From positions 103,062-167,061 of the IMG/VR virus record IMGVR_UViG_3300020576_001727: a DNA stretch of 64,000 nt, one strand, 5' to 3'. The notes below the pieces were generated by a model, which had not been told where the DNA came from, did not search any database, and saw only the letters and a program-made list of their open reading frames with translations. Shown piece by piece: positions 1 through 64,000 of the stretch. Position numbers and translations under genes: made by a program. Source of the stretch: a virus. Its lineage: Duplodnaviria > Heunggongvirae > Uroviricota > Caudoviricetes. Position 1 is the first letter of the stretch, and each line of letters begins with the position of its first letter.

Positions 1-50
1 TGAAAAATCCGGATATCAGCACTTATCGCGCCTTCAAGGACGAATCGCGA

Positions 51-959
51 ATGTTCATCAACGCAATGGTTTCCGAATTCGAAATGAAGAAGAACGCCAA
101 TGCATTTGCTCGAATGACTGAAAGCAAGACCGGCATTCTGAATATGAATAAGATTTATGCTTATCGTATTTCGGAAGACGTGTTCAAGCGGTCAAGTCAG
201 GTTCCGGATGGAAAGAGTCATGGTTTCGTTTTCCTTCTGGATACTTCTTCTTCCATGTCGGAAGTTATGCGCGATACTCAAAAGCAGCTTGTGATTTTCG
301 CTCTTTTCGCACGGCGAATTGCAGTTCCTTTCGAAATTTACTCTTTCGGGGGTTGGAGTGGAACGACCATCTATCGCCTCTTGTCAAGCGACATGAACGT
401 TGTCGAATTTGATCAGCGTTGCGCTACGATGCTGGACGCTACTGCATCGGGTGTCTGTGCCAGCGGCGGAACTCCATTGAATGGTGCTTTGGTCAATATG
501 GTTAGCATTTGTGAAAAGTTCCTTGCCCAAAAAAAGGTTGATATTTTCAACATGGTAACTCTGACAGATGGAGGCGCAGGAGACACTACTATTGGTCGTA
601 ATGGATTTTTCGATAACAAGACCGGAAAGACCATTATTCATGGTAAGAATGGAATAGTGAATTCAACAGACTCTTGTTTGCACTTGATCAAGAATCGTCT
701 TGAATGTTTCTATCCAGAAACTTCGATTTCAATTCTGAATTTCAATATTCAACCGCAAACCGAAATTTTGAGTTATAATCGACTTTCTGGTTATGATGAA
801 AAGTTCTTCATCAATCCGCAAGATATGAAGAAAAATGATCTGGACATTTCCAAGTCGAAAAAATCGGCGGTTGATGCATATAAAACGTCTGTGTCAAACA
901 CTGCGAAATATATGAAGTTCCTGAAAAATTTTGCAAGTCGGGTGGCACAAACCGCTTGA
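51..959 (+). CDS. von Willebrand factor A (vWA) domain protein, CobT-like partner of downstream AAA ATPase; may be 5'-truncated by window edge
   Basis: MIDAS-like motif DTSSSM...T...D (LLDTSSSMSE, GGTPLNGAL, LTDGGAG); immediately upstream of AAA ATPase. Confidence 0.55.
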   Translation: MFINAMVSEFEMKKNANAFARMTESKTGILNMNKIYAYRISEDVFKRSSQVPDGKSHGFVFLLDTSSSMSEVMRDTQKQLVIFALFARRIAVPFEIYSFGGWSGTTIYRLLSSDMNVVEFDQRCATMLDATASGVCASGGTPLNGALVNMVSICEKFLAQKKVDIFNMVTLTDGGAGDTTIGRNGFFDNKTGKTIIHGKNGIVNSTDSCLHLIKNRLECFYPETSISILNFNIQPQTEILSYNRLSGYDEKFFINPQDMKKNDLDISKSKKSAVDAYKTSVSNTAKYMKFLKNFASRVAQTA

Positions 960-2317
960 CTTGCAACTCCAAAAGTTGTAAATTTCCAATATCAGAAACA
1001 GGGAAAATTTTCGTAATGGCTAACACTAAGCGAAGTGATGTTATTCGCGCGTTCAAAGCGGCTGGTCTTTCTGGACTGGTAAACCGCAAACGTATCAATG
1101 AAGTTTGTGAGGAATATTCAATCAAGTTTCCTCATTGGATTAAGGATTATAACGCCGGTTGGGGCGTCTTTAATATCGACTCTCTTTATGAGAAAGAGCC
1201 GATTGAAGATGCTGGCGCGGAAAAAGAAGAAGCTTCGGAAGAAGCTTCTTCGGTCGCCACCGAAACCGTCTTTACCAATCCAGTTTCCGAAAGTCTCATT
1301 CGAGACGCTTCGGTTGCGAATTCGTTCGTTCCTAAGCGATTTGATGGTTATGTTCCGTTCGGACATTATGATGATGTCAAGAGCATTATCAGTTCCAAGC
1401 GGTTCTATACCACGTTCGTTACCGGACTTTCCGGCAACGGCAAAACTCTTATGATCGAGGAAGTTTGTGGAGAACTCAATCGAGAATGTATCCGCGCCAA
1501 CATCACCATTGAAACCGATGAAGACGATCTTATCGGCGGTTTCCGCCTTATTCAGGGCGAAACCGTATGGCAGGACGGTCCTGTCATTACCGCAATGAAG
1601 CGAGGCGCAATTCTCTTGCTGGACGAAGTTGACTTGGGTTCTCACAAGATGATGTGCCTTCAGCCGGTTCTTGAAGGCAAGCCGATTTACATCAAGAAAA
1701 TCAATCAGGTCGTCTATCCAGCGCCCGGGTTCAATATCTTGGCGACTGCCAATACGAAGGGACGTGGTAACGATAACGGCAAGTTTGTCGGAACGATGAT
1801 CCTGAACGAAGCTTTTCTTGAACGTTTCTCTGTGACTTTTGAACAGGACTATCCTTCGGCGGAAACCGAAAAGAAAATTCTGAATTCGATTTTGAAGCGA
1901 AACGGCAAGCCGGATGAAGACTTCACGAATTGTTTGACTCGTTGGTCTAAGCAAATTCGAATGATGTATGAAAAGGGTGAAGAGGAAGAAATGATTTCGA
2001 CTCGTCGCCTCACTCATATCTGTGAAGCGTATTCGATCTTCGGTAAGCGCGAAAAGGCTTTGGACCTTTGCCTAAGCCGGTTCGATACAAGCACGAAGAA
2101 AAAGTTCATCGATTTTTATTCCAAGATCGATGTCGAAATCCGAAACGAGCGTGAAGCAGAACAGCGCCGGAAAGAGCGGGAAGCACAGGAAGCTAAGCGC
2201 CTAGAGGAACTGAAGAAGAATCCTCCAAAGACTTCGCCACAGACTGCGAATCCGATGTCACCGCCGCCAAAGTCTTCCAAGGCGGCTCTGGACCTTGAAA
2301 AGGATTTCCCGTTCTAA
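956..2317 (+). CDS. AAA+ ATPase, MoxR/CobS-like
   Basis: Walker A GLSGNGKT, Walker B ILLLDEVD, arginine-finger region; typical vWA+AAA pairing. Confidence 0.6.
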   Translation: MTCNSKSCKFPISETGKIFVMANTKRSDVIRAFKAAGLSGLVNRKRINEVCEEYSIKFPHWIKDYNAGWGVFNIDSLYEKEPIEDAGAEKEEASEEASSVATETVFTNPVSESLIRDASVANSFVPKRFDGYVPFGHYDDVKSIISSKRFYTTFVTGLSGNGKTLMIEEVCGELNRECIRANITIETDEDDLIGGFRLIQGETVWQDGPVITAMKRGAILLLDEVDLGSHKMMCLQPVLEGKPIYIKKINQVVYPAPGFNILATANTKGRGNDNGKFVGTMILNEAFLERFSVTFEQDYPSAETEKKILNSILKRNGKPDEDFTNCLTRWSKQIRMMYEKGEEEEMISTRRLTHICEAYSIFGKREKALDLCLSRFDTSTKKKFIDFYSKIDVEIRNEREAEQRRKEREAQEAKRLEELKKNPPKTSPQTANPMSPPPKSSKAALDLEKDFPF

Positions 2318-2342
2318 GTCGGGAAGACAATTAGAGCATACC

Positions 2343-2379
2343 AAAACGGCGGTCTTTCGATTGCCGTTTTGTTTATTTT
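2343..2379 (+). terminator. rho-independent terminator after AAA ATPase gene
   Basis: aaaacggc...gccgtttt stem followed by gtttatttt T-run. Confidence 0.55.
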
Positions 2380-2381
2380 GG

Positions 2382-2409
2382 TTGACTCTCTAATTTCGTT
2401 TGGTATATA
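2382..2409 (+). promoter_or_regulatory. sigma70-like promoter TTGACT-N16-TATATA
   Basis: read directly; upstream of ORF 2439. Confidence 0.45.
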
Positions 2410-2438
2410 CTTAGAGAAATAACCAAAATGGGGAAAAT

Positions 2439-3245
2439 ATGGAACTTAAATTTGATTGGAATGAACTAAGAAAAAACAAAATATTCATTGCAACCCCGAT
2501 GTATGGGGGACAGTGCTTAGGGACTTACACAACAGCCGCTCTTGAATTGCAGGGATTGCTAATTTCGCATGGCGTCGAATGTCGATTTTCGTTCCTGTTT
2601 AATGAAAGCCTGATTCCTAGAGCAAGAAATTATCTGGTTGATGAATTCCTTCGATCTGGATATACTCATTTGCTTTTTATTGACGCCGATATTCGTTTCA
2701 ATCCAATTGATATCGTCGCCATGCTCCATATGGACAAGGATATTATCGGCGGTCCTTATCCCAAGAAAGCCTTGAAGTGGAGCAATGTCATCAAGGCTTT
2801 TGAAGTCGCCCAACAAAGAGGCGTTCAGCTTAAGCCGGAACAACTTGAATTGCTGGTTGGTGATTATGTGTTCAACCCGGTTCCGGGCACTACGCAATTC
2901 AATTCGTCCGAACTCCTAGAAGTTATGGAAATTGGAACCGGCTTCATGCTGGTTAAGAGGGAAGTGTTTGAGAAATTCAAGCAAGAATATCCTCACCTTT
3001 CCTATAAGCCCGATCATGCGGGACAGGCAAATTTCGATGGAAGCCGCTATATTCATGCATATTTCCATTGCGATATCGATCCTGTTTCGCATCGATATTT
3101 GAGTGAAGACTATTTCTTCTGTCAGGCTTGCCGTGAAATCGGAATTCAGATTTGGTATTGTCCTTGGATGAAGACAGGACATACAGGAACCTATGAATTC
3201 AAGGGGGATATTCAGGCTGTTGCCGCCTTGATAGGACAACTTTAA
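2439..3245 (+). CDS. putative GT-A fold glycosyltransferase (DxD = DAD)
   Basis: LFIDADIRFNP motif, size 268 aa; sits where T4 has a DNA glucosyltransferase locus near gene 45. Confidence 0.35.
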   Translation: MELKFDWNELRKNKIFIATPMYGGQCLGTYTTAALELQGLLISHGVECRFSFLFNESLIPRARNYLVDEFLRSGYTHLLFIDADIRFNPIDIVAMLHMDKDIIGGPYPKKALKWSNVIKAFEVAQQRGVQLKPEQLELLVGDYVFNPVPGTTQFNSSELLEVMEIGTGFMLVKREVFEKFKQEYPHLSYKPDHAGQANFDGSRYIHAYFHCDIDPVSHRYLSEDYFFCQACREIGIQIWYCPWMKTGHTGTYEFKGDIQAVAALIGQL

Positions 3246-3254
3246 GGATAATTT

Positions 3255-3911
3255 ATGCAAGTGATTGGTATTTGTGGTTTTATTGGAAGTGGAAAGAACA
3301 CAGTCGGAAAAATCCTGAAAGAGGCTGGTTATAAACCAGTCTCGTTTGCAGAGACGTTGAAAGACGCGACTTCTGTAATATTTGGTTGGGAAAGAGCCTT
3401 GTTGGAAGGCGATACCGACGAAAGCAGAAAATTCAGAGAGCAACCCGACGAATTCTGGTCGGGTGTTTTCGGATATGAATTCACGCCGCGATTTGCATTG
3501 CAAAAAATGGGAACCGAAGCCGGAAGAAACGTCTTTGGTGAACAGATTTGGGTTGAATCTGTTGTGAAAAAGATGTATGATATCATTAACTCGGAAGGCG
3601 AAACCAAATTTGTCATTACCGATGTTCGATTCGAAAATGAAATCAAGACGATAGAACGTCTTGGCGGAAAGATTTTCGAAGTTGCCCGGGGTGAATCTCC
3701 CGAATGGTATGATTGTGCATTACGGACCAAATCCGGCGCTGCACCAAAATACGAAAGAATGGAAGTTCTCTATCCGAAAATTCATATTTCGGAATGGGAC
3801 TGGATTACTGTCAAGAAATCCGGAATCATTTGGAATAACAAGGATTTGGAACATCTTCATAATGAAGTGAACAGATTAATATTAAATGAGGAAAATAATG
3901 CAACTATCTGA
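3255..3911 (+). CDS. deoxynucleoside monophosphate kinase (T4 gene 1-like)
   Basis: P-loop GFIGSGKNT; recalled similarity to T4 gp1 blocks (ALQKMGTEAG, ITDVRFENE). Confidence 0.5.
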   Translation: MQVIGICGFIGSGKNTVGKILKEAGYKPVSFAETLKDATSVIFGWERALLEGDTDESRKFREQPDEFWSGVFGYEFTPRFALQKMGTEAGRNVFGEQIWVESVVKKMYDIINSEGETKFVITDVRFENEIKTIERLGGKIFEVARGESPEWYDCALRTKSGAAPKYERMEVLYPKIHISEWDWITVKKSGIIWNNKDLEHLHNEVNRLILNEENNATI

Positions 3912-4551
3912 TAATACTATTGAAGTGCTGAAAAATTTTGCCAAGATCGAAAATTCTCTCCTGATACAACCGGGCAAAATCCAGAAAACCCTAAGTGCTG
4001 ACCGTTCGGTAATGGCTAGTGTCGAGTTGGATGAAGAATTTCCAATCGAATTTGGCGTTTACGATCTATCCTCGTTTTTGGCAAACATTGGCTATGTCAA
4101 GAATGCAGAAGTCGAATTCAATGACGCCTTTGCCGAAATCAAGGGTGAAGGAACTACAATCAAGTTCTATGGCGCGGACAAGCGCATCCTGAAATATCCA
4201 AAGAAGCCCGATCCCATTGTGGAGTATGCGGCGACCTTTGAAATTACCCATGAAATTATGAAAAAAGCCGTTGGGCTTGCTTCCTTGAATGGATTGGAAC
4301 ACCTTTCCATCATTGGCAAGGCTGGCAAGGTCATGATCAAGGCGCACAATAGAGAAACCAAGGATTCCAATTTCGGCTCTATCCAAGTCGGGGAATATCA
4401 GGGACAGGACTTCTCTGTTGACTTGAAGGGTTCGAACCTGAACATGCTTCCGATGAATTACGAAGTAGGAGTATGTCTTGACGAATTTGTTCGATTTGTC
4501 GGACAAAACGGCAGAGTCAAATATTTTGTTGGAATTCTAGCAGACGAATAG
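3886..4551 (+). CDS. gp45: sliding clamp (T4 gp45 homolog)
   Basis: N-terminal LKNFAKIENSLLIQPG vs T4 LKNFATINSGIMLKSG; 221 aa; upstream of gp44/62. Confidence 0.75.
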   Translation: MRKIMQLSDNTIEVLKNFAKIENSLLIQPGKIQKTLSADRSVMASVELDEEFPIEFGVYDLSSFLANIGYVKNAEVEFNDAFAEIKGEGTTIKFYGADKRILKYPKKPDPIVEYAATFEITHEIMKKAVGLASLNGLEHLSIIGKAGKVMIKAHNRETKDSNFGSIQVGEYQGQDFSVDLKGSNLNMLPMNYEVGVCLDEFVRFVGQNGRVKYFVGILADE

Positions 4552-4553
4552 GA

Positions 4554-4850
4554 GTGATTATAATGGCAGAGATTGGACACAATAAAATCAGCTTGCAAAA
4601 CCTGAACGATGATGCTCGCAAGCGCGTCAAGAAAGCTATTTTGGAAATCGATGAATCATTGACTCGAATTGCATCCGAACGCGATTTACAGAAAGAAATC
4701 CTGAACAAGCTAGAGGAAGAGCTAGGAGTCGAAAAGAAGATGGTTCGCAAGCTGGCGAGAACCTATTTCAAACAGGATTTCAAGATGCAACTTGCCGACC
4801 AAGACGAATTTGAAACGGCGTATCAGGAAATTGTGGAGAAAACATCATGA
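4554..4850 (+). CDS. small acidic/basic protein at T4 rpbA position
   Basis: synteny only (between 45 and 44). Confidence 0.3.
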   Translation: MIIMAEIGHNKISLQNLNDDARKRVKKAILEIDESLTRIASERDLQKEILNKLEEELGVEKKMVRKLARTYFKQDFKMQLADQDEFETAYQEIVEKTS

Positions 4851-5438
4851 TTACCGATTTGTTTTAGGCTTTAACCTAAACCAATTAGGATGATGCGGAC
4901 TATCCAAACGTTTTCTAACAGAAACTTGAATGTTATTTTTTCGAAAATATTCTTCTGCTTCTCCAATGCTGGAAAAATGAATATTATCACATACACATGG
5001 ATTTTTTAGTGCTTTTGATATTTTTGGATTTGGTCCGTATATTTTGCCGTAATTTGGATTTAGTTTCCCTGTTTTGCCAAACATAGGGTTTCCAGAACCA
5101 GAGTATTTTTCGGATACTTTTTTTCTATATTCTTCGGTAATAGAAAATGTTAATCCACCGTCGCCACCGTCTGTCATATTGTATGATGGTTTTAGTTCGG
5201 ATATCCAATATCTTTCTTTTTCGTTTAGGATATCCGAACTAATGTTTTCCTCTAATGGAGAAACGCTAAAATTATGATCGCCATATTTTCTGATTGCTCT
5301 ATATAAATGTGTCTGTATTTCTGTGTATTTTTTGGCGTTGTATAGATGTTGATTAAACCGTTCTTTGATGGTTTTTGTTGTTTTTCCAATATAGATATCG
5401 TTGTTGGTATCGTTTCTAATTAAATATATGTTACCCAT
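4851..5438 (-). CDS. GIY-YIG homing endonuclease
   Basis: N-terminal IYLIRN..NDIYIGKT...R..H motif. Confidence 0.7.
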   Translation of the reverse strand: MGNIYLIRNDTNNDIYIGKTTKTIKERFNQHLYNAKKYTEIQTHLYRAIRKYGDHNFSVSPLEENISSDILNEKERYWISELKPSYNMTDGGDGGLTFSITEEYRKKVSEKYSGSGNPMFGKTGKLNPNYGKIYGPNPKISKALKNPCVCDNIHFSSIGEAEEYFRKNNIQVSVRKRLDSPHHPNWFRLKPKTNR

Positions 5439-5474
5439 GTTATTCCTTTACTTGAACTATATAGACCCTATTTA

Positions 5475-6428
5475 TTGATTTGGAGTTTTATGATGCAGGA
5501 ATTTTTGTTTGTAGAAAAATATCGCCCCAAGACCATTGATGAATGTATTTTGCCGGATCGAATCAAATCGATCCTGTCAGAATATATCAAGGCTGGACGT
5601 ATTCCCAATCTTCTTTTCGAAGGAACTCCCGGAACCGGTAAGACAACAGCGGCTAAGGCTCTTTGCGAAAGCACTGGCACCGATTACCTTTTCATCAACT
5701 CTTCAAACGAAAGAGGCGTTGATGTTTTTCGTAATAAAATCAGTAACTTTGCCGCAACAAAATCATTGACTGGCAAGCCAAAATGCGTCATACTTGACGA
5801 AGCTGATAACTTGACGCCAGATGCGCAAGCCGCGTTTCGTGGAATTGTCGAAACCTATTCCAGCAATTGCACGTTCATCATGACGTGCAATTTTGCTGCG
5901 AAATTGATGGAAGCCATCGACTCTCGAATGGCTTCTGTCTCGTTTCGTTTCAAGGAAAACGAGAAGGGCAAGCTTCAAGCCGCGATGTTTGTCCGCTTGA
6001 AACAGATACTTGATACCGAAAAAATCCCATATGAAGACAAGGTGATAGCCAAGCTGGTTGACAGATACTATCCAGACTTCCGCAAAACTCTTGGAGAACT
6101 CCAAAAGATTTCGAAGTTGGGAAAGATCGATATCGACTCCTTGTCTCAAATCGGATTTACCAAGAATATTCAGGAACTTGTCAAATTCCTTAAGAACAAG
6201 GAATTCGGGGAAATGAGAAAGTGGGTCGAATCCAATTCTGATCAGGATATCGCCTCTCTCTATCGCAAGATTTATGACGGACTTTACGAACATTGTCAAA
6301 AGTCAAGTATCGGTCAAGCTGTTATAATCATTGCTAAATATCAGTATCAGCACGCTTTTGTGGCAGACCCAAGCATCAACTTGGTTGCATGTTTGACCGA
6401 ATTAATGGTCGATTGTCAGTGGAATTGA
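5475..6428 (+). CDS. gp44: clamp loader large subunit (T4 gp44 homolog, RFC-like AAA+)
   Basis: KYRPKTIDE, GTPGTGKTT Walker A, VILDEAD Walker B, SRC-like motif. Confidence 0.8.
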   Translation: MIWSFMMQEFLFVEKYRPKTIDECILPDRIKSILSEYIKAGRIPNLLFEGTPGTGKTTAAKALCESTGTDYLFINSSNERGVDVFRNKISNFAATKSLTGKPKCVILDEADNLTPDAQAAFRGIVETYSSNCTFIMTCNFAAKLMEAIDSRMASVSFRFKENEKGKLQAAMFVRLKQILDTEKIPYEDKVIAKLVDRYYPDFRKTLGELQKISKLGKIDIDSLSQIGFTKNIQELVKFLKNKEFGEMRKWVESNSDQDIASLYRKIYDGLYEHCQKSSIGQAVIIIAKYQYQHAFVADPSINLVACLTELMVDCQWN

Positions 6429-6429
6429 A

Positions 6430-6828
6430 ATGCCAGACTTATTCAAAGAAGTGATCCCGGCTATCATGAATACCAAGAAACAGGTATTCCAGAGTGATGA
6501 AGAAGCCGACGAATATTACATTAAAAATGGCTATATGGTGAACAAGACGCTTTCGATGTATCTCGATTGCATTTTCCCTGCCAACATGATCAATTATTTT
6601 TGGAGCCTTGACGGCAAGATGAAGCATGACTTTTTCATGTCTGTTATTCGAGGATATAGACGATCCTTCAATTACGCCAAGGCGAAGAAGACAGAAGCCG
6701 ATTTGAAATCGGTTTCTGAATATTATGATTGCAGTTTTGCAAAGGCGAAGGAATATCTGTCAATCCTAGACGATGAACAGATTGCTATTATAAGAAAAAA
6801 ACTAGAAAAGGGTGGTAATTTGAAATGA
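6430..6828 (+). CDS. gp62: clamp loader small subunit (gp62-like)
   Basis: synteny immediately after gp44 with 1-nt gap. Confidence 0.4.
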   Translation: MPDLFKEVIPAIMNTKKQVFQSDEEADEYYIKNGYMVNKTLSMYLDCIFPANMINYFWSLDGKMKHDFFMSVIRGYRRSFNYAKAKKTEADLKSVSEYYDCSFAKAKEYLSILDDEQIAIIRKKLEKGGNLK

Positions 6829-7262
6829 CTTATGCACATGATTATCTGAATGAATTGATTTGGGTGAAGCTGAAGAAGCCGGATGATTTCTTGATTATTA
6901 AGGAAACTCTGACTCGAATTGGAATACCTTCGAAAATGGAGAAGAAATTGACCCAAACTTGTCATATTCTCCACAAGAAAGGAAGATATGCGATTGTTCA
7001 CTTCAAGGAATTGTTCATATTAGATGGAAAACCAACTGATTTTTCCGAAGAAGACAAGGAAAGACGTAATGCTATTGTTGCGTTATTGGAAATGTGGGGA
7101 TTGATCGAAAGAGAAAAGCCTTCGACTGGAAATGGTCCGGAATGGGCAAACAATCCGACGATCAAAATCATTTCGTCCAAGGAAAAATCCGAATGGCAAT
7201 TGATCAGCAAATATACAGTGGGCAACAAAGGAAGATATAATGCCGGTTCCTCCAATTCTTAG
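6825..7262 (+). CDS. regA: RegA translational repressor
   Basis: LKKPDDFLIIKETLTRIGI...CHILHKKGRYAIVHFKE matches T4 RegA; T4 synteny 45-44-62-regA. Confidence 0.8.
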   Translation: MTYAHDYLNELIWVKLKKPDDFLIIKETLTRIGIPSKMEKKLTQTCHILHKKGRYAIVHFKELFILDGKPTDFSEEDKERRNAIVALLEMWGLIEREKPSTGNGPEWANNPTIKIISSKEKSEWQLISKYTVGNKGRYNAGSSNS

Positions 7263-7752
7263 ATTTTTCAAACTGCATCCGAACGTGCAAATTCCAACGC
7301 TGGCAACGGCAGGAAGTGCATGTTTCGACTTGTCCTATTTTCCCCATGTTTCAAAGGTGAAGGGATTCAGCGCGACGAATGCGCCATTCGAGAGAGATAT
7401 CAACGCGGATGGCGGGATTGGTATCATGCAGGGGGAAAGATTGCTTCTGCCAACTGGACTGATCGCGGATATCCCATTGGGTTACTCAATGCGGGTTCAT
7501 CCGCGTTCGGGAACTTCCGTTAAATTGGGATTGACTTTGGCGAATGCGGAAGGTATCATTGACTCAGATTACGTCGAAGAAATTTTCTTGACGGCTCATA
7601 ACACTTCACAAAATCGAATTCTGATCAATCGGGGCGATCGTATTGCCCAAGGAGAATTGTATCAGGATTTGAAAAACATAATTCAGGAAACCTTGACTCG
7701 TCCTGTCCAGAAGACGACCCGCCAAGGTGGTTTTGGTTCTACTGGCGTATGA
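7240..7752 (+). CDS. dut: dUTPase
   Basis: conserved dUTPase motifs (RSG in HPRSGTSV, GIIDSDY, C-terminal GGFGSTG). Confidence 0.7.
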   Translation: MPVPPILRFFKLHPNVQIPTLATAGSACFDLSYFPHVSKVKGFSATNAPFERDINADGGIGIMQGERLLLPTGLIADIPLGYSMRVHPRSGTSVKLGLTLANAEGIIDSDYVEEIFLTAHNTSQNRILINRGDRIAQGELYQDLKNIIQETLTRPVQKTTRQGGFGSTGV

Positions 7753-8474
7753 TATATTCAACAGAAAGAGATAACCTAACGGTGTTCGCTCCCAAGCCAA
7801 AAGTCTTGGTAGTGACACCGACTGTTGATTCCGCCTATATCGTTTCGGATTCCGCCAAAAGTGTTCGTGAACAGAAGTCTGATTATGAATTCGAACACTT
7901 GATAGTTTATGATGGAATCAAGCCTAATGCGTATCGAGGATTGTTTCCTAATACCAAGACAATCGAGCTACCTTGGAACATTGGTGCCAATGGATTTTAT
8001 GGGCATAGAGTGTATGCCGCTATCGGTCATTTGGTCAATCATGATATTGTCTTTTTCCTAGACCAAGACAATTGGTATCAACCGGATCATGTCCAGACTT
8101 TGACCGATCTTTTGGTAAACAAGCCATATGCTCAATTCGGCTTCTCTTATCGGCAGATTTGGGATGGTTACGATTTTGTTTGTATCGATCAATTTGAGTC
8201 AATCGGTCAAGCGCCTCATTGGTTGGTCGATACGTCCAGTTTTGCTTTTCGCAGGACAACTCTTCTGCAATACGGTCATATCTGGCATAGCAAATGGGGT
8301 GCCGACAGACGATTTTTTCAGATAATGAGACAGAATAACATCGCCTATGCGACAACCGGGCTTCCGACTTTGAACTATCGTTTGAATGGAAATCCCAATT
8401 CCCCAACTAGAGAATTTTTCGAGCTAGGCAATCAACAGAATGGATGGAACAAAGATGGAAAACAACGGACTTAA
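7749..8474 (+). CDS. putative glycosyltransferase (GT-A like, DQD)
   Basis: FLDQDNWYQPDH motif; first gene of glycan island. Confidence 0.3.
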   Translation: MIYSTERDNLTVFAPKPKVLVVTPTVDSAYIVSDSAKSVREQKSDYEFEHLIVYDGIKPNAYRGLFPNTKTIELPWNIGANGFYGHRVYAAIGHLVNHDIVFFLDQDNWYQPDHVQTLTDLLVNKPYAQFGFSYRQIWDGYDFVCIDQFESIGQAPHWLVDTSSFAFRRTTLLQYGHIWHSKWGADRRFFQIMRQNNIAYATTGLPTLNYRLNGNPNSPTREFFELGNQQNGWNKDGKQRT

Positions 8475-9498
8475 TCTGGATAAACTTTTTGCCGAAGCCG
8501 GAAATTTATTACAACCATCGCGCGGACTTTTGGTCCCAAGAGAAATACCTAACAAAAATGTGCGTCTGTCTCACCAAGATATGATTATTGGTGCCATCAC
8601 CAATTATGAGCCGGAACATATTGAACAATGGATCGTCTCGATTGAGAAATCCAACTTTCCCGGCAAGCGCATTGCTTTGGTCTATAATGCAAAAAAGCCT
8701 GTCTTGGACAAGCTTCAGGAATATGGTTTCACCATTTGGGCATTGGCTAGAGCTACACCGGAAAAACAGGCGGAAGGTTGGGTTTATTATTACAAAGATT
8801 TGGACAAATTCAATGTCTGTCTTGAACGTTTCTGGCACACATGGATTTTCCTGAAAAAATTGAATCTGACTTCTGACAATGACGTTCGCGTCTATTTGAC
8901 AGACACAAAGGACGTTGTTTTCCAGCGTGATCCTTCCAATTATACCATGCCCGAAAATGTCAGTGTCATGCTGACTTCGGAAGGATTGACTTATGAGAAT
9001 GAGCCTTGGGGATGGAACAACATCACAGAGGCGTTTGGTAAGAACGTGGCAGAAACCATGCGCAATGTTGAAATCTCGAATGCGGGAGTCATTGTTGCTC
9101 GCCTGAACGATACGTTTCTCGATTTCCTTCAATCAGTCTATTTCTTTGGACGTTCAGCCAAGACAATCAACGGACATGTCCCGGGCGGGGGTGGTCCTGA
9201 TCAAGCGTCGGTAAATATCATCGCCAACATGAAAGTTTGGAAGCCTCATATTGCCTTTATCCAGACAACGGATGATTGGTGCTTGAATGCTGGCACAACA
9301 AACGACCCAAACAAGAATTTTGGTGACAAGTTTATTGGAACTCCCGGTATTCTGATTACTCCTAATGAAACGGATGATTTGTTTGTCTTCATTACAGGAG
9401 TCAAGAACATAGCTGGACAATTGTATCATGTTGTTCATCAATATGATAGAAATCCAGAGTGGAATGAGTATTTCAAAAAGGAATATAGATACAAATGA
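8440..9498 (+). CDS. putative nucleotide-diphospho-sugar transferase
   Basis: YLTDTKDVVFQRDP DxD-like segment; context. Confidence 0.3.
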   Translation: MDGTKMENNGLNLDKLFAEAGNLLQPSRGLLVPREIPNKNVRLSHQDMIIGAITNYEPEHIEQWIVSIEKSNFPGKRIALVYNAKKPVLDKLQEYGFTIWALARATPEKQAEGWVYYYKDLDKFNVCLERFWHTWIFLKKLNLTSDNDVRVYLTDTKDVVFQRDPSNYTMPENVSVMLTSEGLTYENEPWGWNNITEAFGKNVAETMRNVEISNAGVIVARLNDTFLDFLQSVYFFGRSAKTINGHVPGGGGPDQASVNIIANMKVWKPHIAFIQTTDDWCLNAGTTNDPNKNFGDKFIGTPGILITPNETDDLFVFITGVKNIAGQLYHVVHQYDRNPEWNEYFKKEYRYK

Positions 9499-10577
9499 AC
9501 ATTGATTTGATTTTGCCGTATGTGAAGCGTTATGCGAAAAAGAATGAAGAAAATTTGATTGCTTATGTAATGGAACATAAGGGTTCTATTCTGAAAAAAT
9601 TGGGAGAAACAGAACTCTTTTTGCTGGTTACAGGTCATGCCTTTCATGAAAACGAAGCCGATTTTGTGTTTGTTGATTATAACAGACTTCAAGATGTTGA
9701 AAAGCCTTGGTCTTTTGTTAAGTTAGGCGGCTGGATTGTCTTTGTCATGAACGAACATAATTGGTCTTTGATCAAGAAATTCCGTCAAGCCAATCGTATC
9801 AGTTCTTTTCCGAGAATCGCCGGGGAATTGGTGTTCTTTCAAAAGGAAGATTATGCAAATCGAAAGCCGGTTCCTCCTGCCAATGATAATTCTTTGTTAA
9901 GAATAGCCGATTTCTATGACGAGCCGGGAAGTATTCCGGTTCCGGACCCTGCCGGTTCTCATTTGAAGATCGATTATATTCAGAAATATGGTCAATTCGA
10001 TGCGTTTATCGAAACAGGAACATATCTTGGACAAACTGTTGAACTTATTCGTAATTCTGGACTTCCATTTGAGGAAATTTATTCGATTGAATTGGAACCA
10101 ACTCTTGCCAAGAATGCTCGCAAATATTTCGCGGGCGATACAAGAGTGTTTATTGTTGAAGGCGATTCGGTCGATATAGTGTCCAAAATTTGTAGTCAAA
10201 AATTGGACAACAAGAATGCCACGTTTTGGTTGGATGCACATGCTTCCGGTCCTTTGAAAGGTGGAAGAACCGGTCCAAATCCTCTTGTCGAGGAACTAGA
10301 AGCCATTCGACAAACTGGAAACCCAAATCATACAATCTTGATCGATGATCGCCGCTTGTTTGGTTCTGGCGAATGGGGATTTTTGAAAGAAGAGAAGGTA
10401 ATGGAAATGCTCAATAAAATCAACCCGAATTATACAATTTTGTATCTGGACGGGGAAGTGCCCGAAGATATTATCTGTGCAACAGTTGTCGAGAGAGAAA
10501 TTTCAGTCATTGAGCCTGTTTCAATTGTTGAAAATGCCCAAAATACTGAAATGATGGTCCTAGAGGATTTTGAATGA
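9495..10577 (+). CDS. SAM-dependent methyltransferase (FkbM/class I-like)
   Basis: FIETGTYLGQTVE...IELEP...IVEGDS motifs. Confidence 0.5.
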   Translation: MNIDLILPYVKRYAKKNEENLIAYVMEHKGSILKKLGETELFLLVTGHAFHENEADFVFVDYNRLQDVEKPWSFVKLGGWIVFVMNEHNWSLIKKFRQANRISSFPRIAGELVFFQKEDYANRKPVPPANDNSLLRIADFYDEPGSIPVPDPAGSHLKIDYIQKYGQFDAFIETGTYLGQTVELIRNSGLPFEEIYSIELEPTLAKNARKYFAGDTRVFIVEGDSVDIVSKICSQKLDNKNATFWLDAHASGPLKGGRTGPNPLVEELEAIRQTGNPNHTILIDDRRLFGSGEWGFLKEEKVMEMLNKINPNYTILYLDGEVPEDIICATVVEREISVIEPVSIVENAQNTEMMVLEDFE

Positions 10578-11500
10578 AAATAATCAAGCTTGGGTTTGTC
10601 GATACGTTTGATGGAACGGCTGAATTCTTTCTTGATACCTTGAAGGAATTATTCACTCTCGATATCAAGGATGAATTTTCTGGTGATATCTATGAGTTTG
10701 AACGCAATGATACAGACCCAAATATTCTCTTTTTTGGGGATGAAAACTTTGGCACTCGTAACTTGTCTTACGATCCGTCCAAAGTTCTGAAAATCTTCTA
10801 TACAGGAGAGAATCGACGTTTCTATAACTATCAGTGTCATTACGGAATCACTTTCGACCATATCGATGATGACCGGCATTTCCGTTTGCCTCTATATCTC
10901 CTGAATATGCATTACTTGAAAGAAAGACATAAAATCAGTTGGATGCCTGAATGGAAGCGCCGGGCTGATACTATGTCAACCAACAAGGATTATGATCGCG
11001 CATTCTGTGGTTATGTTCAAGCCAATCCCAACTGTGAAAAGCGTAATGATTTTTTCCAGAAATTGAATGCATACAAAAAGATCGACTCGGCTGGACCGCA
11101 TTTCAATAATACGGGCTTCATCCTTCCTAGAGGCGAAGATGGAATTCTGAAAAAAATGGATTTCCTTCGTGAAAAGAAATTCACTCTTGCATTCGAGAAT
11201 GGTTCATATCCCGGTTATGCAACAGAGAAGCTTTTGGAAGCGTGGTTGGCGGGAACGGTCCCGATCTATTGGGGTTCACCAACGGTCGCACTCGATTTCA
11301 ATCCGAAGGCTTTCATCAACTGGCATGATTTCTCGGATGATGGCAAGTTTATTGAATACATCAAGTTGGTCGATAGCGACAAATATATCTATAACGCAAT
11401 TCGCAATCAGCCTTTGTTTGTTGATTATGGTTATTATGATGGTTGGGAAAGTAGATTCTATAACTGGTTTAATAGAATAATCGAAAGACACATTCAATGA
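10574..11500 (+). CDS. GT10-family alpha-1,3/4-fucosyltransferase-like glycosyltransferase
   Basis: LAFENGSYPGYATEKLLEAWLAGTVPIYWG matches FucT FxFENSxxxxYVTEK...VPIYxG signature. Confidence 0.6.
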   Translation: MKIIKLGFVDTFDGTAEFFLDTLKELFTLDIKDEFSGDIYEFERNDTDPNILFFGDENFGTRNLSYDPSKVLKIFYTGENRRFYNYQCHYGITFDHIDDDRHFRLPLYLLNMHYLKERHKISWMPEWKRRADTMSTNKDYDRAFCGYVQANPNCEKRNDFFQKLNAYKKIDSAGPHFNNTGFILPRGEDGILKKMDFLREKKFTLAFENGSYPGYATEKLLEAWLAGTVPIYWGSPTVALDFNPKAFINWHDFSDDGKFIEYIKLVDSDKYIYNAIRNQPLFVDYGYYDGWESRFYNWFNRIIERHIQ

Positions 11501-12210
11501 GCTTCAAAGTAGCACTCTGCTTATCAGGACAACCAAGATCATACAAGAAAGGTTACGAGTATCACAAGCGTAACCTTTTAGATCATTTTGACGTTGATGT
11601 TTTCATGCATTCTTGGAATGACATTGGAGAAGAAACCAAAGCTGATCTAGTTAATCTTTATGGTTCGGATAATCGTAAAGTGGAGTCGTCTTTCGGACTT
11701 TTGGGGGAACATCTGCTTTCGGCAATAGATGAATTTTATTCCAGAATTCCAAATCCTCAATTCCCGGCACGTAACACATATCGTATGTTCTATTCCATTC
11801 GAGAATCCAAGCCCGATAGAATGGATAATTATGATGTAATCATTCGCTCCCGTTATGATTATGCCTTGAATGTCAAGCTTCCTTTGCAGGAAACGAAGGT
11901 TGGAAAGATTTATGTTCCTTCCGACAGAATGACTCCTGCCCATGATTTTTGTGCGGACATGTTTGCTTTCGGCACTCCCAAAGTAATGCGCTCGTATATG
12001 GATACGTTTTATAATCTCAAAAAACATTATGAAAACGGCGTGACCATGATCGGGGAAGACATGCTTGCCGCACAATTGAAACATCATGGTTTGATTGGTG
12101 AGAACATGGTTTACGTGAACATGGCCAATCCTTTTCCGCCCGGTAAATACAATGGAAATTGGCATTCTCTCATTCGAGAAGACTTTACAGATTGGAACAA
12201 ACTACGATGA
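11497..12210 (+). CDS. uncharacterized paralog family member 1 (VALxLxGQxR..DVDxxxHxW)
   Basis: paralogous to 14759..15472 and 15450..16229. Confidence 0.5.
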   Translation: MSFKVALCLSGQPRSYKKGYEYHKRNLLDHFDVDVFMHSWNDIGEETKADLVNLYGSDNRKVESSFGLLGEHLLSAIDEFYSRIPNPQFPARNTYRMFYSIRESKPDRMDNYDVIIRSRYDYALNVKLPLQETKVGKIYVPSDRMTPAHDFCADMFAFGTPKVMRSYMDTFYNLKKHYENGVTMIGEDMLAAQLKHHGLIGENMVYVNMANPFPPGKYNGNWHSLIREDFTDWNKLR

Positions 12211-12632
12211 TTTTCAAGGAATTGTCGGATTATCCGGGTTATTTTGCATGTTCTGATGGGTGGGTATATTCATCATGGAGGCAAACCAAAGATTCTTCCT
12301 ACATTGACTATTCCGTCAAACATAAACTTAAGCCGGGTTTAAGAGGAAAAAAGAAATATTATTTAATTTGCCCCAAAAATATAGATGGCAAACCGACAAC
12401 TAAGGATATTCATAGCTTAATTGCATCCGCATTCCTTGGTCCGAAACCAGAAGGCATGACCGTTTCACATAAGGACGGCAATTCTAAAAATAATAAACCT
12501 GAGAATTTGGTATATGAAACATATTCGGATAATCATAAGAGAAAAATAGAACATGGCACTTATGATGGTGGGACAAAAAATTCAAGGGCTATATTTTCTC
12601 TAGAAGATTTGCAAACAATGCTATCCTTGTGA
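12207..12632 (+). CDS. HNH homing endonuclease (NUMOD4-like N-term)
   Basis: HKDGNSKNNKPENL...SDNHKRK; DYPGYFACSDGWVYSS. Confidence 0.6.
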   Translation: MIFKELSDYPGYFACSDGWVYSSWRQTKDSSYIDYSVKHKLKPGLRGKKKYYLICPKNIDGKPTTKDIHSLIASAFLGPKPEGMTVSHKDGNSKNNKPENLVYETYSDNHKRKIEHGTYDGGTKNSRAIFSLEDLQTMLSL

Positions 12633-12717
12633 AACCAAAACTGGACACATAAGCAAATAGCAGACCATTTGAATACAGATTCACGAAACATTCAACGAAT
12701 TTTAGCAGGACAAAGAT

Positions 12718-14097
12718 ATGCAAGAGAAATACAATCGCTTAATAGTGTTTGATTTGGATGGTGTTTTGGTCGATACAAAAGACATTCATTATCATGCCTT
12801 GAATTATGCTCTTAATAAAGCTGGTGTAAAGACAATCGCTTATTCGGAACATGTTTCAACTTATGACGGACTTCCTACCAAGACCAAACTAGATATGCTA
12901 TCAGCAAAAGGTCTTGACCGTTCTTTGATTCCTCAAATTATCAAAGATAAAAATGAAATGACCAATCACAAACTCTATAATCTTCAAAAAGATGAAAAGC
13001 TTGTTGATTTGTTTGCTGCTTTGAAAATTCATGGCTATAAGATAGCGGTCGCCTCCAATGCGGTAAGAGATACTGTCAAGATTTGTATTGATCGCCTTGG
13101 TTTGAATCTCTTGGTTGATTTGTTTTTGTCCAATGAAGACGTTACCAACCAAAAGCCGCACCCCGAAATCTATTGGAAAGCCATGTCCAAGCTTAAGGCA
13201 TTGCCTGAAAATACAATCATTGTCGAGGATTCAGCCGTTGGTCGTGAAGGCGCGAACAAGACAGGAGCCTTGGTTTGGGGACTCGATCATCTTTACGAAT
13301 TGACTTTGGATAACATGCTGAATTATATAGACAAATTGGAAAAGACTCCAAACAAGACGGTTTGGAAAGACGAAAAGATGACCGTTCTCATTCCAATGGC
13401 TGGATTGGGGTCGCGCTTCGCCCAAGCCGGTTACACGTTCCCCAAGCCTTTGATCGAAGTCCGAAACAAGCCGATGATTCAGATTGTTGCCGAAAATCTA
13501 GGGATCGATGCCAAGTTCGTCTACATCGTTCAAAAGGAACATTACGAGAAATATAATCTGAAAAATGTCTTGAACCTGATCACTCCTAATTGTGAAATAG
13601 TTCAGACAGAAGGCTTGACAGAAGGCGCCGCTTGCACTACATTACTCGCTAAACATCTGATTGATAATGATCGTCGGTTGGTAATTGCCAACAGTGATCA
13701 GTTTGTCGAGTGGGATTCAGCCAAGACGCTTTATTCCTTGATTGAGTCTAAAGTGGACGGTGGAATTTTGACGTTCAAGTCAACGCATCCGAAATGGTCA
13801 TTTGCCAAGGTCGATGAATCTGGTTTTGTTACCGAAGTTGCTGAAAAGCAGCCAATCTCGGATAATGCAACCGTTGGTATCTATTATTGGAAGCATGGTT
13901 CGGATTACGTCAAGTATGCAGAACGAATGATCACAAAGAATATTCGCACCAATAATGAGTTCTATGTGTGTCCGGTCTTCAATCAGGCTATCGAGGATGG
14001 GAAGAAGATCGTTACCAGACAGATTGAAGCTATGTGGGGAATTGGCACTCCCGAAGATTTGAATTATTTCTTGAACAATTACAAAGGTGTAGTATGA
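12718..14097 (+). CDS. bifunctional HAD-family phosphatase / sugar-phosphate nucleotidyltransferase
   Basis: N-term LIVFDLDGVLVDT (HAD motif I); C-term LIPMAGLGSRF nucleotidyltransferase signature. Confidence 0.55.
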   Translation: MQEKYNRLIVFDLDGVLVDTKDIHYHALNYALNKAGVKTIAYSEHVSTYDGLPTKTKLDMLSAKGLDRSLIPQIIKDKNEMTNHKLYNLQKDEKLVDLFAALKIHGYKIAVASNAVRDTVKICIDRLGLNLLVDLFLSNEDVTNQKPHPEIYWKAMSKLKALPENTIIVEDSAVGREGANKTGALVWGLDHLYELTLDNMLNYIDKLEKTPNKTVWKDEKMTVLIPMAGLGSRFAQAGYTFPKPLIEVRNKPMIQIVAENLGIDAKFVYIVQKEHYEKYNLKNVLNLITPNCEIVQTEGLTEGAACTTLLAKHLIDNDRRLVIANSDQFVEWDSAKTLYSLIESKVDGGILTFKSTHPKWSFAKVDESGFVTEVAEKQPISDNATVGIYYWKHGSDYVKYAERMITKNIRTNNEFYVCPVFNQAIEDGKKIVTRQIEAMWGIGTPEDLNYFLNNYKGVV

Positions 14098-14762
14098 AAT
14101 TAGGTATTGTCAGTGACTTGCATCTTGAATTTCGAGATGCAAACTTTTTCTATGATATTTCCGACAAGCTTCATGAGAGTGAAGCCGATGTAATCATTTT
14201 GGCTGGTGATATTCATAGACAGAAGATAATGAGAGATTTGTTTCTGGAGTCAATTCAGAAGCCTTATTTCTTCGTGCATGGAAATCATGATTATTACAAC
14301 AAATTCGCCTTTGTGGAAGACGATTTCCATGAAGAAATCTTCGACGGCGTGAAGATAGCGGGAGCTTGTCTTTGGACTCATTTTGGGGATGATCCGATTG
14401 TGGAGATACATGCTCGCGAAGAAATCAACGATTTTCGAGTTATTCCGAACTTCACCACGTTCAAATGTAAGGAAATTTTCTCACAACAGTTTAAGAAGTT
14501 GATGCAGTCGGATGCTGATATCATTGTCACACATTTTCCACCGACTTATGCGACTGAAAATCCTTTATACAAGAACAGTCCTTTGAATCCATATTTCATG
14601 AACAATCTTGACGATCATGTTTATGATAAGAAGCTTTGGATTCATGGTCATACGCATACCAGACGCGAAGCTATGGTCGGGAATTGTCGAGTGATAACTA
14701 ATCAGTTGGGTTATCCCGGTGAAATCAAAGAACCATACGAAATCAAGATAGTGGAAGTGTGA
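14094..14762 (+). CDS. calcineurin-like metallophosphoesterase
   Basis: GIVSDLH, LAGDIH, GNHD motifs. Confidence 0.55.
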   Translation: MKLGIVSDLHLEFRDANFFYDISDKLHESEADVIILAGDIHRQKIMRDLFLESIQKPYFFVHGNHDYYNKFAFVEDDFHEEIFDGVKIAGACLWTHFGDDPIVEIHAREEINDFRVIPNFTTFKCKEIFSQQFKKLMQSDADIIVTHFPPTYATENPLYKNSPLNPYFMNNLDDHVYDKKLWIHGHTHTRREAMVGNCRVITNQLGYPGEIKEPYEIKIVEV

Positions 14763-15472
14763 TGAAAGTAGCTCTAATCCTTTATGGTCAGCCTCGTTTT
14801 ATTCAGAGGGATGATGTCTATAAATCCCATATCGATAATATCGTTTATAAGTATGATGATGTAGACATTTACGCGCATATGTGGTGGCATCCTTTTGATC
14901 ATTTTGGAACAACTTCAAGTTGGGCAAAGGATCATGGAACACAAGATTTTATGAGTTGCCCAATTGATGCACCAGCACTTATAGCGACAAAATATCATCC
15001 AAAACGTATGTTGATAATGCCTCCACAACGGTTTGAACCGGAACCTCAAACTAAACAGATTCTCGAATCTCGTTTTACCGGAAACAAGTATTTTTCATGG
15101 GAAAATTGGAGCAACATCGCCTCCCAACTAACCGCATTACAAGAAGCCTCACTTTTGGTTGAACAAGCGAACCAATACGATTGGTTGGTGATGGCTAGAT
15201 ATGATGCTCTCCTAGAGAATTTTCCTGACTTAACCACGTTGGAACCGGGCTTCTATTGTCCCCAAGGCGGTCATTTTAATGACTTGATTCACGTCTATAA
15301 ACCAGTCTATAATGAGTTTTTCAACTATCTGGCATCTGCTGCGAACGATCCTTGGATTCTTAACAAGATCGATTTGCCGATTCCCGAATTGTTCAAATAC
15401 TGGCACTACCAATCCTGTTTCATGCAGGAACCAAAGAAGATAGGAATGTATGCACATGTCATCCGAAACTAA
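14759..15472 (+). CDS. uncharacterized paralog family member 2
   Basis: MKVALILYGQPRF...DVDIYAHMWW. Confidence 0.5.
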   Translation: MMKVALILYGQPRFIQRDDVYKSHIDNIVYKYDDVDIYAHMWWHPFDHFGTTSSWAKDHGTQDFMSCPIDAPALIATKYHPKRMLIMPPQRFEPEPQTKQILESRFTGNKYFSWENWSNIASQLTALQEASLLVEQANQYDWLVMARYDALLENFPDLTTLEPGFYCPQGGHFNDLIHVYKPVYNEFFNYLASAANDPWILNKIDLPIPELFKYWHYQSCFMQEPKKIGMYAHVIRN

Positions 15473-16229
15473 GAAGGCTAAAGTTGCGCTCGTTCTGACA
15501 GGTCATATGCGTTGTTGGGAACAAGTCTATCCGAATATCAAGAAAAATTTCATTGATCCGTATGATACGGACGTTTTCATTTCGACTTGGGATGACGAAG
15601 GCTATTGGACTTCCCCGGAAAATGATCCGAAGGGAGTAGGCGTCAATACGGCTTCTCCCAAGCTGAATATCGAAAGAGTCAAGGAAATCTATAATCCGAT
15701 AAAATTTTATATTGACTCGAATGAAGAATATCGAGAAACTTATGATCATCAAGCCAAAATATTAGAACCATATTGTAAGCAAATTCGACCGCTGAATATT
15801 CTTTGTCAGTTTGACCGTATCTATAATGGATATGCCGACATGCTATCGACGGGAATACAATATGATTGGGTTGTTCGAATTCGCCCGGATTTGATAATTA
15901 ATTCTGGACTACCCAATCTGAATACAACGCCTAAAGATTTTGTTTTCACATTACATCATCCTAACCACGAAGGTCTTGGAACGGGTGATATGATGCTGAT
16001 TTCTTCCCTTAATTTTGCTTATTATTTTGGAATTGGTCATATATCAGTTCCGAGTGATGCAAACACAAAGAATCTTCTTGTTAATGGTCGTTTCTGCCCA
16101 CATGTCTATACCAAGCATGTAATCAAGAAATTGTGTGAAGAATTGCAACACAAGCACGTTGAATTGAGAGTGGATAAGTATCTTATGCATACCCCGCGCG
16201 GACAATATCAGGATGTTCCCAATGGCTAA
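15450..16229 (+). CDS. uncharacterized paralog family member 3
   Basis: KVALVLTGHMRCW...DTDVFISTWDDEG. Confidence 0.5.
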   Translation: MHMSSETKKAKVALVLTGHMRCWEQVYPNIKKNFIDPYDTDVFISTWDDEGYWTSPENDPKGVGVNTASPKLNIERVKEIYNPIKFYIDSNEEYRETYDHQAKILEPYCKQIRPLNILCQFDRIYNGYADMLSTGIQYDWVVRIRPDLIINSGLPNLNTTPKDFVFTLHHPNHEGLGTGDMMLISSLNFAYYFGIGHISVPSDANTKNLLVNGRFCPHVYTKHVIKKLCEELQHKHVELRVDKYLMHTPRGQYQDVPNG

Positions 16230-16740
16230 AATCATTTCACATAGAGGCAATCTATCCGGACCTAAAACCGCTCCAAGTGGAGAGAATAGCGGTCACGCCA
16301 TCAAACATGCGATAGCTGAAGGATTTGATGTCGAAGTCGATATTCAGGATTTTGACGGATATAATTTCATTACCGGACATGACGAAGCCGATCATGTTGT
16401 CGATTCGCAAAAACTTGATATAAATCGGGTTTGGTTTCATGCTAAAAGCATATACATCTTTGAAAAAATGTTGAACCATACCACCAAATTCAATGTCTTT
16501 TATCATACCAATGAAGACGTTGTTCTAACTTCCAAGGGAAATCTTTGGTTTTTCCCCAAGGCTATTATTCCATTCCATTCGAATAATGTCATGGTATTGC
16601 CCGAAGCCTTTTGGTTCAGGAAAAGGGAAAGTGGTTCTTACTGGAATATGTCATCTGACTTGAAATTGATGATGCAACAGCTTCATGGGGTTTGCACAGA
16701 TTATCCCTATGATTTTTATGAATTTTTTGGAGGAAAATAA
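16213..16740 (+). CDS. glycerophosphodiester phosphodiesterase (GDPD)-like
   Basis: ISHRGNLSGP...ENSGHAIKHAIAEGFDVEVDI matches GP-PDE N-terminal motifs. Confidence 0.45.
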   Translation: MFPMAKIISHRGNLSGPKTAPSGENSGHAIKHAIAEGFDVEVDIQDFDGYNFITGHDEADHVVDSQKLDINRVWFHAKSIYIFEKMLNHTTKFNVFYHTNEDVVLTSKGNLWFFPKAIIPFHSNNVMVLPEAFWFRKRESGSYWNMSSDLKLMMQQLHGVCTDYPYDFYEFFGGK

Positions 16741-17940
16741 GTGAAAACCGTATCTATCATTGGTGCTTGTGGGCATGTTGGTCTTCCTCTAACAGTGCTT
16801 GTCGCGGAAGCCGATTATAATACCATCGGCATTGATATAAACCGGGAAGCCGTTGATTTGGCAAACAATGGAATGGCTACGTTCAAGGAAAAGAATTTAA
16901 ACGAGCGCCTTGCCAACATCAAACAAAATGGCAACCTGCATTTTGTCATTGCAGACACCATTCAAGCCGATGCAGCCTTGATCGAATCGGACGTGATTGT
17001 CATCATTATCGGAACTCCAATCGATCACGAAAACAATCCGAGAATGGAGCCTCTTTTCGATCTTGCCGAAATGCTCAATCGAGTCGATCTTTCCAACAAG
17101 GTCATCATTTTACGTTCAACAGTATCGCCGGGAACAACTGCCGTCTTTGCCGAAAAGCTGAATCAGACTCCCAAGGCAATCGCTTTCTGTCCGGAACGTG
17201 TCCAGCAAGGCAATTCGTTAGTCGAACTCGAAAAATTTCCTCAAATCGTCGGAATGCATTCGGGCAATCGAGAAGCCGTCCATAATTTTTTCTGGAAAGT
17301 TCTTCCCGATATAGAACTTATCGAAGCTACCGATTTGGAAGCCGAAATTGGCAAGCTGTTTACCAACATGGCGCGTTATATCGAATTTGCCGTGGCGAAT
17401 GAATTTCAGATGATTGCCGCCTCGTTTGGTGTTGATGGAACCGACATTCTTGAAAAATTCAAGAAATCCTATCCTCGCATGAATCTCGCCAAACCCGGTC
17501 CAAATGTTGGCGGTCCTTGCCTGTTCAAGGATGGCAAGTTCTTGTTGAAAAACGTGAGTGGAATGACCATGACCGAAATGGCATTTCGAGTGAATGAGGG
17601 AATGCCAGCCTATATCGTCCAGCAAATGCAGCCGTTGCCGGGTGACAGAGTTTTGATCCTCGGAGCCGCTTTCAAGGCGGAAAGTGATGATATCCGCAAT
17701 TCCTTGTCATTCAAGCTGAAAAAACTCTTGATTAATGAAGGGGTTGACGTTACAATTTACGATCCTCATGTGAAGGGGTATGAAAAACTTCCTAGTTTGG
17801 ATGGTTTTGAATATTTCGTGGTAATGACGCCTCATTCACAGTTCGCGGAATTGCTATATCAAATCGATGATGAACGGAACGCCAATTCCACAATCGTTGA
17901 TTTCTGGAAAATAAATCCAGATAAAGGAATAATGTATTAA
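16741..17940 (+). CDS. NDP-sugar (UDP-glucose/GDP-mannose) 6-dehydrogenase, GTG start
   Basis: Rossmann VSIIGACGHVGLPL; central and C-terminal dehydrogenase domains (GGPCL catalytic Cys region). Confidence 0.6.
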   Translation: MKTVSIIGACGHVGLPLTVLVAEADYNTIGIDINREAVDLANNGMATFKEKNLNERLANIKQNGNLHFVIADTIQADAALIESDVIVIIIGTPIDHENNPRMEPLFDLAEMLNRVDLSNKVIILRSTVSPGTTAVFAEKLNQTPKAIAFCPERVQQGNSLVELEKFPQIVGMHSGNREAVHNFFWKVLPDIELIEATDLEAEIGKLFTNMARYIEFAVANEFQMIAASFGVDGTDILEKFKKSYPRMNLAKPGPNVGGPCLFKDGKFLLKNVSGMTMTEMAFRVNEGMPAYIVQQMQPLPGDRVLILGAAFKAESDDIRNSLSFKLKKLLINEGVDVTIYDPHVKGYEKLPSLDGFEYFVVMTPHSQFAELLYQIDDERNANSTIVDFWKINPDKGIMY

Positions 17941-17951
17941 AGGAAAACAAT

Positions 17952-18932
17952 ATGACAATTTTAGTAACTGGTTCAGCCGGATCATTGGGTTCGGAAATCG
18001 TCAAGCAACTGAAAGACAATCAAACAGATTTCAATTCTGTCTATGGAATAGATATTAATGAAGGCGAACATGTTGATTTCAAAATTGATTTGGTTGATAA
18101 TGTTTCTGAATTAGAACGGGTTTTTGGTGATATACAACCCGATATCATAGTGCATTGCGCAGCGAATATCTATGGAATCGGTGGTTTTAATGCCTTGCCA
18201 GCAACCATCCTTGGCAAAGACGTTGCCATGCTCTATAACACTTTGAATTTGTTCAAGAATTTACCGAAAAAAACCAAGTTTGTTTATATTTCTTCTTCAA
18301 TGGTGTATGAGCAAGTTCGGGGTGATCCTGAACTTTCCGAACATCTGGTTGACGATTCGATTGCTCCTAAGACAGAATATGGAATGTCCAAGTTTGTTGG
18401 GGAGAGATTGGTTAAAGCCTTTGGCAAGGAATATGGCATCGAATATACAATCTGGCGTCCTTTCAATATCATTACTCCATATGAGAAGCCCAAGGAAGGA
18501 AGAAACAGACAGGGATACTCCCATGTCTTTGCGGATTTCTTTGAAAATATTCTAATCAACAAACTGAATCCATTGCCTATCATTGGTTCTGGTAGTCAAG
18601 TTCGATGCTTTACGTGGTATGAGGAAGTCGCTGATTGTATCGTCTCAAATCTGTGGAACAAGAAGACCGTCAATGAAGTTTACAACATTGGCAACAATGA
18701 ACCTGTCAACATGATGCAGTTGGCGCATATGATCGTGGACGAATCCAAGGAAAGAGGATATTTGTCCAAGGATTTCCGATTGGAATTCAAATCGGTCAAG
18801 GACTATCCCAATGATGTCATGGTAAGAGTTCCTAACGTGTTCAAGGCTCTTGGTGATCTTGGTTTCTCTGCTTCGATCAAGACCAAGGAATCGATCAAGC
18901 GTTGTATGAATGAATGGGAAAAACTCCTATGA
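17952..18932 (+). CDS. NAD-dependent epimerase/dehydratase (SDR)
   Basis: ILVTGSAGSLGS, YGMSK (YxxxK). Confidence 0.6.
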   Translation: MTILVTGSAGSLGSEIVKQLKDNQTDFNSVYGIDINEGEHVDFKIDLVDNVSELERVFGDIQPDIIVHCAANIYGIGGFNALPATILGKDVAMLYNTLNLFKNLPKKTKFVYISSSMVYEQVRGDPELSEHLVDDSIAPKTEYGMSKFVGERLVKAFGKEYGIEYTIWRPFNIITPYEKPKEGRNRQGYSHVFADFFENILINKLNPLPIIGSGSQVRCFTWYEEVADCIVSNLWNKKTVNEVYNIGNNEPVNMMQLAHMIVDESKERGYLSKDFRLEFKSVKDYPNDVMVRVPNVFKALGDLGFSASIKTKESIKRCMNEWEKLL

Positions 18933-19888
18933 CCAAGAAAAACTTCCTGATTATTGGCGGCTATGGTTATGTCGGCACTCATTTGCGAAAGTATCTGACT
19001 CAAAAATATGATTTGAGTGAAGAATTTGGTTCGGCTCGAAAAAACAACGGCAAAATCTATGATATAGATATTTTGTCGAGTGATTATCAGTCTCAATTGA
19101 AAGAATCTCTTTTGCATGAATATGATGCGGTGTTCTATCTTGCTGCAAATTCTATGGTTTCGGACGGCATTCTTTCTCCATTTTCAACACTTGAAAACAA
19201 TGTCGGTCAATTGATGTATTATCTCAAAATGTTGAAAGGCAAAGCCAAGACTTGGGTTTTTGCTTCATCTTCTTCGGTTTATGCATCCGACTCAAAGCTT
19301 GTCAAGGATGGTGATGGATATTCTGAAAATAGTCCAACCAAAATCTATGCAATGTCAGCCGCCGCCAATGCCAATGACAGCATTTATGCGGTTTCAAAGA
19401 TTTTGGGAGAGAGAATTTTACAAGCCGCGAATCATGAATATGGTTTGAAGTCGATTTCTCTTCGATTTGGTAATATCGCCGGTAATGAAATTCAATCATA
19501 TGTCTGGAAAAATCATCTAATTCCCAAGCTTCTTTTATCAGAAGATCGAAAGATTACTTTTTATGGCAATCCTAATTCCTTTTCAAGGGATTATGTTCAT
19601 ATCAATGATGTTTGTATTGCCTTGGATTTGGCTTGGCAATATTCTTTGACGACTGGATTGGGTTATGAAGTGTTCAACATTGCTTCTGGACAAGACACAA
19701 CTAACGCGGCAATTCTGAAAAAAGTCGAAACCTATTTGGATAAAAAATTTGATACCGTCATAGGAGACGAACGAATTGGGGAAGAATACAACATCAAGCT
19801 TGACATTACCAAGGCAAAACAGTATCTTGGTTGGGAGCCTAAGAAAAATTTGAATGATATAATTCAGTCATATGTAGGAGTGGTTTGA
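18914..19888 (+). CDS. NAD-dependent epimerase/dehydratase (SDR)
   Basis: LIIGGYGYVGTH, YAVSK. Confidence 0.6.
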   Translation: MGKTPMTKKNFLIIGGYGYVGTHLRKYLTQKYDLSEEFGSARKNNGKIYDIDILSSDYQSQLKESLLHEYDAVFYLAANSMVSDGILSPFSTLENNVGQLMYYLKMLKGKAKTWVFASSSSVYASDSKLVKDGDGYSENSPTKIYAMSAAANANDSIYAVSKILGERILQAANHEYGLKSISLRFGNIAGNEIQSYVWKNHLIPKLLLSEDRKITFYGNPNSFSRDYVHINDVCIALDLAWQYSLTTGLGYEVFNIASGQDTTNAAILKKVETYLDKKFDTVIGDERIGEEYNIKLDITKAKQYLGWEPKKNLNDIIQSYVGVV

Positions 19889-20331
19889 TGTTTGATTCTG
19901 ATTATGTGAAGAAGTGGGGCAAAGGTCCGTTTGTCACTGTTGACGTGGTTCTCTATGACACTCTCAATCGATTTTTGTTGATTCAGAGACAGGATGGCCA
20001 ATGGGCAAATCCCGGTGGGTTTGTCGAAGCCGAAGAAGAGTTGATCGACGCGGCGAAGCGCGAAATGCTTGAAGAAACAGGCGTTGATTTGGACGCGATT
20101 CATGCACGAATGCCTTATGCAGTTCATCCGTTTTCGTCTGTCAATCGTGATCCTCGCGCCAGAATCATAACGTTTGCTCATTATTTCATCGTCTTGGATT
20201 TGAATAAGATAGATTTCAAGGCGGGCGACGATGCAAAAGATGCGCGAATTTTCCGATTGGATGAAATCAAGGAAATGGATTTGTATGGCGATCATAAAAA
20301 AATTATCGCAATGGTCGATTATCTGGATTGA
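19885..20331 (+). CDS. Nudix hydrolase
   Basis: Nudix box GGFVEAEEELIDAAKREMLEETG. Confidence 0.65.
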   Translation: MMFDSDYVKKWGKGPFVTVDVVLYDTLNRFLLIQRQDGQWANPGGFVEAEEELIDAAKREMLEETGVDLDAIHARMPYAVHPFSSVNRDPRARIITFAHYFIVLDLNKIDFKAGDDAKDARIFRLDEIKEMDLYGDHKKIIAMVDYLD

Positions 20332-20393
20332 CAAACGACTCGAAATCTCCTAGATTGTTTTCGTAAAAAGAAACGACGAACTAGGAGATTTCG
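20328..20393 (+). promoter_or_regulatory. promoter TTGACA-N17-TAGATT overlapping 13-bp perfect inverted repeat (operator-like)
   Basis: cgaaatctcctag ... ctaggagatttcg read directly. Confidence 0.5.
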
Positions 20394-20396
20394 TCA

Positions 20397-20780
20397 ATGA
20401 CTGCTCTTTTCCAGACCATCTATGATGAAGCCCACAAGGCGGGCATGGACGCACTTGACGCCATGAAGCCGGTTCCCATGATCGTCGGTGATGCCGTTGG
20501 TCTTTTCGGCAACCAGATCGATCCTTCCAAGCCGACCTACTATGTCGCAGATGGCGTCTGTGGGTTCGCATGGGTGAACGTTCGGGACGGACGCAAGCCG
20601 TTTACCAAGTGGCTTGTGAAGAAGGGTTATGGTCGGAAGGACGACTATTACAAGGGCGTTACCGTTTGGGTTCGGGCTGGCAACCAGTCGATGCAGAAGA
20701 AGGAAGCCTATGCCCGGGCAATGGCTGGTGTCTTTTCCAAGTATGGAATCGATTGCTACGCTGATAGCCGGATGGATTAA
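20397..20780 (+). CDS. hypothetical protein
   Basis: ORF with RBS, follows promoter. Confidence 0.45.
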   Translation: MTALFQTIYDEAHKAGMDALDAMKPVPMIVGDAVGLFGNQIDPSKPTYYVADGVCGFAWVNVRDGRKPFTKWLVKKGYGRKDDYYKGVTVWVRAGNQSMQKKEAYARAMAGVFSKYGIDCYADSRMD

Positions 20781-20791
20781 CAAAAATCGAT

Positions 20792-20836
20792 AATGGGGAT
20801 TGACATTTGTTTTAATCCCCATTATTTTATTTTTGA
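20792..20836 (+). terminator. rho-independent terminator (10-bp stem aatggggatt/aatccccatt + T-run) with TTGACA in loop
   Basis: read directly. Confidence 0.55.
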
Positions 20837-20845
20837 AAATAAACG

Positions 20846-21304
20846 TTGCGGGACGTTATCATGTTTGGAGATAATCTGAAATGGGCTGGAAATGTCCCAT
20901 TTCGTAATGTCGAAGAAATCACGCTTTACAAGAGAGTCCTTCTCGAATATCACCATGTTTGTCAGAACGGACTTTGTTTCTATTGCGAAGAAACTTCGCC
21001 TCTGAAACCGGCTGGTTGTCCGACTCAGCCAAAGCCTTATCACGCCACTATCGAGCATCTAGAACCGGCTTCTGTCACCAAGAAAAGGTGGATTGTTGAA
21101 TCGCCTGACTTGGTTCGTAAGTGGGGAGACATTTCAATCGACAATACTGTGATGGCGTGCAAGCGTTGCAACAACAGCCGTCCGAATGAAATGAATCCTT
21201 GGGAATATAAGGCTTATGTCTTGCGCAACAAGAAGAAACAGAAAAAGCGTGAAGCCGGAAAAATTTGGTTGACAAATAATCGGATCGATGCTAGTGTTGC
21301 ATAA
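20846..21304 (+). CDS. HNH endonuclease
   Basis: CFYCEE...HATIEHLEP...CKRCNNSRPN. Confidence 0.55.
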   Translation: MRDVIMFGDNLKWAGNVPFRNVEEITLYKRVLLEYHHVCQNGLCFYCEETSPLKPAGCPTQPKPYHATIEHLEPASVTKKRWIVESPDLVRKWGDISIDNTVMACKRCNNSRPNEMNPWEYKAYVLRNKKKQKKREAGKIWLTNNRIDASVA

Positions 21305-21316
21305 ATAAACAACTAT

Positions 21317-21395
21317 GGGGGATTAGGCTAATTGGTATCGCCGGTAGTTTCAAAAACTACGCCGTTTGAGGGTTCGACTCCCTTGTTCCCTACCA
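21317..21395 (+). tRNA. tRNA, anticodon CAA (Leu-like but short variable arm)
   Basis: hand fold: acceptor gggggat/gttccct with G-U pairs, AC stem gtagt/actac loop ttcaaaa, T-loop ttcgact, CCA encoded. Confidence 0.45.
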
Positions 21396-21426
21396 ATTTT
21401 TTTTTTTGTTATGGAAAGGTCATTGT

Positions 21427-21727
21427 GATGACTTATAGACTTTTCGTTTCGCCATCCAATAGTGCTTTTGAGGAAGATTTTATCACGGTAAAGTCTTTGG
21501 AACAGGCAAAGCAGACAGTCGAGACTCTTGGATTTCCGTCTTATGTCAGTTTCGATGAAGACGCGGACTTCGGAGAAGAATTCGCGTATTGGCTTCTTGA
21601 TCTTGATATGATTTCTGATTATTGGTCATATCCGTCTCGATTTGAATGGTATGTTCATCCAAAAATGCCCATTCGAAATATGATCAATATGCAATTTGAA
21701 GGTTATAAGAAACATAAATTCAGATAA
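21427..21727 (+). CDS. hypothetical protein (internal ATG of ORF 21332..21727)
   Basis: ORF track; upstream part overlaps tRNA. Confidence 0.4.
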
Positions 21728-21730
21728 TTT

Positions 21731-21809
21731 GGGGTATTAGGCTAATTGGCATCGCCGGAACGCTTAAAACGTTCGTCGTCTGTGGGTTCGACTCCCTCAT
21801 GCCCTACCA
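21731..21809 (+). tRNA. tRNA, anticodon UAA (Leu-like, paralog of 21317)
   Basis: shares D-arm/T-arm sequence with 21317 tRNA; AC stem gaacg/cgttc loop cttaaaa. Confidence 0.45.
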
Positions 21810-21903
21810 ATATTTCTTCCTCTGTATGTGTCGGTTTGCGCAAAGCACCATTGACATTCGGTAATTTCTTTGTTATGTTGATTCCGTAATAACGGAGATA
21901 AAC

Positions 21904-22173
21904 ATGTCTGGTTATGTGAAGATTACCGAAGAGAACGTTGCCGACTATCCAGTTGGCACAATTGTCGAATTCTTTTGGGGTGCTATGTATCCCAAGGAAG
22001 AGGGAATTATCACCGGATTTGAAATTACCAAGTGGGGTGCCCATTTGGTCGCCAAGACCAATTCAGGAGATATCCATACGATCTCGGGATTTTCGTCGGT
22101 TGGTATTGGAACCTATCTGGTTAAGGTTCCGGAAACGAAGGTTAACAAGGCTTCGCCTTGGTATCGAGAATAA
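21904..22173 (+). CDS. hypothetical protein
   Basis: ORF track. Confidence 0.4.
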   Translation: MSGYVKITEENVADYPVGTIVEFFWGAMYPKEEGIITGFEITKWGAHLVAKTNSGDIHTISGFSSVGIGTYLVKVPETKVNKASPWYRE

Positions 22174-22261
22174 GGAAGGTAAAGCGAACGGGGTTCGTCC
22201 TCGCTTGGAAAGCGAGTGGTGCTGCAATACGCATGTGAGTCGGGATCACTGCCTTCCGCCA
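22174..22261 (+). tRNA. type II tRNA-Ser (anticodon GGA)
   Basis: 88 nt, acceptor ggaaggt/gccttcc, AC stem ctcgc/gcgag loop ttggaaa, long variable arm, CCA; paralog of Ser tRNAs at 30344-30622. Confidence 0.5.
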
Positions 22262-22266
22262 GAATT

Positions 22267-22362
22267 ATGAAACATAAACATCATATCATTCCTAAACATA
22301 TGGGCGGGAATGATAAAACAGAAACAAAATTTGGATTAATAATTCTCAAAAATCGAAAATGA
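22267..22362 (+). pseudogene. 31-codon remnant of HNH endonuclease N-terminus
   Basis: MKHKHHIIPKHMGGNDK resembles NHHIIPKCMGGSNDD of 28857..29498 HNH. Confidence 0.35.
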
Positions 22363-22422
22363 TTCTTAGAGAAGATTTGAACAAATATCAGGTTGATGGT
22401 TGGGCTGTTGGTAGATTAAAAC

Positions 22423-22818
22423 ATGTTGTATGTAATTCGAAAAAATGATATTAATTTAGATTGGTTCTCGGGAACTGGTCCCGGCGGACAAAACAGAAAT
22501 AAAGTAAAAAATTGTTTGCGCTTGACTCACAAGCCTTCGGGCATTAAAGTTATAGCTCAAACCAATCGAGATAGAATTTCAAATCTGAAAGAAGCTTATA
22601 TCAAGTTACAGCCTTTAGTGGCGCAATGGCTTCTAAAAGATCGGATTCAGCCGGAACGAATTGATACTGTCATACGTTCTTACAAGTTAGAAGATAATTT
22701 GGTTATTGATCATGTCTTGGGAAGACAGGAAGTCATGTTAAATCTCGATTCTATTGATCTTGATAGCTTTTTGGAAGAGAAATTGAGTCGTAATGAGCGA
22801 ACTGAAGTATTTCGATGA
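22423..22818 (+). CDS. hypothetical protein
   Basis: ORF track. Confidence 0.4.
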   Translation: MLYVIRKNDINLDWFSGTGPGGQNRNKVKNCLRLTHKPSGIKVIAQTNRDRISNLKEAYIKLQPLVAQWLLKDRIQPERIDTVIRSYKLEDNLVIDHVLGRQEVMLNLDSIDLDSFLEEKLSRNERTEVFR

Positions 22819-23230
22819 TCAGACATTCTTTCTAGATGCTGTTGATTTTGAAGAGGATGATATAAGCGACAAGGATGCAAGATGCATCCGTTTTCGTTTG
22901 GATGGTGTTGTCTATATCGCAGTTGAAGACCCTGAAGATGGATATCTTTCTTGTTTGAACGAAATTTTGATTGGTGACAAAATTACCAATCAGTTCAAAA
23001 AATGTCCGGTTCGCGGGAAATGGATTGACAAAAACGAATATGGTAGTGACTGTGACATAATTCAATTTATTGATGACTTGACAAACAAGGTTGTTTTGGA
23101 AATTGGGACGGATCATGCATACAATTACTATCCATCTTTCGTTGCCAATTTCAATCCAGAGAACATGTCGATAAATAAGAAAGCCGATGAATTGATAGAT
23201 AATGTGGTTATGAAAAACTGCTTGACATGA
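22793..23230 (+). CDS. hypothetical protein
   Basis: ORF track. Confidence 0.4.
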   Translation: MSELKYFDDQTFFLDAVDFEEDDISDKDARCIRFRLDGVVYIAVEDPEDGYLSCLNEILIGDKITNQFKKCPVRGKWIDKNEYGSDCDIIQFIDDLTNKVVLEIGTDHAYNYYPSFVANFNPENMSINKKADELIDNVVMKNCLT

Positions 23231-23266
23231 AATCGTGAGTGAGATAATATCTAGATAACAGTTAAT

Positions 23267-23350
23267 GAACCGATGACCCAAGAGGCGAAGGGCGCTGGCT
23301 TTTAACCAGTTAAACAAACACCGTGGGTTCGAGTCCCACTCGGTTCACCA
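23267..23350 (+). tRNA. tRNA-like, 84 nt, anticodon candidate UUU; irregular D-arm/long variable region
   Basis: acceptor gaaccga/tcggttc, T-arm gtgggttcgagtcccac, CCA. Confidence 0.4.
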
Positions 23351-23399
23351 ATATTAAAAGTCTCGGATCAATACGCCAATCCAAATAGAGACTTTTAAT

Positions 23400-23481
23400 G
23401 GACATGAAGTGTAAACGTCTTCGGAAGCGAAGTTGCCTCTTAAGCAACGCACAAATGGTTCGACTCCATTCATGTCCTCCA
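23400..23481 (+). tRNA. tRNA-like, anticodon candidate CUU; enlarged D region
   Basis: acceptor ggacatg/catgtcc, AC stem gttgc/gcaac loop ctcttaa, T-loop ttcgact, CCA. Confidence 0.4.
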
Positions 23482-23961
23482 ATTTTTTATATATTCTAGA
23501 ACTTTATCTTCAACAAGATATTTATATCTAGAATGCCAATATTGATGATGTGTTGGACACATTGGAATGAGATTTTCGGGAGAATTATTCGTTTTATCTT
23601 CATCAAGATGATGAACCGCTACGATATTTTCTTCCGAACAAATGACACATTTTTTGTCGTGATATTGAAAGCATGTTGAACGATAACTACTCTCTTTCCA
23701 AGCACCATTGCTGGAACCGGTTCTGAAATGTTTGTTAGAACAAGAATATCCGCATGTTGTGGATGTTTTGAAATTTTTAATTGGCTGTTCACATACAACA
23801 CAGAGCTTGATGTTAATGGGATTTAAATAACAATTGTTGTTGTGTCTCTTATAGTTTAATTTAGAAAAGAGTTTATTACAATGGTTGCATTGTATTTTTT
23901 CTTTTCCTGCGAGTCTTGCGTTTTCTAATAAAATTTTGTGAGATTCGTAATCATATGACAT
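23470..23961 (-). CDS. HNH homing endonuclease
   Basis: C-terminal VAVHHLDEDKTNNSPENLIPMCPTHH; multiple CxxC. Confidence 0.6.
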   Translation of the reverse strand: MSYDYESHKILLENARLAGKEKIQCNHCNKLFSKLNYKRHNNNCYLNPINIKLCVVCEQPIKNFKTSTTCGYSCSNKHFRTGSSNGAWKESSYRSTCFQYHDKKCVICSEENIVAVHHLDEDKTNNSPENLIPMCPTHHQYWHSRYKYLVEDKVLEYIKNWRT

Positions 23962-24003
23962 TTGATTTTCTAGCGTTGGTTGTTTGGAACGCTATTATTT
24001 AGT

Positions 24004-24074
24004 TTACGGAGCGTGGGAAAGTCTGGTAATCCGCCTGATTTGGGATCAGGAGTATCGTCGGGTTCAAGTCCCAC
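24004..24074 (+). tRNA. irregular tRNA-like element (anticodon-like hairpin UGG, GGTTCAAGTCC T-motif, acceptor does not pair canonically)
   Basis: cctga-tttggga-tcagg hairpin; gtcggg...cccgac helix; ends cca. Confidence 0.3.
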
Positions 24075-24105
24075 AGTCCCGACCAAAAATTTTTCATTTT
24101 GTCTA

Positions 24106-24134
24106 TTGACAAAGATTGAAACATGCACTATATT
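24106..24134 (+). promoter_or_regulatory. promoter TTGACA-N17-TATATT
   Basis: read directly. Confidence 0.5.
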
Positions 24135-24158
24135 CCAAATTGAGGAATGATCCTCTAG

Positions 24159-24398
24159 TTGAAACGAAAGGAAATGATCATGAAGAAGGTTTTTCTCGCA
24201 TTTGTAATGTCTCTCGCAGTCGCAAGTTCTGCATTCGCTGCTGGATTTGTCGATGGTAACGATGGTTCCAAGTATGGTGGTCCACAGCCTTGTGGTTGCA
24301 GTGGTCCTCCGTCCGGTGGTGGTGTTTCGACCGGTCCCGAAGGTGACGGTTCGGGTGCTACCGGTGGTGGTTCCGGCGAAGGCGGCAACGGTCGATAA
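24159..24398 (+). CDS. small secreted Gly-rich protein with signal peptide
   Basis: MKRKEMIMKKVFLAFVMSLAVASSAFA then G/S/P-rich. Confidence 0.45.
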   Translation: MKRKEMIMKKVFLAFVMSLAVASSAFAAGFVDGNDGSKYGGPQPCGCSGPPSGGGVSTGPEGDGSGATGGGSGEGGNGR

Positions 24399-24475
24399 TC
24401 AGAATTTTCAAACTAAGTTCCTACCGGGACGCCAAGCGCCTCGGTAGGATTTTTTTATCTAATTATGGAGATATT

Positions 24476-25456
24476 ATGTCATACGATTTTGTTTTGCCTG
24501 AAAAATTTTATGTGGCGGTTCAAGAAAGAACCGGGTTCAGCACCGATACCTTTCCTCTTGGTTTTGCTACTCATTTTGGCACAGACAAGGCTTTTGCGAA
24601 GCGAAAGGAAACTGTCGATAATTGGGCTGGAATTAACAACACTACGGAAAGCTATGTTGAAAAGGACGCCGATGGTAAAAATGTCTGGAAAAACAGACCC
24701 GCGCCAGAACACAAGGGTTTTATGACGTTTGATAACGTGCCAATTGAAGGCTTCTCGTTTGATCGAGTCGTCGCTCGATACAGAACAGACAACAAGCTTT
24801 TTCGAATTCAAGACCCGCGCGGCTTCACTCTCGAAATTTCATCGGAAAATCTTGGTGATGTTCTCCTGAATTCCTCTATTTCCAAGGGTTATTTCGTTGG
24901 TGAATATGTGTGGGCAAGAACAGCCGGAAAGAACTACCTGCTTCGAACCGATCATCCGGTTTATCTGGAATTGACCAAGACAAAAAATAAGGATGATTTG
25001 ACCATCCAAGTCGGTGATGTAATCAAATGCAAGACTGGCACTTTGAAATATTTTGGCAAATTCTATTTTGCACAAAAGAAAGAACAAACTGAATATGATT
25101 ATGGAAATGGATGGCAGAATAAGCCAGAATATTCATTTTCCTATTATAATGTAAACAGACTCAAAAGAAAAAGAAACGCGACAATCTATTCGAAGATCGA
25201 AAAGCCTCACCACGTTTTTATGCAAGTTGATGAAAATCATTATTATAAGGATCGTCTGTATCTTATGACTTCATTGCCGAAGAAATTCGACAAGACAACC
25301 ATTCCGGATGAACAATACATCAAAACGATTCTTCCAACGGATGAATGGGTTAAAACCGATAGTTGGTCAAGGGGTGATGTCAAGATTTTTGTCGATAGAA
25401 AGTCTTTGAACGAATATCCTTTGCCAGATACCGAATATCGTGATGAAAGTTCATAA
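24476..25456 (+). CDS. hypothetical protein
   Basis: ORF track, 326 aa. Confidence 0.45.
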   Translation: MSYDFVLPEKFYVAVQERTGFSTDTFPLGFATHFGTDKAFAKRKETVDNWAGINNTTESYVEKDADGKNVWKNRPAPEHKGFMTFDNVPIEGFSFDRVVARYRTDNKLFRIQDPRGFTLEISSENLGDVLLNSSISKGYFVGEYVWARTAGKNYLLRTDHPVYLELTKTKNKDDLTIQVGDVIKCKTGTLKYFGKFYFAQKKEQTEYDYGNGWQNKPEYSFSYYNVNRLKRKRNATIYSKIEKPHHVFMQVDENHYYKDRLYLMTSLPKKFDKTTIPDEQYIKTILPTDEWVKTDSWSRGDVKIFVDRKSLNEYPLPDTEYRDESS

Positions 25457-25463
25457 ATAGGGG

Positions 25464-25492
25464 TTGACATTGGTTGGCGAATCCATTATCCT
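25464..25492 (+). promoter_or_regulatory. promoter TTGACA-N17-TATCCT
   Basis: read directly. Confidence 0.4.
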
Positions 25493-25521
25493 ATTTTGGT
25501 AATAATGATTGAGGCTAACCA

Positions 25522-25911
25522 ATGCCAACAGTTCGTGAAATGGCTGCATATCTTTTCGTCACAGAATTCAAGGAAGACGAGAATGCAGAAATCGACAATA
25601 CCGAAGCGGCTCTAGCAAGAGCGAACAGTTTTTGCCTTGCTATCGAGAAGCTGGTTGGATGGCTTCCGACCTTGCCTGAAACGGCAACTGAAGAAGAAAT
25701 CCAATATGTCTACTATGAAGTAGGCAAGGAATTTTATGGAGTCGAAGGACCGGTCTTACGCCAGTTTTTCAAGGACTTCTATTTGTTGATGTTTGGAAGC
25801 GCGAATGGTCCCCGTCTTGGGATTTTCACCAAGCTTCTAGGTATTGACAAGACTGTTGAAAGAGTGCAGTATCGTATGAACGATCTGTTTTCAGTTCGCG
25901 GTATTTTTTGA
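25522..25911 (+). CDS. hypothetical protein
   Basis: ORF track. Confidence 0.4.
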   Translation: MPTVREMAAYLFVTEFKEDENAEIDNTEAALARANSFCLAIEKLVGWLPTLPETATEEEIQYVYYEVGKEFYGVEGPVLRQFFKDFYLLMFGSANGPRLGIFTKLLGIDKTVERVQYRMNDLFSVRGIF

Positions 25912-25918
25912 GTTTAAT

Positions 25919-25994
25919 GTCTGATAAGCTAACTTAGTAGAAGCGCCTGCCTGAAGAGCAGGAGGATACGGGGCGGAACCGTGATCAGACACCA
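25919..25994 (+). tRNA. tRNA-Phe (GAA), noncanonical T-loop
   Basis: acceptor gtctgat/atcagac, AC stem cctgc/gcagg loop ctgaaga, CCA. Confidence 0.5.
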
Positions 25995-25999
25995 TTTTT

Positions 26000-26073
26000 G
26001 GGTCATTAATTCAATGGGAGAATGTCTGTTTTACACACAGAATACGGCGGATCGTAACCGTCATGACCTACCA
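26000..26073 (+). tRNA. tRNA-Val (UAC)
   Basis: acceptor gggtcat/atgacct, D-stem attc/gaat, AC stem tctgt/acaga loop tttacac, CCA. Confidence 0.55.
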
Positions 26074-26077
26074 TTTT

Positions 26078-26151
26078 GCGGGCTTCGTATAATGAAAGTA
26101 TAATTGATTTCCACTCAATGGGTTAGGGTTTGATTCCCTAAGTCCGCGCCA
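26078..26151 (+). tRNA. tRNA-Gly (UCC)
   Basis: acceptor gcgggct/agtccgc, AC stem attga/tcaat loop tttccac, T-arm tagggtttgattcccta, CCA. Confidence 0.55.
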
Positions 26152-26159
26152 TTATATAA

Positions 26160-26234
26160 TCTCCCAAAGCATTGCTGGCGATGCGAGACTCTTGTAAGGT
26201 CGGGAATTCGGTTCGATTCCGGATGGGAGAACCA
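26160..26234 (+). tRNA. tRNA-Thr (UGU)
   Basis: perfect acceptor tctccca/tgggaga, D-stem gcat/atgc, loop cttgtaa, T-loop ttcgatt, CCA. Confidence 0.55.
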
Positions 26235-26235
26235 T

Positions 26236-26874
26236 TCAATAACTCTTATTTTCTGCATATCGCTGTCTTCTATATGCTCTACCATTACCTTTGTTTTTAG
26301 CTTTGTATGTATCGGTTTGGGCATCACAATTACAGCAAATATAGCGTAAATTATCAATTCGCCAATCATCCGAGTTGCCGTTGATATGATCTAAAACCAA
26401 CGGAATTGGTTTGTCATTCCAAGTTTCTCGGTTACATATTTTGCAATTATGCCCTTGTTGATTTTTAATGTAATATCTCGCTTTGACCAAACTGGGTAAA
26501 ATACCTGTTTTTTCGCTTTCTTCTATCCAAATATTTCTTTTATGTTCAATTGTGCATTTTTTAGAACAAAATTTGCCTTTGCTATATCTCAATTTATCTC
26601 CACAATTCATACAATGTGATTTTGTTTTTGGCGATAGTTGATATTTTGTATTATTTGACGATTTATTTCCTCTGTTTAAATTATTATATGTGGCTGAACA
26701 ACTTTGATTGCAAAATTTCTTATTTCTTTCCGCATATGAAAAAGAAACAAAACAGTGTTGACATTTAGTTGGATTTTGGTTATAATTCAAAATACGTAAT
26801 TTTTTCTGTTCTTGTTTGGTTTGGTTAGATGCCGCTGCTCCTAGTCTACCTCTTTCAGAATGTGATAACATCAT
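26236..26874 (-). CDS. HNH homing endonuclease with Zn-ribbon repeats
   Basis: HNCKICN...LVLDHINGNSDDWRIDNLRYICCNCDAQTD. Confidence 0.65.
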   Translation of the reverse strand: MMLSHSERGRLGAAASNQTKQEQKKLRILNYNQNPTKCQHCFVSFSYAERNKKFCNQSCSATYNNLNRGNKSSNNTKYQLSPKTKSHCMNCGDKLRYSKGKFCSKKCTIEHKRNIWIEESEKTGILPSLVKARYYIKNQQGHNCKICNRETWNDKPIPLVLDHINGNSDDWRIDNLRYICCNCDAQTDTYKAKNKGNGRAYRRQRYAENKSY

Positions 26875-26950
26875 TAGCCTTTCATTAGTTTCGAATATGT
26901 GTTAATGATATTTAGTGAATATAGAATTTTCGAATCGGAGAAATAGCTAA

Positions 26951-27586
26951 ATGACTTGTGCTTGTGAAACCTGCCCATTCGAAAATCCTCCTACAGACAA
27001 GATTTTTTACGAAATTCATGTGACAGTCGAAATGTCAGATGTCGAGAAGTTCAAATCTCTTTGTGCAGAAATCGATTCCAAGGCAATCATCATCGCTTTC
27101 GACAAAGACACGATTCCAAGTCAGTTCATGACTTCGGACAATATTCCAGACGATCTGCTTAAGACGTATGCTCGTATGTCAGAAGTCGTCAATTTCTTCA
27201 AATCCAAGGGTATCAACGTTCTTCGCAAAAAGATCGAAACCGTCCCTTGGCATCCGGACGCCAAGAAAAAGAAACTCTCCAAGAAACAATATTTCGAAAC
27301 CCATTTTGGTATCGAGTTGGCTTCCCAAGCCGAAAAGGAATTGCTGAAAAAGGAAATTCCCATTCACTGGTCGCGCAATGCGTTCAAGAAATTGGAAGAT
27401 GGCAAATTCATCCAAATGGGCACTCTTCGATTGGCAGAGTGTGGCGCAACGTATTTTCCTTTGAAAGCGCATTACAAGCGATTGATCACAGAACTTGGCT
27501 TTTGTATCAAAAAAGAAATTACCGAATTTTGTCTCTATGATTCGAATTTGGACCTTGACAAAGAATGGATGAAGAGATATGATTGA
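26951..27586 (+). CDS. hypothetical protein
   Basis: ORF track. Confidence 0.4.
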   Translation: MTCACETCPFENPPTDKIFYEIHVTVEMSDVEKFKSLCAEIDSKAIIIAFDKDTIPSQFMTSDNIPDDLLKTYARMSEVVNFFKSKGINVLRKKIETVPWHPDAKKKKLSKKQYFETHFGIELASQAEKELLKKEIPIHWSRNAFKKLEDGKFIQMGTLRLAECGATYFPLKAHYKRLITELGFCIKKEITEFCLYDSNLDLDKEWMKRYD

Positions 27587-27932
27587 CAAAATTATATTAC
27601 CCAATCTCACAGACCGAAATGGCAGAAAATATAGCCAAGAAGAGTTGGAAAAACAGCCAAAATCTGTCTATGGTTCATTGGATGCACGCGATCCTAGAGA
27701 TTTGGATACGATTAGTCATAGAATTGACAATTTAAGAGTCGAGAATGGTAATTATGTTGGAACCTTCCATTTTCTGGAAACTCCATTGGGTAAAATCGCG
27801 AAATCTTTGGTTGATTCCAAGGTGGAATTACAGACAAATATAATCGGTCTTGGAAAATTGACCAAAACAGAAGATGGATATTTGGTCGAAGATTTCACAC
27901 TTATAGGGATTAATTTGACTTATGACAATTGA
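27579..27932 (+). CDS. hypothetical protein
   Basis: ORF track. Confidence 0.4.
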   Translation: MIDKIILPNLTDRNGRKYSQEELEKQPKSVYGSLDARDPRDLDTISHRIDNLRVENGNYVGTFHFLETPLGKIAKSLVDSKVELQTNIIGLGKLTKTEDGYLVEDFTLIGINLTYDN

Positions 27933-28182
27933 TATCAAGAATGCCGTCAAAGACGGAAAGAGAGTTCGATTCGCCTATTATTTCGACGGTGATCTTTGGT
28001 ATCAGACAGAAGATAAGGAACTTTTTCCGGTTCCAATCGCTGATATCGGAAACGCAACTTTCCTGAATGAAGACAAGGCAATTCTGTTCATGCGATATAT
28101 GCGCAAGTGGAACAAATCCTTGGCTGACTTGAACCGGAAGAGACGGGCTTTGAACGAGTATGGCCAAAATTCTATCGTATGA
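27922..28182 (+). CDS. hypothetical protein
   Basis: ORF track. Confidence 0.35.
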   Translation: MTIDIKNAVKDGKRVRFAYYFDGDLWYQTEDKELFPVPIADIGNATFLNEDKAILFMRYMRKWNKSLADLNRKRRALNEYGQNSIV

Positions 28183-28193
28183 GGAAGTGAAAG

Positions 28194-28448
28194 ATGGCAA
28201 GATTTAACAGTGAAGATTATTCGACTCATGCCTTGATGGCAGAATTGAATCAGTATCTTGATATTATTGACGAAAAACCCGTTTCCTTTAGTAAAGATGA
28301 TATTGCTTTGGCTAAAAAGGTGAGAATGCAAATTCAAACCATGTCTTTCGCCAAGCTTTGCGGTATGTTGGGATTCTTTCAATCACTTTTCCATTACCAT
28401 AAGGATTTTAAGGGAAAGCAGATTTTTCATCACGATTGGGATAACTAG
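28194..28448 (+). CDS. hypothetical protein
   Basis: ORF track. Confidence 0.35.
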   Translation: MARFNSEDYSTHALMAELNQYLDIIDEKPVSFSKDDIALAKKVRMQIQTMSFAKLCGMLGFFQSLFHYHKDFKGKQIFHHDWDN

Positions 28449-28505
28449 TTGACAATCCCTAGAATCATGCTATGTTAAGGCAAGATCGAAACAGGAGATT
28501 TTGTC

Positions 28506-28883
28506 ATGGCTTATGTGTCGAAGGAAACCAAGGCGGCTGTTATGGTTGCTCTTGCTGCAACCGGCGCTAAGAAGGAAGGTTTTTCTTGGACGGTCGGCGT
28601 TCGCGACCACATGACCTTGCAAGTCAAGATTTGGAAGTATCCGACTTGGTTCAAGCTGAATCAGAAGTGGAGCGAATACGACTCCGAATATGGAATTGAT
28701 CTGAACACGTATCATCCTCATATGTATTTCGATGATACGCCGGAAGGGCAGAAGTCGCTTGAATGGATTAAGAAGTTCATCGCGGCAATGAACACTGGCA
28801 ATTGGGACAAGTCGGACGTGATGACTGATTATTTCAATGTTGGGTTTTTCGTGTCATTAAGGTTGTTTCCTAATAAGAAATGA
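28506..28883 (+). CDS. hypothetical protein
   Basis: ORF track; promoter TTGACA at 28449. Confidence 0.4.
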   Translation: MAYVSKETKAAVMVALAATGAKKEGFSWTVGVRDHMTLQVKIWKYPTWFKLNQKWSEYDSEYGIDLNTYHPHMYFDDTPEGQKSLEWIKKFIAAMNTGNWDKSDVMTDYFNVGFFVSLRLFPNKK

Positions 28884-29498
28884 TTTACAATTTTCGTTAT
28901 GAAAACGAGATAATATGTTTGCGGCGACCGATTTATCACAATATTTACATTTAATTTTGGGTTTCGGTCTCCCTTTTTGTTTTGTGCTAGAAGCAATTTT
29001 GATTTTTTCGATAGTTTCTGGCGAATGTGTCTTTCCATAAAATGGATTTTTTTCACCTATACATTTACCTTTTCTGTTTTGTGATATTAGTAATTTAGAT
29101 TCTTCTGTGTGGGGCTTTCTTTTTATGCCTAATTTGGAGAGACTCATATTTCTTCTGGTTTTTTCTGAAAAAGGTTTTCTCTTTCTGCCGATATATGAAA
29201 TGGATAATTCTTTTTTTAATTGTTCGTATTGACGTGCCGTAATTTTAATTTTATTTTTACGCATAGTAAATTGCCAAGCCGCATATGCAAGTTTTTCTTT
29301 ATATGGAGCATCGACCATTCTTATCAGAAGCAGATGGCATAAAAAGTGTTGACGGGCAGATAAACGTATGATATTATTGTCATCGTTAGAACCTCCCATG
29401 CATTTTGGAATAATATGATGATTTTCAACATATATGTCATTTTGGGGTTTTGAAATTATATCAAAATACCATTTGGTATATTTGTTATCTTTAAACAT
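28857..29498 (-). CDS. HNH homing endonuclease with NUMOD3 repeats
   Basis: NHHIIPKCMGGSNDDNNIIRL; repeated GRKRKPFSEKT/GIKRKPHTEES. Confidence 0.65.
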   Translation of the reverse strand: MFKDNKYTKWYFDIISKPQNDIYVENHHIIPKCMGGSNDDNNIIRLSARQHFLCHLLLIRMVDAPYKEKLAYAAWQFTMRKNKIKITARQYEQLKKELSISYIGRKRKPFSEKTRRNMSLSKLGIKRKPHTEESKLLISQNRKGKCIGEKNPFYGKTHSPETIEKIKIASSTKQKGRPKPKIKCKYCDKSVAANILSRFHNENCKSFLIRKQP

Positions 29499-29554
29499 TA
29501 GGGAATCCTCCTAATGAGTATATATGAAATTTTAATGTTGGAAGGTATGTGAAA

Positions 29555-29650
29555 ATGGCACATGAACGAAAAAATCGCCCGCGAAAGGGAAGACGTAAGG
29601 TCGGCTCTGCCAAGCGTCTTGCTCGACGCAAGCGCAAACAGAGAAAGTGA
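29555..29650 (+). CDS. 31-aa highly basic peptide (MAHERKNRPRKGRRKVGSAKRLARRKRKQRK)
   Basis: RBS ggaagg 6 nt upstream; 17 of 31 residues R/K. Confidence 0.35.
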   Translation: MAHERKNRPRKGRRKVGSAKRLARRKRKQRK

Positions 29651-29694
29651 CGAATCGATTCATATCGTTACATATTTCGACTAAATAAGAAACA

Positions 29695-29775
29695 TGCCTC
29701 TGTATCAGTCCCGGCTTCGAACCGGTCGTTAAAGCTGTAATGGAGTATGGGGGTTCGAATCCCTTCAGGGGCACC
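29695..29775 (+). tRNA. noncanonical tRNA-like, anticodon-like loop UCG (Arg), canonical acceptor/T-arm, apparent D-arm missing/rearranged
   Basis: acceptor gcctctg/caggggc, hairpin ccgg-cttcgaa-ccgg, T-arm gggggttcgaatccctt, CCA; paralog at 29995. Confidence 0.4.
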
Positions 29776-29780
29776 AATTT

Positions 29781-29855
29781 TGCTTTGTAAGCATTGACGG
29801 TGATGCAGGAGTTTCGTAAACTTCAGAGGATGGTTCGATCCCGTCACAAAGCACC
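29781..29855 (+). tRNA. tRNA-Thr (CGU)
   Basis: acceptor gctttgt/acaaagc, D-stem gcat/atgc, AC stem ggagt/acttc loop ttcgtaa, CCA. Confidence 0.5.
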
Positions 29856-29912
29856 AAATTTTTCTTGACAACGTTCAAAAACACATATATACTAAACCAG
29901 AATTAGAAATTT

Positions 29913-29987
29913 GCGGGTATAACTCAAAGGTAGAGTGTCAGCCTTCCAAGCTGTATGTTGTCGGTTCGAGTCCGATTGCCCGCTCCA
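29913..29987 (+). tRNA. tRNA-Gly (UCC), second copy
   Basis: acceptor gcgggta/tgcccgc, D-stem actc/gagt, loop cttccaa, T-loop ttcgagt, CCA. Confidence 0.5.
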
Positions 29988-29994
29988 GTTTAAT

Positions 29995-30075
29995 GCTTCC
30001 GTATCGCCACCGGCTTCTACCCGGTCGTTAACAGCGTAATGGAGTATGGGGGTTCGAGTCCCTCCGGGAGCACCA
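29995..30075 (+). tRNA. noncanonical tRNA-like, anticodon-like loop UCU (Arg), paralog of 29695
   Basis: acceptor gcttccg/cgggagc covaries with paralog; hairpin accgg-cttctac-ccggt. Confidence 0.4.
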
Positions 30076-30084
30076 GAATTTATA

Positions 30085-30159
30085 GGAATAGTGCCGGAAC
30101 GGTAACGGGACGATCTGCAAAATCGTTTTTAACGGGTTCGACTCCCGTCTATTCCTCCA
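30085..30159 (+). tRNA. tRNA-Cys (GCA)
   Basis: perfect acceptor ggaatag/ctattcc, AC stem acgat/atcgt loop ctgcaaa, T-loop ttcgact, CCA. Confidence 0.55.
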
Positions 30160-30171
30160 AAATTAGAAATT

Positions 30172-30244
30172 GGCTTTGTGGCGGAATTGGCAACGCGGGC
30201 ACCTGCAAAGTGACCAGATTCAGGTTCAAGTCCTGACAAAGCCT
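30172..30244 (+). tRNA. tRNA-like, loop ctgcaaa (GCA) with weak AC stem; no encoded CCA
   Basis: acceptor ggctttg/caaagcc, T-arm tcaggttcaagtcctga. Confidence 0.4.
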
Positions 30245-30263
30245 CAAATTATTTAAGTTTAAT

Positions 30264-30337
30264 ACCCGTATGGTGTAATGGTAGCACAAGAGCCTCCAAA
30301 ACTTTTAGTCTCGATTCGATTTCGGGTGCGGGTGCCA
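30264..30337 (+). tRNA. tRNA-Trp (CCA)
   Basis: acceptor acccgta/tgcgggt, D-arm gtgtaatggtagcac, loop ctccaaa, CCA. Confidence 0.5.
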
Positions 30338-30343
30338 ATAAAT

Positions 30344-30432
30344 GGAAAGTAAAGCAGCCGGGGTGCTGCCGGGGCTTGCTAAGCCTTGGGTGCTGAAATA
30401 TGCATGGGAGTCGGAATCTCTGCTTTCCGCCA
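30344..30432 (+). tRNA. type II tRNA-Ser (GCU)
   Basis: 89 nt; acceptor ggaaagt/gctttcc; AC loop ttgctaa; variable arm hairpin; CCA; T-loop tcggaat noncanonical. Confidence 0.5.
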
Positions 30433-30440
30433 GATTTAAT

Positions 30441-30529
30441 GGAAAATGAACCGGACAGGCGAGCCGGAACCGCCTTGAAAGCGGATTGTCCCGAAAGGGA
30501 TGGATTTCGAGTATGCCCGTCTTCCGCCA
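30441..30529 (+). tRNA. type II tRNA-Ser (UGA)
   Basis: 89 nt; acceptor ggaaaat/gtcttcc (A6-U67 covaries with G6-C67 of paralogs); AC ccgc-cttgaaa-gcgg; variable arm tccc-gaaa-ggga. Confidence 0.45.
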
Positions 30530-30534
30530 TTCAT

Positions 30535-30622
30535 GGAAAGTAAACCGGTTGGGAACCGGACACGTTTCGAAAACGTTGTGACCCGGTAACGGGTTATGGA
30601 TCGATACCATTGCTTTCCTCCA
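30535..30622 (+). tRNA. type II tRNA-Ser (CGA)
   Basis: 88 nt; acceptor ggaaagt/gctttcc; AC loop ttcgaaa; variable arm acccg-gtaa-cgggt; CCA. Confidence 0.5.
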
Positions 30623-30627
30623 TTCAT

Positions 30628-30698
30628 GCCCATGTAGTATAAAGGTATTACGGCGCTTTGGTAAAGCGTAAAATCAGGATCGTTCCCTGACTTGGGCT
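30628..30698 (+). tRNA. tRNA-Thr (GGU), no encoded CCA, one acceptor mismatch
   Basis: D-stem gta/tac, AC stem gcgct/agcgt loop ttggtaa, T-arm tcagg-atcgttc-cctga. Confidence 0.4.
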
Positions 30699-30702
30699 CA
30701 TT

Positions 30703-30749
30703 GAAATCCTAGAATCCATAAATAATAGTAAACTGGATTCTAGGATTTC
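30703..30749 (+). promoter_or_regulatory. 16-bp perfect stem hairpin (gaaatcctagaatcca / tggattctaggatttc, 15-nt loop) immediately upstream of GIY-YIG gene
   Basis: read directly. Confidence 0.55.
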
Positions 30750-30754
30750 CTTAT

Positions 30755-31357
30755 TTGCTATACACGATCTATAAAATTACGAATAATATTAACGGTAAAA
30801 TTTATATTGGTAAACATCAAACTAAAAATTTAGATGATGGGTATTTTGGTTCTGGTAAAAATCTAAAACGTGCGATATCGAAATACGGTATAGAGAACTT
30901 TAACAAAGAAATTCTTTATGTATTCGACAACGAGTCGGATATGAATGTTAAGGAACGTGAATTAGTAACCGAAGAATTTTGTAAACGTCTAGATACCTAC
31001 AATATTTGTGAAGGTGGTAAAGGCGGATTTGGTTATATAAATTCGATTGTATCAAATGAAGATAAATCTAGGTTTGGAAAATTTGGCGCGCAAAAATATG
31101 TCGAACGTTTAAAATCAGACAAAAATTTTGCAGATTTGAGAATTTCTTCTTTCAAAGAAAGTATTCAAAAGTTAAGAGACTCTGGTTGGAAATCGTCCGA
31201 ATCTCATATGAAGTTGATGACTGAAAAAGCAGCCGAAAAAACACGTAACATGATATGGATTACAGACGGTGTTGCTAATAAAAAAATACTAAAAACTAAT
31301 AAAATTCCTCCAAATTTTTATAGAGGAAGAATTGTAAATAAACGTCAATCGTCATGA
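30755..31357 (+). CDS. GIY-YIG homing endonuclease (TTG start)
   Basis: [22 protein letters not shown]...YFGSG...NxE. Confidence 0.65.
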
Positions 31358-31361
31358 AAGG

Positions 31362-31577
31362 ATGACTATGCGTAACGATTTGATTATAATTGGACTTGCA
31401 TTCTTTGCGGTGTTTGTATTTCCAGTTCCCGCTATGATTTCGGCGGCAAGCACTGTAATGGTTTTGCTAGGAATTGGTATCGTCCTTCTAGGAGGATATG
31501 CGGCTTGGACTTCTGGAATGAAGATTTTCAAGAAGTTTCTGAACAATGATGTTGATAACAATGGAGAAAATGGATGA
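31362..31577 (+). CDS. small two-TM membrane protein
   Basis: two hydrophobic helices; overlaps start of SPFH gene. Confidence 0.45.
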   Translation: MTMRNDLIIIGLAFFAVFVFPVPAMISAASTVMVLLGIGIVLLGGYAAWTSGMKIFKKFLNNDVDNNGENG

Positions 31578-32446
31578 TTCGTAAGATTATGATTGCTGGA
31601 ATGCTCGGAATTTCCTTGCTTTCCTTGGCTGGTTGCGGAAAAGTTCCGGCTGGTAACGTGGGTGTCAAGGTCTATCTGCTAGGTGGCAGCAAGGGTGTTG
31701 ACAGTGAAGTTCTAACTCCCGGGCGCTATTTCATCGGCTGGAATGAAGACCTTTATTTGTTCCCTACGTTCACTCAAAACTATGTTTGGACCAAGGATTC
31801 AAGACCCGGTTCCGAGACAGACGAATCATTTACTTTCCAAACAAAGGAAGGCATGGCGGTAACAGCCGATATCGGTATCAGCTATGCAATTCGTCCAGAA
31901 AGTGTCAGCACGATCTTTCAGAAGTATCGTCGCGGGGTGGATGAAATCACAGATACTTTCTTGCGCAACATGGTAAGAGACGCCTTGGTTGTCGAAGCCT
32001 CGAAACTTCCAATCGAGTCGGTTTATGGTGCTGGTAAGGAAGATTTGATCAAGTCGGTTGAAAATCGCGTCAAATCGCAAGTCAATGAACTTGGTATCAA
32101 CATTGAGCGCATTTATTGGATTAATAGTCTTGAACTTCCTCCGGAAGTCGTCGGATTGATCAATGCTAAGATTGGTGCAACTCAAAAGACTCAACAGCGC
32201 CAGAATGAAATCGAGCAAGTCAAGGCTGAAGCTCAAAAGGCAATTGAAGAAGCGCGCGGTCTTGCTGAATCGGTCAAGCTAAGAGCGCAAGCCGAAGCAG
32301 AAGCCAACCGGATCATTAATCAGTCTTTGACCGATGACTTGGTTCGTTATAAGGCTTTGGAAAAATGGGATGGCGTATTGCCTCGTATGACGGGCGGCGG
32401 TGCAGTTCCTTTCATTGATGTAGAAAAAACCATTTCCAATCAATGA
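31574..32446 (+). CDS. SPFH/band-7 (prohibitin-like) domain lipoprotein
   Basis: lipobox LLSLAGCG; band-7 like core; C-terminal coiled-coil AQAEAEANRI. Confidence 0.55.
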   Translation: MIRKIMIAGMLGISLLSLAGCGKVPAGNVGVKVYLLGGSKGVDSEVLTPGRYFIGWNEDLYLFPTFTQNYVWTKDSRPGSETDESFTFQTKEGMAVTADIGISYAIRPESVSTIFQKYRRGVDEITDTFLRNMVRDALVVEASKLPIESVYGAGKEDLIKSVENRVKSQVNELGINIERIYWINSLELPPEVVGLINAKIGATQKTQQRQNEIEQVKAEAQKAIEEARGLAESVKLRAQAEAEANRIINQSLTDDLVRYKALEKWDGVLPRMTGGGAVPFIDVEKTISNQ

Positions 32447-32481
32447 ATTAAGAAAAAAATTAGTCGAATCGAAAAAAGTGG

Positions 32482-32510
32482 TTGACATTCGTTTCCGGTT
32501 CGACTAAATT
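32482..32510 (+). promoter_or_regulatory. promoter TTGACA-N17-TAAATT
   Basis: read directly. Confidence 0.5.
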
Positions 32511-32641
32511 AAGAGCATAGAGATTGAAGGGAAGCCGGTGGGTTTCCAGTTCTTTGAAAATTGAAGCGAAAGAAAAGAGGCGTGTCCCGCGCGTGAGTCC
32601 GGTTTACCGGACAGGGAATGAGTTAATCATCCAAAGATTTT

Positions 32642-33196
32642 TTGTTGACAACATCAAATGTCACATATATAGTAACACAGAATATGAAACTCTGCGAAAC
32701 TTGTCATAATCAACATGATGGTAATTTTGGTTCCGGAAGATTTTGTTGCAAAAAATGCGCTTGTTCATATAGCACCAAAAATTCTAGACATGAGATTAAT
32801 CAGAAGGTCAAAAATGCTTTAATTGGTCGAAAAGCTTCGATTGAAACGATAGACAAGATGAAAGAATCTTGGAAATCGAGAAAATCAAGCAATTCCTATT
32901 ATAGGCGTTCGCAAACGAATATTGAAGATATTTGTGTAGTCGATTCTATCTATACTACTAAATATGTTAAAGAAAGATTATTTCGCGACAATCTAAAAAA
33001 ATATGAATGTGAAGAATGTGGATTATATGAGTGGCGAAATAAGCCAATAACATTACAACTTCATCACAGAAATGGTAAAAATAAAGATCATAGATTAGAA
33101 AATCTGCAAATCTTATGTCCAATGTGTCATTCTCAAACGGACAATTATGCAGGAAGAAATAGAAGGCTTCGTATTTTAACTGGAAAGATGCATTGA
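32642..33196 (+). CDS. HNH homing endonuclease
   Basis: LQLHHRNGKNKDHRLENLQILCPMCH; N-terminal Zn ribbons; own promoter TTGACA-N17-TATAGT upstream. Confidence 0.65.
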   Translation: MLTTSNVTYIVTQNMKLCETCHNQHDGNFGSGRFCCKKCACSYSTKNSRHEINQKVKNALIGRKASIETIDKMKESWKSRKSSNSYYRRSQTNIEDICVVDSIYTTKYVKERLFRDNLKKYECEECGLYEWRNKPITLQLHHRNGKNKDHRLENLQILCPMCHSQTDNYAGRNRRLRILTGKMH

Positions 33197-33241
33197 CTAC
33201 GAATCAATGAGGTAAAGGTTCGAATCCTTTCGAAGTCGCCA
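33195..33241 (+). pseudogene. tRNA 3' fragment / minihelix (acceptor + T-arm + CCA, no D or anticodon arm) abutting HNH stop codon
   Basis: gactacg..aaaggttcgaatccttt cgaagtc g cca. Confidence 0.4.
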
Positions 33242-33244
33242 ATA

Positions 33245-33319
33245 CAGGGTGTAAGAGATAAGATCATCGGTCGGTTTTGGAAACCGGCTAAGCTGGAGCG
33301 TTACCAGCCATCCTGACCA
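33245..33319 (+). tRNA. tRNA-Pro (UGG), weak D-stem, noncanonical T-loop
   Basis: acceptor cagggtg/catcctg, AC stem gtcggt/accggc loop tttggaa, CCA. Confidence 0.45.
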
Positions 33320-33401
33320 ATTCTCTCTTAAGTGTTGGCGCACGAAAGAGAGATAAGCAAAGCCCGAAAAAGCAAATCACGCCAATGATTTGTGAGTAAC
33401 G

Positions 33402-33470
33402 AGTCATATCGTCTAGGGCGGAAGGACGCCCCTGTTGAAGGGGGAAACGTGGGTTCGAATCCCATTATGT
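33402..33470 (+). tRNA. tRNA-like (D-arm cgtc/gacg, T-arm gtgggttcgaatcccat) whose acceptor halves do not pair; possible pseudo-tRNA
   Basis: hand fold. Confidence 0.3.
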
Positions 33471-33862
33471 TTAGCTTTGCTTTAAAATTTCGGATTAAGT
33501 TCCCGTCAACGCACACTAGCGACGTTAACTTTGGGTGCCGTGTTTTGTTGCTTCCTCCCGTTAAGAAAGCAATCCTTTTGATTATTTTCGGCGAAAAATA
33601 ATCGGTCATGCGTGAGTGTCTACAATTCTTACGCCGTATGGTAGCACGGATGCACCATGTCAATGCCAGTCAGACATACCCAAAAATGTGATATAATTGG
33701 AAAAAAATATCAATCTGGCAACCTATTAAATGCTTGATTTGACTATAAAATCAGGTATAATACAGTAAACAGGAACGATGAATCAGATAGTTTTCGTCCT
33801 ATCGTTCAAAGCGTCGTAAAGTCCGCCCGGTCTGTTCAAAACGGTGGCGGGTTAGAATTTAT

Positions 33863-33940
33863 TCCTCAGAGGCGAGCAAGGTGCACGCGGCGGTCTGTTA
33901 AACCGAGTTAAGGCAGGTTCGATTCCTGCTTGGGGAGCCA
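33863..33940 (+). tRNA. tRNA-Asn (GUU), U1-A72
   Basis: acceptor tcctcag/ttgggga with wobbles, AC loop ctgttaa, T-arm gcaggttcgattcctgc, CCA. Confidence 0.45.
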
Positions 33941-34138
33941 AAATAAGTTATTGACAAGCTTGAAGAAATTCGCTAGGATATGTCAATAATAGGAACCGGA
34001 AGTGGGGTATCAAATCCTCGATCCCGCCCAACAAATTCAAGCATGGCCAACGCTATGTGATGATCGGATCGCTACCGACGAATTTGTATTATCGGGATTT
34101 GGTGTAAGAAAGCACGCCGGACGAATTTTTTGAATAAT

Positions 34139-34212
34139 GCGGGTATCGTATAACGGAATTATGCGACGTTGCCAACGTTGAGAAGTCGGATCGTCCCCGA
34201 CTACCCGCACCA
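34139..34212 (+). tRNA. tRNA-Gly (GCC)
   Basis: perfect acceptor gcgggta/tacccgc, AC stem cgacg/cgttg loop ttgccaa, CCA. Confidence 0.55.
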
Positions 34213-34275
34213 AGAATGAGCCTTTGGAAACGATCACTGTGCTTTGACACAAATCCCCAAGGGACGTGAATAAAT

Positions 34276-34350
34276 GGCGCATTAGTTTAGTGGCTAGAAT
34301 CCTCGGCTTTCAACCGGGAGGAAGGGGATCGAAACCCCTATGCGCTACCA
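34276..34350 (+). tRNA. tRNA-Glu (UUC)
   Basis: acceptor ggcgcat/atgcgct, loop ctttcaa, T-arm aggggatcgaaacccct, CCA. Confidence 0.55.
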
Positions 34351-34377
34351 AATTGGAATAGAAATATTCCTACGTTT

Positions 34378-34452
34378 TGCGGGGTAGAGAAGCAGCATCT
34401 CGCCACTCTCATAAAGTGGAAATCATCGGTGCGAGTCCGGTCCCCGCAACCA
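34378..34452 (+). tRNA. tRNA with CAU anticodon (Met/fMet/Ile2)
   Basis: D-stem gaga/tctc, AC stem ccact/agtgg loop ctcataa, CCA. Confidence 0.55.
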
Positions 34453-34504
34453 ATAATACGTTATAAGGTAAAGTTCGGATGGCTGACTTAAGCAGCGTAA
34501 AACC

Positions 34505-34918
34505 TTAAGAATTTCGTAAATTATAATGTAGTTTACGATGACAGTTTGAACAAAGAATATCACATTTTTCGATTTCTTTCTTGATACGATCAAGCGATAT
34601 TCCGTTTCTAGATAATCTGGCAATTGACTGTTCTTTTTGATTAGGATCACGATGATGAAAATCAAGTGCTGCAATGTGATTTTCTGGACATTGACTGCAT
34701 GATTTATCAGAAAGATATTGCAATACATATTCTCTGTTACGATTGTATATGTTTTTGACGTTTTTGCGAACACGTTTGCGTTCATCAGAATTATTTTTAT
34801 ATTTTTCTCTATTATGAGTTCGAATACATTCTTTACACCAAGAATTAAGTTTTCCGTTTGTCTTGGGTGAAAATTGATTTTCCTCTTTTAGAGATTGACA
34901 TTTAGAACAAATTTTCAT
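34505..34918 (-). CDS. HNH homing endonuclease
   Basis: CSQCPENHIAALDFHHRDPNQKE...CSNCHRKLH. Confidence 0.65.
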   Translation of the reverse strand: MKICSKCQSLKEENQFSPKTNGKLNSWCKECIRTHNREKYKNNSDERKRVRKNVKNIYNRNREYVLQYLSDKSCSQCPENHIAALDFHHRDPNQKEQSIARLSRNGISLDRIKKEIEKCDILCSNCHRKLHYNLRNS

Positions 34919-34962
34919 AGATTTAGATATCCTTTTAATTTCTAAATCTATTTATGATTATT

Positions 34963-35040
34963 GCCCGACTGACGAAAATGGAAGCCGTGTCAGACTTAGA
35001 ATCTGAATTTTTGGGGGTTCGACTCCCCCGTTGGGCACCA
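34963..35040 (+). tRNA. tRNA, anticodon UAG (Leu-like, short variable arm)
   Basis: acceptor gcccgac/gttgggc, AC stem tcaga/tctga loop cttagaa, T-arm gggggttcgactccccc, CCA. Confidence 0.5.
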
Positions 35041-35047
35041 AATTAAT

Positions 35048-35122
35048 GCCGGTATAGTGCTAATGGTAACACGCCTGTTTGTGGAGCAGGAATCAAAGGA
35101 TCGATACCTTTTGCCGGTGCCA
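35048..35122 (+). tRNA. tRNA-His (GUG)
   Basis: acceptor gccggta/tgccggt, AC stem cctgt/gcagg loop ttgtgga, CCA. Confidence 0.5.
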
Positions 35123-35343
35123 TTTAGACTTTAGGGCGCGCGGAATGCCGTTGCTTCCCTAATGTCTAGACCCAAAGATTATGGGCGATTGGGTCTATAA
35201 ATATAAGGCTTGTTGAAAGACAAGAATTCGTCGCGGTCATGCTCTTTGAGTTCATTCCGTAAAGGTTGGACACTCCTTTCAAAAGTGCTATCGAGGGTTT
35301 AGGTGATTTTCCCGCGTAAGCAAAAAATCATACCAGTTTTAAT

Positions 35344-35417
35344 GGTCCCTTGATGTAATGGTAGCATACCACTCTGTCTAAGTGAGAGCAGCGGATCGTA
35401 ACCGCTAGGGATCGCCA
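35344..35417 (+). tRNA. tRNA-Asp (GUC)
   Basis: acceptor ggtccct/agggatc, D-stem atgt/gcat, loop ctgtcta, CCA. Confidence 0.45.
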
Positions 35418-35560
35418 ATGAGAACGCACAGCCCGAATGCCTAATTATGGTCAAGACTGTGGTTCAATAGTCCGGTGGCTACCTTTGCCCGTAAGGGTGT
35501 GGAACCAACCACTTAATAGTTAGACGACTGAACGGTGTCGGCAAACCCGGAAGTTGGGTG

Positions 35561-35585
35561 GAAATCCCAACAACTTTTTAAAAAG
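35561..35585 (+). terminator. rho-independent terminator gttggg-tggaaat-cccaac + T-run
   Basis: read directly. Confidence 0.5.
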
Positions 35586-35649
35586 TCTCTTGACAATCTT
35601 TCGGTCAAGAGATAATATATACATAACATGAACGAAAGGAATTAATCAG

Positions 35650-35745
35650 ATGGCGTGGGTAAAAGAAACGGTTCCTTATACTCCCGAATCTTTTGGAATG
35701 GCAATAGCTATTGCCATTTTGATGATCGAATATCTGATTTTCTAG
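35650..35745 (+). CDS. 31-aa hydrophobic peptide (MAWVKETVPYTPESFGMAIAIAILMIEYLIF)
   Basis: TTGACA-N17-TAATAT promoter within 9-bp inverted repeat upstream; RBS aagga. Confidence 0.35.
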   Translation: MAWVKETVPYTPESFGMAIAIAILMIEYLIF

Positions 35746-35748
35746 TGT

Positions 35749-35824
35749 CAGAAACAAGCCTTGGTAGGCTAACTTGTCTCATAAGCAAGCCAAATTGTGA
35801 GTTCGATTCTCACTTCCGCAACCA
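35749..35824 (+). tRNA. tRNA-like with CAU anticodon arm and canonical T-arm, acceptor not pairing as drawn
   Basis: D-arm agcc-ttggta-ggct, AC cttgt-ctcataa-gcaag, T gtgagttcgattctcac, ...cca. Confidence 0.35.
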
Positions 35825-35973
35825 AAGTGGGTGACGCTGCGAAATTGCGAAAGTAACAGCGAAAATTCCCGAATAGGCAAAAACCGAAATCCTAAGCGCG
35901 CTCAAGATGGTCGGTTTGGTTGACAAGCGGGGTTAAGTTTCTTAGCGGGGGCTATGTCAACATTTGAATTCAT

Positions 35974-36049
35974 GGCAGTATGGGGTAGCTGGTGCGCCCG
36001 TCCGTCTCATAAGCGGAAAGAACCTGATCGTAACAGGTTACTGCTACCA
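35974..36049 (+). tRNA. tRNA with CAU anticodon (third copy)
   Basis: acceptor ggcagta/tactgct, D-stem gggt/gccc, AC tccgt-ctcataa-gcgga, CCA. Confidence 0.55.
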
Positions 36050-36058
36050 ATTAATTTA

Positions 36059-36105
36059 GTGCCAAACGGACACGTTGAAAGAACTCTGTTTGGTTTATTT
36101 TATGG
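36059..36105 (+). terminator. hairpin ccaaac...gtttgg followed by tttatttt
   Basis: read directly. Confidence 0.4.
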
Positions 36106-36194
36106 GGAGTGCAAATAAGGGTTGCTGGTGCAGCCGCCGAGTTGTAGCCTCGGTCCTTAATGGCAGGAGATTCGATTTCGTCCATTCCCCACCA
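36104..36194 (+). tRNA. type II tRNA-Tyr (GUA)
   Basis: 88 nt, acceptor ggggagt/attcccc, AC ccgag-ttgtagc-ctcgg, variable arm, CCA. Confidence 0.45.
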
Positions 36195-36202
36195 ATAAAT
36201 AT

Positions 36203-36276
36203 GTCCTCATAGCTTAGTGGCAAAGCGGGCGCTTGATAGGCGTTTGACCTTAGTTCGATTCTAGGTGGGGACACCA
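36203..36276 (+). tRNA. tRNA-Ile (GAU)
   Basis: acceptor gtcctca/tggggac, D-stem gctt/aagc, loop ttgatag, CCA. Confidence 0.5.
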
Positions 36277-36291
36277 ATTCAAGATTGCTGA

Positions 36292-36981
36292 TTGATGTAT
36301 TTTACCATCTATAAAATAACGAATAAAATCAATGGTAAAACTTATATCGGAAAGCATCAAACCGAAAATTTAAACGATGGTTACTTCGGTTCCGGTAATG
36401 GAATAAAATACGCCATTGCTAAATATGGCAAGGATAACTTTGTCAAAGAAATTCTTCATGTTTTTGACAATGAATCCGATATGAACGCTAAAGAAGCTGA
36501 ATTAGTTACCGAAGAATTTTGTAAACGTTTGGATACTTATAACATCATGACCGGTGGTTATGGAGATTTTAATTTCATAACTCCTGAAGAAAGAACAAAA
36601 AATGCTAAAAAGGGTATATCTTGTTTGAATAAAAAATTGGATTCGGACCCAATGTTCCGACAACAATTTTATAAAAAACGAACTGAAGCAATCAGAAATG
36701 TCGATTGGTCATCAATCAATTTGATTGGAAGAACTCATACAAAAATATCCAAAGATAAAATGAGGGAAAAGGCTCTTGGTAGAAAACGTTCCGAATTGTC
36801 TATAAAATTTCAGAAAATAAATTCATTAGGTGAAAAAAATTCTCAATATGGGACTCGTTGGTCTTGGATTACAGATGGCCAAACGAACAAAAAAGTGCCA
36901 TATTTAGAGGATAAGGATATTCCAGAAGGCTGGAAAAGAGGAAGAAGTCGGACAGGACAACTAGTGGAGTCGTTCGCTTGA
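36292..36981 (+). CDS. GIY-YIG homing endonuclease
   Basis: YFTIYKITNKINGKTYIGKHQT; paralog of 30755 gene. Confidence 0.65.
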   Translation: MMYFTIYKITNKINGKTYIGKHQTENLNDGYFGSGNGIKYAIAKYGKDNFVKEILHVFDNESDMNAKEAELVTEEFCKRLDTYNIMTGGYGDFNFITPEERTKNAKKGISCLNKKLDSDPMFRQQFYKKRTEAIRNVDWSSINLIGRTHTKISKDKMREKALGRKRSELSIKFQKINSLGEKNSQYGTRWSWITDGQTNKKVPYLEDKDIPEGWKRGRSRTGQLVESFA

Positions 36982-37023
36982 CATGCGAAAGATGGTAGGC
37001 GCGAAACCTACGTTCGACACCAT
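36969..37023 (+). pseudogene. tRNA 3'-fragment-like element (T-arm-like hairpin + acceptor-like + ACCA) overlapping GIY-YIG stop
   Basis: gtagg-cgcgaaa-cctac gttcgac a cca. Confidence 0.3.
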
Positions 37024-37030
37024 TTAGAAG

Positions 37031-37059
37031 TTGACATGGAGAGTAAAATTAGGTATATT
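37031..37059 (+). promoter_or_regulatory. promoter TTGACA-N17-TATATT
   Basis: read directly. Confidence 0.5.
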
Positions 37060-37169
37060 GAATCATCGAAATCTATGAAGGTTGGTGATATGATTTGCCA
37101 GATTGGTTTTTATGTATCTGTCGCTTTTATTATATGTATCATTTTGGGAATTATGTGAAAGGATTTGAA

Positions 37170-37310
37170 ATGGCTTGGTATTTGTATGGTATTGGCGCTG
37201 CTTTGATATCAATTTCGATTGGTTTGGCGGCTGGTTTCGTTCCTTTTCTTGCTGCATTAGGATTTTCGGCACTTGTCGCCGGTTTTCTTCATGCGATTAT
37301 AAATAGTTAA
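37170..37310 (+). CDS. 46-aa small membrane protein
   Basis: RBS aaagga; single long hydrophobic stretch. Confidence 0.4.
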   Translation: MAWYLYGIGAALISISIGLAAGFVPFLAALGFSALVAGFLHAIINS

Positions 37311-37313
37311 TTT

Positions 37314-37388
37314 GGGCTGTTGGTGATAATGGGAGCATCCCGCACTTGCAATGCGGGGGAGACGGATCGTAACCGTCACAGTCCACCA
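37314..37388 (+). tRNA. tRNA-Ala (UGC)
   Basis: acceptor gggctgt/acagtcc (G3-U70), AC ccgca-cttgcaa-tgcgg, CCA. Confidence 0.55.
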
Positions 37389-37395
37389 AGTTTAA

Positions 37396-37468
37396 TGCGG
37401 GGTAGTAGAAGTTAGAACGCCGGTCTTTGAAACCGGAGATACTGGTTCAAGTCCAGTCCGCGCAGCCA
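37396..37468 (+). tRNA. tRNA-Gln (UUG), U1-A72
   Basis: AC ccggt-ctttgaa-accgg, T-arm actggttcaagtccagt, CCA. Confidence 0.5.
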
Positions 37469-37479
37469 ATTTTAACAAT

Positions 37480-37570
37480 GGTTCCATAGCATAAAGGTAA
37501 TGCGCCGAGCTTATACCTCGTTACTCCTGATTAGAGGGTGATACAGGTTCGAATCCTGTTGGAACTACCA
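37480..37570 (+). tRNA. type II-length tRNA (88 nt), anticodon candidate UAU; identity uncertain
   Basis: acceptor ggttcca/tggaact, D-stem gcat/atgc, 21-nt variable arm, T-arm acaggttcgaatcctgt, CCA then T9 run. Confidence 0.45.
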
Positions 37571-37585
37571 ATTTTTTTTTATTTT

Positions 37586-37978
37586 ATGTTGTTGATAGAA
37601 GAATATATTAAAAAATCAATAGAAGATCGCCAAAAACATCTAGATTTACAATCTGAATGTGATGAAAGGGGCGGATTTTCTTCTTATTATAAAGGATTAA
37701 TGGCATATTATCTTGACACAACAATTCCTTCCGGAAATCGTATTTTAGTTTGTCATGCTTGCCATAATTCAAAATGTAGTAATCCAAAACATTTATATTT
37801 TGGAACACCAAAAGAAAATGTAGCAGATATGAAATCTGTAGGTAATTTTAAAAATGCGTGGCAAGCTAAAGTTGATAAATATGGTCATGATGAAGCACTT
37901 AAAATGGTCCGAGAACATTTGAATAAAGTAAGATATCTAGGAACCATAGCTTCGCCAGTAACTAAAAAAAGAAAATAA
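37586..37978 (+). CDS. HNH (His-Me finger) endonuclease
   Basis: ILVCHACHNSKCSNPKHLYFGTPKEN. Confidence 0.55.
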   Translation: MLLIEEYIKKSIEDRQKHLDLQSECDERGGFSSYYKGLMAYYLDTTIPSGNRILVCHACHNSKCSNPKHLYFGTPKENVADMKSVGNFKNAWQAKVDKYGHDEALKMVREHLNKVRYLGTIASPVTKKRK

Positions 37979-37985
37979 ATTTTAT

Positions 37986-38060
37986 TCCCCGTTCGTCTAA
38001 CGGTAGGACCACACGCTTTGAACGTGTCCAATGGAGGTTCGAATCCTTCGCGGGGAGCCA
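37986..38060 (+). tRNA. tRNA-Gln (UUG) second copy
   Basis: D-arm gtctaacggtaggac, AC acacg-ctttgaa-cgtgt, CCA. Confidence 0.5.
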
Positions 38061-38068
38061 AATCATGT

Positions 38069-38142
38069 TTCCGAGTCGTCTAGTGGTAGGACGTTTCTCT
38101 CTGAAAGAAAAGACGGTTGTTCGAATCAACCCTTGGAAGCCA
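38069..38142 (+). tRNA. tRNA-Gln (CUG)
   Basis: acceptor ttccgag/cttggaa, AC tttct-ctctgaa-agaaa, T-arm ggttgttcgaatcaacc, CCA. Confidence 0.5.
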
Positions 38143-38292
38143 AATTTAGAAAGAATTTGTAATGAACGAAATCAATTTGACAGGTAATTGGCAAAAAACC
38201 CCTTGGTATTTCACTCTGTTTGGCTTTTCTGCCAAACGTCGCAAAATTCATCACTCCAAAAATCCAGAACTTTATGTATGGGAATATCAGTA

Positions 38293-38700
38293 ATGGCATA
38301 TAGACTTTACATCATCATGCGAACTGATATGGCTTCAATGAACGCTGGTAAGGCGATGGCACATGCTGCACATGCCGCCAATGATTTCGAAGACAGAATT
38401 CAAAAATACATCAAGAAACATGATGAAGATGAATGGCTTGTCAATCGTTATCTAGACTGGAAAGAAGATCGTTCGTTTGGAACGACTCTTGTTTTTGGCG
38501 GAAAAGAAAATGATATCATGACCGTAACAGGATCACATTTCGAAGATGGTATGTCCGGTCTTGTGATCGATCCTACTTATCCAATTCGTGATGGTGAAAT
38601 CGTTCATCATATCAGTATCATGACTTGTGGTTGGGTCTTCTGTGATGAAGACGAGTGGAAATCCAATCCAAACGCGGCTTCTCTGTCGCTTCATCCTTAG
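38293..38700 (+). CDS. peptidyl-tRNA hydrolase, Pth2 family-like
   Basis: IIMRTDMASMNAGKAMAHAAHAAND resembles Pth2 motif (RTDL.MGKGK.AAQ..HA). Confidence 0.45.
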   Translation: MAYRLYIIMRTDMASMNAGKAMAHAAHAANDFEDRIQKYIKKHDEDEWLVNRYLDWKEDRSFGTTLVFGGKENDIMTVTGSHFEDGMSGLVIDPTYPIRDGEIVHHISIMTCGWVFCDEDEWKSNPNAASLSLHP

Positions 38701-38711
38701 TTCAAAAAATC

Positions 38712-38785
38712 GCCCCTATCGTCTAGTGGTAGGACATTAGATTCTCAATCTAAAGGTGTCGGATCGTAACCGACTAGGGGAACCA
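38712..38785 (+). tRNA. tRNA-Glu (CUC), G1-A72 mismatch
   Basis: D-arm gtctagtggtaggac, AC ttaga-ttctcaa-tctaa, CCA. Confidence 0.45.
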
Positions 38786-38828
38786 TTTCTCTCTTGACAT
38801 TTCCTTTCGCTTCCATTAAGTTATTAGT

Positions 38829-39278
38829 ATGACAAAGATTGAAGATCATATTCGAACCGAAATCGAAATGTGGGCAAAGGTCGGGCATCCTGCATTGATG
38901 CAGAAGTTCATTCTTAACGAAGGTCGCCTTTTCGAAAATCCGGTTGCCGCCAAGAAGTTTGGCAAGCAGAAGGAATGCTTCAAGAATGCATTCCATTATG
39001 CGCAAGATGAAGAAGTTGAATATGTAGAAGGTTATATTCTTTTGCCAAACATTCCAATTCTCATTCATCATGCTTGGTGCTGCGAATTTGGCGATACCGT
39101 TCCGATTGAAACCACGATCAAGGATTTCGAGGGAATTCAGTATTTTGGTTTTGAATTCGATTATGAAACCGTCGTCGCCTATTTGATCAAGCATGGTGTT
39201 TATGGCATCATTGATCCGGGTTTTGGTCTGAACATCGATTTGTTCAAGAGATATGGAATGGAGATATCGGATGGCTAA
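38829..39278 (+). CDS. hypothetical protein
   Basis: ORF track; TTGACA promoter at 38785. Confidence 0.4.
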   Translation: MTKIEDHIRTEIEMWAKVGHPALMQKFILNEGRLFENPVAAKKFGKQKECFKNAFHYAQDEEVEYVEGYILLPNIPILIHHAWCCEFGDTVPIETTIKDFEGIQYFGFEFDYETVVAYLIKHGVYGIIDPGFGLNIDLFKRYGMEISDG

Positions 39279-39495
39279 GTTTCGAGTTCTTTATCGTGAA
39301 TCTGAACGTGGGTGGGGAACCAAGCTTTTCTCTGGCGTTGAACGCGATTATTTGGCAGAAGCACAAGCAGAATTTTCCAAGTGTAATGCTGAAAATTTTG
39401 CCGATTATGCCAAGACCGCACAAGTTCCCGATTACTATATTCAGCCGGAAGGCATTGAAACCCTTGTCGAAGGTAAATGGATAAGGTATTCGTGA
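39253..39495 (+). CDS. hypothetical protein
   Basis: ORF track. Confidence 0.35.
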   Translation: MEWRYRMAKFRVLYRESERGWGTKLFSGVERDYLAEAQAEFSKCNAENFADYAKTAQVPDYYIQPEGIETLVEGKWIRYS

Positions 39496-39671
39496 TGTTA
39501 CATAAATTGAAAGAATATGCGGTTGATAGAGAATTGATCGCAAAAGCCGCTTTAGATAAAAATCTAAGTGAACAGTCTTTTCGACTCCTTTGCACCTTAC
39601 AAAAAGGTGAAATAACAAAAGAAGTTCAAGATTGGGTGGATTTCGTCATTTTGTCAATTACCAAAGGATGA
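39477..39671 (+). CDS. hypothetical protein
   Basis: ORF track. Confidence 0.3.
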   Translation: MDKVFVMLHKLKEYAVDRELIAKAALDKNLSEQSFRLLCTLQKGEITKEVQDWVDFVILSITKG

Positions 39672-39675
39672 TAAT

Positions 39676-39864
39676 ATGCATCTGATCATTGGAGCATATC
39701 TATTCCTTGGCGGAATCTATTCGGCTTGGTCGCTCAAATGGACCAAAAAGAATTTTGAACAGTTCAAGGATTATTTCTGGCATGTGGTTCTCACAACCTT
39801 CCTTTGGCCATTGTTTGCCTTCAAGGATGGTATCTTGAAACTCTATGACATGGTGTTTGGATAA
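39676..39864 (+). CDS. small membrane protein
   Basis: hydrophobic, W-rich. Confidence 0.35.
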   Translation: MHLIIGAYLFLGGIYSAWSLKWTKKNFEQFKDYFWHVVLTTFLWPLFAFKDGILKLYDMVFG

Positions 39865-40256
39865 TGGCATATTGGATTCCGAAAAAAGATTGGGCTGAAT
39901 GGATAGAAACCCACCAAAAAATGTCTGATTTTTTTGGTATTAAAAAACCATTTCGAGAAGCATCGAAAAGCTTAAAAGATATTGTCCTGTTTTTTGAAGA
40001 GAATTCTTTTCAAGATAATAAATTTACAAAACAGACGATTGGTTACAATTGGTTGTATTGGGCGATAGAATCAATTTATGAAATGCTTTCTAAAGAGAAA
40101 GAATCATATGATAAGCTGGTTGATCGACTCGATTCGATGTCTGGATGGCTGAATTCCAAGGAAAATCAACAGGTTTTGGAAGCCAAGGTAAAGAGTCTGG
40201 AATCCACGGTCGAACGTCTCGAAAAAAAGTTGGCACAATTCGAAAAAAGCGATTGA
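39864..40256 (+). CDS. hypothetical protein with C-terminal coiled coil
   Basis: ORF track. Confidence 0.4.
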   Translation: MAYWIPKKDWAEWIETHQKMSDFFGIKKPFREASKSLKDIVLFFEENSFQDNKFTKQTIGYNWLYWAIESIYEMLSKEKESYDKLVDRLDSMSGWLNSKENQQVLEAKVKSLESTVERLEKKLAQFEKSD

Positions 40257-40348
40257 CTTGGGAACCGAAACGTCCTATATTAAGTTTGTAAGCAGGAAAG
40301 AGAAAACAGCGGAGACAAAAAAAATGTAACCGAACCTCAAAAAAACTC

Positions 40349-40377
40349 TTGACAAAGAGAGATAGATAGAGTAGAAT
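40349..40377 (+). promoter_or_regulatory. promoter TTGACA-N17-TAGAAT facing ORF-free region
   Basis: read directly. Confidence 0.5.
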
Positions 40378-41167
40378 TTAAAAATAGAAACGATCTAGAC
40401 AAGAGAGTAAAGCAATGGCTAGAGACTCGCCCTAGAAAGTAACTTAAAGCCTCAAAGAGGCAACTTAGATAGAGATATTAGATATAGTATGTTAAAATGA
40501 AACTTGGTTTACCGATGGAGCGAAGTTGGGCAATGTCAATAAGTCCCGCCAGCATAGAAGTCGGACCAACGAGAGAAGAACGTTAACTCGCTAAATCAAC
40601 GTGACAGTCCGGAGAGACGGACACTTTAATTCAATGAAAACAAGAACAGTCCTGTCCTGAAAATAGCTCTAAGACATGATAATATTGGATATCTGCTTGT
40701 TTTCATTTAATTAAAGATTGGCGTGTATGGCGTCGTCAGAATAAGGTTGGCAACAACCCCAACGGGAAAAATCTCACGATATCCCACCTAGCAATAGGGT
40801 CAACCATGCAAGCCTCCCCGGTCTGGTAACAGATGTTTCGCTGATAAGAGCGGCGGAACGAACGAGGAAGCCGATGTAGTGGAAAGAACCTTCGTTTAAG
40901 CGCCCGCAAGGGAAACGCAAGCGAAGGGAAAGTAACGGGTGGTGCCGACTTCACTACAAAACCAATCGGTCATTCGGGACGGGAAAGGGTAGGGTATTTG
41001 TCCGAGTCTTACAAACAAGGGCTTATATCCAGTCTGATAGGTCGGTGGTAACGAAACGCTGGTCTTGAAAGACCGCTAAGTAGTCGGTAGACAAAAGGCA
41101 TGAAGGCGTGTTGTATTTTGGTTCCCAAAAGGAATTGAAGCAACAGGGGCAGCACGTCTCGGTGAGT

Positions 41168-41237
41168 TAGCAAGTAGCTCAATGGTAGGGCAATCGCATT
41201 TGAAGCGATGACTGTTGGTTCAATTCCAACCTTCATA
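41168..41237 (+). tRNA. tRNA-like element (UUG anticodon arm atcgc-atttgaa-gcgat, T-arm gttggttcaattccaac) without pairing acceptor
   Basis: hand fold. Confidence 0.3.
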
Positions 41238-41572
41238 TAAAAAAGCAAAGACTGTCCCAGTTGATGGTGAAAATGGTTTAATACTACACTCGAAAGAGAA
41301 TGTAGTTACAAAAAGTCCGCAAGACAATTTGTATTTGTTTTAGAAATTTCGTAACAACTTAGCGGTTGTGAATGGTTCGCAAGATCAGCGGGAAAGAAGA
41401 AACAGAGTAGCTATCAGCGATACGAGAAACGCGACTCGTCAAACGCAACCATGATGTTGTAGAAAGATACCGAAAGGATTTTTCTGGATATGGAAGGAAA
41501 GCAGTCCGCAAAACTGCCATAATCTTCTTAAAGCAGCATTGGTAAACGTGTAATCTCAACGTTTTACAATAG

Positions 41573-41590
41573 CCCTTCGGGGCTATTTTC
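41573..41590 (+). promoter_or_regulatory. UUCG-tetraloop hairpin atagccc-ttcg-gggctat just upstream of HNH-like ORF start
   Basis: read directly. Confidence 0.4.
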
Positions 41591-41605
41591 ATTTATGGGC
41601 TAGTT

Positions 41606-42211
41606 ATGACAAGAACACAAACAGAACGCAAAATTTCGTCTCTACTTAAAAACGTTAATACATTACAAGGACTCAAAGTTTGTCTTAGTAAATGTGATCA
41701 GCAGATACATAATCTCTCCATAATGAGAAAAAATTTAACTAAAAAACACGCTAAAGAAAAGAATTCTATTAGACGTGAAATGAAATTCTGGTATCTGTTT
41801 AGAAACAGAATTTATCTAACATCTGAAATGTGGGTTAATGATGCTCTAGACGAGCAGTTATATCAGATAATTCCAGAGCATGAACGAACGTCTATAACAA
41901 AATACAGATATCTCGCGCGCTTTCGGCTAAATGCTGTTGAGTTGAATCGTGTCATTGGTTATGATAAACTAGTAAAATATGGATGGTATTCCTCCACAAA
42001 CCCAACGGGTGTAGTTAAAGATCATCGTCTTTCAATAAAATTTGGATTTGAAAATAAAATTGATCCAAAGATATTATCGCATCCTTGTAATTGTGAATTT
42101 TTGACGTTCAAAGAAAATGGATTGAAAAGTGATAATTGTTCAATAGGACTAATTTTACTTCAAGAATCTATAGAAAATTGGAAAATCGATGCATCTACCA
42201 AAAGAAGCTAG
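41606..42211 (+). CDS. putative HNH-like endonuclease
   Basis: VVKDHRLSIKFGFEN...HPCNCEFL..EN. Confidence 0.35.
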   Translation: MTRTQTERKISSLLKNVNTLQGLKVCLSKCDQQIHNLSIMRKNLTKKHAKEKNSIRREMKFWYLFRNRIYLTSEMWVNDALDEQLYQIIPEHERTSITKYRYLARFRLNAVELNRVIGYDKLVKYGWYSSTNPTGVVKDHRLSIKFGFENKIDPKILSHPCNCEFLTFKENGLKSDNCSIGLILLQESIENWKIDASTKRS

Positions 42212-42515
42212 ACGAATTCTAGACCGTTATAGACGGCGCGAAAGAAAGCATCGAATTGGTTGTCGCGGTAAAGTTCGTAACGGTTCGACTGGTTTGATAG
42301 ATGATCTGTTACTGGAAAATATGATTCGGAATTCGAAGAAAAGATATGCAAGGAAAGGAAAACTTAGTGTTTATCAAAGACTTATATGAAATGTATGATC
42401 GATGGCAGAGAGAACGAAACACGATTAGAGAACTGTCCAGATTGACAGACAGAGAATTGTCGGATTTGGGTATCAATCGAGGAAGCATCCGCCATGTAGC
42501 AAGAAAGGTTTACAA

Positions 42516-43088
42516 ATGATTTTTTCACGTAATGAATTGGTTGAATTGTCCAAGGAAGTTGCAATTGTTAATGAAAAATGGAATATCGATCCCGTCACTG
42601 GACTGAAGAAAGAACCTGTAATGGGTAGATGTCTTATGTTGATTGTTTCCGAACTTTCGGAGGCATTAGAAGGCATTCGAAAAGATTTATGGGATACACA
42701 TTTACCCCATAGAAAAATGGAAGAAGTTGAAATGGCGGATGCATTGATTCGTCTTCTTGATTTTGTAAATCGTTTTGATATCGATATTCTCGCAGACATA
42801 AAAGAAATTCCTTCTGATATATTTGAGAATAATCCATTCTCTAGTAATACTAAAGAAGAAAATTTATTTGAAATTGTTGGTGAATTGAGTAATTTAAATC
42901 CATATCAGATGGATGATGAATGGTGGATGAATACTAATACTATTTACGCGATTACCAGCGTTTTACAATATTGTCGTGATTGGAATCTCGATCTTCGCGG
43001 TGCTGTTCGCGAAAAGATGGAATACAACAAAAATCGCGAAGATCACAAAATCGAATCTCGTTTGGCAGAGAACGGAAAAAAGTGGTGA
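42516..43088 (+). CDS. MazG-like nucleotide pyrophosphohydrolase
   Basis: EExxE-type motifs VSELSEALEGIRK, EMADALIRLLD. Confidence 0.55.
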   Translation: MIFSRNELVELSKEVAIVNEKWNIDPVTGLKKEPVMGRCLMLIVSELSEALEGIRKDLWDTHLPHRKMEEVEMADALIRLLDFVNRFDIDILADIKEIPSDIFENNPFSSNTKEENLFEIVGELSNLNPYQMDDEWWMNTNTIYAITSVLQYCRDWNLDLRGAVREKMEYNKNREDHKIESRLAENGKKW

Positions 43089-43148
43089 TCGTCCTTGACA
43101 AGCGAATCCCCCCTCTGATACATTTATCGACATAAAGGGGGATTCGTC

Positions 43149-43364
43149 ATGTTCATATCACTTTATTTCATTATCGGCGTTTGCTATTACGTCGCTCTTT
43201 TGCAATTCGATTGGGAGTTGTCGAGAGAGATTCGAGAAATCAACAGAAAGTATCCGGTTTGGGGTATCATTCTGTTTTTCTTCATTTCCTTCATTTTCCC
43301 GATATCGTTCGTTTTTCGATATCTTCGCGGTTTAATAAAGACCGACAAGCCCGGTCGCGGTTGA
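43149..43364 (+). CDS. small membrane protein
   Basis: two hydrophobic segments. Confidence 0.35.
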   Translation: MFISLYFIIGVCYYVALLQFDWELSREIREINRKYPVWGIILFFFISFIFPISFVFRYLRGLIKTDKPGRG

Positions 43365-43653
43365 CGTGTTTGAAACATGCACCGCGCGGACTTTCAACAT
43401 GGTTCCGGCTGGCACATTGGCGAATGATCGACTAGCTCCGTCATTCGCCAAAAGAGCAACAACCGAACCGGCACCGCCGACATAGATGGCGCGAGTCACG
43501 TAAGCAAAGGTGTTTGCTACGTTCGCGGTAGGGGTGATATCGAAACTGTTCGAATATGGATCATCCAAAAGAGCGGTGAATTTTGAAAAATTATCAACGG
43601 CAGTCATGTCATTTCCTTCTTTTTTCTAGACTATTTATGATTTTGGAGTTGTA

Positions 43654-44289
43654 ATGATCAATTTCTATTCAGGAGGCGCGGAAGGTGCGGATTGTGTATT
43701 TGGCAATCTGGCATTGTCTCTAGGGCACCACGTCACTCATTTTTCTTTCAAAAATCACAAGGGTTTCATGGCAGATCGAAAGTATGCCTTGGAGTTGACT
43801 CATGATCAGTTGAAAAAAGCAGATTCTTCTCTAATTCGAGCAAATCAAACTCTCGGGAGAAGTTTTCCTAGTCAAAATCATGGGGTTAATTGCCTCCTGC
43901 GAAGAAATTATTATCAGGTTTTGAATACCGATGCTGTTTTTGCGGCTTGCTCATTCGAGAATGTTGATTCTTTGTTCGCGTCCGAACCAAAAGGCGGCAC
44001 CGCATGGGCAATTCAGATGTTCATCGATAGAAATTTCTATGATGCGACTCAAGATGTTGTCGGATTGACCAAACTTCCGTTATTTATTTTGAACACCAAG
44101 ACAAATCAATGGTATGAGCATAATTCGACATATCCTTGCACTTCCAGCAAGGGAAAGTTGATTTCGATCTATGAAAAGATGATCGATCCTCCTAAAATTC
44201 TGAATGAGGATGGAAAAAACTGGACAGGAATCGGCACAAGAGAGTTGACTCATGCCAATGAACAGGCTATCATGTCTCTAAATAGTTGA
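43654..44289 (+). CDS. hypothetical protein, possible SLOG/Rossmann-like nucleotide-binding (GGAEGAD)
   Basis: N-terminal FYSGGAEGAD. Confidence 0.3.
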   Translation: MINFYSGGAEGADCVFGNLALSLGHHVTHFSFKNHKGFMADRKYALELTHDQLKKADSSLIRANQTLGRSFPSQNHGVNCLLRRNYYQVLNTDAVFAACSFENVDSLFASEPKGGTAWAIQMFIDRNFYDATQDVVGLTKLPLFILNTKTNQWYEHNSTYPCTSSKGKLISIYEKMIDPPKILNEDGKNWTGIGTRELTHANEQAIMSLNS

Positions 44290-44301
44290 AAGGATTGAGA
44301 A

Positions 44302-44574
44302 ATGGGAAAGAAACGAACTCGGGCTAAATATACGTCGAAGGGACAAAGAGGATCGATGGATACTCGTCCTTTGAAGCAATTGCATCGGGAACGAAGCGTT
44401 CTGGATATTGCACTTCAAAAGATCGATGCGTTCTTGAACGGCAAAGACGTTTGGATTACCATTGACAATCCAAATCCGAAGGAAACCAACAAGCGAAAGA
44501 TTCGTGTCAAAGCGAAGTCCTTGTATGGAGATTATCGAAAGTTCAAACAGGGAATTGTCATGCGAACTGAATAG
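44302..44574 (+). CDS. hypothetical basic protein
   Basis: ORF track. Confidence 0.35.
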   Translation: MGKKRTRAKYTSKGQRGSMDTRPLKQLHRERSVLDIALQKIDAFLNGKDVWITIDNPNPKETNKRKIRVKAKSLYGDYRKFKQGIVMRTE

Positions 44575-44585
44575 GGAATGGAATA

Positions 44586-45062
44586 ATGCAGAAAATCGAC
44601 ATCGAAAAATTGAAGACTTTCATCAAGAGTCAGTCGCCAGATTCGAGAATTTATATCGGTTGTGACTCCTTCTGTCACAAGAAGGGTGATGGTAAGTGGT
44701 ATGCCTCTTACACAACCGTTGTTGTTGTCCATATGAACGGTCGTAACGGTTGCCGTGTTTTCGGTAACATCGATACCGAACCGGTCTATGACAAGAACAA
44801 GAGTCGTCCAGCCTTGCGTTTGATGAACGAAGTGTATCGCGCCGTTCAGATGATGCAGGAATTGATCGACGCGATTGATGACAGAGAAGTCGAATTGCAC
44901 TTGGACATTAACCCGAACAAGATGCATGGTTCGTCCTGTGTTGTCGATCAGGCTATTGGTTACGTTCGAGGCGTTGCCGGAGTCGATCCGAAAGTCAAGC
45001 CCGATGGTTGGGCTGCTACTCACGCCGCCGACCATTTCCGAACCTATAGGGGACGTGAATGA
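44586..45062 (+). CDS. RNase H-like fold protein
   Basis: RIYIGCDSF...KWYASYTTVVVVH resembles RNase HI N-terminal strand motif. Confidence 0.35.
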   Translation: MQKIDIEKLKTFIKSQSPDSRIYIGCDSFCHKKGDGKWYASYTTVVVVHMNGRNGCRVFGNIDTEPVYDKNKSRPALRLMNEVYRAVQMMQELIDAIDDREVELHLDINPNKMHGSSCVVDQAIGYVRGVAGVDPKVKPDGWAATHAADHFRTYRGRE

Positions 45063-45424
45063 TCGGTGAGCTTGTTAAAAACGCAAAGCCCAATTATGGT
45101 TTTAGTTGGGCTTTGCGAAATAAGGGCAAGGTTTTTCGTTATCAGAAATCAAACGAATCGTTTCATATCCGTATTCTAGGTTTCGCGGAAGATGCCATGC
45201 AGGGTTTTTTCATCGTGACGAGCGATGAAGAACCAGAAGGCAAGCAATTCATGATTTCGACTAGTAACATCATTCCTTTGGAAATCGTTGATGAAACCAT
45301 CTTGAAACGTGTTCCTCTGCCGAAGAAAGATCAGTTTCAATTCTTCTTTGCTGGACCGGAACACAACATACACTTTTACGGGAAGATGGTCATGACTCCC
45401 GAAGGAAGGAAGGAAATGCGATGA
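45059..45424 (+). CDS. hypothetical protein
   Basis: ORF track. Confidence 0.4.
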   Translation: MIGELVKNAKPNYGFSWALRNKGKVFRYQKSNESFHIRILGFAEDAMQGFFIVTSDEEPEGKQFMISTSNIIPLEIVDETILKRVPLPKKDQFQFFFAGPEHNIHFYGKMVMTPEGRKEMR

Positions 45425-45556
45425 AGACAGTGAGAATCTATCGAGCTAGAACAGAAGGCGAATTCAAAGTCAATACCTATTTTCAATATTTTGACTCAAT
45501 GAAGGAAGCCAAGAAATCTCCCTCCCGCGACCGTTGGCACTGCACTAAAGTTCGGT

Positions 45557-46201
45557 ATGAAAAGTTCGATGCCGAAAAAAATAAATGGATTCCCGCTTGA
45601 CTCTCTCTTAGACGCATGTTATTATTTTAATATAATGATTCGGGTGAGGGATGAAATGATTTATAACATAAATCTAGAACATTTCATTGCTACCAACGGA
45701 AAGTTGGGCTGGCGCGTTCTTGTTATTCTGGACGAGATTGTCCAGAAGTTTCCAAGCATTCCTTGGGATAAGTTGAAGATCACTTCATACAAGAGCAACG
45801 GCTATGGTGGGTATTTTACCCACAAGCCTTTTTCCTTGAACTTTTTTGTCAGTCCTTGGACGAGCAACAAGGATTTGCGCTTTCTTGTTTATCACGAAGT
45901 CGGTCATTTGCTGGACTATGTTCATGGTGACATGATGGTTGACGATCAGAACAAGGTTTATTTCAAGGGCAAGCTGCTGAATACCGAATTTGCCAATGAT
46001 GTTCTAGCCGAAGCGCAGATGCACGAATTGAATTGCAATGACGAAGATGCAAAGTTCATGATTCGGGTTTATGCCTCACTTCCTCTTGAATATTCAGCCA
46101 ACTGTTTCGCGGTTGCTCATTGTCCCTATGTTCCGGATGATGGTAATTTCGAAATTATGTATAAGGTCGCTAATGGAGAAATTCCGTTGTATCGGTTCTG
46201 A
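45557..46201 (+). CDS. putative zinc metallopeptidase (HExxH)
   Basis: LVYHEVGHLLDYVHGD. Confidence 0.4.
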   Translation: MKSSMPKKINGFPLDSLLDACYYFNIMIRVRDEMIYNINLEHFIATNGKLGWRVLVILDEIVQKFPSIPWDKLKITSYKSNGYGGYFTHKPFSLNFFVSPWTSNKDLRFLVYHEVGHLLDYVHGDMMVDDQNKVYFKGKLLNTEFANDVLAEAQMHELNCNDEDAKFMIRVYASLPLEYSANCFAVAHCPYVPDDGNFEIMYKVANGEIPLYRF

Positions 46202-46210
46202 TATATAATT

Positions 46211-46696
46211 GTGACGAAAGGTTTCTTTATGCGTCCAAACAACTATCTCATTCCTTGGGCTTTCGTCTGCTTTGATGTTTTCTTGGCAGTCGTCGCCTCC
46301 CAAATCGGTCTTTTCCAAATGATCATGTTGGATACCAGTTTCATTTCTCTTGGCATCTTCATCGTCTATCTTCTAGCCAATATACTGCCGTTCGCCTTGG
46401 TCTATTTCGACCGACACAATTCCAAGATTCGAGAATATATCGCCCGCGTGTCATGGTGGATTGTCAGTGCTTTCCCAATGTTTGGTATGTTAGGAACTGT
46501 GTTGGGTTTCTCTTGGCTTTTTTTGGACTTTTTTCAGGGAGATTTTTCCAACGTCGCTGGCGAAGAACTATTTCGTGAAAAAATTGGTCCGATGGGTTCG
46601 AACATTTTCATCGCGCTAATTTCTACGGCTTCCGGCATCGTCGCCACTGTTGCTCTTTCTCTAAAATTGGTGATCATGAACAATGCGGAAGAATAA
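46211..46696 (+). CDS. integral membrane protein (4 TM)
   Basis: hydrophobicity. Confidence 0.4.
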   Translation: MTKGFFMRPNNYLIPWAFVCFDVFLAVVASQIGLFQMIMLDTSFISLGIFIVYLLANILPFALVYFDRHNSKIREYIARVSWWIVSAFPMFGMLGTVLGFSWLFLDFFQGDFSNVAGEELFREKIGPMGSNIFIALISTASGIVATVALSLKLVIMNNAEE

Positions 46697-47258
46697 TCTC
46701 GCCATCGCTGTTTATATCGATCTGGTTTTCAATCTGGCGACGGCATTTATCGTTTTGTTCATGCTGGTAATCATGCTGATCAATCCGATTGCGAAACAAA
46801 ATGATATCGATACGGTTGACAATTTGATGATTACGCTTGACTGGAATAACGATTCCGGTTATGATATGGACTTACATTTCAAACAACCAGACGGCAGAGT
46901 CATTTTTTTCAATGATCGCGAATCGTTGCTGGCGTCTCTCGAAAGAGACGATCTAGGAAAGACGAACGATGTTGACGGCTTTGTGGTGAACCGGGAAGTT
47001 CTCCATATTCGCCATTTGGTTGACGGCAACTATGTGGTAAACGTTCATTTCTATTCAACCCCCGCTGGCGAAGCTTTGCCACAAAATATCGAAATCGAGT
47101 TTGTCAAAATCCAGCCTGACTATCGGATTTACGTCAAGAAGAAATTGACGATCCCATTGGTTGTAAAAGAAGAAGTAACGATGTTCTCGTTTTCGGTTGT
47201 GAATGGTGAAGTTGTGGTTCCGATTGATACGTCAACTCAATACAAAGTGGTGCGATGA
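46683..47258 (+). CDS. hypothetical protein with N-terminal TM
   Basis: ORF track. Confidence 0.4.
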   Translation: MRKNNLAIAVYIDLVFNLATAFIVLFMLVIMLINPIAKQNDIDTVDNLMITLDWNNDSGYDMDLHFKQPDGRVIFFNDRESLLASLERDDLGKTNDVDGFVVNREVLHIRHLVDGNYVVNVHFYSTPAGEALPQNIEIEFVKIQPDYRIYVKKKLTIPLVVKEEVTMFSFSVVNGEVVVPIDTSTQYKVVR

Positions 47259-47704
47259 TGGATTTTTTCTGGATTTTTGTCCTGTTTTTGTTGTTGGTTG
47301 CGGTTATTCCTCACTACGGAACCATTCTCAAATACTTCATTGTGGCGTCGGTTTGTCTCACTGTTTTGGTAGCATATAATCACGAAGCATCCTTGTATTT
47401 TAAGCCAATCGAAGGATATCCCAAGAGTGATATCGATTATACGTTCAATCATTACAAGTTCGTCGCCAACCCGGAAAGCACTGTTCCTGATATCATCGTA
47501 TGGCTTTCGGATGATGGTGAGAAGCAATATCTCTTCAAGTTTCCTTATGACGAAAAGTCAAAGGAATTGAAAAAGAAATATGATGAACTAAAAGCGAAAA
47601 ACGAAAGAGGGGAACCAACCCGTCACAGAATGCAGAATTATCAAAATCAGATTTATGATTTGATATTATCTCCAAATTTGATTGAAGGACAGACTAAGGA
47701 TTAA
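47255..47704 (+). CDS. hypothetical membrane-anchored protein
   Basis: ORF track. Confidence 0.4.
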   Translation: MMDFFWIFVLFLLLVAVIPHYGTILKYFIVASVCLTVLVAYNHEASLYFKPIEGYPKSDIDYTFNHYKFVANPESTVPDIIVWLSDDGEKQYLFKFPYDEKSKELKKKYDELKAKNERGEPTRHRMQNYQNQIYDLILSPNLIEGQTKD

Positions 47705-47916
47705 CATGAAGAATTTTCAAACACAGATTCTTGAAATCTTTTTTCACTATCGCCGTTTCGATTCGAAATGGGAAGTTCTAGGTAAGATTTTCGACACCGA
47801 AAATGTCTATTCTTATAAGAACGAACATGGAAAGACCGTCACTACTTCGCCCACAAAATGGGTTTGTATTGACGTTCTGGACAATCAAGATCAACTAGCT
47901 CAATATAAGGTATAAC

Positions 47917-48354
47917 ATGACTGAAAAGAATGATAAAATCAAATTGGTTGTCAATAATGACAATCCCGATTTCAAGAAAGACTTGAAGAATTCAACGGCT
48001 GACAAGCCAATCCTGAACGTTATCGAGAATGATAACAATCGCTATGCTGGCAAGGGAATGGTGAAGCTAGTTCGCTTGATCACTGGCGAAGTCATCATGG
48101 GCTTTTATAAGCCAAATGGAGACTACTCTGTCAGAATTTCCGATCCTGTCTTGGTTCATGCAATGGCTGATCAGAGTGGACAGATGCGCTTGGGAATGAT
48201 GCCTTATATGGCATACTCCAAGGATGAAAGCTTCGAATTCAGCTTGGTGAACATCTTGAATGTTGCCAATCCAGCCGATGGCTTGAAGCAACAGTATATC
48301 CAGTCAATGACTGGTTTGATCCTTCCGGAACAAGGAAGCGGTTTGGTTCTATAA
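47917..48354 (+). CDS. hypothetical protein
   Basis: ORF track. Confidence 0.4.
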   Translation: MTEKNDKIKLVVNNDNPDFKKDLKNSTADKPILNVIENDNNRYAGKGMVKLVRLITGEVIMGFYKPNGDYSVRISDPVLVHAMADQSGQMRLGMMPYMAYSKDESFEFSLVNILNVANPADGLKQQYIQSMTGLILPEQGSGLVL

Positions 48355-48842
48355 TGTGTGAGTTAACTCACAAAAGATTATGTTCTATATTGAATTATGA
48401 TCCGTTAACAGGACATTTTTCTAGAAAAACAAAGAGAAGAACGAATGCTTTCGGGACGATAGGAAACTATCGTCCCGATGGCTATCTTGTTATATCTATA
48501 GACAAAAAACTATACCTTGCTCATAGATTGGCTTGGTTCTTTGTAACCGGCAAATGGCCAAAAGAAACAATCGACCATATAAATTGCGATAAATCAGATA
48601 ATCGATGGTGCAACTTGCGAGAGGCGTCATTGACTCAAAACAATTTCAATGTTGGAATATTCAAAACCAATACGACTGGCTATAAGGGTGTCTCAAAAGC
48701 CAAATTTGGAAAATATAGAGCGGTCATTAGTTTAAATAATAAACAACTTCATTTAGGAACATTTGATACGCCAGAAGAAGCATATCAAGTTTATTGTCAA
48801 AAAGCATTTGAATTAAGAGAAGAGTTTACTAACGTTGGGTAA
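48354..48842 (+). CDS. HNH endonuclease with AP2-like DNA-binding domain
   Basis: LAHRLAWFFVTGKWPKETIDHINCDKSDNRWCNL; YKGVSKAKFGKYRAVI. Confidence 0.6.
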   Translation: MCELTHKRLCSILNYDPLTGHFSRKTKRRTNAFGTIGNYRPDGYLVISIDKKLYLAHRLAWFFVTGKWPKETIDHINCDKSDNRWCNLREASLTQNNFNVGIFKTNTTGYKGVSKAKFGKYRAVISLNNKQLHLGTFDTPEEAYQVYCQKAFELREEFTNVG

Positions 48843-49368
48843 AAGATCAAATTTTGAAAAAATTACTAAAGATCAATATTATACAATCGATATTAGGGCA
48901 GTAAATACACTGCTTCCATATCTGAAAGAAAAAACAAAATTCATAGAACCATGTGCCGGGTCTGGAATGTTGATAGATCAATTAGGAAAAAATGGCCATA
49001 CATGCGTCTATGCTTGTGATATTGATCCAAAACGAGAAGATATATTTCAAAAAGATGTTTTTGAAATCGAAAGTTTTGATGTCGATTTTGATTGTATAAT
49101 TACTAATCCATGTTGGACTAGAAAAATCCTGCATCCGATGATTGAGAAGTTCTTGTCTCTGACTGACAAGCCTGTTTGGCTGCTTTTCGATGCTGATTGG
49201 ATGCATACTAAACAGTCCGCCGCCTTGATGCAGCATTGCCTAAGCGTTGTCTCTATCGGTCGCCTGATATGGATTCCCGATACCACAATGTCTGGAAAGG
49301 ACAATTGTTGCTGGTATCAATTTTCGCGAGAAAAGGTGCGAACGTCTTTTTATGGGAGAAAATCATGA
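48835..49368 (+). CDS. putative DNA methyltransferase (amino-MTase-like)
   Basis: motif I EPCAGSG, motif IV-like ITNPCW. Confidence 0.4.
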   Translation: MGKRSNFEKITKDQYYTIDIRAVNTLLPYLKEKTKFIEPCAGSGMLIDQLGKNGHTCVYACDIDPKREDIFQKDVFEIESFDVDFDCIITNPCWTRKILHPMIEKFLSLTDKPVWLLFDADWMHTKQSAALMQHCLSVVSIGRLIWIPDTTMSGKDNCCWYQFSREKVRTSFYGRKS

Positions 49369-49628
49369 AAGTGGAATTCAAAGTGACGTATGACACAGAG
49401 ACAGAAAAAATTGGAATTGATCCTCTTAGTGATAATGTCGATCTTCGCCATTCGGGTTCTAGTTATTTGAGAATTAGAGATTTGACCAAAAAAGTTTCTG
49501 ATTTAAATGAATATGGAGTGAACGATCCTGTATATACATCAATTGGCACTGTGGGTCATGCAGTCCATTCGGGAAACGCCAGCCATAGAACTTTGACTAT
49601 ATGGTTTTATGGAAATGACGGTCGATAA
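49365..49628 (+). CDS. hypothetical protein
   Basis: ORF track (internal ATG with spacing). Confidence 0.35.
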   Translation: MKVEFKVTYDTETEKIGIDPLSDNVDLRHSGSSYLRIRDLTKKVSDLNEYGVNDPVYTSIGTVGHAVHSGNASHRTLTIWFYGNDGR

Positions 49629-49674
49629 AAAATTTTTCTTGCAATCCGATAACCGATTGGTCTATAATCCATAA

Positions 49675-52209
49675 ATGCATAATTTTTACACCAACGTTCA
49701 AACCCATTTCGGGAAAATCCTCTTTCGCGGCGTCATGAACGGTAATCGAGTTTCCAAGAGATTCGATTACCGTCCTTGTTTGTTTGTTCCCGACGAAGCA
49801 GGAGAGTATCAGACGATCAAGGGAAAGTTCTGTGCCAAGCGCGAATTCTCTCGAATTTCGGAGGCACGGAAATTCATTCGAGAAATGGGAGAAATTCCCA
49901 ACTTTCCAGTCTATGGAATGCGTCGTTTCGAATATCCGTTCATCAATGAACATTTCTCGGAAGATATCAATTTCGATATCAACAAAATTCTCGTCGCTCG
50001 AATCGATATCGAAGTCATGTCCGACAACGGCTTTCCAGAACCGGAACGCGCCGATGATGAAATTACCGCCATCACAATCAAGCTGAACAATCACATTCAT
50101 GTTTTCGGAATTAAGCCGTTCATCCATGAACGGAAGGATTTGACGTATTATAGATGCGCTGATGAAATCGAATTGATTGAAAAATTCATGTCTCTCTGGA
50201 CTTCGGACCATCCCGATATCGTGACAGGATGGTTTATCGAAGGATTCGACATTCCTTACCTGATCAATCGTATCGGCAAGGTAATGGGCGAAGATGTAAT
50301 GAAGAAGCTGTCGCCGTGGGGAGAGATTTCGGAAAAAACCAATTTCTTCAAGGGGCGTGAACAGAAGACATACAACATTCTTGGAGTCGCCATCCTCGAT
50401 TCTATCGAACTCTATAAGAGATACAGTCCCAAGGGAATGAGTCAAGATAGTTATGCCTTGGATAATATCGGCTTGGTTGAATTGAAAGAAAGAAAGACCG
50501 ACTATTCGGCATATGGCAATCTGAACGATCTTTATAAGAAAAATCCACAACTCTATTATGAATACAACATTCAAGACGTTGAATTGGATGAAAAAATTGC
50601 CAAGAAATATGACGTGATCCGTCTCGCCTTGACCATCGCTTACATGAACAAGGTTAATTACGAGGATATTTTCAAACAGGTTCGTATGTGGGCTGCAATT
50701 GTCGATAGAACTTTGTTGGAAAAAAAGATTGTTCTTGATCATAACCTTGATACCAGTCGCGGTCAATATTCGGGCGGGTTCGTCAAGGAACCGGTTCCGG
50801 GAATGTATGACTGGATTGTCTCATTCGACTTGAACTCTCTTTACCCTCACTTGATTATGCAATATAACATTTCCCCGGAAACGCTGGTTGAACCAAGCGA
50901 ATATACGCCGGGAATGCGTTCCATCCTGAACCAATCCATTAGCGTTGAACGGCTTTTGGAAAAAGGCGTCGATACGTCCAAGTTGAAAGACGAAGGCGTG
51001 ACACTCACTCCAAACAAGCAACTGTTTCGAACGGACAAGCGCGGGTTTTTGCCGGAAATCATGCAGAAAATGTATGATGACCGTAAAAAATACAAGAAAA
51101 TGCAGATCGAATTTTCCAAACAAGCGCAAGTTGCCAAGACCGAAACGGAAAAGGAACGTCTTAAGGACGAATCAGCCAAATATAAGTCGATTCAGGAAGC
51201 TTTGAAGGTATGTCTCAATTCGGCTTACGGTGCTTTGGGTTCGGAATATTTTGTCATTTATGATACTCGGATGGCGGAAGCTATTACGTCTGGCGGTCGC
51301 CTGTCAATCCAATGGGTGGGCAATGATATCAACCAAAATCTGCAAAAACTGACAAAGACAACCGACGATTTTGTTCTTGCCCAAGACACAGATTCTATGT
51401 ATCTCGTTTTGGAGAAAATCGTCAACGTCGCATTTGAAGGAAAAAATCCAAGCAAGGAAAAAGTTGTTGATTTTCTAGATAAAATCTGCGAAGATACTAT
51501 TCAGAAGATGATTGATAAATCCTTCATCGAATTGAAGGATTATCTAAACGCATATGAACAAAAAATGTTCATGAAGCGGGAAAATATCGCTTCGATGGGT
51601 GTCTGGACAGGAAAGAAACGCTATTTCCTGAATGTCTATGATTCCGAAGGTGTTCGCTATAAAAAGCCGGAAATCAAGATCACTGGACTAGAGCCGGTTC
51701 GATCTTCGGTTCCTATCACCGCTCGAAATGCGATGAAAAAGTGCTATAAAATCATCGCAGAGAAGAACCAAATCAAGCTGCACAAGTTCATCGCTCGAAT
51801 CAAGCGAAACTGGCACAAAGCCGATTTGAATCGAATTTCGTTCCCTGTCGGTGTCAATGGGTTGGATAAGTATTCCGATCACAAAACAATTTGGTCGAAA
51901 GGAACTCCTGAACACGTTCGCGCCTGTCTGATCTATAATCATCTGATCAAAGAGAACGGCTTGGACAAGAAATACGAAACCATCAAAAACGGCAATAAAA
52001 TCAGATATGTCTATATGAAAGAACCAAATCCTTTGAGAACAGACGTGATTGCCTATGAAAAGACACTCCCAACCGAACTGGAAATAAGACAACATATTGA
52101 TTATCGAGCGTGTTACGAAAAGGCGTTTGGTAAGCCAATGGACGATCTTCTCTCCAAATTCGGCTGGACTTCCAAGAAAACCAACTCACTCGATAAATTT
52201 TTCATGTAA
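49675..52209 (+). CDS. gp43: DNA polymerase, family B (T4 gp43-like)
   Basis: exo motif DIEV, DLNSLYPH, KxxxNSxYG, YGDTDS-type LAQDTDSMY, KKRY. Confidence 0.85.
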   Translation: MHNFYTNVQTHFGKILFRGVMNGNRVSKRFDYRPCLFVPDEAGEYQTIKGKFCAKREFSRISEARKFIREMGEIPNFPVYGMRRFEYPFINEHFSEDINFDINKILVARIDIEVMSDNGFPEPERADDEITAITIKLNNHIHVFGIKPFIHERKDLTYYRCADEIELIEKFMSLWTSDHPDIVTGWFIEGFDIPYLINRIGKVMGEDVMKKLSPWGEISEKTNFFKGREQKTYNILGVAILDSIELYKRYSPKGMSQDSYALDNIGLVELKERKTDYSAYGNLNDLYKKNPQLYYEYNIQDVELDEKIAKKYDVIRLALTIAYMNKVNYEDIFKQVRMWAAIVDRTLLEKKIVLDHNLDTSRGQYSGGFVKEPVPGMYDWIVSFDLNSLYPHLIMQYNISPETLVEPSEYTPGMRSILNQSISVERLLEKGVDTSKLKDEGVTLTPNKQLFRTDKRGFLPEIMQKMYDDRKKYKKMQIEFSKQAQVAKTETEKERLKDESAKYKSIQEALKVCLNSAYGALGSEYFVIYDTRMAEAITSGGRLSIQWVGNDINQNLQKLTKTTDDFVLAQDTDSMYLVLEKIVNVAFEGKNPSKEKVVDFLDKICEDTIQKMIDKSFIELKDYLNAYEQKMFMKRENIASMGVWTGKKRYFLNVYDSEGVRYKKPEIKITGLEPVRSSVPITARNAMKKCYKIIAEKNQIKLHKFIARIKRNWHKADLNRISFPVGVNGLDKYSDHKTIWSKGTPEHVRACLIYNHLIKENGLDKKYETIKNGNKIRYVYMKEPNPLRTDVIAYEKTLPTELEIRQHIDYRACYEKAFGKPMDDLLSKFGWTSKKTNSLDKFFM

Positions 52210-52219
52210 AGGAATATAA

Positions 52220-53287
52220 ATGGCAAAAAAAGAAGTCAAGGTAACAGGTTCTCTAAAAGAACGTATTCTAAAAAATTCCACTAGCAAATATGCTGCAATG
52301 ATTGGGGAATCGGAAATTTATGACAAGCGTTGGACGGCTTCGACCAATATTCCTCTAATGGACGTAGCTGTTTCTGGAAAAATGAATGGTGGTTTCCAGC
52401 CGGGATTTACTGTTATTGCGGGTCCGTCCAAGCATTTCAAGACTGGTTTTTGTCTCGAATTCGCGGCTGCTTTCCAACGCAAGTTTCCAGAAGGTATTGT
52501 CATTTTCTATGATTCGGAATTTGGGTCGCCTCCTGCATACTTCGCTTCACGCGGAGTCGATATGGATAGAGTGATTCATATTCCAATCACGAATATTGAG
52601 GATTTGCAATTCGATATTGCTTCGCAACTGGATAATATTGAAAGAAACGAGCCTGTTTTCATCATGGTTGACTCGTTGGGCAATCTTCCTTCCAAGAAAG
52701 AAAAGGAAGACATGTTGAAACAGGATATCAAGGCTGACATGGGCGTTCGCTCCAAAGCCTTCAAATCTCTTTTCCGCGTCATTACTCCAATGTTGAATTT
52801 GAAAAATATTCCGATGTTCGGTATTGCCCATGTTTACGATACGATGGAAATGTTTTCGAAAAAGGTCGTATCGGGTGGAACTGGCATCATGCTTTCTGCT
52901 GATAACGTCTGGATTGTCGGTCGCGAACAATACAAGGAAGGAACCGAAATCAAGGGTTATAATTTCAACATCAATATCGAAAAGTCTCGATTTGTCAAGG
53001 AAAAATCCAAGTTTCAAATCGAAGTTCGTTGGGATGGTGGTATCAACAAGTATTCAGGCATTATCGATCTAGCTATTGAAGCTGGAATTGTTGTTCGACC
53101 AACTCTTCAGACATATCAATTGTTTGGTGTTGACTATAAGAAGAGAGAACTTCTGGACGCGGATACTAATGCACTTGAAAAATTGCTTCATGATCCATCT
53201 TTCATAGCCTTTGTGGAAGACAAATACCGCATTCCGGACGGACAACATTTCAAGGAAGTGGAGATTCCAGATGACGATATTGAGTGA
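52220..53287 (+). CDS. uvsX: UvsX recombinase (RecA-like)
   Basis: LKNSTSKYAA, AGPSKHFKT, IFYDSEFG match T4 UvsX. Confidence 0.8.
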   Translation: MAKKEVKVTGSLKERILKNSTSKYAAMIGESEIYDKRWTASTNIPLMDVAVSGKMNGGFQPGFTVIAGPSKHFKTGFCLEFAAAFQRKFPEGIVIFYDSEFGSPPAYFASRGVDMDRVIHIPITNIEDLQFDIASQLDNIERNEPVFIMVDSLGNLPSKKEKEDMLKQDIKADMGVRSKAFKSLFRVITPMLNLKNIPMFGIAHVYDTMEMFSKKVVSGGTGIMLSADNVWIVGREQYKEGTEIKGYNFNINIEKSRFVKEKSKFQIEVRWDGGINKYSGIIDLAIEAGIVVRPTLQTYQLFGVDYKKRELLDADTNALEKLLHDPSFIAFVEDKYRIPDGQHFKEVEIPDDDIE

Positions 53288-53636
53288 CAAACGCCGATTT
53301 GAGAATGTCGATTACAAATTTCGAGACGATTTAATCAAAAATATCAACGATTTCACTCCGATTGAAATTTTGGTTGAACCATACAAAGGAATTGTTTATC
53401 ATTATGAGAATGTAATTTTGAGGGGCGAAGAACACAACCAATTAGGGTTTACTGTGATTTTTGTTCAAGGTGAAGCTGATCTAAAAGACCCCGCTTTCGT
53501 CCAGTTGGCGGGGGATATCCTACTCTCAATCTTCATCGAAGGCAAAGGCTATAATGAATCTAGAAAAGACAATCTTAAAAAATCTCGTTCAAAACGACAA
53601 ATTCGCGCAAAAAGTCCTGCCGTATCTAAAGGTTAA
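53271..53636 (+). CDS. hypothetical protein at T4 gene 40 position
   Basis: synteny uvsX-40-41 only. Confidence 0.3.
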   Translation: MTILSDKRRFENVDYKFRDDLIKNINDFTPIEILVEPYKGIVYHYENVILRGEEHNQLGFTVIFVQGEADLKDPAFVQLAGDILLSIFIEGKGYNESRKDNLKKSRSKRQIRAKSPAVSKG

Positions 53637-54918
53637 GTATTTTCATGATGCAGTCGAAAAGCGGCTGTTCATGGAAATCAAGGATTTCATTCTTCAATAC
53701 AACAAAAGCCCGGAATATGACATTCTCGATTTGGAGTTGCAACAGTCTAAGGGAATGACTGAAGAGTCGTTGAAAGAATGTCAGAAAGTCATTGCCGATA
53801 TCAAGGCGGATAACTCTCCAATCAATTTGGATTGGCTTGTGGATAGCACCGAAAAGTTCTGTAAGAACAAGGCTATCTATAACGCCATGCTGGAATCTAT
53901 GGAAATTATCGAGGGAAAGAACAAGCAAAAGCAGGAAGGCGAAATCCCTGTCTTGCTTCAAGAGGCATTGTCTATTTCGTTCGATCCGAATGTTGGACAT
54001 GACTATTTTGGCGACATTACCAAACAGTATGAATTCTATCATAAGATTGAAAACATTATCAAATTCAACATGAATTCATTCAACAAGATGACAAATGGCG
54101 GTCTTCCGGAAAAGACGTTTACATGTATTCTTGGAGGAATTCACGTAGGTAAGACTCTCGCCATGTGTTCAATCGCTGCGGACTATCTTACCCAAGGCTA
54201 TGACGTTCTCTATATTTCCTTGGAAATGGCGGAAGAACAAATAGTTCATCGTATTGACGCCAACTTGATGAACATGAATTTGAAAGATATCAAGGCTCTT
54301 CCAAAAGACGAGTATATTCGTAAAGCTAGTGTTCTGAAATCCAAGACAAACGGTCAATTGATCGTCAAGGAATTTCCTACAGGTGGAGCGGGTGCTTTGC
54401 ACTTCAAGGCTCTTCTGGACGAATTGCGCTTGAAGAAGAATTTCAAGCCTCATATCATTTTCATCGATTATATCAATCTGTGCATGTCCAGCCGGTTGAA
54501 GCCGGGAACGACTAATTCGTATGGATATATCAAGGCGATTGCAGAAGAGTTGCGCGGTTTGGCGGTTTCCTTCAACACTCGTATCTTTACCGCAACCCAA
54601 GTCAATCGAGACGGCTTCAAGTCGTCGGATATCGACTTGACCAATACGGCTGAATCCTTTGGATTGCCCGCAACGGCTGACTTGATGTTTGGTATCATCC
54701 GAACCGAAGATTTGGACAAGCTTGGACAAGTTCTGATTATTCAGATGAAAAACCGCTTCGAGTCAATGGGCATCATGCCTCGTTTCGTCATAGGAGTGGA
54801 TTTGCTGCGAATGAAGCTGTTTGATGTGGAATCGTCTGCCCAAAAGGATTTGATTGATCCTGATATTGGCAGAGTGGTGAAGGAAAACAAGAAAGAATTT
54901 GGAGATTTCAAATGGTGA
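53554..54918 (+). CDS. gp41: replicative DNA helicase (T4 gp41 / DnaB-like)
   Basis: N-term matches gp41; Walker A GGIHVGKT, RecA-like core. Confidence 0.75.
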   Translation: MNLEKTILKNLVQNDKFAQKVLPYLKVKYFHDAVEKRLFMEIKDFILQYNKSPEYDILDLELQQSKGMTEESLKECQKVIADIKADNSPINLDWLVDSTEKFCKNKAIYNAMLESMEIIEGKNKQKQEGEIPVLLQEALSISFDPNVGHDYFGDITKQYEFYHKIENIIKFNMNSFNKMTNGGLPEKTFTCILGGIHVGKTLAMCSIAADYLTQGYDVLYISLEMAEEQIVHRIDANLMNMNLKDIKALPKDEYIRKASVLKSKTNGQLIVKEFPTGGAGALHFKALLDELRLKKNFKPHIIFIDYINLCMSSRLKPGTTNSYGYIKAIAEELRGLAVSFNTRIFTATQVNRDGFKSSDIDLTNTAESFGLPATADLMFGIIRTEDLDKLGQVLIIQMKNRFESMGIMPRFVIGVDLLRMKLFDVESSAQKDLIDPDIGRVVKENKKEFGDFKW

Positions 54919-55208
54919 TCGATGAAGCAACCGATAAGGCGTTTGATCGTTACAGAGACATGTTGACAAACAGGGGTGTTCATCCTTATAATCATGCTGA
55001 TAAGGATTTTTCCAAGCTGACTCGAAAAGAGCAATTGGAACACGCATATTGGATGTGTGATGAAGTTTTGAAGTTGGAAAATCGTCATTGGTCTGTGGAT
55101 AAGCGCCATAGATGGCTAGGATTCTGTCAAGCTGTTTTAATTATAAATGGACTCACGACAATCGAAAAAGAGCGCAATATAACAAGACCTTGGTTTAATC
55201 CTCAATAA
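54912..55208 (+). CDS. hypothetical protein
   Basis: ORF track. Confidence 0.35.
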   Translation: MVIDEATDKAFDRYRDMLTNRGVHPYNHADKDFSKLTRKEQLEHAYWMCDEVLKLENRHWSVDKRHRWLGFCQAVLIINGLTTIEKERNITRPWFNPQ

Positions 55209-55870
55209 TTTCCCTTGCCATATAATCTCGCTTTGCGTAAATTTTCTTTGTGTTCTTCTGAAAATTTCATGCCTTTTCTGCTTTTTGATATTTTGTCTTT
55301 GTGTTCTTGGGAATATTTTTTGTTTTTATGAGTCAATGAAATTTTCATTCGTCCTTCTAATGTAAAAATCCTTTTGACCGTTCTTGCATTTTCTGTGAGT
55401 TTTGAAATAGTTTCTTCCGAATGTTTTTTACCAGTTAGAGATTTTCGAATTTTTTCTTTGGTTTCTGTCGAATGGTTAATTTTTTGTTTGGCTCTGGCTT
55501 CTCTAATTTTTTGTTTGGTTTCTTCCGAATGTTTCTTACCTAACATATTTTTGTTTCCGTAAGGAATTGAATAGAAATTTGTTTGTGTGATGCATTGATT
55601 AATATACATAGAATTTTTATGCACTTGAAATGCCAACTGAAATTTCTTTTCTTTGTTATTAGCTTCTTCTTTGCTGTTATGATAACTTAGAATGGTTGTT
55701 TTAAATAAATGTGGGTTTTCTTTTAATTCGGCTTTCCATATCGATTGATATAATTTAGATTGGACCGAACCATGATAACCCTTTTGGATTCGTTTAATGT
55801 AGGTGTGGCCAATATAGAATGGCGGCATTTTGTTTCCTGTATATACAGTAAGATATGTGCAGTATGTCAT
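55202..55870 (-). CDS. GIY-YIG homing endonuclease with NUMOD3 repeats
   Basis: PPFYIGHTYIKRIQKGYHGS; repeats GKKHSEETKQKI. Confidence 0.6.
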   Translation of the reverse strand: MTYCTYLTVYTGNKMPPFYIGHTYIKRIQKGYHGSVQSKLYQSIWKAELKENPHLFKTTILSYHNSKEEANNKEKKFQLAFQVHKNSMYINQCITQTNFYSIPYGNKNMLGKKHSEETKQKIREARAKQKINHSTETKEKIRKSLTGKKHSEETISKLTENARTVKRIFTLEGRMKISLTHKNKKYSQEHKDKISKSRKGMKFSEEHKENLRKARLYGKGNY

Positions 55871-55903
55871 TTCTAATCCTAACTAACTAGTCTATTTATT
55901 GAT

Positions 55904-56371
55904 TTGGATATTTATATGAAGGTTTTGTTTTTGGATTGTGACGGCGTTCTTAACTCGAATCGATCCGGCTCTTTCCTTGCCTTGTCGAAACCCGCTTTGC
56001 GTCGTCTGGAAAGAATCGTCAAGGAAACTGGTTGTAAGATCGTCCTTTCTTCGACTTGGAGAAAAGACGAAAGAGCATTTCGCCGCTTGACTCGCGTATT
56101 GTCTTATCGTGGTTTGTCGATCTTTGATAGAACTCCTGTCATGTGGAAAAATGACCAAACAGGAGACAGATATTTTCGCGGTCATGAAATCCAAACGTGG
56201 TTGGACAATCATCCGGAAGTTACCGAATATTGCATTGTTGATGATGATGGTGACATGCTGGATTCTCAATTGCGAAATTTTATCCAAACCACGATGGAAC
56301 ATGGCTTGACAGATACCCATGCATACCGTATAATTTACATTCTGAATAATGGACCTAGAAATATAACATGA
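55904..56371 (+). CDS. HAD-superfamily phosphatase (polynucleotide 3'-phosphatase-like)
   Basis: motif I FLDCDGVL, motif II SSTW. Confidence 0.45.
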   Translation: MDIYMKVLFLDCDGVLNSNRSGSFLALSKPALRRLERIVKETGCKIVLSSTWRKDERAFRRLTRVLSYRGLSIFDRTPVMWKNDQTGDRYFRGHEIQTWLDNHPEVTEYCIVDDDGDMLDSQLRNFIQTTMEHGLTDTHAYRIIYILNNGPRNIT

Positions 56372-57006
56372 AACTAATAGCAATTGGCGATATTCATGGT
56401 TGTTTGGATGAACTTATCGAACTGTATGACAAGATCATTGGAGAAATTGGCAATGAAGATGCCAAAATCATTTTCCTTGGTGATTATGTTGATCGCGGTC
56501 CTAACGTCAAAGGCGTCTTGGATTTCTGCATGTCTTTGCGGAATACCGACAACATTCAACACGTCTTCCTAATGGGTAATCACGAAGATATCTTGCTGAC
56601 TACGGTTTATGCAGACATTGCAGAGGCAACGTATCGTAGCTTCGGTGTGAACAATGGAGACGGAATTCCTTTTGAGTATCGAGTATGGATGCAGAAGCTT
56701 GGATTGATTCATACTCATGGTCGCTATGTGTTTGTTCACGCCGGGATTGATCCGAGTATTGCCGATATTTATGATCAAAGGGGATTAAATCTGCTTTGGA
56801 CTCGTGATTTTGACGGTTATAAAGGCGATTATGAAGGCGGCTGGTTTGTTGTGCGCGGTCATACTCCCGTATTTGATGGACCGATTGTGACCAAAAACCA
56901 GATCAATCTTGATACCGGTTGCGTTTTTGGTGGAAAATTGTCGGCAGTTATTATTGATGAAAATCAAGGGTTTGTAAAATTTCTGGACGTAAAATCAAAA
57001 AAGTGA
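56368..57006 (+). CDS. PPP-family Ser/Thr phosphatase / ApaH-like metallophosphoesterase
   Basis: GDIHG, GDYVDRG, GNHE motifs. Confidence 0.6.
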   Translation: MKLIAIGDIHGCLDELIELYDKIIGEIGNEDAKIIFLGDYVDRGPNVKGVLDFCMSLRNTDNIQHVFLMGNHEDILLTTVYADIAEATYRSFGVNNGDGIPFEYRVWMQKLGLIHTHGRYVFVHAGIDPSIADIYDQRGLNLLWTRDFDGYKGDYEGGWFVVRGHTPVFDGPIVTKNQINLDTGCVFGGKLSAVIIDENQGFVKFLDVKSKK

Positions 57007-57016
57007 CAAAACCCCA

Positions 57017-57045
57017 TTGACAAAAAGAATGAAATCTCCTAAATT
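57017..57045 (+). promoter_or_regulatory. promoter TTGACA-N17-TAAATT
   Basis: read directly. Confidence 0.5.
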
Positions 57046-57105
57046 GTATTTGTGACGTTGAGGGAAATGGTTCCCCGACAAAAACCTGAAAATGGAGAAG
57101 TGAAA

Positions 57106-57201
57106 ATGGCTAAGGTTCAGAAGCGCGGTCGTCCCGCCTACCAGTATGTTCCGACTGCCAAGGGCAAGGCGCTGGTTACTCTCGCTAAGCAGTGGCAGTA
57201 A
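57106..57201 (+). CDS. 31-aa basic peptide with AT-hook-like KRGRP (MAKVQKRGRPAYQYVPTAKGKALVTLAKQWQ)
   Basis: RBS ggag; promoter upstream; terminator hairpin downstream at 57273. Confidence 0.35.
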   Translation: MAKVQKRGRPAYQYVPTAKGKALVTLAKQWQ

Positions 57202-57272
57202 CAAGAAAGGGTGTGTCTCTGAAGTAAGACACATAAAAACCAAAACGTTTGTATGGCGTGAGTAGTTTTTAG

Positions 57273-57306
57273 ACCGGGAAAGGTTCGTCCTTCCCGGTCT
57301 TTCCCT
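57273..57306 (+). terminator. hairpin agaccgggaaagg...ccttcccggtct followed by T-rich
   Basis: read directly. Confidence 0.45.
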
Positions 57307-57325
57307 ATAAAATGAAAGGAAATCA

Positions 57326-57778
57326 ATGAGATACGTTAAAGGCAATTTGGTTGATGCGAAAGAGCGAATTATTGCGCATGGTTGCAATTCCCAAGGTAAA
57401 ATGGGTAAAGGTGTCGCTCTTGATATCAAGAACAAATGGCCATTAGCTTATCAGCTTTATGTAAACCGACACAAGGTCCGTCCTCTTAAGCTAGGAGAAG
57501 TCGTTTCGGCACCAGTTGATGATAAAATCATTTGTAATCTTATTACACAAGAATTTTATGGATATGGGAGACGGTTTGTGAACTATGCCGCTATCCTTGT
57601 TTGTCTCGATAAAGTCGCTCTTGCTTTCGAAGGTGTTGGTGCGCCTACTGGCGAGATAGCAATTTCCAAAATCGGTGCGAAAAATGGCGGTGGTGACTGG
57701 AAAATCATCGAAACCATGATTCTTGATCTGGAAAGAATGAGAAATGTGGAGTTCGTTATTTACTCTCTTGACAACTGA
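57326..57778 (+). CDS. macro domain protein (ADP-ribose binding / ADP-ribosylhydrolase-like)
   Basis: IAHGCNSQGKMGKGVALDI matches macro N-terminal motif. Confidence 0.5.
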   Translation: MRYVKGNLVDAKERIIAHGCNSQGKMGKGVALDIKNKWPLAYQLYVNRHKVRPLKLGEVVSAPVDDKIICNLITQEFYGYGRRFVNYAAILVCLDKVALAFEGVGAPTGEIAISKIGAKNGGGDWKIIETMILDLERMRNVEFVIYSLDN

Positions 57779-57817
57779 TATTTTCCTGCTTACGATGTGA
57801 AAATCAAAACCCAATGA

Positions 57818-58126
57818 ATGGAATTTGAAATGAAAGATAATATTTTGGAAGTTATGGTTAATGCCATTACCGAAACCAGAGCCGTTTTGACGGAAATGGA
57901 AACAGCCGACGAGCGCGCTGTTGTCGATTCCGACTTTATTATGTGTGCTTATGGCAACGCTGTTTTGGCGCTTCGATTGAGTCTTGTCTATATGGCGGAA
58001 AATCCGGAAGCTCTAGCTGCCTATGCAGCCGATGGCTTCAAATCTTGGACAGATGACATGATCGAGAAATTCGACATTATGGTTGTCGGAACCGAAAAGA
58101 CTGTCCCTAACCCTTTCAAAAAGTGA
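57818..58126 (+). CDS. hypothetical protein
   Basis: ORF track. Confidence 0.4.
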   Translation: MEFEMKDNILEVMVNAITETRAVLTEMETADERAVVDSDFIMCAYGNAVLALRLSLVYMAENPEALAAYAADGFKSWTDDMIEKFDIMVVGTEKTVPNPFKK

Positions 58127-58132
58127 TTTCTC

Positions 58133-58567
58133 ATGAATTTGAAACTGTTTGATCGTCGTCGTTACGTTTTTGATGATGATGATCTTTTCTCCCATTCTCA
58201 CGAACCTGATGAAGAATCCCCAACCTTCCCTTGGTGGAAGCCACGTTGGAATGGTTCTGCATGGGAATTTGTAAATCCCAACGGCAAGGTTCTGGATACG
58301 ACTCGTCTCTATTCGACGCTCTATCCAACCTACTCGAAACTTATGCGGGAAGGCGCGGAATACGAACACTCTCCCAAGTTTTTTGTTGATTGGGCGAAAA
58401 AGATCGTGTATTATATGTCTTGCGTCGTATATACGGAAGCCGAACGAGAGAATCAGGCGGCTATCCCAAAGGGTCTTTCTCCAAAGGAAGCAACTAAAGC
58501 TTCCAAGGAAGCAGATCGAAAGACCGAAGCAACCGTTCAGGAATTTTTCAACTCTTTTAAGGAATAA
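58133..58567 (+). CDS. hypothetical protein
   Basis: ORF track. Confidence 0.4.
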   Translation: MNLKLFDRRRYVFDDDDLFSHSHEPDEESPTFPWWKPRWNGSAWEFVNPNGKVLDTTRLYSTLYPTYSKLMREGAEYEHSPKFFVDWAKKIVYYMSCVVYTEAERENQAAIPKGLSPKEATKASKEADRKTEATVQEFFNSFKE

Positions 58568-58624
58568 TTGCTATGACACCTTATGTTTTGGGATGGATTG
58601 CTAGTGGATTGTTCATAACTCACC

Positions 58625-58822
58625 ATGCACCAAAGGGAAATGATTAAAATGAATATTATCAAGGTTTATGATTTGGCTTATGATCGGTATGTGCAGTATG
58701 CCATTCCGACCAAGAAAGAAGCCATCAAGCATATGGAAAACACTTGGGGAAGCCAATGGGATTCCGTTGAAAAGGAAGTTGTCGAGGGTGGAGTCCCCAC
58801 CCCTTGGAGAAAGGTAATCTGA
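58625..58822 (+). CDS. hypothetical small protein
   Basis: ORF track. Confidence 0.3.
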   Translation: MHQREMIKMNIIKVYDLAYDRYVQYAIPTKKEAIKHMENTWGSQWDSVEKEVVEGGVPTPWRKVI

Positions 58823-58823
58823 A

Positions 58824-59045
58824 ATGAGAGACAAGGCAAAGGAAACGATTGACAAGGCTTTTGATCTTGGTGAAGACGCCAAGGAAAAGGCAAAGGAATT
58901 GGCCAATGAAACGCTTGAAGGGGCAGACGAAATCAAGGACAAGGCAATTGAAGTTGCCTTGGAGTCCGCTGATCAAGCAATTCAAAAAGCGAAAGAAATT
59001 ACTGAAACGGGACAAAAAATCCTTGAAAAGATGAAGTTCTGGTAA
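58824..59045 (+). CDS. K/E-rich coiled-coil small protein
   Basis: ORF track. Confidence 0.35.
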   Translation: MRDKAKETIDKAFDLGEDAKEKAKELANETLEGADEIKDKAIEVALESADQAIQKAKEITETGQKILEKMKFW

Positions 59046-59053
59046 GGGAATTT

Positions 59054-59662
59054 ATGCAAGAAAAATTGATACTTACAGACTGTGACGGGGTTTTGCTTGA
59101 TTGGGAGCGTGGTTTTGAAAATTGGATGGCTGAAAAAGGCTATGTAAAGCTTCCCGATTATGACATGAAAGCCTATTCATTAAGCATTCACTATGGAATT
59201 CCCAAGGAAGAAATTAAGCATCTGATCAAACAATTCAATGAATCGGCTGCAATCGGTTATCTTGAACCATATCACGATGCCCATGAATTCATTCCTAAAT
59301 TTTGGGAATTTGGATATGATTTTCATGTGATTACGTCTTTGTCCCATGACAAACATTCCAAGATGGCGAGGATCGACAATCTCAATCGAGAAATTCCGAG
59401 TTGGGATCATGATGGCTATTTTTGGGAAAAAAATGTAACCTGCCTTGATGTAGGAGCCGATAAGGATTCGGCGTTGTTGCCTTATAAGGACACCGGGCTT
59501 TGGTGGATCGAAGACAAGTATGAAAACGCAATGGCTGGTTTCAAGCTTGGTCTTAAGCCTTTGCTTTTGGTGCATGATCATAATGGCCATATCGAAACGC
59601 CGTTTCCCAAAGTGAAGAACTGGAAAGAGATTTATGAAATCGTTACAGCTTCCGAAAACTAA
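59054..59662 (+). CDS. HAD-family hydrolase, 5'(3')-deoxyribonucleotidase-like
   Basis: LILTDCDGVLLDWE motif I. Confidence 0.45.
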   Translation: MQEKLILTDCDGVLLDWERGFENWMAEKGYVKLPDYDMKAYSLSIHYGIPKEEIKHLIKQFNESAAIGYLEPYHDAHEFIPKFWEFGYDFHVITSLSHDKHSKMARIDNLNREIPSWDHDGYFWEKNVTCLDVGADKDSALLPYKDTGLWWIEDKYENAMAGFKLGLKPLLLVHDHNGHIETPFPKVKNWKEIYEIVTASEN

Positions 59663-59933
59663 TCTTTATGAAACTTGTCCGACTTGTGGCGGAAGTGGTT
59701 TGCAATTGTCAGCCTATGACGGGGAGCCGGATCATTGTCACGAATGCAAAGGGAACACTGTTGTTCCCAAGATCAAAATAAGGAAAAAGTGAGGTTGACA
59801 TTGCCGTTTATGAAGTCGAGACGCTTTTTGCCGGCAACACGCAAGCGGTCTTTCCCAAGGACGCGAAGAAGATTTTGGTTGACAAGATCGAATTTTAGTC
59901 CTATATTCCCTTTGTAACAAAGAGGAAGTTGTC

Positions 59934-60158
59934 ATGGCTTATGTGGTTCAGACTTCTATCGCAAATCCCATTATCGGCATCAAGAACAAGACCCATGCCG
60001 AAGTTGAAACTATCGCGGAAGGTGTTGCCTACGTCCAGAACGAGTTTCCCGGTTGGAATATGTATTGGGAAATGGACGCCGATGGTGCGGATGCCGCTGA
60101 TATCTTCATCTACAAGGGCGCAATGTCCCATGTCTACAGCATCGAAAAGGTGAAGTGA
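59934..60158 (+). CDS. hypothetical small protein
   Basis: ORF track. Confidence 0.35.
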   Translation: MAYVVQTSIANPIIGIKNKTHAEVETIAEGVAYVQNEFPGWNMYWEMDADGADAADIFIYKGAMSHVYSIEKVK

Positions 60159-60159
60159 C

Positions 60160-60572
60160 ATGTTCACGCGAGAAGGACATTTTTGGGTTTATCCAATCAA
60201 TAACAAGGCGAAAGGACGTTGGATTTACGCCTTTAACATGAAAAGTGCCATTACTGCCATATCAAAAAAGCCAAAACATTAGATCATAAAATTCCCGTTT
60301 CCAAAGGTGGTGAAGATACGCCAGAAAATTTAGTTCCTTGTTGTTTTGTCTGTAACCATGAAAGAGGAAGTGAGATATCATACGAATTGTTCGTAAGATT
60401 TACTCGCCGCTTTGGTGGTCCTGATACTGGTTGGTATAAATCGACAATGAAATATAAAATCAATGCATCCAAAATGATTTTGAAAAATCTTGCGCAAAAT
60501 ATTGCTCTTGAAATAATCTCCGAAAAATATCCATATGATTATGAACGAATTGTAAGAAGATTGAAATTGTAA
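60160..60572 (+). pseudogene. HNH endonuclease gene disrupted by frameshift in A6 run (60264-60269)
   Basis: frame 1 stops after AISKKPKH; shifted frame continues LDHKIPVSKGGEDTPENLVPCCFVCNHERG. Confidence 0.5.
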
Positions 60573-60580
60573 TATCCCTC

Positions 60581-60934
60581 TTGACAGGCGAGCCGAAAAC
60601 GACTAGATTACCATCATCAACAGAGGGTAATGACATGACTATGCAGGTAGCACAGACGATCCTTCAGCAGTTGGGCGGAAAGCGTTTCGCCATGATGACC
60701 GGTGCCAAGGATTTCATCGGTGGTGACAACAAGCTGAAGTTCCGCATTCCCATGACGAAGAACATCACTCACGTTGTTGTCGAGTTGACTCCGGCTGATC
60801 TTTACAAGATGACGTTCTATCGCTTCAACAAGGCTAAGCTGGAAATGAAGGTTGTTGCCGAAGAGGATGGCGTTTACTGCGATATGTTGCAGGACGTTTT
60901 CACCGAAAAGACCGGGCTTTACACTCAACTCTAG
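60581..60934 (+). CDS. hypothetical protein
   Basis: ORF track. Confidence 0.4.
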   Translation: MTGEPKTTRLPSSTEGNDMTMQVAQTILQQLGGKRFAMMTGAKDFIGGDNKLKFRIPMTKNITHVVVELTPADLYKMTFYRFNKAKLEMKVVAEEDGVYCDMLQDVFTEKTGLYTQL

Positions 60935-60943
60935 GAGATTTCG

Positions 60944-61102
60944 ATGTTCAAGGTTGTTGTTGATCGACTCGAAGCACGGCACGCTACGCGGATCGAACAC
61001 CTTACCCAAACTTTTGCGACGGAAGCAGAAGCACGCGCAAGACAACGTGAAATCAATGACAAGGCTTTCACGCCGTTCATGGCTTATGTGTTGCCAGCGT
61101 GA
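60944..61102 (+). CDS. 52-aa hypothetical protein
   Basis: RBS aggag upstream; not in ORF track (below length cut). Confidence 0.3.
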   Translation: MFKVVVDRLEARHATRIEHLTQTFATEAEARARQREINDKAFTPFMAYVLPA

Positions 61103-61398
61103 CTGACTTCAGCAATCTTCGACTCAAATATCTGTCCTTGGATGCAGAAGTCCAAGGACACATTCATGCAGGATTGCGTTCCGCTCCTACGTCCAAGGTC
61201 TATAAGCGTTGGTATGAAAAACGCTTGGTCGAACTTCAAGACGCAAGGGACAAGGCAAGGGAAGAATGGCGGAAAGTTGCGCCTCCTGAACCTTCCTATC
61301 GGGACAAGCTGATTATGGCTGCAAATGGCCATGAAGATTTGGAATCGACCAAGGCTGCTAGACGACTTTGTGATAAAAAAGGTTTTAAATATCAATGA
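61099..61398 (+). CDS. hypothetical protein
   Basis: ORF track. Confidence 0.4.
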   Translation: MTDFSNLRLKYLSLDAEVQGHIHAGLRSAPTSKVYKRWYEKRLVELQDARDKAREEWRKVAPPEPSYRDKLIMAANGHEDLESTKAARRLCDKKGFKYQ

Positions 61399-61976
61399 TT
61401 TATGAAGAAGCTTTCAAATATATTTCCAAAAAGTTCAAGACTAATGATTTCTTGATCGCTGGCGGTTCGGTCTATCGAGCATTTCACAGAGAAGATTTTC
61501 ATGCGTCTGGTTCGGACATTGATGTTTTCTTGTCACGTAGCTGTTTCGTGGGTCGCTCCAAATATGATCTAATGACCAAAACAGAAGAATATTTTATCAA
61601 TTCCAGACTAAAGAAATCCAAAGATTACCCCTCCGAATCTTATAAATTTTTCGATTCCCATCTTCGGAAAAATATCGAATATATCGTGATCGATGACAAT
61701 GTTTTTGATAAAGGAAATATCATCAAGCATTTCGACTTGAATTGTTCTCGTTACTATTGGAATTCTGCCAAGGAAGTCATCGAAAACGAAGACCCTTATC
61801 CAAATGAAATCGCAATCATGAAGCTTAAACCCGGATATACCTTTCAGAAGTTGTTCGAAAGAGTTTCAAAATATCGCCAGATCATGCCTAAAGCAGTCGT
61901 TTTCCGAGTTGAACCGGAATTGACTGTTACTATTACTAATGAAAAACCCAAGAAAAACATAATAGATGGTTATTGA
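61395..61976 (+). CDS. hypothetical protein
   Basis: ORF track. Confidence 0.4.
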   Translation: MIYEEAFKYISKKFKTNDFLIAGGSVYRAFHREDFHASGSDIDVFLSRSCFVGRSKYDLMTKTEEYFINSRLKKSKDYPSESYKFFDSHLRKNIEYIVIDDNVFDKGNIIKHFDLNCSRYYWNSAKEVIENEDPYPNEIAIMKLKPGYTFQKLFERVSKYRQIMPKAVVFRVEPELTVTITNEKPKKNIIDGY

Positions 61977-62302
61977 TGGAAACGACGAAGCGTGATGAAC
62001 GATTGAAACATTGTCCGCATTGTGGACCATTTCAAAGCTACTGTGACGTGGTTCAATCCGATATCAATCACAGATGGCAGGTTTTTTGTGGGCGTTGCGG
62101 TTCATCTTCGGGATCGTGCAGGACAGAAGACAAGGCAATTGAATTGTGGAATCAACGTCCTGTCGAGAATTTGGCGATTGCTGAATATGCCAACATGATG
62201 ATTGCTTATGAAAATTGCAATCCGGAAGTCGGTTTTGGACCATCCGATTCATATATTCGAGAAAAATGCGAAAAATACATCTTGACGGATGCGTGGCGAT
62301 AA
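61973..62302 (+). CDS. C4 zinc-ribbon protein
   Basis: CPHC...CGRC. Confidence 0.4.
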   Translation: MMETTKRDERLKHCPHCGPFQSYCDVVQSDINHRWQVFCGRCGSSSGSCRTEDKAIELWNQRPVENLAIAEYANMMIAYENCNPEVGFGPSDSYIREKCEKYILTDAWR

Positions 62303-62340
62303 GCTATATTCATTTCGTAATCAAAGAAAAGGTGATTGAA

Positions 62341-62670
62341 ATGGCGTATAAGCTGACTTTCAAGAAGCAGAAGGCGGCAACCGGTCTTAGAGCAGTTGGA
62401 AACGGAATGCCAAATACCAACATCAAGGCGAATGGAAAGTATGTTGGTGAAATCGTTGCACCAAATTGGATGACAAAGGATCGTCTTTATGGTATTCGTT
62501 TTGCCGTGAAAAAGAATGTTACGGAGGAAGACCCGGCTGCTTTCGGGTGGATAACTCTAAAGGCGCGGGCTGAAATGGAATCTGACGCCCGGGCGTTAAT
62601 AATCCGCAATTGGGAAAAGATTTGTGAAAAGTATGATCTTTACCTTTTTGAAGATTTTATGCCGGAATAA
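62341..62670 (+). CDS. hypothetical protein
   Basis: ORF track internal start MAYKLTF. Confidence 0.35.
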   Translation: MAYKLTFKKQKAATGLRAVGNGMPNTNIKANGKYVGEIVAPNWMTKDRLYGIRFAVKKNVTEEDPAAFGWITLKARAEMESDARALIIRNWEKICEKYDLYLFEDFMPE

Positions 62671-62728
62671 AAAAAAACTTCTTGACATTCGATTTTTTCC
62701 TATTATATTGATGATGTAACAAGGAAAG

Positions 62729-62923
62729 GTGATCGAAATGTTTTACGCCGCTCTTCCGTTCTATGCACTCGCAATTTTCATGTATCTGTGCATTCCGTTC
62801 GGGCGTGTCGAAATTAACGGTGAAGTTCTCCGGGGATTCGTTCCCAACTTGAAAGCAAAGATTGAACTTTTCCTTTTTGCCAATTTTGTTTTTGCGATTG
62901 GTGACTATGTAGGAGCAATGTGA
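62729..62923 (+). CDS. small membrane protein
   Basis: hydrophobic; TTGACA promoter at 62683. Confidence 0.35.
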   Translation: MIEMFYAALPFYALAIFMYLCIPFGRVEINGEVLRGFVPNLKAKIELFLFANFVFAIGDYVGAM

Positions 62924-63150
62924 TGATACCGATTGATATGCTGGATAAAGAAGTCCAAAAAGCTATTAGAAAAGCAGAAAAATCGGATGGATTTAAATAT
63001 GGAGCGCAAGTGCATTCCACTCGCGGCGAATGTTTTGTAAGTGTTCAATTTTATCCAAAAAGACAGTGGTATGTGACATTTAAAGACACAAAAGAAATTA
63101 TAGTATGCACAAAAGAATTAATGTCAAATATCAAACAATTAAAATTATAA
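62920..63150 (+). CDS. hypothetical small protein
   Basis: ORF track. Confidence 0.35.
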   Translation: MMIPIDMLDKEVQKAIRKAEKSDGFKYGAQVHSTRGECFVSVQFYPKRQWYVTFKDTKEIIVCTKELMSNIKQLKL

Positions 63151-64000
63151 ATGGCTAATCTGAAATACGCCGATCTTCTAAAACGGCAGAATCTTCAACT
63201 TTTCCTTGATCGAAGGCAATTTACAGTGGATGGTCAAGAAACGCTCGTAACCGGGCGTTTTTTTGTATCCAACGTCGAAAAAGTCTTTGATTCCAATAGC
63301 TTAAAAACGTGGTTATTGGAGAGAAAGCCGAATGATGTTCTGGAAATCGAAACGGTTTCCGGGGAGCGTTTGAAGTTGTCTCGACTCCTGAAAGATGCTG
63401 AATTTGGAGGCAAGACAGGAGGGAAAAAACATTGGGAGAGACAGGAGATTGGTTTGATTGAGGCTTTGGATAAAGCCATTGAAACCAAGTCATCCGTTCC
63501 CGGCTTAAGCTTTGCCGTTCATCACGTCACAAAGGCTTATGGACTGGCACAGACCGGATGGGAACCCTATGCCGATATCAAGATCAATCATACGCTAGGA
63601 GTGTCCTGTAAAGGCGATCATGCGGCTTCTTTGGCAGGAGGCGGATTGCTTGGATTGAAGGCAACCGTTCCGGATTTGGTCGATCATCTGTATGCAAAGG
63701 TCGAAAATGTCATTTGTGGAGAACTTGGCTATTCGTCGGGTGATATCACACAGAACACCAACGTTCCTGATCTATTTCATGAAATTCCCGAAACCAAGAT
63801 ACGAGAAATCCTGATCGGTAACGAGTATATCGGTGGTCCGGTCGATTACATGTATGTCGGCGGAATGAACGTCACTTACTCGATTGAGAACAAGAAATTG
63901 AAGCTGAATGGAGAGTTCTATTCGATTGACGATTATGTCAAAAAAATCAATAGGTTCTTCTTTCGAGTGAGAAAACGCGACCTTGACAAGTCGGGTGAAA
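63151..64000 (+). CDS. hypothetical protein, 3'-partial (runs off window end)
   Basis: open frame from ATG 63151 to window end (hand translation: MANLKYADLLKRQ...). Confidence 0.4.
   Translation, partial: MANLKYADLLKRQNLQLFLDRRQFTVDGQETLVTGRFFVSNVEKVFDSNSLKTWLLERKPNDVLEIETVSGERLKLSRLLKDAEFGGKTGGKKHWERQEIGLIEALDKAIETKSSVPGLSFAVHHVTKAYGLAQTGWEPYADIKINHTLGVSCKGDHAASLAGGGLLGLKATVPDLVDHLYAKVENVICGELGYSSGDITQNTNVPDLFHEIPETKIREILIGNEYIGGPVDYMYVGGMNVTYSIENKKLKLNGEFYSIDDYVKKINRFFFRVRKRDLDKSGE

Follow-up and report, generated by a model that had tools for sequence, protein, structure and literature searches.

Phage tRNA arrays accompanied by GOLLD RNA and HNH genes have been described (PMC6582537, PMC12286853), and the SegB endonuclease of T4 homes within the T4 tRNA cluster (PMC2330249). 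Furthermore, phage tRNAs escape or replace tRNAs cleaved by defence nucleases (PMC10264068, PMC11555353, PMC11464382). The region considered here, positions 21317-38785 of the 64-kb stretch of DNA that was analysed (the window), belongs to a known kind, because arrays that combine tRNAs with homing endonucleases and GOLLD are on record; what is unexpected is the share of its tRNAs that are non-canonical, among them two arginine tRNAs with a rewired fold. The host genome is that of an uncultured T4-like phage, a 170-kb JGI contig whose gp43-type DNA polymerase is 44% identical to those of cyanomyoviruses and which also encodes UvsX and a DnaB-like helicase; the identical sequence was recovered in an independent Logan assembly. 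The region is a real, nearly complete tRNA gene set broken up by selfish nuclease genes. The explanation that best accounts for the whole, and is very probably correct, is an array of ~42 genes of a T4-like phage, ~38 of them apparently intact, on the + strand within 17.5 kb of the early region.

With default settings, ARAGORN finds 31 tRNAs in the window, 30 of them at 21317-38785 and a single one elsewhere, at 41168-41238. Within the same limits the Rfam tRNA model, run with permissive filters, gives 33 matches at or above its gathering score, so that most of the calls made by hand folding in a preliminary description of this DNA are not rejected by a covariance model. The union of ARAGORN and Rfam is 34 tRNAs, to which relaxed ARAGORN and hand reading add eight that are visible solely at relaxed thresholds or by hand folding (four tRNA-Ser, Asp, Tyr, Val(GAC) and a degenerate CAU candidate), for a total of ~42 candidates, or 2.4 per kb (Table 1). 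The preliminary description had proposed a very large tRNA array with HNH and GIY-YIG homing endonucleases and sigma70-type promoters, an interpretation that the analysis supports. Its figure of at least ~35 tRNAs in 17 kb is real but too low, its placement of all of them on the + strand is borne out by ARAGORN (31 of 31), and the encoded CCA end that it ascribed to most is present in 38 of the 42 candidates. Each isotype that it named was found, but its list left out two Lys, three Arg, a second gene each for Cys and Pro, Val(GAC) and the UAU-anticodon tRNA; with Arg, Lys and the UAU reader present, the anticodon set spans all 20 amino acids. The ARAGORN limits coincide exactly with the extent first given, but the functional extent reaches to the GOLLD RNA, which starts 2.3 kb downstream.

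Table 1. Features of the tRNA array and its borders, in window coordinates
Feature	Position	Strand	Evidence and remarks
Weak HNH-like ORF bordering island	20846-21304	+	Pfam HNH E 0.007, below cutoff
tRNA-Leu(CAA)	21317-21395	+	ARAGORN; Rfam 39.5 bits; CCA encoded
tRNA-Leu(UAA)	21731-21809	+	ARAGORN; Rfam 40.9 bits; CCA encoded
tRNA-Ser(GGA), type II	22174-22261	+	Hand reading; pairs 8/8 + 4/4; 8/4 form, G73, CCA
Stand-alone GGQ (RF-1 domain) protein	22423-22818	+	Pfam RF-1 4.3e-15; PDB matches RF2/RF1/PrfH; GPGGQ motif
tRNA-Lys(UUU)	23267-23350	+	ARAGORN; Rfam 47.6 bits; 12-nt variable loop
tRNA-Lys(CUU)	23400-23481	+	Rfam 35 bits; ARAGORN -ps90; atypical D region with C(UUCG)G hairpin
HNH endonuclease gene	23470-23961	-	Pfam HNH_2 1.2e-5, HNH_3 4.8e-5; antisense to tRNAs
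tRNA-Pro(UGG), weak	24007-24085	+	ARAGORN; Rfam 32.6 bits; acceptor 5/7, T stem 3/5; possible pseudogene
tRNA-Phe(GAA)	25919-25994	+	Rfam 36.9 bits; non-canonical T loop GGCGGAA
tRNA-Val(UAC)	26000-26073	+	ARAGORN, Rfam; first of three in tandem
tRNA-Gly(UCC)	26078-26151	+	ARAGORN, Rfam; middle of tandem three
tRNA-Thr(UGU)	26160-26234	+	ARAGORN, Rfam; last of tandem three
HNH endonuclease gene	26236-26874	-	Pfam HNH_3 1.4e-4, just below cutoff
HNH + NUMOD3 homing endonuclease gene	28857-29498	-	Pfam NUMOD3 2.2e-12, HNH_5 0.002
Rewired tRNA-Arg(UCG)	29696-29776	+	Rfam tRNA 29.3 bits; structure tests
tRNA-Thr(CGU)	29782-29856	+	ARAGORN, Rfam
Promoter between tRNA-Thr(CGU) and tRNA-Gly(UCC)	29865-29893	+	Promoter scan
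tRNA-Gly(UCC)	29913-29987	+	ARAGORN, Rfam
Rewired tRNA-Arg(UCU)	29995-30075	+	Rfam tRNA; structure tests
tRNA-Cys(GCA)	30085-30159	+	ARAGORN, Rfam
tRNA-Cys(GCA)	30172-30245	+	ARAGORN, Rfam; no CCA
tRNA-Trp(CCA)	30264-30337	+	ARAGORN, Rfam
tRNA-Ser(GCU), type II	30344-30432	+	ARAGORN -ps90/-ps80; pair test; 8/4
tRNA-Ser(UGA), type II	30441-30529	+	ARAGORN -ps90/-ps80; pair test; imperfect pairing
tRNA-Ser(CGA), type II	30535-30622	+	ARAGORN -ps90/-ps80; pair test; 8/4, U73
tRNA-Thr(GGU)	30628-30699	+	ARAGORN, Rfam; no CCA
GIY-YIG (SegE-like) homing endonuclease gene	30755-31357	+	Pfam
SPFH/Band 7 protein	31574-32446	+	Pfam Band_7 4.5e-24; conserved anchor gene
HNH endonuclease gene	32684-33196	+	Pfam HNH 0.0046; gene call in L002; 3' end overlaps tRNA-Arg(ACG) start
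tRNA-Arg(ACG)	33165-33241	+	ARAGORN, Rfam
tRNA-Pro(UGG)	33245-33319	+	ARAGORN, Rfam; T loop AGCGUUA
Gln/Glu-like tRNA-like element	33402-33473	+	ARAGORN; Rfam 38.1 bits; no CCA, acceptor 6/7; closed by 9-bp outer stem 33356-33364/33474-33482; pseudogene or piece of larger RNA
tRNA-Asn(GUU)	33863-33940	+	ARAGORN, Rfam
tRNA-Gly(GCC)	34139-34212	+	ARAGORN, Rfam
tRNA-Glu(UUC)	34276-34350	+	ARAGORN, Rfam
tRNA-CAU	34378-34452	+	ARAGORN, Rfam
HNH endonuclease gene	34505-34918	-	phrog_2255 HNH endonuclease 1.6e-33
tRNA-Leu(UAG)	34963-35040	+	ARAGORN, Rfam
tRNA-His(GUG)	35048-35122	+	ARAGORN, Rfam
tRNA-Asp(GUC)	35344-35417	+	ARAGORN -ps90; pairs 7/7 + 5/5; U37, T loop AUCGUAA
CAU tRNA-like	35746-35824	+	Relaxed ARAGORN; pair test; acceptor 5/7; probable pseudogene
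tRNA-CAU (Met or Ile2)	35974-36049	+	ARAGORN; Rfam 44.1 bits
tRNA-Tyr(GUA), atypical	36104-36194	+	ARAGORN -ps90; hand reading; tentative fold with 8-bp acceptor, 8-nt linker, 6-bp D stem
tRNA-Ile(GAU)	36203-36276	+	ARAGORN, Rfam
GIY-YIG (SegE-like) homing endonuclease gene	36292-36981	+	Pfam GIY-YIG 3.4e-5, SegE_GIY-YIG 1.7e-6
tRNA-Val(GAC)	36947-37022	+	ARAGORN -ps90; pairs 7/7 + 5/5; overlaps final 35 nt of GIY-YIG ORF
tRNA-Ala(UGC)	37314-37388	+	ARAGORN, Rfam
tRNA-Gln(UUG)	37396-37468	+	ARAGORN, Rfam
UAU-anticodon tRNA	37480-37570	+	ARAGORN; Rfam 59.5 bits; 91-nt, 7/5 form, A73
His-Me finger endonuclease gene	37586-37978	+	Pfam zf-His_Me_endon 1.3e-4, below cutoff
tRNA-Gln(UUG)	37986-38060	+	ARAGORN, Rfam
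tRNA-Gln(CUG)	38069-38142	+	ARAGORN, Rfam
Weak Pth2-like protein	38293-38700	+	Pfam PTH2 1.4e-4, below cutoff; phrog_1866; PDB search without match
tRNA-Glu(CUC)	38712-38785	+	ARAGORN, Rfam
GOLLD RNA	41103-41562	+	Rfam RF02032 214.6 bits (gathering score 150), model 1-416
tRNA-like element in GOLLD linker	41168-41238	+	Rfam tRNA 49.2 bits; no CCA, acceptor 5/7

Both GIY-YIG genes that had been claimed were recovered with Pfam. The claim of seven HNH genes holds for six HNH or His-Me finger genes inside the region, several of these assignments being under Pfam's curated cutoffs, but the seventh is a weak candidate that lies just upstream, outside it. Four endonuclease genes are antisense to the tRNAs. 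Free-standing HNH and GIY-YIG genes have colonised the gaps between tRNA sub-clusters as selfish elements, which would spread by cleavage of endonuclease-free alleles in co-infecting relatives, as SegB does in the T4 tRNA cluster. In a collinearity comparison, the syntenic relative L017 lacks, in the corresponding slot, the GIY-YIG gene of 30755-31357.

The many sigma70-like promoters of the preliminary description are confirmed by 88 sites versus 51.4 +/- 6.0 in shuffles, the form in excess being TTGACA-N17-TATAAT. There are ~20 near-consensus sites on the + strand, and near-consensus promoters stand immediately upstream of sub-clusters (for instance at 23222, 29865 and 33951). This motif enrichment suggests that the sub-clusters are transcribed from many sigma70-type promoters, after which host RNases would presumably trim the transcripts to their genome-encoded CCA ends and host aminoacyl-tRNA synthetases would charge the products. 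Because the anticodons serve codons of all 20 amino acids, the decoding set brought by the phage is nearly self-sufficient. Judging from published work, the likeliest benefit would be sustained phage translation where the host tRNA pool is ill-matched, decays after host shut-off or is cut by tRNA-targeting defence nucleases. The GGQ-domain protein, which from its sequence is a putative ArfB/PrfH-like peptidyl-tRNA hydrolase, the Pth2-like protein and the GOLLD RNA accompany the array.

Roughly one tRNA in four is non-canonical. The four type II tRNA-Ser have no match by default ARAGORN or the Rfam tRNA model; the preliminary description was right to list them, and they become visible only by ARAGORN -ps90/-ps80 or by hand (22174-22261). 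Three take an 8/4 form (8-bp acceptor, 4-bp T stem), and those with GCU, UGA and CGA anticodons form a tandem trio at 30344-30622. In the UAU-anticodon tRNA the variable arm is long, and its loop carries a conserved motif. The departure of many tRNAs from the cloverleaf had been overlooked in the preliminary description.

The genes at 29696 and 29995 are tRNA-Arg(UCG) and tRNA-Arg(UCU) with a strand-rewired D arm. The D hairpin is absent, and a covarying helix, 11-13/40-42, surrounds the anticodon hairpin. From the acceptor 5' strand the chain passes through U8-A9-U10 into the first strand of this 3-bp helix, then through the anticodon hairpin and a 9-nt linker, NCGUUAANN, to the second strand, and a D-loop-like UAAYUGGAGUAU segment, which in tRNA-Arg(UCG) is the UAAUGGAGUAU just before the T arm, runs directly into that arm. 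Across 40 distinct sequences 99.3% of cells are paired in this fold, and pair 12-41 occurs as GC (14), UA (14), AU (9) and CG (3). Slid registers of the helix are never more than 44% paired, and RNAalifold arrives at this fold de novo. The alignment was gathered partly with a pattern that fixed some columns, which therefore carry no information; no such constraint applied to the covarying columns or to the UGGAGUAU segment. The three-dimensional argument for the fold is one that we infer. The fold is found almost exclusively in phages, including 263 cultured phage records (for instance Felix O1), where it is unannotated or mislabelled.

It is doubtful, though worth weighing, that the rewired RNAs are tRNA-like decoys or regulators (for instance anticodon nuclease baits, or partners that bind GOLLD or a phage protein) and not decoding tRNAs. 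Their near restriction to phages is consistent with such a role, as is the lack of the D hairpin normally met by canonical EF-Tu, the ribosome and modification enzymes. However, the hallmarks of a tRNA are kept: the acceptor has 7 bp, the T arm has 5 bp and a UUCGA loop, CCA is usually present, the 7-nt anticodon loop contains U33 and A37, and the A that follows GG corresponds to the ArgRS determinant A20. The anticodons of the family are restricted to Arg (UCU, UCG, ACG, GCG) with a single UAU exception. Moreover, the rewired RNA replaces a canonical tRNA-Arg(UCU) at the same locus: the canonical tRNA of relative L026 and the window's rewired copy B have identical acceptor and T arms, and canonical Sf14 and rewired Felix O1 share the slot after tRNA-Ile and an identical anticodon arm. 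The two rewired tRNAs read AGA/AGG and CGA/CGG, and AGA, the top Arg codon of this phage at 27%, has the rewired tRNA-Arg(UCU) as its sole reader in the set.

Improbable is the view of the array as, for the most part, a passenger that is selfish or in decay, contains many pseudogenes and benefits the phage little, having been acquired horizontally as a unit that homing endonucleases carry and shuffle along with GOLLD. Joint movement of GOLLD, HNH genes and tRNA arrays has been documented (PMC6582537), and the tRNAs here are interspersed with eight or nine endonuclease genes. Relatives located through the conserved Band 7 anchor gene mostly have just 0-6 tRNAs near it, and thus a large array is dispensable in the lineage. 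Isoacceptors are duplicated (Cys, Gly(UCC), Pro and Gln(UUG), two of each), and four or five candidates look degenerate by the pair test, so that decay may have begun in some of the array; named among these are Pro 24007 and CAU 35746 (both acceptor 5/7), Gln-like 33402 (no CCA) and Ser(UGA) 30441 (mismatches). Yet in ~38 genes both the acceptor and the T stem are complete and CCA is present, redundancy in the set is low enough for all 20 amino acids to be covered, tRNA order is preserved in L017 at only 72% protein identity, and compensatory changes among paralogues and orthologues indicate purifying selection on structure.

That the genes at 29696 and 29995 are UAA (ochre) suppressors in a phage that recodes its stop codon is highly implausible and was rejected: ARAGORN -ps80 does report 29696-29776 as 'tRNA-Stop(tta)', both genes barely exceed the gathering score of the Rfam tRNA model, and public records use the same linker sequence to name homologues tRNA-Leu(taa) or tRNA-Val(aac), but a cloverleaf with a UUA anticodon would have G33, pairs in only 56% of its D stem and 75% of its anticodon stem and has zero compensatory change, whereas in the rewired fold pairing is 99-100% and covariation is abundant. 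Translated with code 11, long ORFs remain uninterrupted and TAA serves as an ordinary stop (TGA 35, TAA 18, TAG 4), and it is a canonical tRNA-Arg(UCU) that relatives carry in the slot of the putative suppressor.

Default ARAGORN predicts 31 tRNA genes in the 64-kb window, all of them on the + strand, with 30 of the 31 lying inside 21317-38785, the remaining one further downstream at 41168-41238, and none elsewhere. The outer bounds of the 30 calls coincide exactly with the limits that the preliminary description had set for a large + strand tRNA island interleaved with homing endonucleases, an interpretation that is supported overall. Covariance models, which might have rejected most of the genes called by eye, retained them: the Rfam tRNA model gives 27 matches at gathering score with default filters, and 33 matches at or above that score inside the island with permissive filters, while the union of ARAGORN and Rfam amounts to 34 island genes. 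When ARAGORN was relaxed to 90% or 80% of its thresholds, new calls fell exactly in the leftover ORF-free gaps, and a Ser(GGA) gene was read by eye in a gap. All candidates together come to ~42 in 17.5 kb, such that the initial count of ~35 stands as a lower bound with the total nearer to ~42, and CCA is encoded at 38 of the 42 3' ends, as had been said of most. Every isotype on the initial list was found, including four type II Ser genes that both default tools missed. Absent from that list were Lys(UUU), Lys(CUU), three Arg, a second Cys, a second Pro, Val(GAC), and a UAU reader, and with these added the array covers 20 of 20 amino acids. Considering 57 ORFs of the window, nearly every sense codon is reachable by the array anticodons under standard wobble, and stop codon usage is ordinary (TGA 35, TAA 18, TAG 4). 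By the definition of Tran et al. 2016 (PMC4758250), a tRNA array unit contains 20 or more tRNA genes and has a density of no less than 2 per kb; the island holds 34 genes by default tools and ~42 overall, at a density of 2.4 per kb (42 in 17.47 kb), or 1.95 per kb when only the 34 tool-supported genes are counted. The window carries a dense, single-strand array of structurally constrained, CCA-ended tRNA genes with near-complete codon coverage, an unusually complete case of a phage bringing its own decoding set, which has catalogue value but is no surprise.

Coordinates of tRNA genes, RNA elements and accompanying genes in the window and in related records
Feature	Record	Position	Basis or remark
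Ser(GGA)	window	22174-22261	gap reading by eye
GGQ-domain protein	window	22423-22818	131 aa; Pfam RF-1, 4.3e-15
Basic-peptide ORF	window	29555-29650 (+)	31 codons
Putative rewired Arg, UCG	window	29696-29776	Rfam tRNA, 29.3 bits
Putative rewired Arg, UCU	window	29995-30075	Rfam tRNA, 29.7 bits
Ser(GCU)	window	30344-30432	relaxed ARAGORN
Ser(UGA)	window	30441-30529	relaxed ARAGORN
Ser(CGA)	window	30535-30622	relaxed ARAGORN
GIY-YIG gene	window	30755-31357	between Thr(GGU) and ORF at 31368
Gln/Glu-like element	window	33402-33473	no CCA
Asp(GUC)	window	35344-35417	relaxed ARAGORN
CAU gene	window	35746-35824	relaxed ARAGORN
Tyr(GUA)	window	36104-36194	relaxed ARAGORN
Val(GAC)	window	36947-37022	relaxed ARAGORN
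UAU tRNA	window	37480-37570	91 nt
Pth2-like protein	window	38293-38700	weak assignment
GOLLD RNA (RF02032)	window	41103-41562 (+)	214.6 bits
tRNA-like element in GOLLD	window	41168-41238	no CCA; acceptor 5/7
Rewired Arg homologue	L017	1446-1527
Rewired Arg homologue	L042	1393-1475 (-)
Rewired Arg homologues	L043-L080
Rewired Arg, Felix O1	AF320576.1	25951-26032
Rewired Arg, Yaboi	NC_048730.1	86686-86766
Rewired Arg, 121Q	KM507819.1	73585-73666
UAU tRNA homologue	L006	8335-8426
UAU tRNA homologue	L013	9199-9290
UAU tRNA homologue	L016	9469-9560
UAU tRNA homologue	L087	101-191
UAU tRNA homologue	L088	88-195
CUA tRNA	L022	436-511	called 'tRNA-Pyl' by ARAGORN

A fifth of the island genes are missed or misread by default tRNA finders. 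Under-calling arises because many T loops in the array are non-canonical (e.g. AUCGUAA, GUCGGAA, GGCGGAA, and AGCGUUA), and because three Ser genes fit an 8/4 form. For Ser GGA, GCU, and CGA, the 8/4 form gives 8/8 and 4/4 pairs, compared to 7/7 and 4/5 for the 7/5 form. All four Ser genes have a variable arm and a Ser anticodon, with G73 in three and U73 in Ser(CGA). Such (8/4) tRNA-Ser, with an 8-bp acceptor, a 4-bp T stem and a long variable arm, have already been reported from bacteriophages (Mukai et al. 2017, PMC5389517). Unlike those, one island Ser has U73 and a fourth copy, Ser(UGA), is imperfect in the 8/4 and 7/5 forms alike, and the (8/4) tRNA-His partner is absent, the island tRNA-His being 7/5. 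An 8/4 form was also considered for Lys(CUU), Gly 26078, Trp, and Ile(GAU), but both forms pair fully and these were kept as 7/5. Several genes look degenerate, namely Pro 24007 (acceptor 5/7, T stem 3/5 pairs), the CAU gene (5/7 acceptor pairs), the Gln-like element that lacks CCA, and Ser(UGA), with mismatches in both acceptor and T stems. The 8-bp acceptor of Tyr(GUA) is fully paired only if 8 extra nt are placed before a 6-bp D stem with a 4-nt loop, and this candidate fold has an AAUGG motif in the variable region, resembling the Arg genes described next. The CUA-anticodon tRNA that ARAGORN calls in a related contig (L022) could act there as an amber suppressor.

Two genes have Rfam tRNA scores barely above gathering, and ARAGORN draws the first of them as a UAA suppressor with G33. 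Both have a 7-bp acceptor with 7/7 pairs, a T arm with 5/5 pairs, CCA, and a 7-nt loop with U33 and R37. The gap between acceptor and anticodon stems is 8 nt and contains no D stem-loop, as a perfect hairpin follows only 8 nt past the acceptor, CCGG-CUUCGAA-CCGG in one gene and CCGG-CUUCUAC-CCGG in the other. The hairpin loops look like anticodon loops, with putative anticodons UCG and UCU, and the 3-bp helix surrounding the hairpin is CAG/CUG versus CGC/GCG, a compensatory difference between the two copies. Taken together with the comparative evidence that follows, the two genes may represent a class of functional tRNA-Arg that is specific to phages and has its core topologically rewired, a reading to which we give slightly less than an even chance.

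Because an exact 21-mer from the odd tRNA has zero matches in IMG/VR, a degenerate pattern was needed. Homologues on two contigs, L017 and L042, led to a four-sequence model, the degenerate pattern to 39 IMG/VR contigs, and the model search to a 46-sequence alignment with 40 distinct members. There the proposed rewired structure is 99.3% paired, with double changes in 17 of 19 pairs. For instance, pair 12-41 of the enclosing helix is GC in 14 sequences, UA in 14, AU in 9, and CG in 3, and pair 13-40 is CG in 28, GC in 7, and UA in 4. Slid registers of the helix are all <44% paired, and RNAalifold, unaided, yields the identical structure. The search pattern fixed some columns, so that their invariance is uninformative; the covarying columns and the conserved UGG-AGUAU segment were free. 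An alternative hairpin, in which GUUA in the linker would pair with UAAY in the D-loop-like segment, was rejected, because the variable positions 33 and 46 do not covary among the aligned sequences and because it competes with the covarying helix. The suppressor cloverleaf with a UUA anticodon was also rejected, since its D-stem pairing reaches only 56% and its anticodon-stem pairing 75%, with zero covariation.

In the rewired Arg genes a conserved NCGUUAANN linker stands in place of the usual variable loop, and the D-loop equivalent, A-A-Y-U-G-G-A...A, leads straight into the T stem. The whole segment before the T stem, U-A-A-Y-U-G-G-A-G-U-A-U, follows the strand paired to positions 11-13, and reads like a D loop in which the residues would be A14, R15, Y16, U17, G18, G19, A20 ... 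A21. The equivalent of the D stem would thus be retained with its strands re-connected, one on each side of the anticodon arm. The chain would run from the acceptor 5' strand to the strand normally found after the D loop and into the anticodon stem, then from the anticodon stem 3' strand through a 9-nt linker to the strand normally found before the D loop, and finally through the D loop to the T stem. Such rewiring could preserve the L-shape, because the canonical chain ends meet near U8, A14, A21, and position 48.

Assignment to Arg is consistent with the determinants of E. coli-type ArgRS, which are A20, C35, U/G36, and A/G73 (PMC9976931). Among 37 main-family sequences the anticodon is UCU in 35 and UCG in 2, with ACG, GCG, and once UAU in divergent members, and the discriminator is G in 16, A in 15, and U in 4. 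An A follows GG in 34 of the 37, and this residue would correspond to the ArgRS determinant A20. In the window, the rewired UCU gene is the sole reader of AGA, the commonest Arg codon (27%). Furthermore, its acceptor stem and T arm are identical to those of a canonical 76-nt tRNA-Arg(UCU) of a relative (L026). In Felix O1 the rewired gene directly follows tRNA-Ile, a slot occupied in Shigella phage Sf14, of Felix O1's subfamily, by a canonical 77-nt tRNA-Arg(TCT) with an identical anticodon arm. These two pairs show orthology of the rewired genes with ordinary phage tRNA-Arg(UCU), whose place the rewired class takes at the same locus in several phage lineages. In the flanks examined, only two loci have a separate canonical Arg(UCU) beside the rewired gene, and there the rewired copy is UCG in one and truncated in the other, making the two forms of Arg(UCU) nearly mutually exclusive.

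The rewired class is widespread in cultured phages, with blastn matches in 163 records when the window copy is the query and in at least 263 with the Felix O1 copy. Carriers include Felixounavirus, phi92-like, rV5-like, and 121Q-type jumbo phages, as well as phages of Klebsiella, Proteus, Serratia, Vibrio, and Streptomyces. The degenerate pattern matches just two MAG contigs in 185,579 bacterial and archaeal species genomes. In 60 sampled records the gene is unannotated, lies under a hypothetical CDS, or is labeled tRNA-OTHER, tRNA-Undet, or tRNA-Val, and none of the 60 has a tRNA-Arg label. Streptomyces phage Yaboi has tRNA-Val(aac) and phage 121Q tRNA-Leu(taa), both anticodons being taken from the conserved linker, and even where ARAGORN calls the gene Arg(tct), the call carries a spurious 14-nt 5' extension. 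The Felix O1 record lists 22 tRNAs, of which the sole annotated Arg recognises CGU, leaving the phage without an annotated AGA reader. No earlier description of D-armless or otherwise non-canonical phage tRNAs was found in the searchable literature, the coverage of which is incomplete.

One structural comparison is with the D-armless mitochondrial tRNA-Ser(AGY/UCU) of animals, which likewise lacks a D hairpin and has an extended anticodon arm (PMC7609411, PMC9427863). Unlike D-armless mitochondrial tRNAs, the rewired RNAs are not reduced, being 81-83 nt with a normal T arm, and they keep a D-loop-like GG segment and a D-stem-like helix built from two distant strands. Shortening and co-evolved translation factors, the marks of the mitochondrial class, do not apply here, and the phage hosts are bacteria with ordinary translation factors. 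Although its connectivity is not that of the universal cloverleaf, the rewired fold has been conserved in hundreds of phages, laboratory models included. If the RNA works as tRNA-Arg, normal bacterial translation admits an L-shape of another strand topology, phage tRNA inventories and codon-adaptation studies need correction (Felix O1, for instance, gains the AGA reader it seemingly lacks), and easily grown phages offer a concrete, testable candidate for structural evasion of tRNA-targeting immunity. Speculatively, the rewiring could let tRNA-Arg evade some nuclease or modification enzyme of the host for which the geometry of the D arm and anticodon arm is the recognition feature. A 31-codon ORF with a GGAAGG ribosome-binding site, encoding the extremely basic peptide MAHERKNRPRKGRRKVGSAKRLARRKRKQRK, lies directly upstream of the rewired tRNA-Arg(UCG).

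Another unusual member is a 7/5 tRNA whose anticodon is UAU, whose discriminator is A73, and whose variable arm is long. It has homologues in three related contigs and in two cultured phages, Acinetobacter phage qsb1, which annotates the gene as tRNA-Ile, and Lactobacillus phage LpeD, which leaves it without annotation. Covariation is seen in the stem of the variable arm, and the arm's loop retains a CAGAUUAG-like motif common to qsb1 and LpeD. The nearest parallel is the nematode nev-tRNA(UAU), which combines a long variable arm, UAU, and A73; nev-tRNAs are class II tRNAs that with this anticodon are charged with Leu (PMC3333845). Allo-tRNA(UAU) is a further parallel in these features (PMC5389517), but the phage tRNA is 7/5 rather than 8/4 and so is not an allo-tRNA. 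The phage context and the conserved CAGAUUAG loop motif set it apart from both.

The source is JGI metagenome contig Ga0364480_10126, of 170,332 bp, and an identical stretch is present in a Logan assembly; the Logan contig, L002, is 100% identical to the window and therefore provides no comparative information. Among the phage genes are those for a gp43-type DNA polymerase, with 44% identity to the cyanomyovirus enzymes, a UvsX-like recombinase, and a DnaB-like helicase. A megablast search with 21 kb against 50,697 phage records gave zero matches, indicating no close cultured relative at the nucleotide level, and on these grounds the phage is an uncultured, distant T4-like phage. Band 7 homologues of 54-72% identity are found on 39 IMG/VR and metagenome contigs, most with 0-6 tRNAs within 10 kb. 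L017, the closest at 72%, is the only syntenic relative among the 39 loci, keeping the order Gly(UCC), odd Arg, Cys, Cys, Trp, Ser, Ser, Thr(GGU), small ORF, and Band 7, with small ORFs rather than endonuclease genes in its inter-tRNA spaces. As a set, the 39 loci shed little light on the whole island.

The island contains six HNH/His-Me ORFs, of which four run antisense to the tRNAs, with support for HNH, NUMOD3, or His-Me domains that ranges from phrog_2255 (1.6e-33) and NUMOD3 (2.2e-12) down to sub-threshold matches. Seven HNH genes had been proposed; the seventh is weak and abuts the left edge of the island rather than lying within it. The two proposed GIY-YIG genes correspond to two SegE-like ORFs, both above Pfam cutoffs. 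For the GIY-YIG gene that follows Thr(GGU), positions 2996-4064 of L017 are collinear with 31368-32436 of the window, and Thr(GGU) of L017 ends 25 nt before this block. Presence in the window and absence in L017, demonstrated for this one gene only, is the pattern expected of a homing endonuclease gene. A parallel is T4 SegB, which is located in the T4 tRNA cluster and drives the cluster's preferential inheritance (PMC2330249). As with SegB and the Seg and Mob endonucleases of T4-like phages, early-region tRNAs have free-standing GIY-YIG and HNH genes between them, and an endonuclease carried by one phage is missing in a relative. The T4 cluster comprises 8 tRNAs and one endonuclease, as opposed to ~42 tRNAs and 8-9 endonuclease genes here.

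Many sigma70-like promoters had also been claimed for the island, and matches to sigma70-type promoters do exceed expectation, at 88 versus 51.4 +/- 6.0 in shuffles. About 20 near-consensus TTGACA-N17-TATnnT sites are on the + strand, several right upstream of tRNA sub-clusters. The array would be transcribed early from these by host sigma70 polymerase, its transcripts processed to the encoded CCA by host RNases, and the tRNAs charged by host synthetases to serve phage translation. The phage could gain by matching its codons, by making up for tRNAs lost after host shut-off, or by replacing tRNAs that defence nucleases have cut. Phage tRNAs are known to counter defences that cleave tRNAs, as with T5 versus PrrC, PARIS, and retron PtuAB (PMC10264068, PMC11464382, PMC11555353). 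The island resembles these T5-type cases in being a large phage set with sequences that deviate from the host type, but the counter-defence tRNAs have anticodon-loop point changes in normal cloverleaves, whereas here whole structural domains differ. It may be speculated that the structural deviations make the island tRNAs poor substrates for tRNA-targeting host enzymes.

A full-length GOLLD RNA scores well above the gathering score of 150, matching model positions 1-416, and starts 2.3 kb beyond the last island tRNA; a trait of the GOLLD class is assembly into a 14-mer nanocage. Its A-rich linker contains a tRNA-like element. GOLLD is known to adjoin tRNA islands, sometimes with tRNAs in its linker and HNH genes nearby (PMC12286853, PMC6582537), and Morgado 2020, as cited in PMC12286853, is credited with array units with GOLLD and HNH genes in mycobacteria and phages. 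The island shares with mycobacterial and mycobacteriophage array units (PMC6582537, PMC4758250) at least 20 tRNAs at ~2 per kb, HNH genes, and a GOLLD beside the array with a nested pseudo-tRNA. In contrast to the mycobacterial units, the carrier is a metagenomic T4-like phage of ~40% G+C rather than an actinobacterial element, and the tRNAs show no sequence relationship. Islands that combine tRNAs, homing endonucleases, and GOLLD are a known type; what is unexpected in this one is its non-canonical members, chiefly the rewired Arg. The 850 nt upstream of GOLLD (40257-41102) have no + strand ORF of 50 aa or more and carry TTGACA-type promoters at 40253 and 40349; they may be a variable 5' domain of GOLLD.

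Other genes of the island include a stand-alone GGQ-domain protein with a GPGGQ motif, which matches domain 3 of RF1/RF2 and PrfH and has no codon-recognition domains (ArfB/PrfH-like), a weakly assigned Pth2-like protein, for which a PDB sequence search returned no match, a MazG-like protein, and an SPFH/Band 7 protein. The GGQ and Pth2-like genes suggest, speculatively, that rescue of stalled ribosomes and peptidyl-tRNA travels with the array.

Two stretches inside the island are poor in ORFs. The first (33320-33862) is 540 nt with no ORF and contains the Gln/Glu-like element; a 9-bp outer stem, formed by 33356-33364 and 33474-33482, encloses this element and recalls the nested tRNA of GOLLD. 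The second (35123-35973) is 850 nt and mostly non-coding; besides Asp(GUC) and the degenerate CAU tRNA, it has a hairpin resembling a terminator at 35553-35571 and a consensus promoter at 35590-35618. Folding energy is not unusual in 33320-33700 (z -1.46), 35123-35343 (z -1.38), or 35418-35580 (z -0.32), and a permissive Rfam scan of 20500-42500 gave in these stretches only the tRNA family, at the Gln/Glu-like element. Upstream of the island, the regions 956-2317 and 12718-19888 encode a CobS-like AAA ATPase (PHROG label 'porphyrin biosynthesis'), a HAD-like hydrolase fusion, a UDP-glucose dehydrogenase-like protein, and two nucleotide-sugar epimerases, which are candidates for sugar or DNA modification.

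What the first reader, a model, noticed from the sequence alone, without database searches (positions are those of the whole stretch)
29695..30075. Two paralogous Arg-like tRNA elements with non-canonical architecture supported by compensatory changes
Elements 29695..29775 and 29995..30075 share a perfect acceptor stem + GGTTCGA(A/G)TCC T-arm + CCA. Between them the acceptor pairs covary (C3-G70/U3-A70; U6-A67/C6-G67). Only 7 nt separate the acceptor from an anticodon-like hairpin (loops CTTCGAA and CTTCTAC, i.e. UCG and UCU, both Arg). A D-arm-like sequence (agcNgtaatggagtat) sits after that hairpin. A 3-bp helix (cag/ctg vs cgc/gcg) also covaries across the hairpin. Conserved, covarying structure argues against decay; these look like D-arm-rearranged or permuted tRNAs.
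Basis: seen in the sequence. Interest (0 to 1): 0.7.

Follow-up and report, generated by a model that had tools for sequence, protein, structure and literature searches.

The report
Phage arginine tRNAs with rearranged core
The two elements are real members of a large family of phage arginine tRNAs that standard tRNA finders mostly miss, in which the D-arm is not a hairpin: its two strands pair around the anticodon arm and its loop lies just before the T-arm, an arrangement I could not find described in the literature I could search.

Summary
Confirmed. E1 (29696-29776, anticodon UCG) and E2 (29995-30075, UCU) sit in the tRNA array of a distant T4-like phage. ARAGORN misses both. The Rfam tRNA model reaches its threshold only by deleting the D-arm.

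They are not isolated oddities. I collected 144 distinct relatives from IMG/VR and from cultured phages (phi92, Felixounavirus, 121Q, Klebsiella KpS8, Streptomyces Yaboi and Mildred21, Rhodococcus Trina).

All share one layout: acceptor, UAU, 3-nt strand, N, anticodon arm, 3-12 nt linker, complementary 3-nt strand, UAAYGGA, N2-3 AU, T-arm, acceptor. The 3-bp helix (P2) around the anticodon arm shows all four Watson-Crick pair types with no unpaired cell in its two outer pairs. The rival long-variable-hairpin fold fails.

All but three members carry Arg anticodons (UCU, ACG, UCG, CCU, CCG) and have A after GG, matching A20, the ArgRS determinant. Two Ile(UAU) members and one Val(UAC) member have U there.

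The A15/U48-like positions vary together. Rearranged and canonical Arg tRNAs with the same anticodon almost never share a locus.

Best reading: working elongator tRNAs whose D-domain connectivity is locally permuted but whose tertiary core is kept. No expression or charging data exist. I found no description in the literature I could search.

The parts
29696..29776 (+). E1: rearranged-core tRNA-Arg(UCG), including discriminator A29773 and encoded CCA 29774-29776
   Evidence: Family model R1 scores 72.2 bits. Rfam tRNA scores 29.3 bits with the D-arm deleted. ARAGORN does not call it. It lies 5 nt upstream of tRNA-Thr (29782).
29696..29702 (+). E1 acceptor 5' strand GCCTCTG, pairing with 29766-29772 CAGGGGC
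   Evidence: Read from the sequence. All 7 acceptor pairs covary across the family.
29703..29705 (+). E1 junction UAU (U8, A9, then U)
   Evidence: T8 and A9 are invariant and T10 is at least 90% conserved in A1. TAT occurs in 127 of 139 members.
29706..29708 (+). E1 P2 5' strand CAG, inferred equivalent of D-stem positions 23-25
   Evidence: Pairs with 29735-29737 CTG. In the family, pair 1 is CG84/GC16/AU12/UA9 and pair 2 is GC42/CG32/UA32/AU15, with none unpaired.
29710..29726 (+). E1 anticodon arm CCCGG-CTTCGAA-CCGGT; anticodon TCG at 29717-29719; the top pair is a C.U mismatch
   Evidence: Read from the sequence. Stem pairs covary. The family's anticodons are almost all Arg.
29727..29734 (+). 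E1 linker CGTTAAAG, inferred equivalent of positions 44-45 plus extra nt
   Evidence: Linker length varies across the family: 3-6, 8, 11 or 12 nt, with one 0-nt parse. Its pairing with the following TAATG is not conserved (helix 5, 56.8% paired).
29735..29737 (+). E1 P2 3' strand CTG, inferred equivalent of D-stem positions 10-12
   Evidence: See the P2 5' strand entry.
29738..29748 (+). E1 open D-loop TAATGGA plus GTAT, read as U13 A14 A15 U16 G18 G19 A20 .. A U48 (numbering inferred)
   Evidence: TAA, GG and the final AT are invariant or nearly so. A follows GG in 132 of 133 Arg members. The third base of TAA varies with the base before the T-stem.
29749..29765 (+). E1 T-arm GGGGG-TTCGAAT-CCCTT
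   Evidence: Read from the sequence. The T-loop is the canonical GTTCRA type. Stem pairs covary.
29995..30075 (+). E2: rearranged-core tRNA-Arg(UCU), including discriminator A30072 and CCA 30073-30075
   Evidence: R1 scores 75.8 bits. Rfam tRNA scores 29.7 bits with the D-arm deleted. ARAGORN does not call it. It lies 7 nt after tRNA-Gly (ends 29987) and 9 nt before tRNA-Cys (30085).
30005..30007 (+). E2 P2 5' strand CGC
   Evidence: Pairs with 30034-30036 GCG. Relative to E1, two of the three pairs are changed on both sides.
30009..30025 (+). E2 anticodon arm ACCGG-CTTCTAC-CCGGT; anticodon TCT at 30016-30018
   Evidence: Read from the sequence. The stem has 5 Watson-Crick pairs.
30034..30036 (+). 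E2 P2 3' strand GCG
30037..30047 (+). E2 open D-loop TAATGGA plus GTAT
   Evidence: Identical to E1. Family conservation is shown.
30048..30064 (+). E2 T-arm GGGGG-TTCGAGT-CCCTC
   Evidence: Read from the sequence.

Best explanation
E1 and E2 are working elongator tRNAs, tRNA-Arg(UCG) and tRNA-Arg(UCU), of a phage-borne tRNA lineage with a rearranged core.

Shown:
- The acceptor stem, T-arm and anticodon arm are standard.
- No D hairpin lies between the acceptor stem and the anticodon arm.
- A covarying 3-bp helix (P2) closes around the anticodon arm.
- A conserved single-stranded UAAYGGA..AU joins P2 to the T-stem.

Inferred:
- P2 is the D-stem with its strands in swapped order. The strand after U8-A9-U plays 22/23-25. 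The strand after the anticodon arm plays 10-12/13 and runs on into A14, A15, G18, G19 and A20.
- P2 stacks on the anticodon stem. This gives about 10 layers (5 + 1 + 3-4), the same as D-stem plus anticodon stem.
- G18 and G19 dock on the T-loop. U8-A14 and A15-U48 form as usual, giving a normal L-shape.
- The three new joints (9 to 22, about 45 to 10, 21 to 48) link residues that are neighbours in the canonical fold.
- The RNA is cut out of the polycistronic tRNA transcript by the host's tRNA-processing enzymes and charged by host ArgRS through A20, C35, U/G36 and A/G73.
- It reads AGA/AGG and CGA/CGG, about 63% of the Arg codons in the window's ORFs, in place of canonical isoacceptors.
- A partial tandem duplication of the D-to-variable segment followed by two deletions would produce exactly this order.
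For: - Helix P2 is 99.7% paired on a MAFFT alignment that was not fitted to any structure. Its two outer pairs show all four Watson-Crick types and no unpaired cell. Sliding the partner by 1-3 columns drops overall pairing to 37-45%. A model-based alignment gives the same result.
- In an all-against-all mutual-information scan, the P2 pairs rank 2nd, 10th and 16th, among the known stems.
- My selection filter never required P2.
- Of 144 distinct members, all but three carry Arg anticodons: UCU 90, ACG 19, UCG 16, CCU 8, and CCG in 2.
- The base after GG is A in 132 of 133 Arg members. It is U in the two Ile(UAU) members and the one Val(UAC) member. In bacteria A20 is the main ArgRS determinant, alongside C35, U/G36 and A/G73, and U20 is listed as an Ile determinant (PMC9976931).
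- T8, A9, the TAA, the GG, and the A and T before the T-stem are invariant or nearly so.
- When the position-15 equivalent is A, the position-48 equivalent is U in 136 of 136. When it is G, the partner is C in 5 distinct members from at least 4 sub-families, G in 3 and U in 1. The search pattern left position 48 free.
- Acceptor, anticodon and T stems all covary. CCA is encoded in 67 of 121 members, and the discriminator is A or G in 100 of 121.
- A canonical Arg(UCU) is present in 2 of 123 loci that have a rearranged UCU copy, against 15 of 40 loci without one (Fisher p = 6e-9). For ACG the counts are 0 of 22 against 36 of 141 (p = 0.004). Multiple rearranged copies in one locus always carry different anticodons.
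- In the window the only canonical Arg tRNA is ACG. AGA is the commonest Arg codon at 29%, and CGA is 20%.
- E1 and E2 lie 5-9 nt from neighbouring tRNA genes on the same strand.
- One member carries an extra hairpin between GGA and the T-stem, where the variable region would sit under this mapping (L152:10185-10274).
Against: - There are no transcript, processing, modification or aminoacylation data.
- The three-dimensional mapping is my inference from remembered tRNA tertiary contacts and was not modelled.
- Single-sequence folding does not favour the structure (z-scores -0.65 and -0.13).
- RNAalifold does not predict P2 on energy grounds.
- The inner P2 pair is C.A in 17 members and G.G in 11.
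- The top anticodon-stem pair is mismatched in about a third of members, including E1.
- 20 of 121 members have discriminator U, which is outside the A/G73 rule.
- The loci are not phylogenetically independent, so the Fisher tests overstate significance.
- The acceptor, T and anticodon helices were part of my selection filter.
Confidence: 0.8

Rival explanations
1. It is a D-arm-less tRNA with a long structured variable arm. This is how the Rfam model aligns it: a short connector replaces the D-arm, and CGUUA/UAAUG forms a variable hairpin whose loop happens to complement the connector.
For: The Rfam tRNA alignment deletes the D-arm and inserts 19 nt in the variable region. In E1, E2 and the CGTTAA sub-family, CGTTA can pair with TAATG.
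Against: Across the family that hairpin is only 56.8% paired. Three of its five pairs show no change on both sides, and the other two show 1 and 7 such cells. P2, which it would have to leave unpaired, is 99.7% paired. Sub-families with 3-5 nt linkers cannot form the hairpin at all. With no residue between the two helices, both cannot form at once as a pseudoknot (inference).
Confidence: 0.03
2. P2 merely lengthens the anticodon arm of a floppy tRNA without a D-arm, as in mitochondria. The GG-containing strand makes no canonical core or elbow contacts, and the RNA works, if at all, as a flexible non-L-shaped adaptor.
For: The secondary structure on its own is a three-way junction. Armless tRNAs do function in nematode mitochondria (PMC7609411). 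No 3-D data exist here.
Against: T8, A9, TAA, GG and the terminal AT are invariant or nearly so in a strand that would otherwise be unconstrained. The 15/48-like positions vary together. The base after GG tracks amino-acid identity. The hosts use ordinary bacterial EF-Tu and ribosomes, not mitochondrial factors adapted to armless tRNAs (established knowledge).
Confidence: 0.08
3. It is a tRNA-like RNA that is not used in decoding. It could be a decoy or sponge for tRNA-targeting defence nucleases, a primer, or a regulator.
For: Phage tRNAs are known to counter tRNA-cleaving defences such as PARIS (PMC11464382, abstract). There is no direct proof of charging here.
Against: The full Arg identity set, the encoded CCA and the standard 7/5 acceptor-T branch are conserved. 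The family has diversified over five Arg anticodons plus Ile and Val, with matching changes at position 20. It is mutually exclusive with the canonical isoacceptor of the same anticodon, which is what a replacement would show and an add-on decoy would not.
Confidence: 0.07
4. They are decayed tRNA pseudogenes, or precursors that are cut and re-ligated into a canonical tRNA.
For: Standard finders reject them. GenBank annotators labelled them tRNA-OTHER, Val(aac), Phe(gaa), Leu(taa), or left them unannotated.
Against: There are 144 distinct sequences with compensatory changes in four helices. The family spans phages of Actinobacteria and Enterobacteria. Members are 74-83 nt, with no spare sequence for an intron. 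Conversion to a canonical order would need three cuts and three ligations, with no known bacterial machinery and no bulge-helix-bulge motifs (inference).
Confidence: 0.02

Closest known systems
Canonical bacterial and phage tRNA-Arg (Rfam RF00005 tRNA)
   Same: Both have a 7-bp acceptor stem, a 5-bp T-stem with a GTTCRA loop, and a 5-bp/7-nt anticodon arm with U33, A37 and Arg anticodons. Both have U8, A9, A14, A15/U48, G18, G19, A20 and A/G73, often an encoded CCA, a place in phage tRNA arrays, and a similar total length.
   Different: No D hairpin lies between the acceptor stem and the anticodon arm. The two D-stem strands flank the anticodon arm, and the D-loop is an open strand leading into the T-stem. 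This makes a three-way rather than a four-way junction. The Rfam score sits just at threshold, and ARAGORN missed 178 of 184 copies.
[quoted passage not shown]
   Same: Both have a short connector instead of a D hairpin directly after the acceptor stem.
   Different: The mitochondrial tRNAs have lost the D-stem and the G18G19 elbow contacts, and they rely on adapted mitochondrial factors. Here a covarying D-stem equivalent and the GG motif are kept in a new order, and the RNA must work with ordinary bacterial machinery.
Circularly permuted tRNA genes of Cyanidioschyzon merolae (from memory) and of Archaea (PMC3218864, abstract seen)
   Same: In both, the gene order of tRNA segments differs from the canonical order.
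   Different: In those genes the 3' half precedes the 5' half, and processing restores a canonical mature tRNA. Here the acceptor ends are at the ends of the gene, only an internal segment (10-21) is transposed, and the mature RNA is expected to keep the rearranged connectivity.
Class II tRNAs (long variable arm) and allo-tRNAs with 8/4 or 9/3 acceptor-T branches (PMC5389517)
   Same: These are also natural departures from the standard cloverleaf, and some are found in phages. Extra nucleotides lie between the anticodon arm and the T-arm.
   Different: Those tRNAs keep a normal D hairpin and vary the variable arm or the acceptor/T lengths. Here the 7/5 branch is standard, the extra nucleotides are not a conserved hairpin, and the D-arm topology is what changes.

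Membership tests
tRNA (Rfam RF00005, canonical cloverleaf) | Score at or above the curated gathering threshold of the tRNA covariance model | tested here: met
   29.3 bits (E1) and 29.7 bits (E2) against a gathering score of 29. The threshold is reached only with the D-arm positions deleted.
tRNA (Rfam RF00005, canonical cloverleaf) | D stem-loop hairpin between position 9 and the anticodon arm | tested here: not met
   Only 4 nt are aligned in place of the 15 D-arm positions. RNAalifold predicts no D-arm. ARAGORN makes no call.
tRNA (Rfam RF00005, canonical cloverleaf) | 7-bp acceptor stem, 5-bp T-stem with a T54-Psi55-C56-type loop, and a 5-bp anticodon stem with a 7-nt loop | tested here: met
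   Seen in the sequence. Across the family these helices are 98.8-99.4%, 99.1-99.2% and 90.8% paired, with covariation. These helices were partly required by my filter.
tRNA (Rfam RF00005, canonical cloverleaf) | Conserved tertiary-core nucleotides U8, A14, R15/Y48, G18 and G19 | tested here: inconclusive
   All are present and conserved, and the 15/48-like positions vary together. They occur in a different linear order, and the contacts themselves were not tested.
tRNA (functional definition) | The RNA is expressed, 5'/3' processed, aminoacylated and used on the ribosome | not testable with these tools
   Only indirect evidence is available: position inside a tRNA array and mutual exclusion with canonical isoacceptors.
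Bacterial arginine identity set (PMC9976931) | A20, C35, U/G36 and A/G73 | tested here: met
   E1 has A after GG, anticodon UCG and discriminator A. E2 has A after GG, anticodon UCU and discriminator A. In the family, A20 occurs in 132 of 133 Arg members and C35 in all of them, and A/G73 occurs in 100 of 121 members. Assigning 'position 20' rests on my mapping.
D-arm-lacking (mitochondrial-type) tRNAs | Loss of the D-stem and of the D-loop G18G19 elbow contacts | tested here: not met
   A covarying 3-bp D-stem equivalent and a near-invariant GG (137 of 139 parsed members) are retained.
Circularly permuted tRNA genes | The 3' half is encoded upstream of the 5' half, so the acceptor termini are internal and must be joined and processed | tested here: not met
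   The acceptor 5' and 3' strands are at the two ends of the element, and CCA follows the 3' end.
Class II tRNA (long variable arm) | A conserved, covarying variable stem-loop between the anticodon arm and the T-arm, together with a normal D-arm | tested here: not met
   The candidate hairpin is 56.8% paired with almost no covariation, and there is no D hairpin.

The most novel reading that the evidence does not exclude
The rearranged connectivity may be an adaptation, not a neutral accident. It would keep the surfaces read by ArgRS, EF-Tu, RNase P and the ribosome. It would remove the canonical D-arm/anticodon-stem geometry, and perhaps host modification sites, that tRNA-targeting nucleases need, whether host defence nucleases or a phage's own host-shutoff enzymes. 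Phages would then carry cleavage-resistant replacement Arg tRNAs, and occasionally Ile or Val ones. This would explain why the fold is essentially confined to phages and why it displaces the canonical isoacceptor.
Probability: 0.2. Interest if true: 0.9.

Novelty: new variant of a known kind. Interest (0 to 1): 0.8.

Why it matters
If these RNAs are charged and used, they are a natural topological isomer of tRNA. They would have the same L-shape and identity elements as a normal tRNA, built with a different strand path through the core.

That would show that the cloverleaf order is not required by bacterial ArgRS, EF-Tu, RNase P or the ribosome. It would also offer a new scaffold for engineered or orthogonal tRNAs.

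It reveals an annotation gap too. ARAGORN missed 97% of copies. In GenBank records of well-known phages the gene is unannotated or mislabelled as Val, Phe, Leu or OTHER. Phage tRNA repertoires and codon-supply analyses therefore undercount Arg decoders. In this window the two elements are the only encoded tRNAs whose anticodons match AGA/AGG and CGG.

The family is present in easily grown phages (phi92, FelixO1-like, Streptomyces BE-cluster). Every prediction can therefore be tested directly.

Tried and rejected
- **Canonical cloverleaf.** ARAGORN makes no call, and Rfam matches only with the D-arm deleted.
- **Single-sequence MFE folding.** It is uninformative, giving different folds for E1 and E2 with z-scores near 0.
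- **Long variable hairpin CGUUA/UAAUG.** Covariation rejects it.
- **Pseudoknot of both helices.** No spacer residue separates them, so it is sterically implausible. This is inference only.
- **RNAalifold.** It recovers the acceptor, anticodon and T stems but not the 3-bp P2, so P2 rests on covariation rather than energy.
- **First exact pattern (GTAATGGAGTATGGGGGTTCGA).** It found nothing in IMG/VR. Degenerate patterns were needed.
- **Close relatives of the window phage.** None turned up in the phage collection with the 1.6-kb tRNA-array segment around E1/E2 or with the DNA polymerase.
- **Cellular origin.** About 6 true hits turned up in 185,579 species genomes. All are MAG contigs, four of them with 7-27 tRNA genes within 8 kb. 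There was no hit in 5,426 complete E. coli genomes.
- **Literature.** Ten full-text searches found no description. This included a search for sequence strings and a check of the 2020 review of non-canonical tRNAs. One 2023 catalogue of viral structured RNAs lists a motif (DNAVirus_2961) that sometimes overlaps ARAGORN tRNA-Arg calls.
- **Homologues of another odd tRNA-like element at 23400-23478.** None were found.
Full report
**1. The observation**

The window carries a dense tRNA island. ARAGORN tRNAs between 21.3 and 41.2 kb, and there is a GOLLD RNA at 41103-41562. The two elements lie inside this island on the + strand.

E2 spans 29995-30075. They are separated from neighbouring tRNA genes by only 5-9 nt.

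- Perfect 7-bp acceptor stems, with compensatory differences at pairs 3-70 and 6-67.
- A discriminator A followed by CCA.
- A canonical T-arm.
- A 7-nt connector, then a hairpin whose 7-nt loop reads CTTCGAA (UCG) in E1 and CTTCTAC (UCU) in E2.
- A 3-nt complement on either side of that hairpin: CAG/CTG in E1 and CGC/GCG in E2.
- The sequence TAATGGAGTAT in front of the T-stem.

ARAGORN reports neither element. The Rfam tRNA model scores them 29.3 and 29.7 bits against a threshold of 29. It does so only by aligning 4 nt in place of the 15 D-arm positions and inserting 19 nt into the variable region. Minimum-energy folding of the single sequences is uninformative.

**2. A large family**

A degenerate pattern built on the D-loop-like motif plus the T-loop retrieved clear homologues from IMG/VR. 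A BLAST search of one of them against GenBank phages found 280 records, 268 of which cover at least 80% of the query. The carriers include:
- Streptomyces phages: Yaboi, Genie2, Mildred21, Daubenski, Bmoc and TunaTartare.
- Rhodococcus phage Trina.
- E. coli phages phi92 and 121Q, and Felixounaviruses.
- Klebsiella phages KpS8 and Riker.

In these records the gene is either unannotated or labelled tRNA-Val(aac), tRNA-Phe(gaa), tRNA-Leu(taa) or tRNA-OTHER.

Two further patterns raised the set to 121 distinct sequences. A covariance model built from them (R1) raised it to 144.

In the window R1 finds exactly E2 (75.8 bits) and E1 (72.2 bits). The best canonical tRNA, Arg(ACG) at 33165, scores 31.2 bits.

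The family is essentially viral. The same pattern gave about 80 true members in IMG/VR. It gave only about 6 in one genome each of 185,579 bacterial and archaeal species. All six are MAG contigs, four of them with 7-27 tRNA genes within 8 kb. The phi92-type copy has no match in 5,426 complete E. coli genomes.

The window itself comes from an uncultured, distant T4-like phage. Its gp43-type DNA polymerase is 44% identical to those of cyanomyophages. Homing-endonuclease ORFs lie on both sides of the E1/E2 tRNA cluster, about 200 and 680 nt away.

**3. Secondary structure**

All members share one layout:

acceptor(7) - U A U - P2 5' strand(3) - N - anticodon stem(5), loop(7), stem(5) - linker (3-12 nt) - P2 3' strand(3) - U A A (N) Y G G A - N2-3 A U - T-stem(5), T-loop(7), T-stem(5) - acceptor(7) - discriminator.

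I counted pairs on a MAFFT alignment that knows nothing about structure (A1). P2 is 99.7% paired:

| P2 pair | Pair types | Unpaired |
|---|---|---|
| 1 | CG 84, GC 16, AU 12, UA 9 | 0 |
| 2 | GC 42, CG 32, UA 32, AU 15 | 0 |

Sliding the 3' partners by 1-3 columns drops overall pairing from 89% to 37-45%. The model-based alignment gives the same picture.

Parsing by sequence anchors shows at least 20 different complementary P2 combinations. The third, innermost pair is Watson-Crick in 109 of 139 members, C.A in one sub-family (17) and G.G in another (11).

In an all-against-all mutual-information scan with average-product correction, the three P2 pairs rank 2nd, 10th and 16th, interleaved with the pairs of the acceptor, anticodon and T stems. 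My selection filter never required P2.

The competing fold is a long variable hairpin, CGUUA/UAAUG. It is only 56.8% paired, shows almost no compensatory change, and cannot form in sub-families with short linkers.

RNAalifold recovers the acceptor, anticodon and T stems and predicts no D-arm. It does not call the 3-bp P2 on energy grounds.

**4. Identity**

The hairpin loop reads an arginine anticodon in all but three members:

| Anticodon | Distinct members |
|---|---|
| UCU | 90 |
| ACG | 19 |
| UCG | 16 |
| CCU | 8 |
| CCG | 2 |

The base directly after the conserved GG is A in 132 of 133 Arg members. The three exceptions to Arg identity are two Ile(UAU) members and one Val(UAC) member. They keep the whole architecture, including a complementary P2, but have U at that position.

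In bacteria the arginine identity set is A20 in the D-loop, C35, U/G36 and A/G73, with A20 the strongest determinant for E. coli ArgRS. U20 is listed among the Ile determinants (PMC9976931). Reading GG-A as G18-G19-A20 therefore fits both the rule and its exceptions.

The discriminator is A or G in 100 of 121 members, and CCA is encoded in 67 of 121.

**5. Evidence for a canonical tertiary core**

T8, A9, the TAA after P2, the GG, and the A and T immediately before the T-stem are invariant or nearly so.

I number the strand after P2 as U13 A14 A15 Y16 G18 G19 A20 ... A21 U48. Under that numbering the partners of the universal contacts are all present: U8-A14, A15-U48 (the Levitt pair), G18-Psi55 and G19-C56.

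The 15/48 assignment can be tested. With A at position 15, position 48 is U in 136 of 136 members. A search for G15 variants that left position 48 free gave these results:
- C48 in five distinct members from at least four sub-families (L237, L241, L250, L104, L105).
- G48 in three members (L240, L248, L249).
- U48 in one member (L238, with L245 near-identical).

From memory, G15-C48 and A15-U48 are the two standard Levitt pairs, and G15-G48 is known from E. coli tRNA-Cys.

One member has a hairpin inserted between GGA and the T-stem. That is where the variable region falls under this mapping (L152:10185-10274).

**6. How it most likely works**

*Shown:* the helices, the conserved strand, the identity signals and the genomic behaviour described above.

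*Inferred:*
- P2 is the D-stem with its strands exchanged in linear order. The strand that follows U8-A9-U runs into N26 and the anticodon stem, as 22/23-25 do in a normal tRNA. The strand that follows the anticodon arm runs into A14, as 10-13 do.
- P2 plus N26 plus the anticodon stem gives 9-10 stacked layers. This matches the D-stem/26/anticodon-stem stack of a normal tRNA, so the distance from anticodon to elbow is preserved.
- The three new joints connect residues that, from my memory of the yeast tRNA-Phe structure, are neighbours in the canonical core. The joint 9 to 22 fits because A9 lies on the 12-23 pair. The joint from about 45 to 10 fits because 45 lies on the 10-25 pair. The joint 21 to 48 fits because the 8-14-21 layer stacks on 15-48.
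- The molecule would thus be an L-shaped tRNA with a different strand path. It should be recognisable by RNase P and EF-Tu, because the 7/5 acceptor-T branch is intact. ArgRS should recognise it through A20, C35, U/G36 and A/G73, and the ribosome through the intact elbow and anticodon arm.
- A partial tandem duplication of the D-to-variable segment followed by two deletions would generate exactly this order.

**7. Functional support from genomics**

Rearranged and canonical Arg tRNAs with the same anticodon avoid each other:

| Anticodon | Canonical copy present, loci with a rearranged copy | Canonical copy present, loci without one | Fisher p |
|---|---|---|---|
| UCU | 2 of 123 | 15 of 40 | 6e-9 |
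| ACG | 0 of 22 | 36 of 141 | 0.004 |

Loci with several rearranged copies always carry different anticodons. This is the behaviour of a replacement isoacceptor, not of a pseudogene or an add-on decoy. The loci are not phylogenetically independent and are only partial genomes, so the p-values are optimistic.

In the window the only canonical Arg tRNA is ACG. E1 and E2 supply UCG and UCU. In the window's long ORFs AGA is the commonest Arg codon (29%). AGA, AGG, CGA and CGG together make up 63% of Arg codons.

**8. What remains open**

- Nothing here shows transcription, processing, modification or charging.
- The 3-D argument is not modelled.
- About a third of members, including E1 (C.U), have a mismatched top pair in the anticodon stem.
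- Two sub-families have a non-Watson-Crick inner P2 pair.
- 17% of members have discriminator U.
- Why the fold is nearly confined to Arg and to phages is unknown. Neutral spread through gene exchange among phages is one possibility, and homing-endonuclease ORFs lie on both sides of the E1/E2 tRNA cluster in this window. Escape from tRNA-targeting nucleases or from host modification enzymes is another. The data do not decide between them.

**9. Comparison with known systems, and novelty**

- **Canonical tRNA.** It works like a tRNA-Arg and passes the Rfam threshold, but it fails the defining D-hairpin feature of the cloverleaf.
- **Mitochondrial tRNAs without a D-arm.** It is not one of these, because the D-stem equivalent and GG are retained.
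- **Circularly permuted tRNA genes.** It is not one of these, because the acceptor ends are terminal.
- **Class II tRNAs and allo-tRNAs.** It is not one of these, because it has no conserved variable hairpin and its 7/5 branch is standard.

Ten full-text searches, a search for sequence strings, and the 2020 review of non-canonical tRNAs turned up no description. A 2023 catalogue of viral structured RNAs mentions a motif that sometimes overlaps ARAGORN tRNA-Arg calls. It may be an uninterpreted earlier sighting, but I could not check it. The library I searched lacks most subscription journals, so prior publication cannot be excluded.

**10. Verdict**

I rate this a new variant of a known kind, with high interest. 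It is a widespread alternative tRNA architecture, supported by strong covariation, present in cultured model phages and largely missed by a standard tRNA finder (ARAGORN overlapped 6 of 184 copies).

Noticed in passing
window 23400-23478 (+), followed by CCA: This is another tRNA-like element that neither ARAGORN nor Rfam calls at threshold; R1 gives it 20.3 bits. It has acceptor GGACATG/CATGTCC, T-loop TTCGACT and anticodon loop CTCTTAA (CUU, Lys). The predicted helix GUGU/GCAC encloses both a small hairpin (UUCG-GAAG-CGAA) and the anticodon arm. A pattern search found no homologues.
   Followed up: partly
L092:1057-1133, L072:2892-2967, L088:10637-10713: These members of the same rearranged architecture carry non-Arg anticodons: Ile UAU twice and Val UAC once. 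They have GGU instead of GGA, so the fold is not strictly limited to arginine.
   Followed up: partly
L018 2501-2579 (Yaboi), L023 1501-1576 (Mildred21), L026 1495-1576 (121Q), L021 2497-2575 (Trina), L019 about 2495-2576 (phi92): GenBank records label family members as tRNA-Val(aac), tRNA-Phe(gaa), tRNA-Leu(taa) or tRNA-OTHER, or leave them unannotated. All of them read Arg anticodons under the family structure.
   Followed up: yes
window 25919-25991 (+): Rfam calls a tRNA here at 36.9 bits that ARAGORN misses. Its anticodon loop is CTGAAGA (GAA, Phe), its T-loop is the aberrant GCGGAAC, and it ends in CCA.
   Followed up: no
window 33402-33473 and 37480-37570 (+): ARAGORN reports a 'tRNA-???' with a 2-nt anticodon at 33402. 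It also reports a 91-nt tRNA-Ile(UAU) with a long extra arm at 37480. The 84-nt tRNA-Lys(UUU) at 23267 also has an unusually long variable region. This phage's tRNA set is rich in non-standard forms.
   Followed up: no
window 41103-41562 (+): A GOLLD RNA scores 214.6 bits against the full-length model and has a tRNA-Gln(UUG) gene (41168-41238) embedded in it, at the 3' edge of the tRNA island.
   Followed up: no
window 29555-29650 (+): A 31-codon ORF encodes an extremely basic peptide (MAHERKNRPRKGRRKVGSAKRLARRKRKQRK, 10 Arg). It is preceded by GGAAGG and ends 45 nt upstream of E1. It was read by eye and may or may not be a real gene.
   Followed up: no
window 28857-29498 (-) and 30755-31357 (+): Homing-endonuclease ORFs lie on either side of the tRNA cluster that contains E1 and E2 (PHROG 655 and the GIY-YIG/Seg-like PHROG 314). 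Endonuclease genes also abut family members in Mildred21, TunaTartare and SP22.
   Followed up: no
L014/L017, L101, L056, L112, L049, L042; L211-L234 (e.g. L212, L217): A different recurrent viral tRNA-like class turned up as by-catch. It has the form '...GGG(T)TAC...CAC/CGCATTG-TA(A/G)-(T/C)GGAG(A/G)GAT' directly before a canonical T-arm. It is not a member of the Arg family, and I did not work out its structure.
   Followed up: no
L152:10185-10274 (also L167:11835-11924): This 90-nt family member with anticodon ACG carries an extra hairpin (GTATC-GTA-GATAC) between GGA and the T-stem. Under the proposed mapping this is a variable-arm-like insertion.
   Followed up: no
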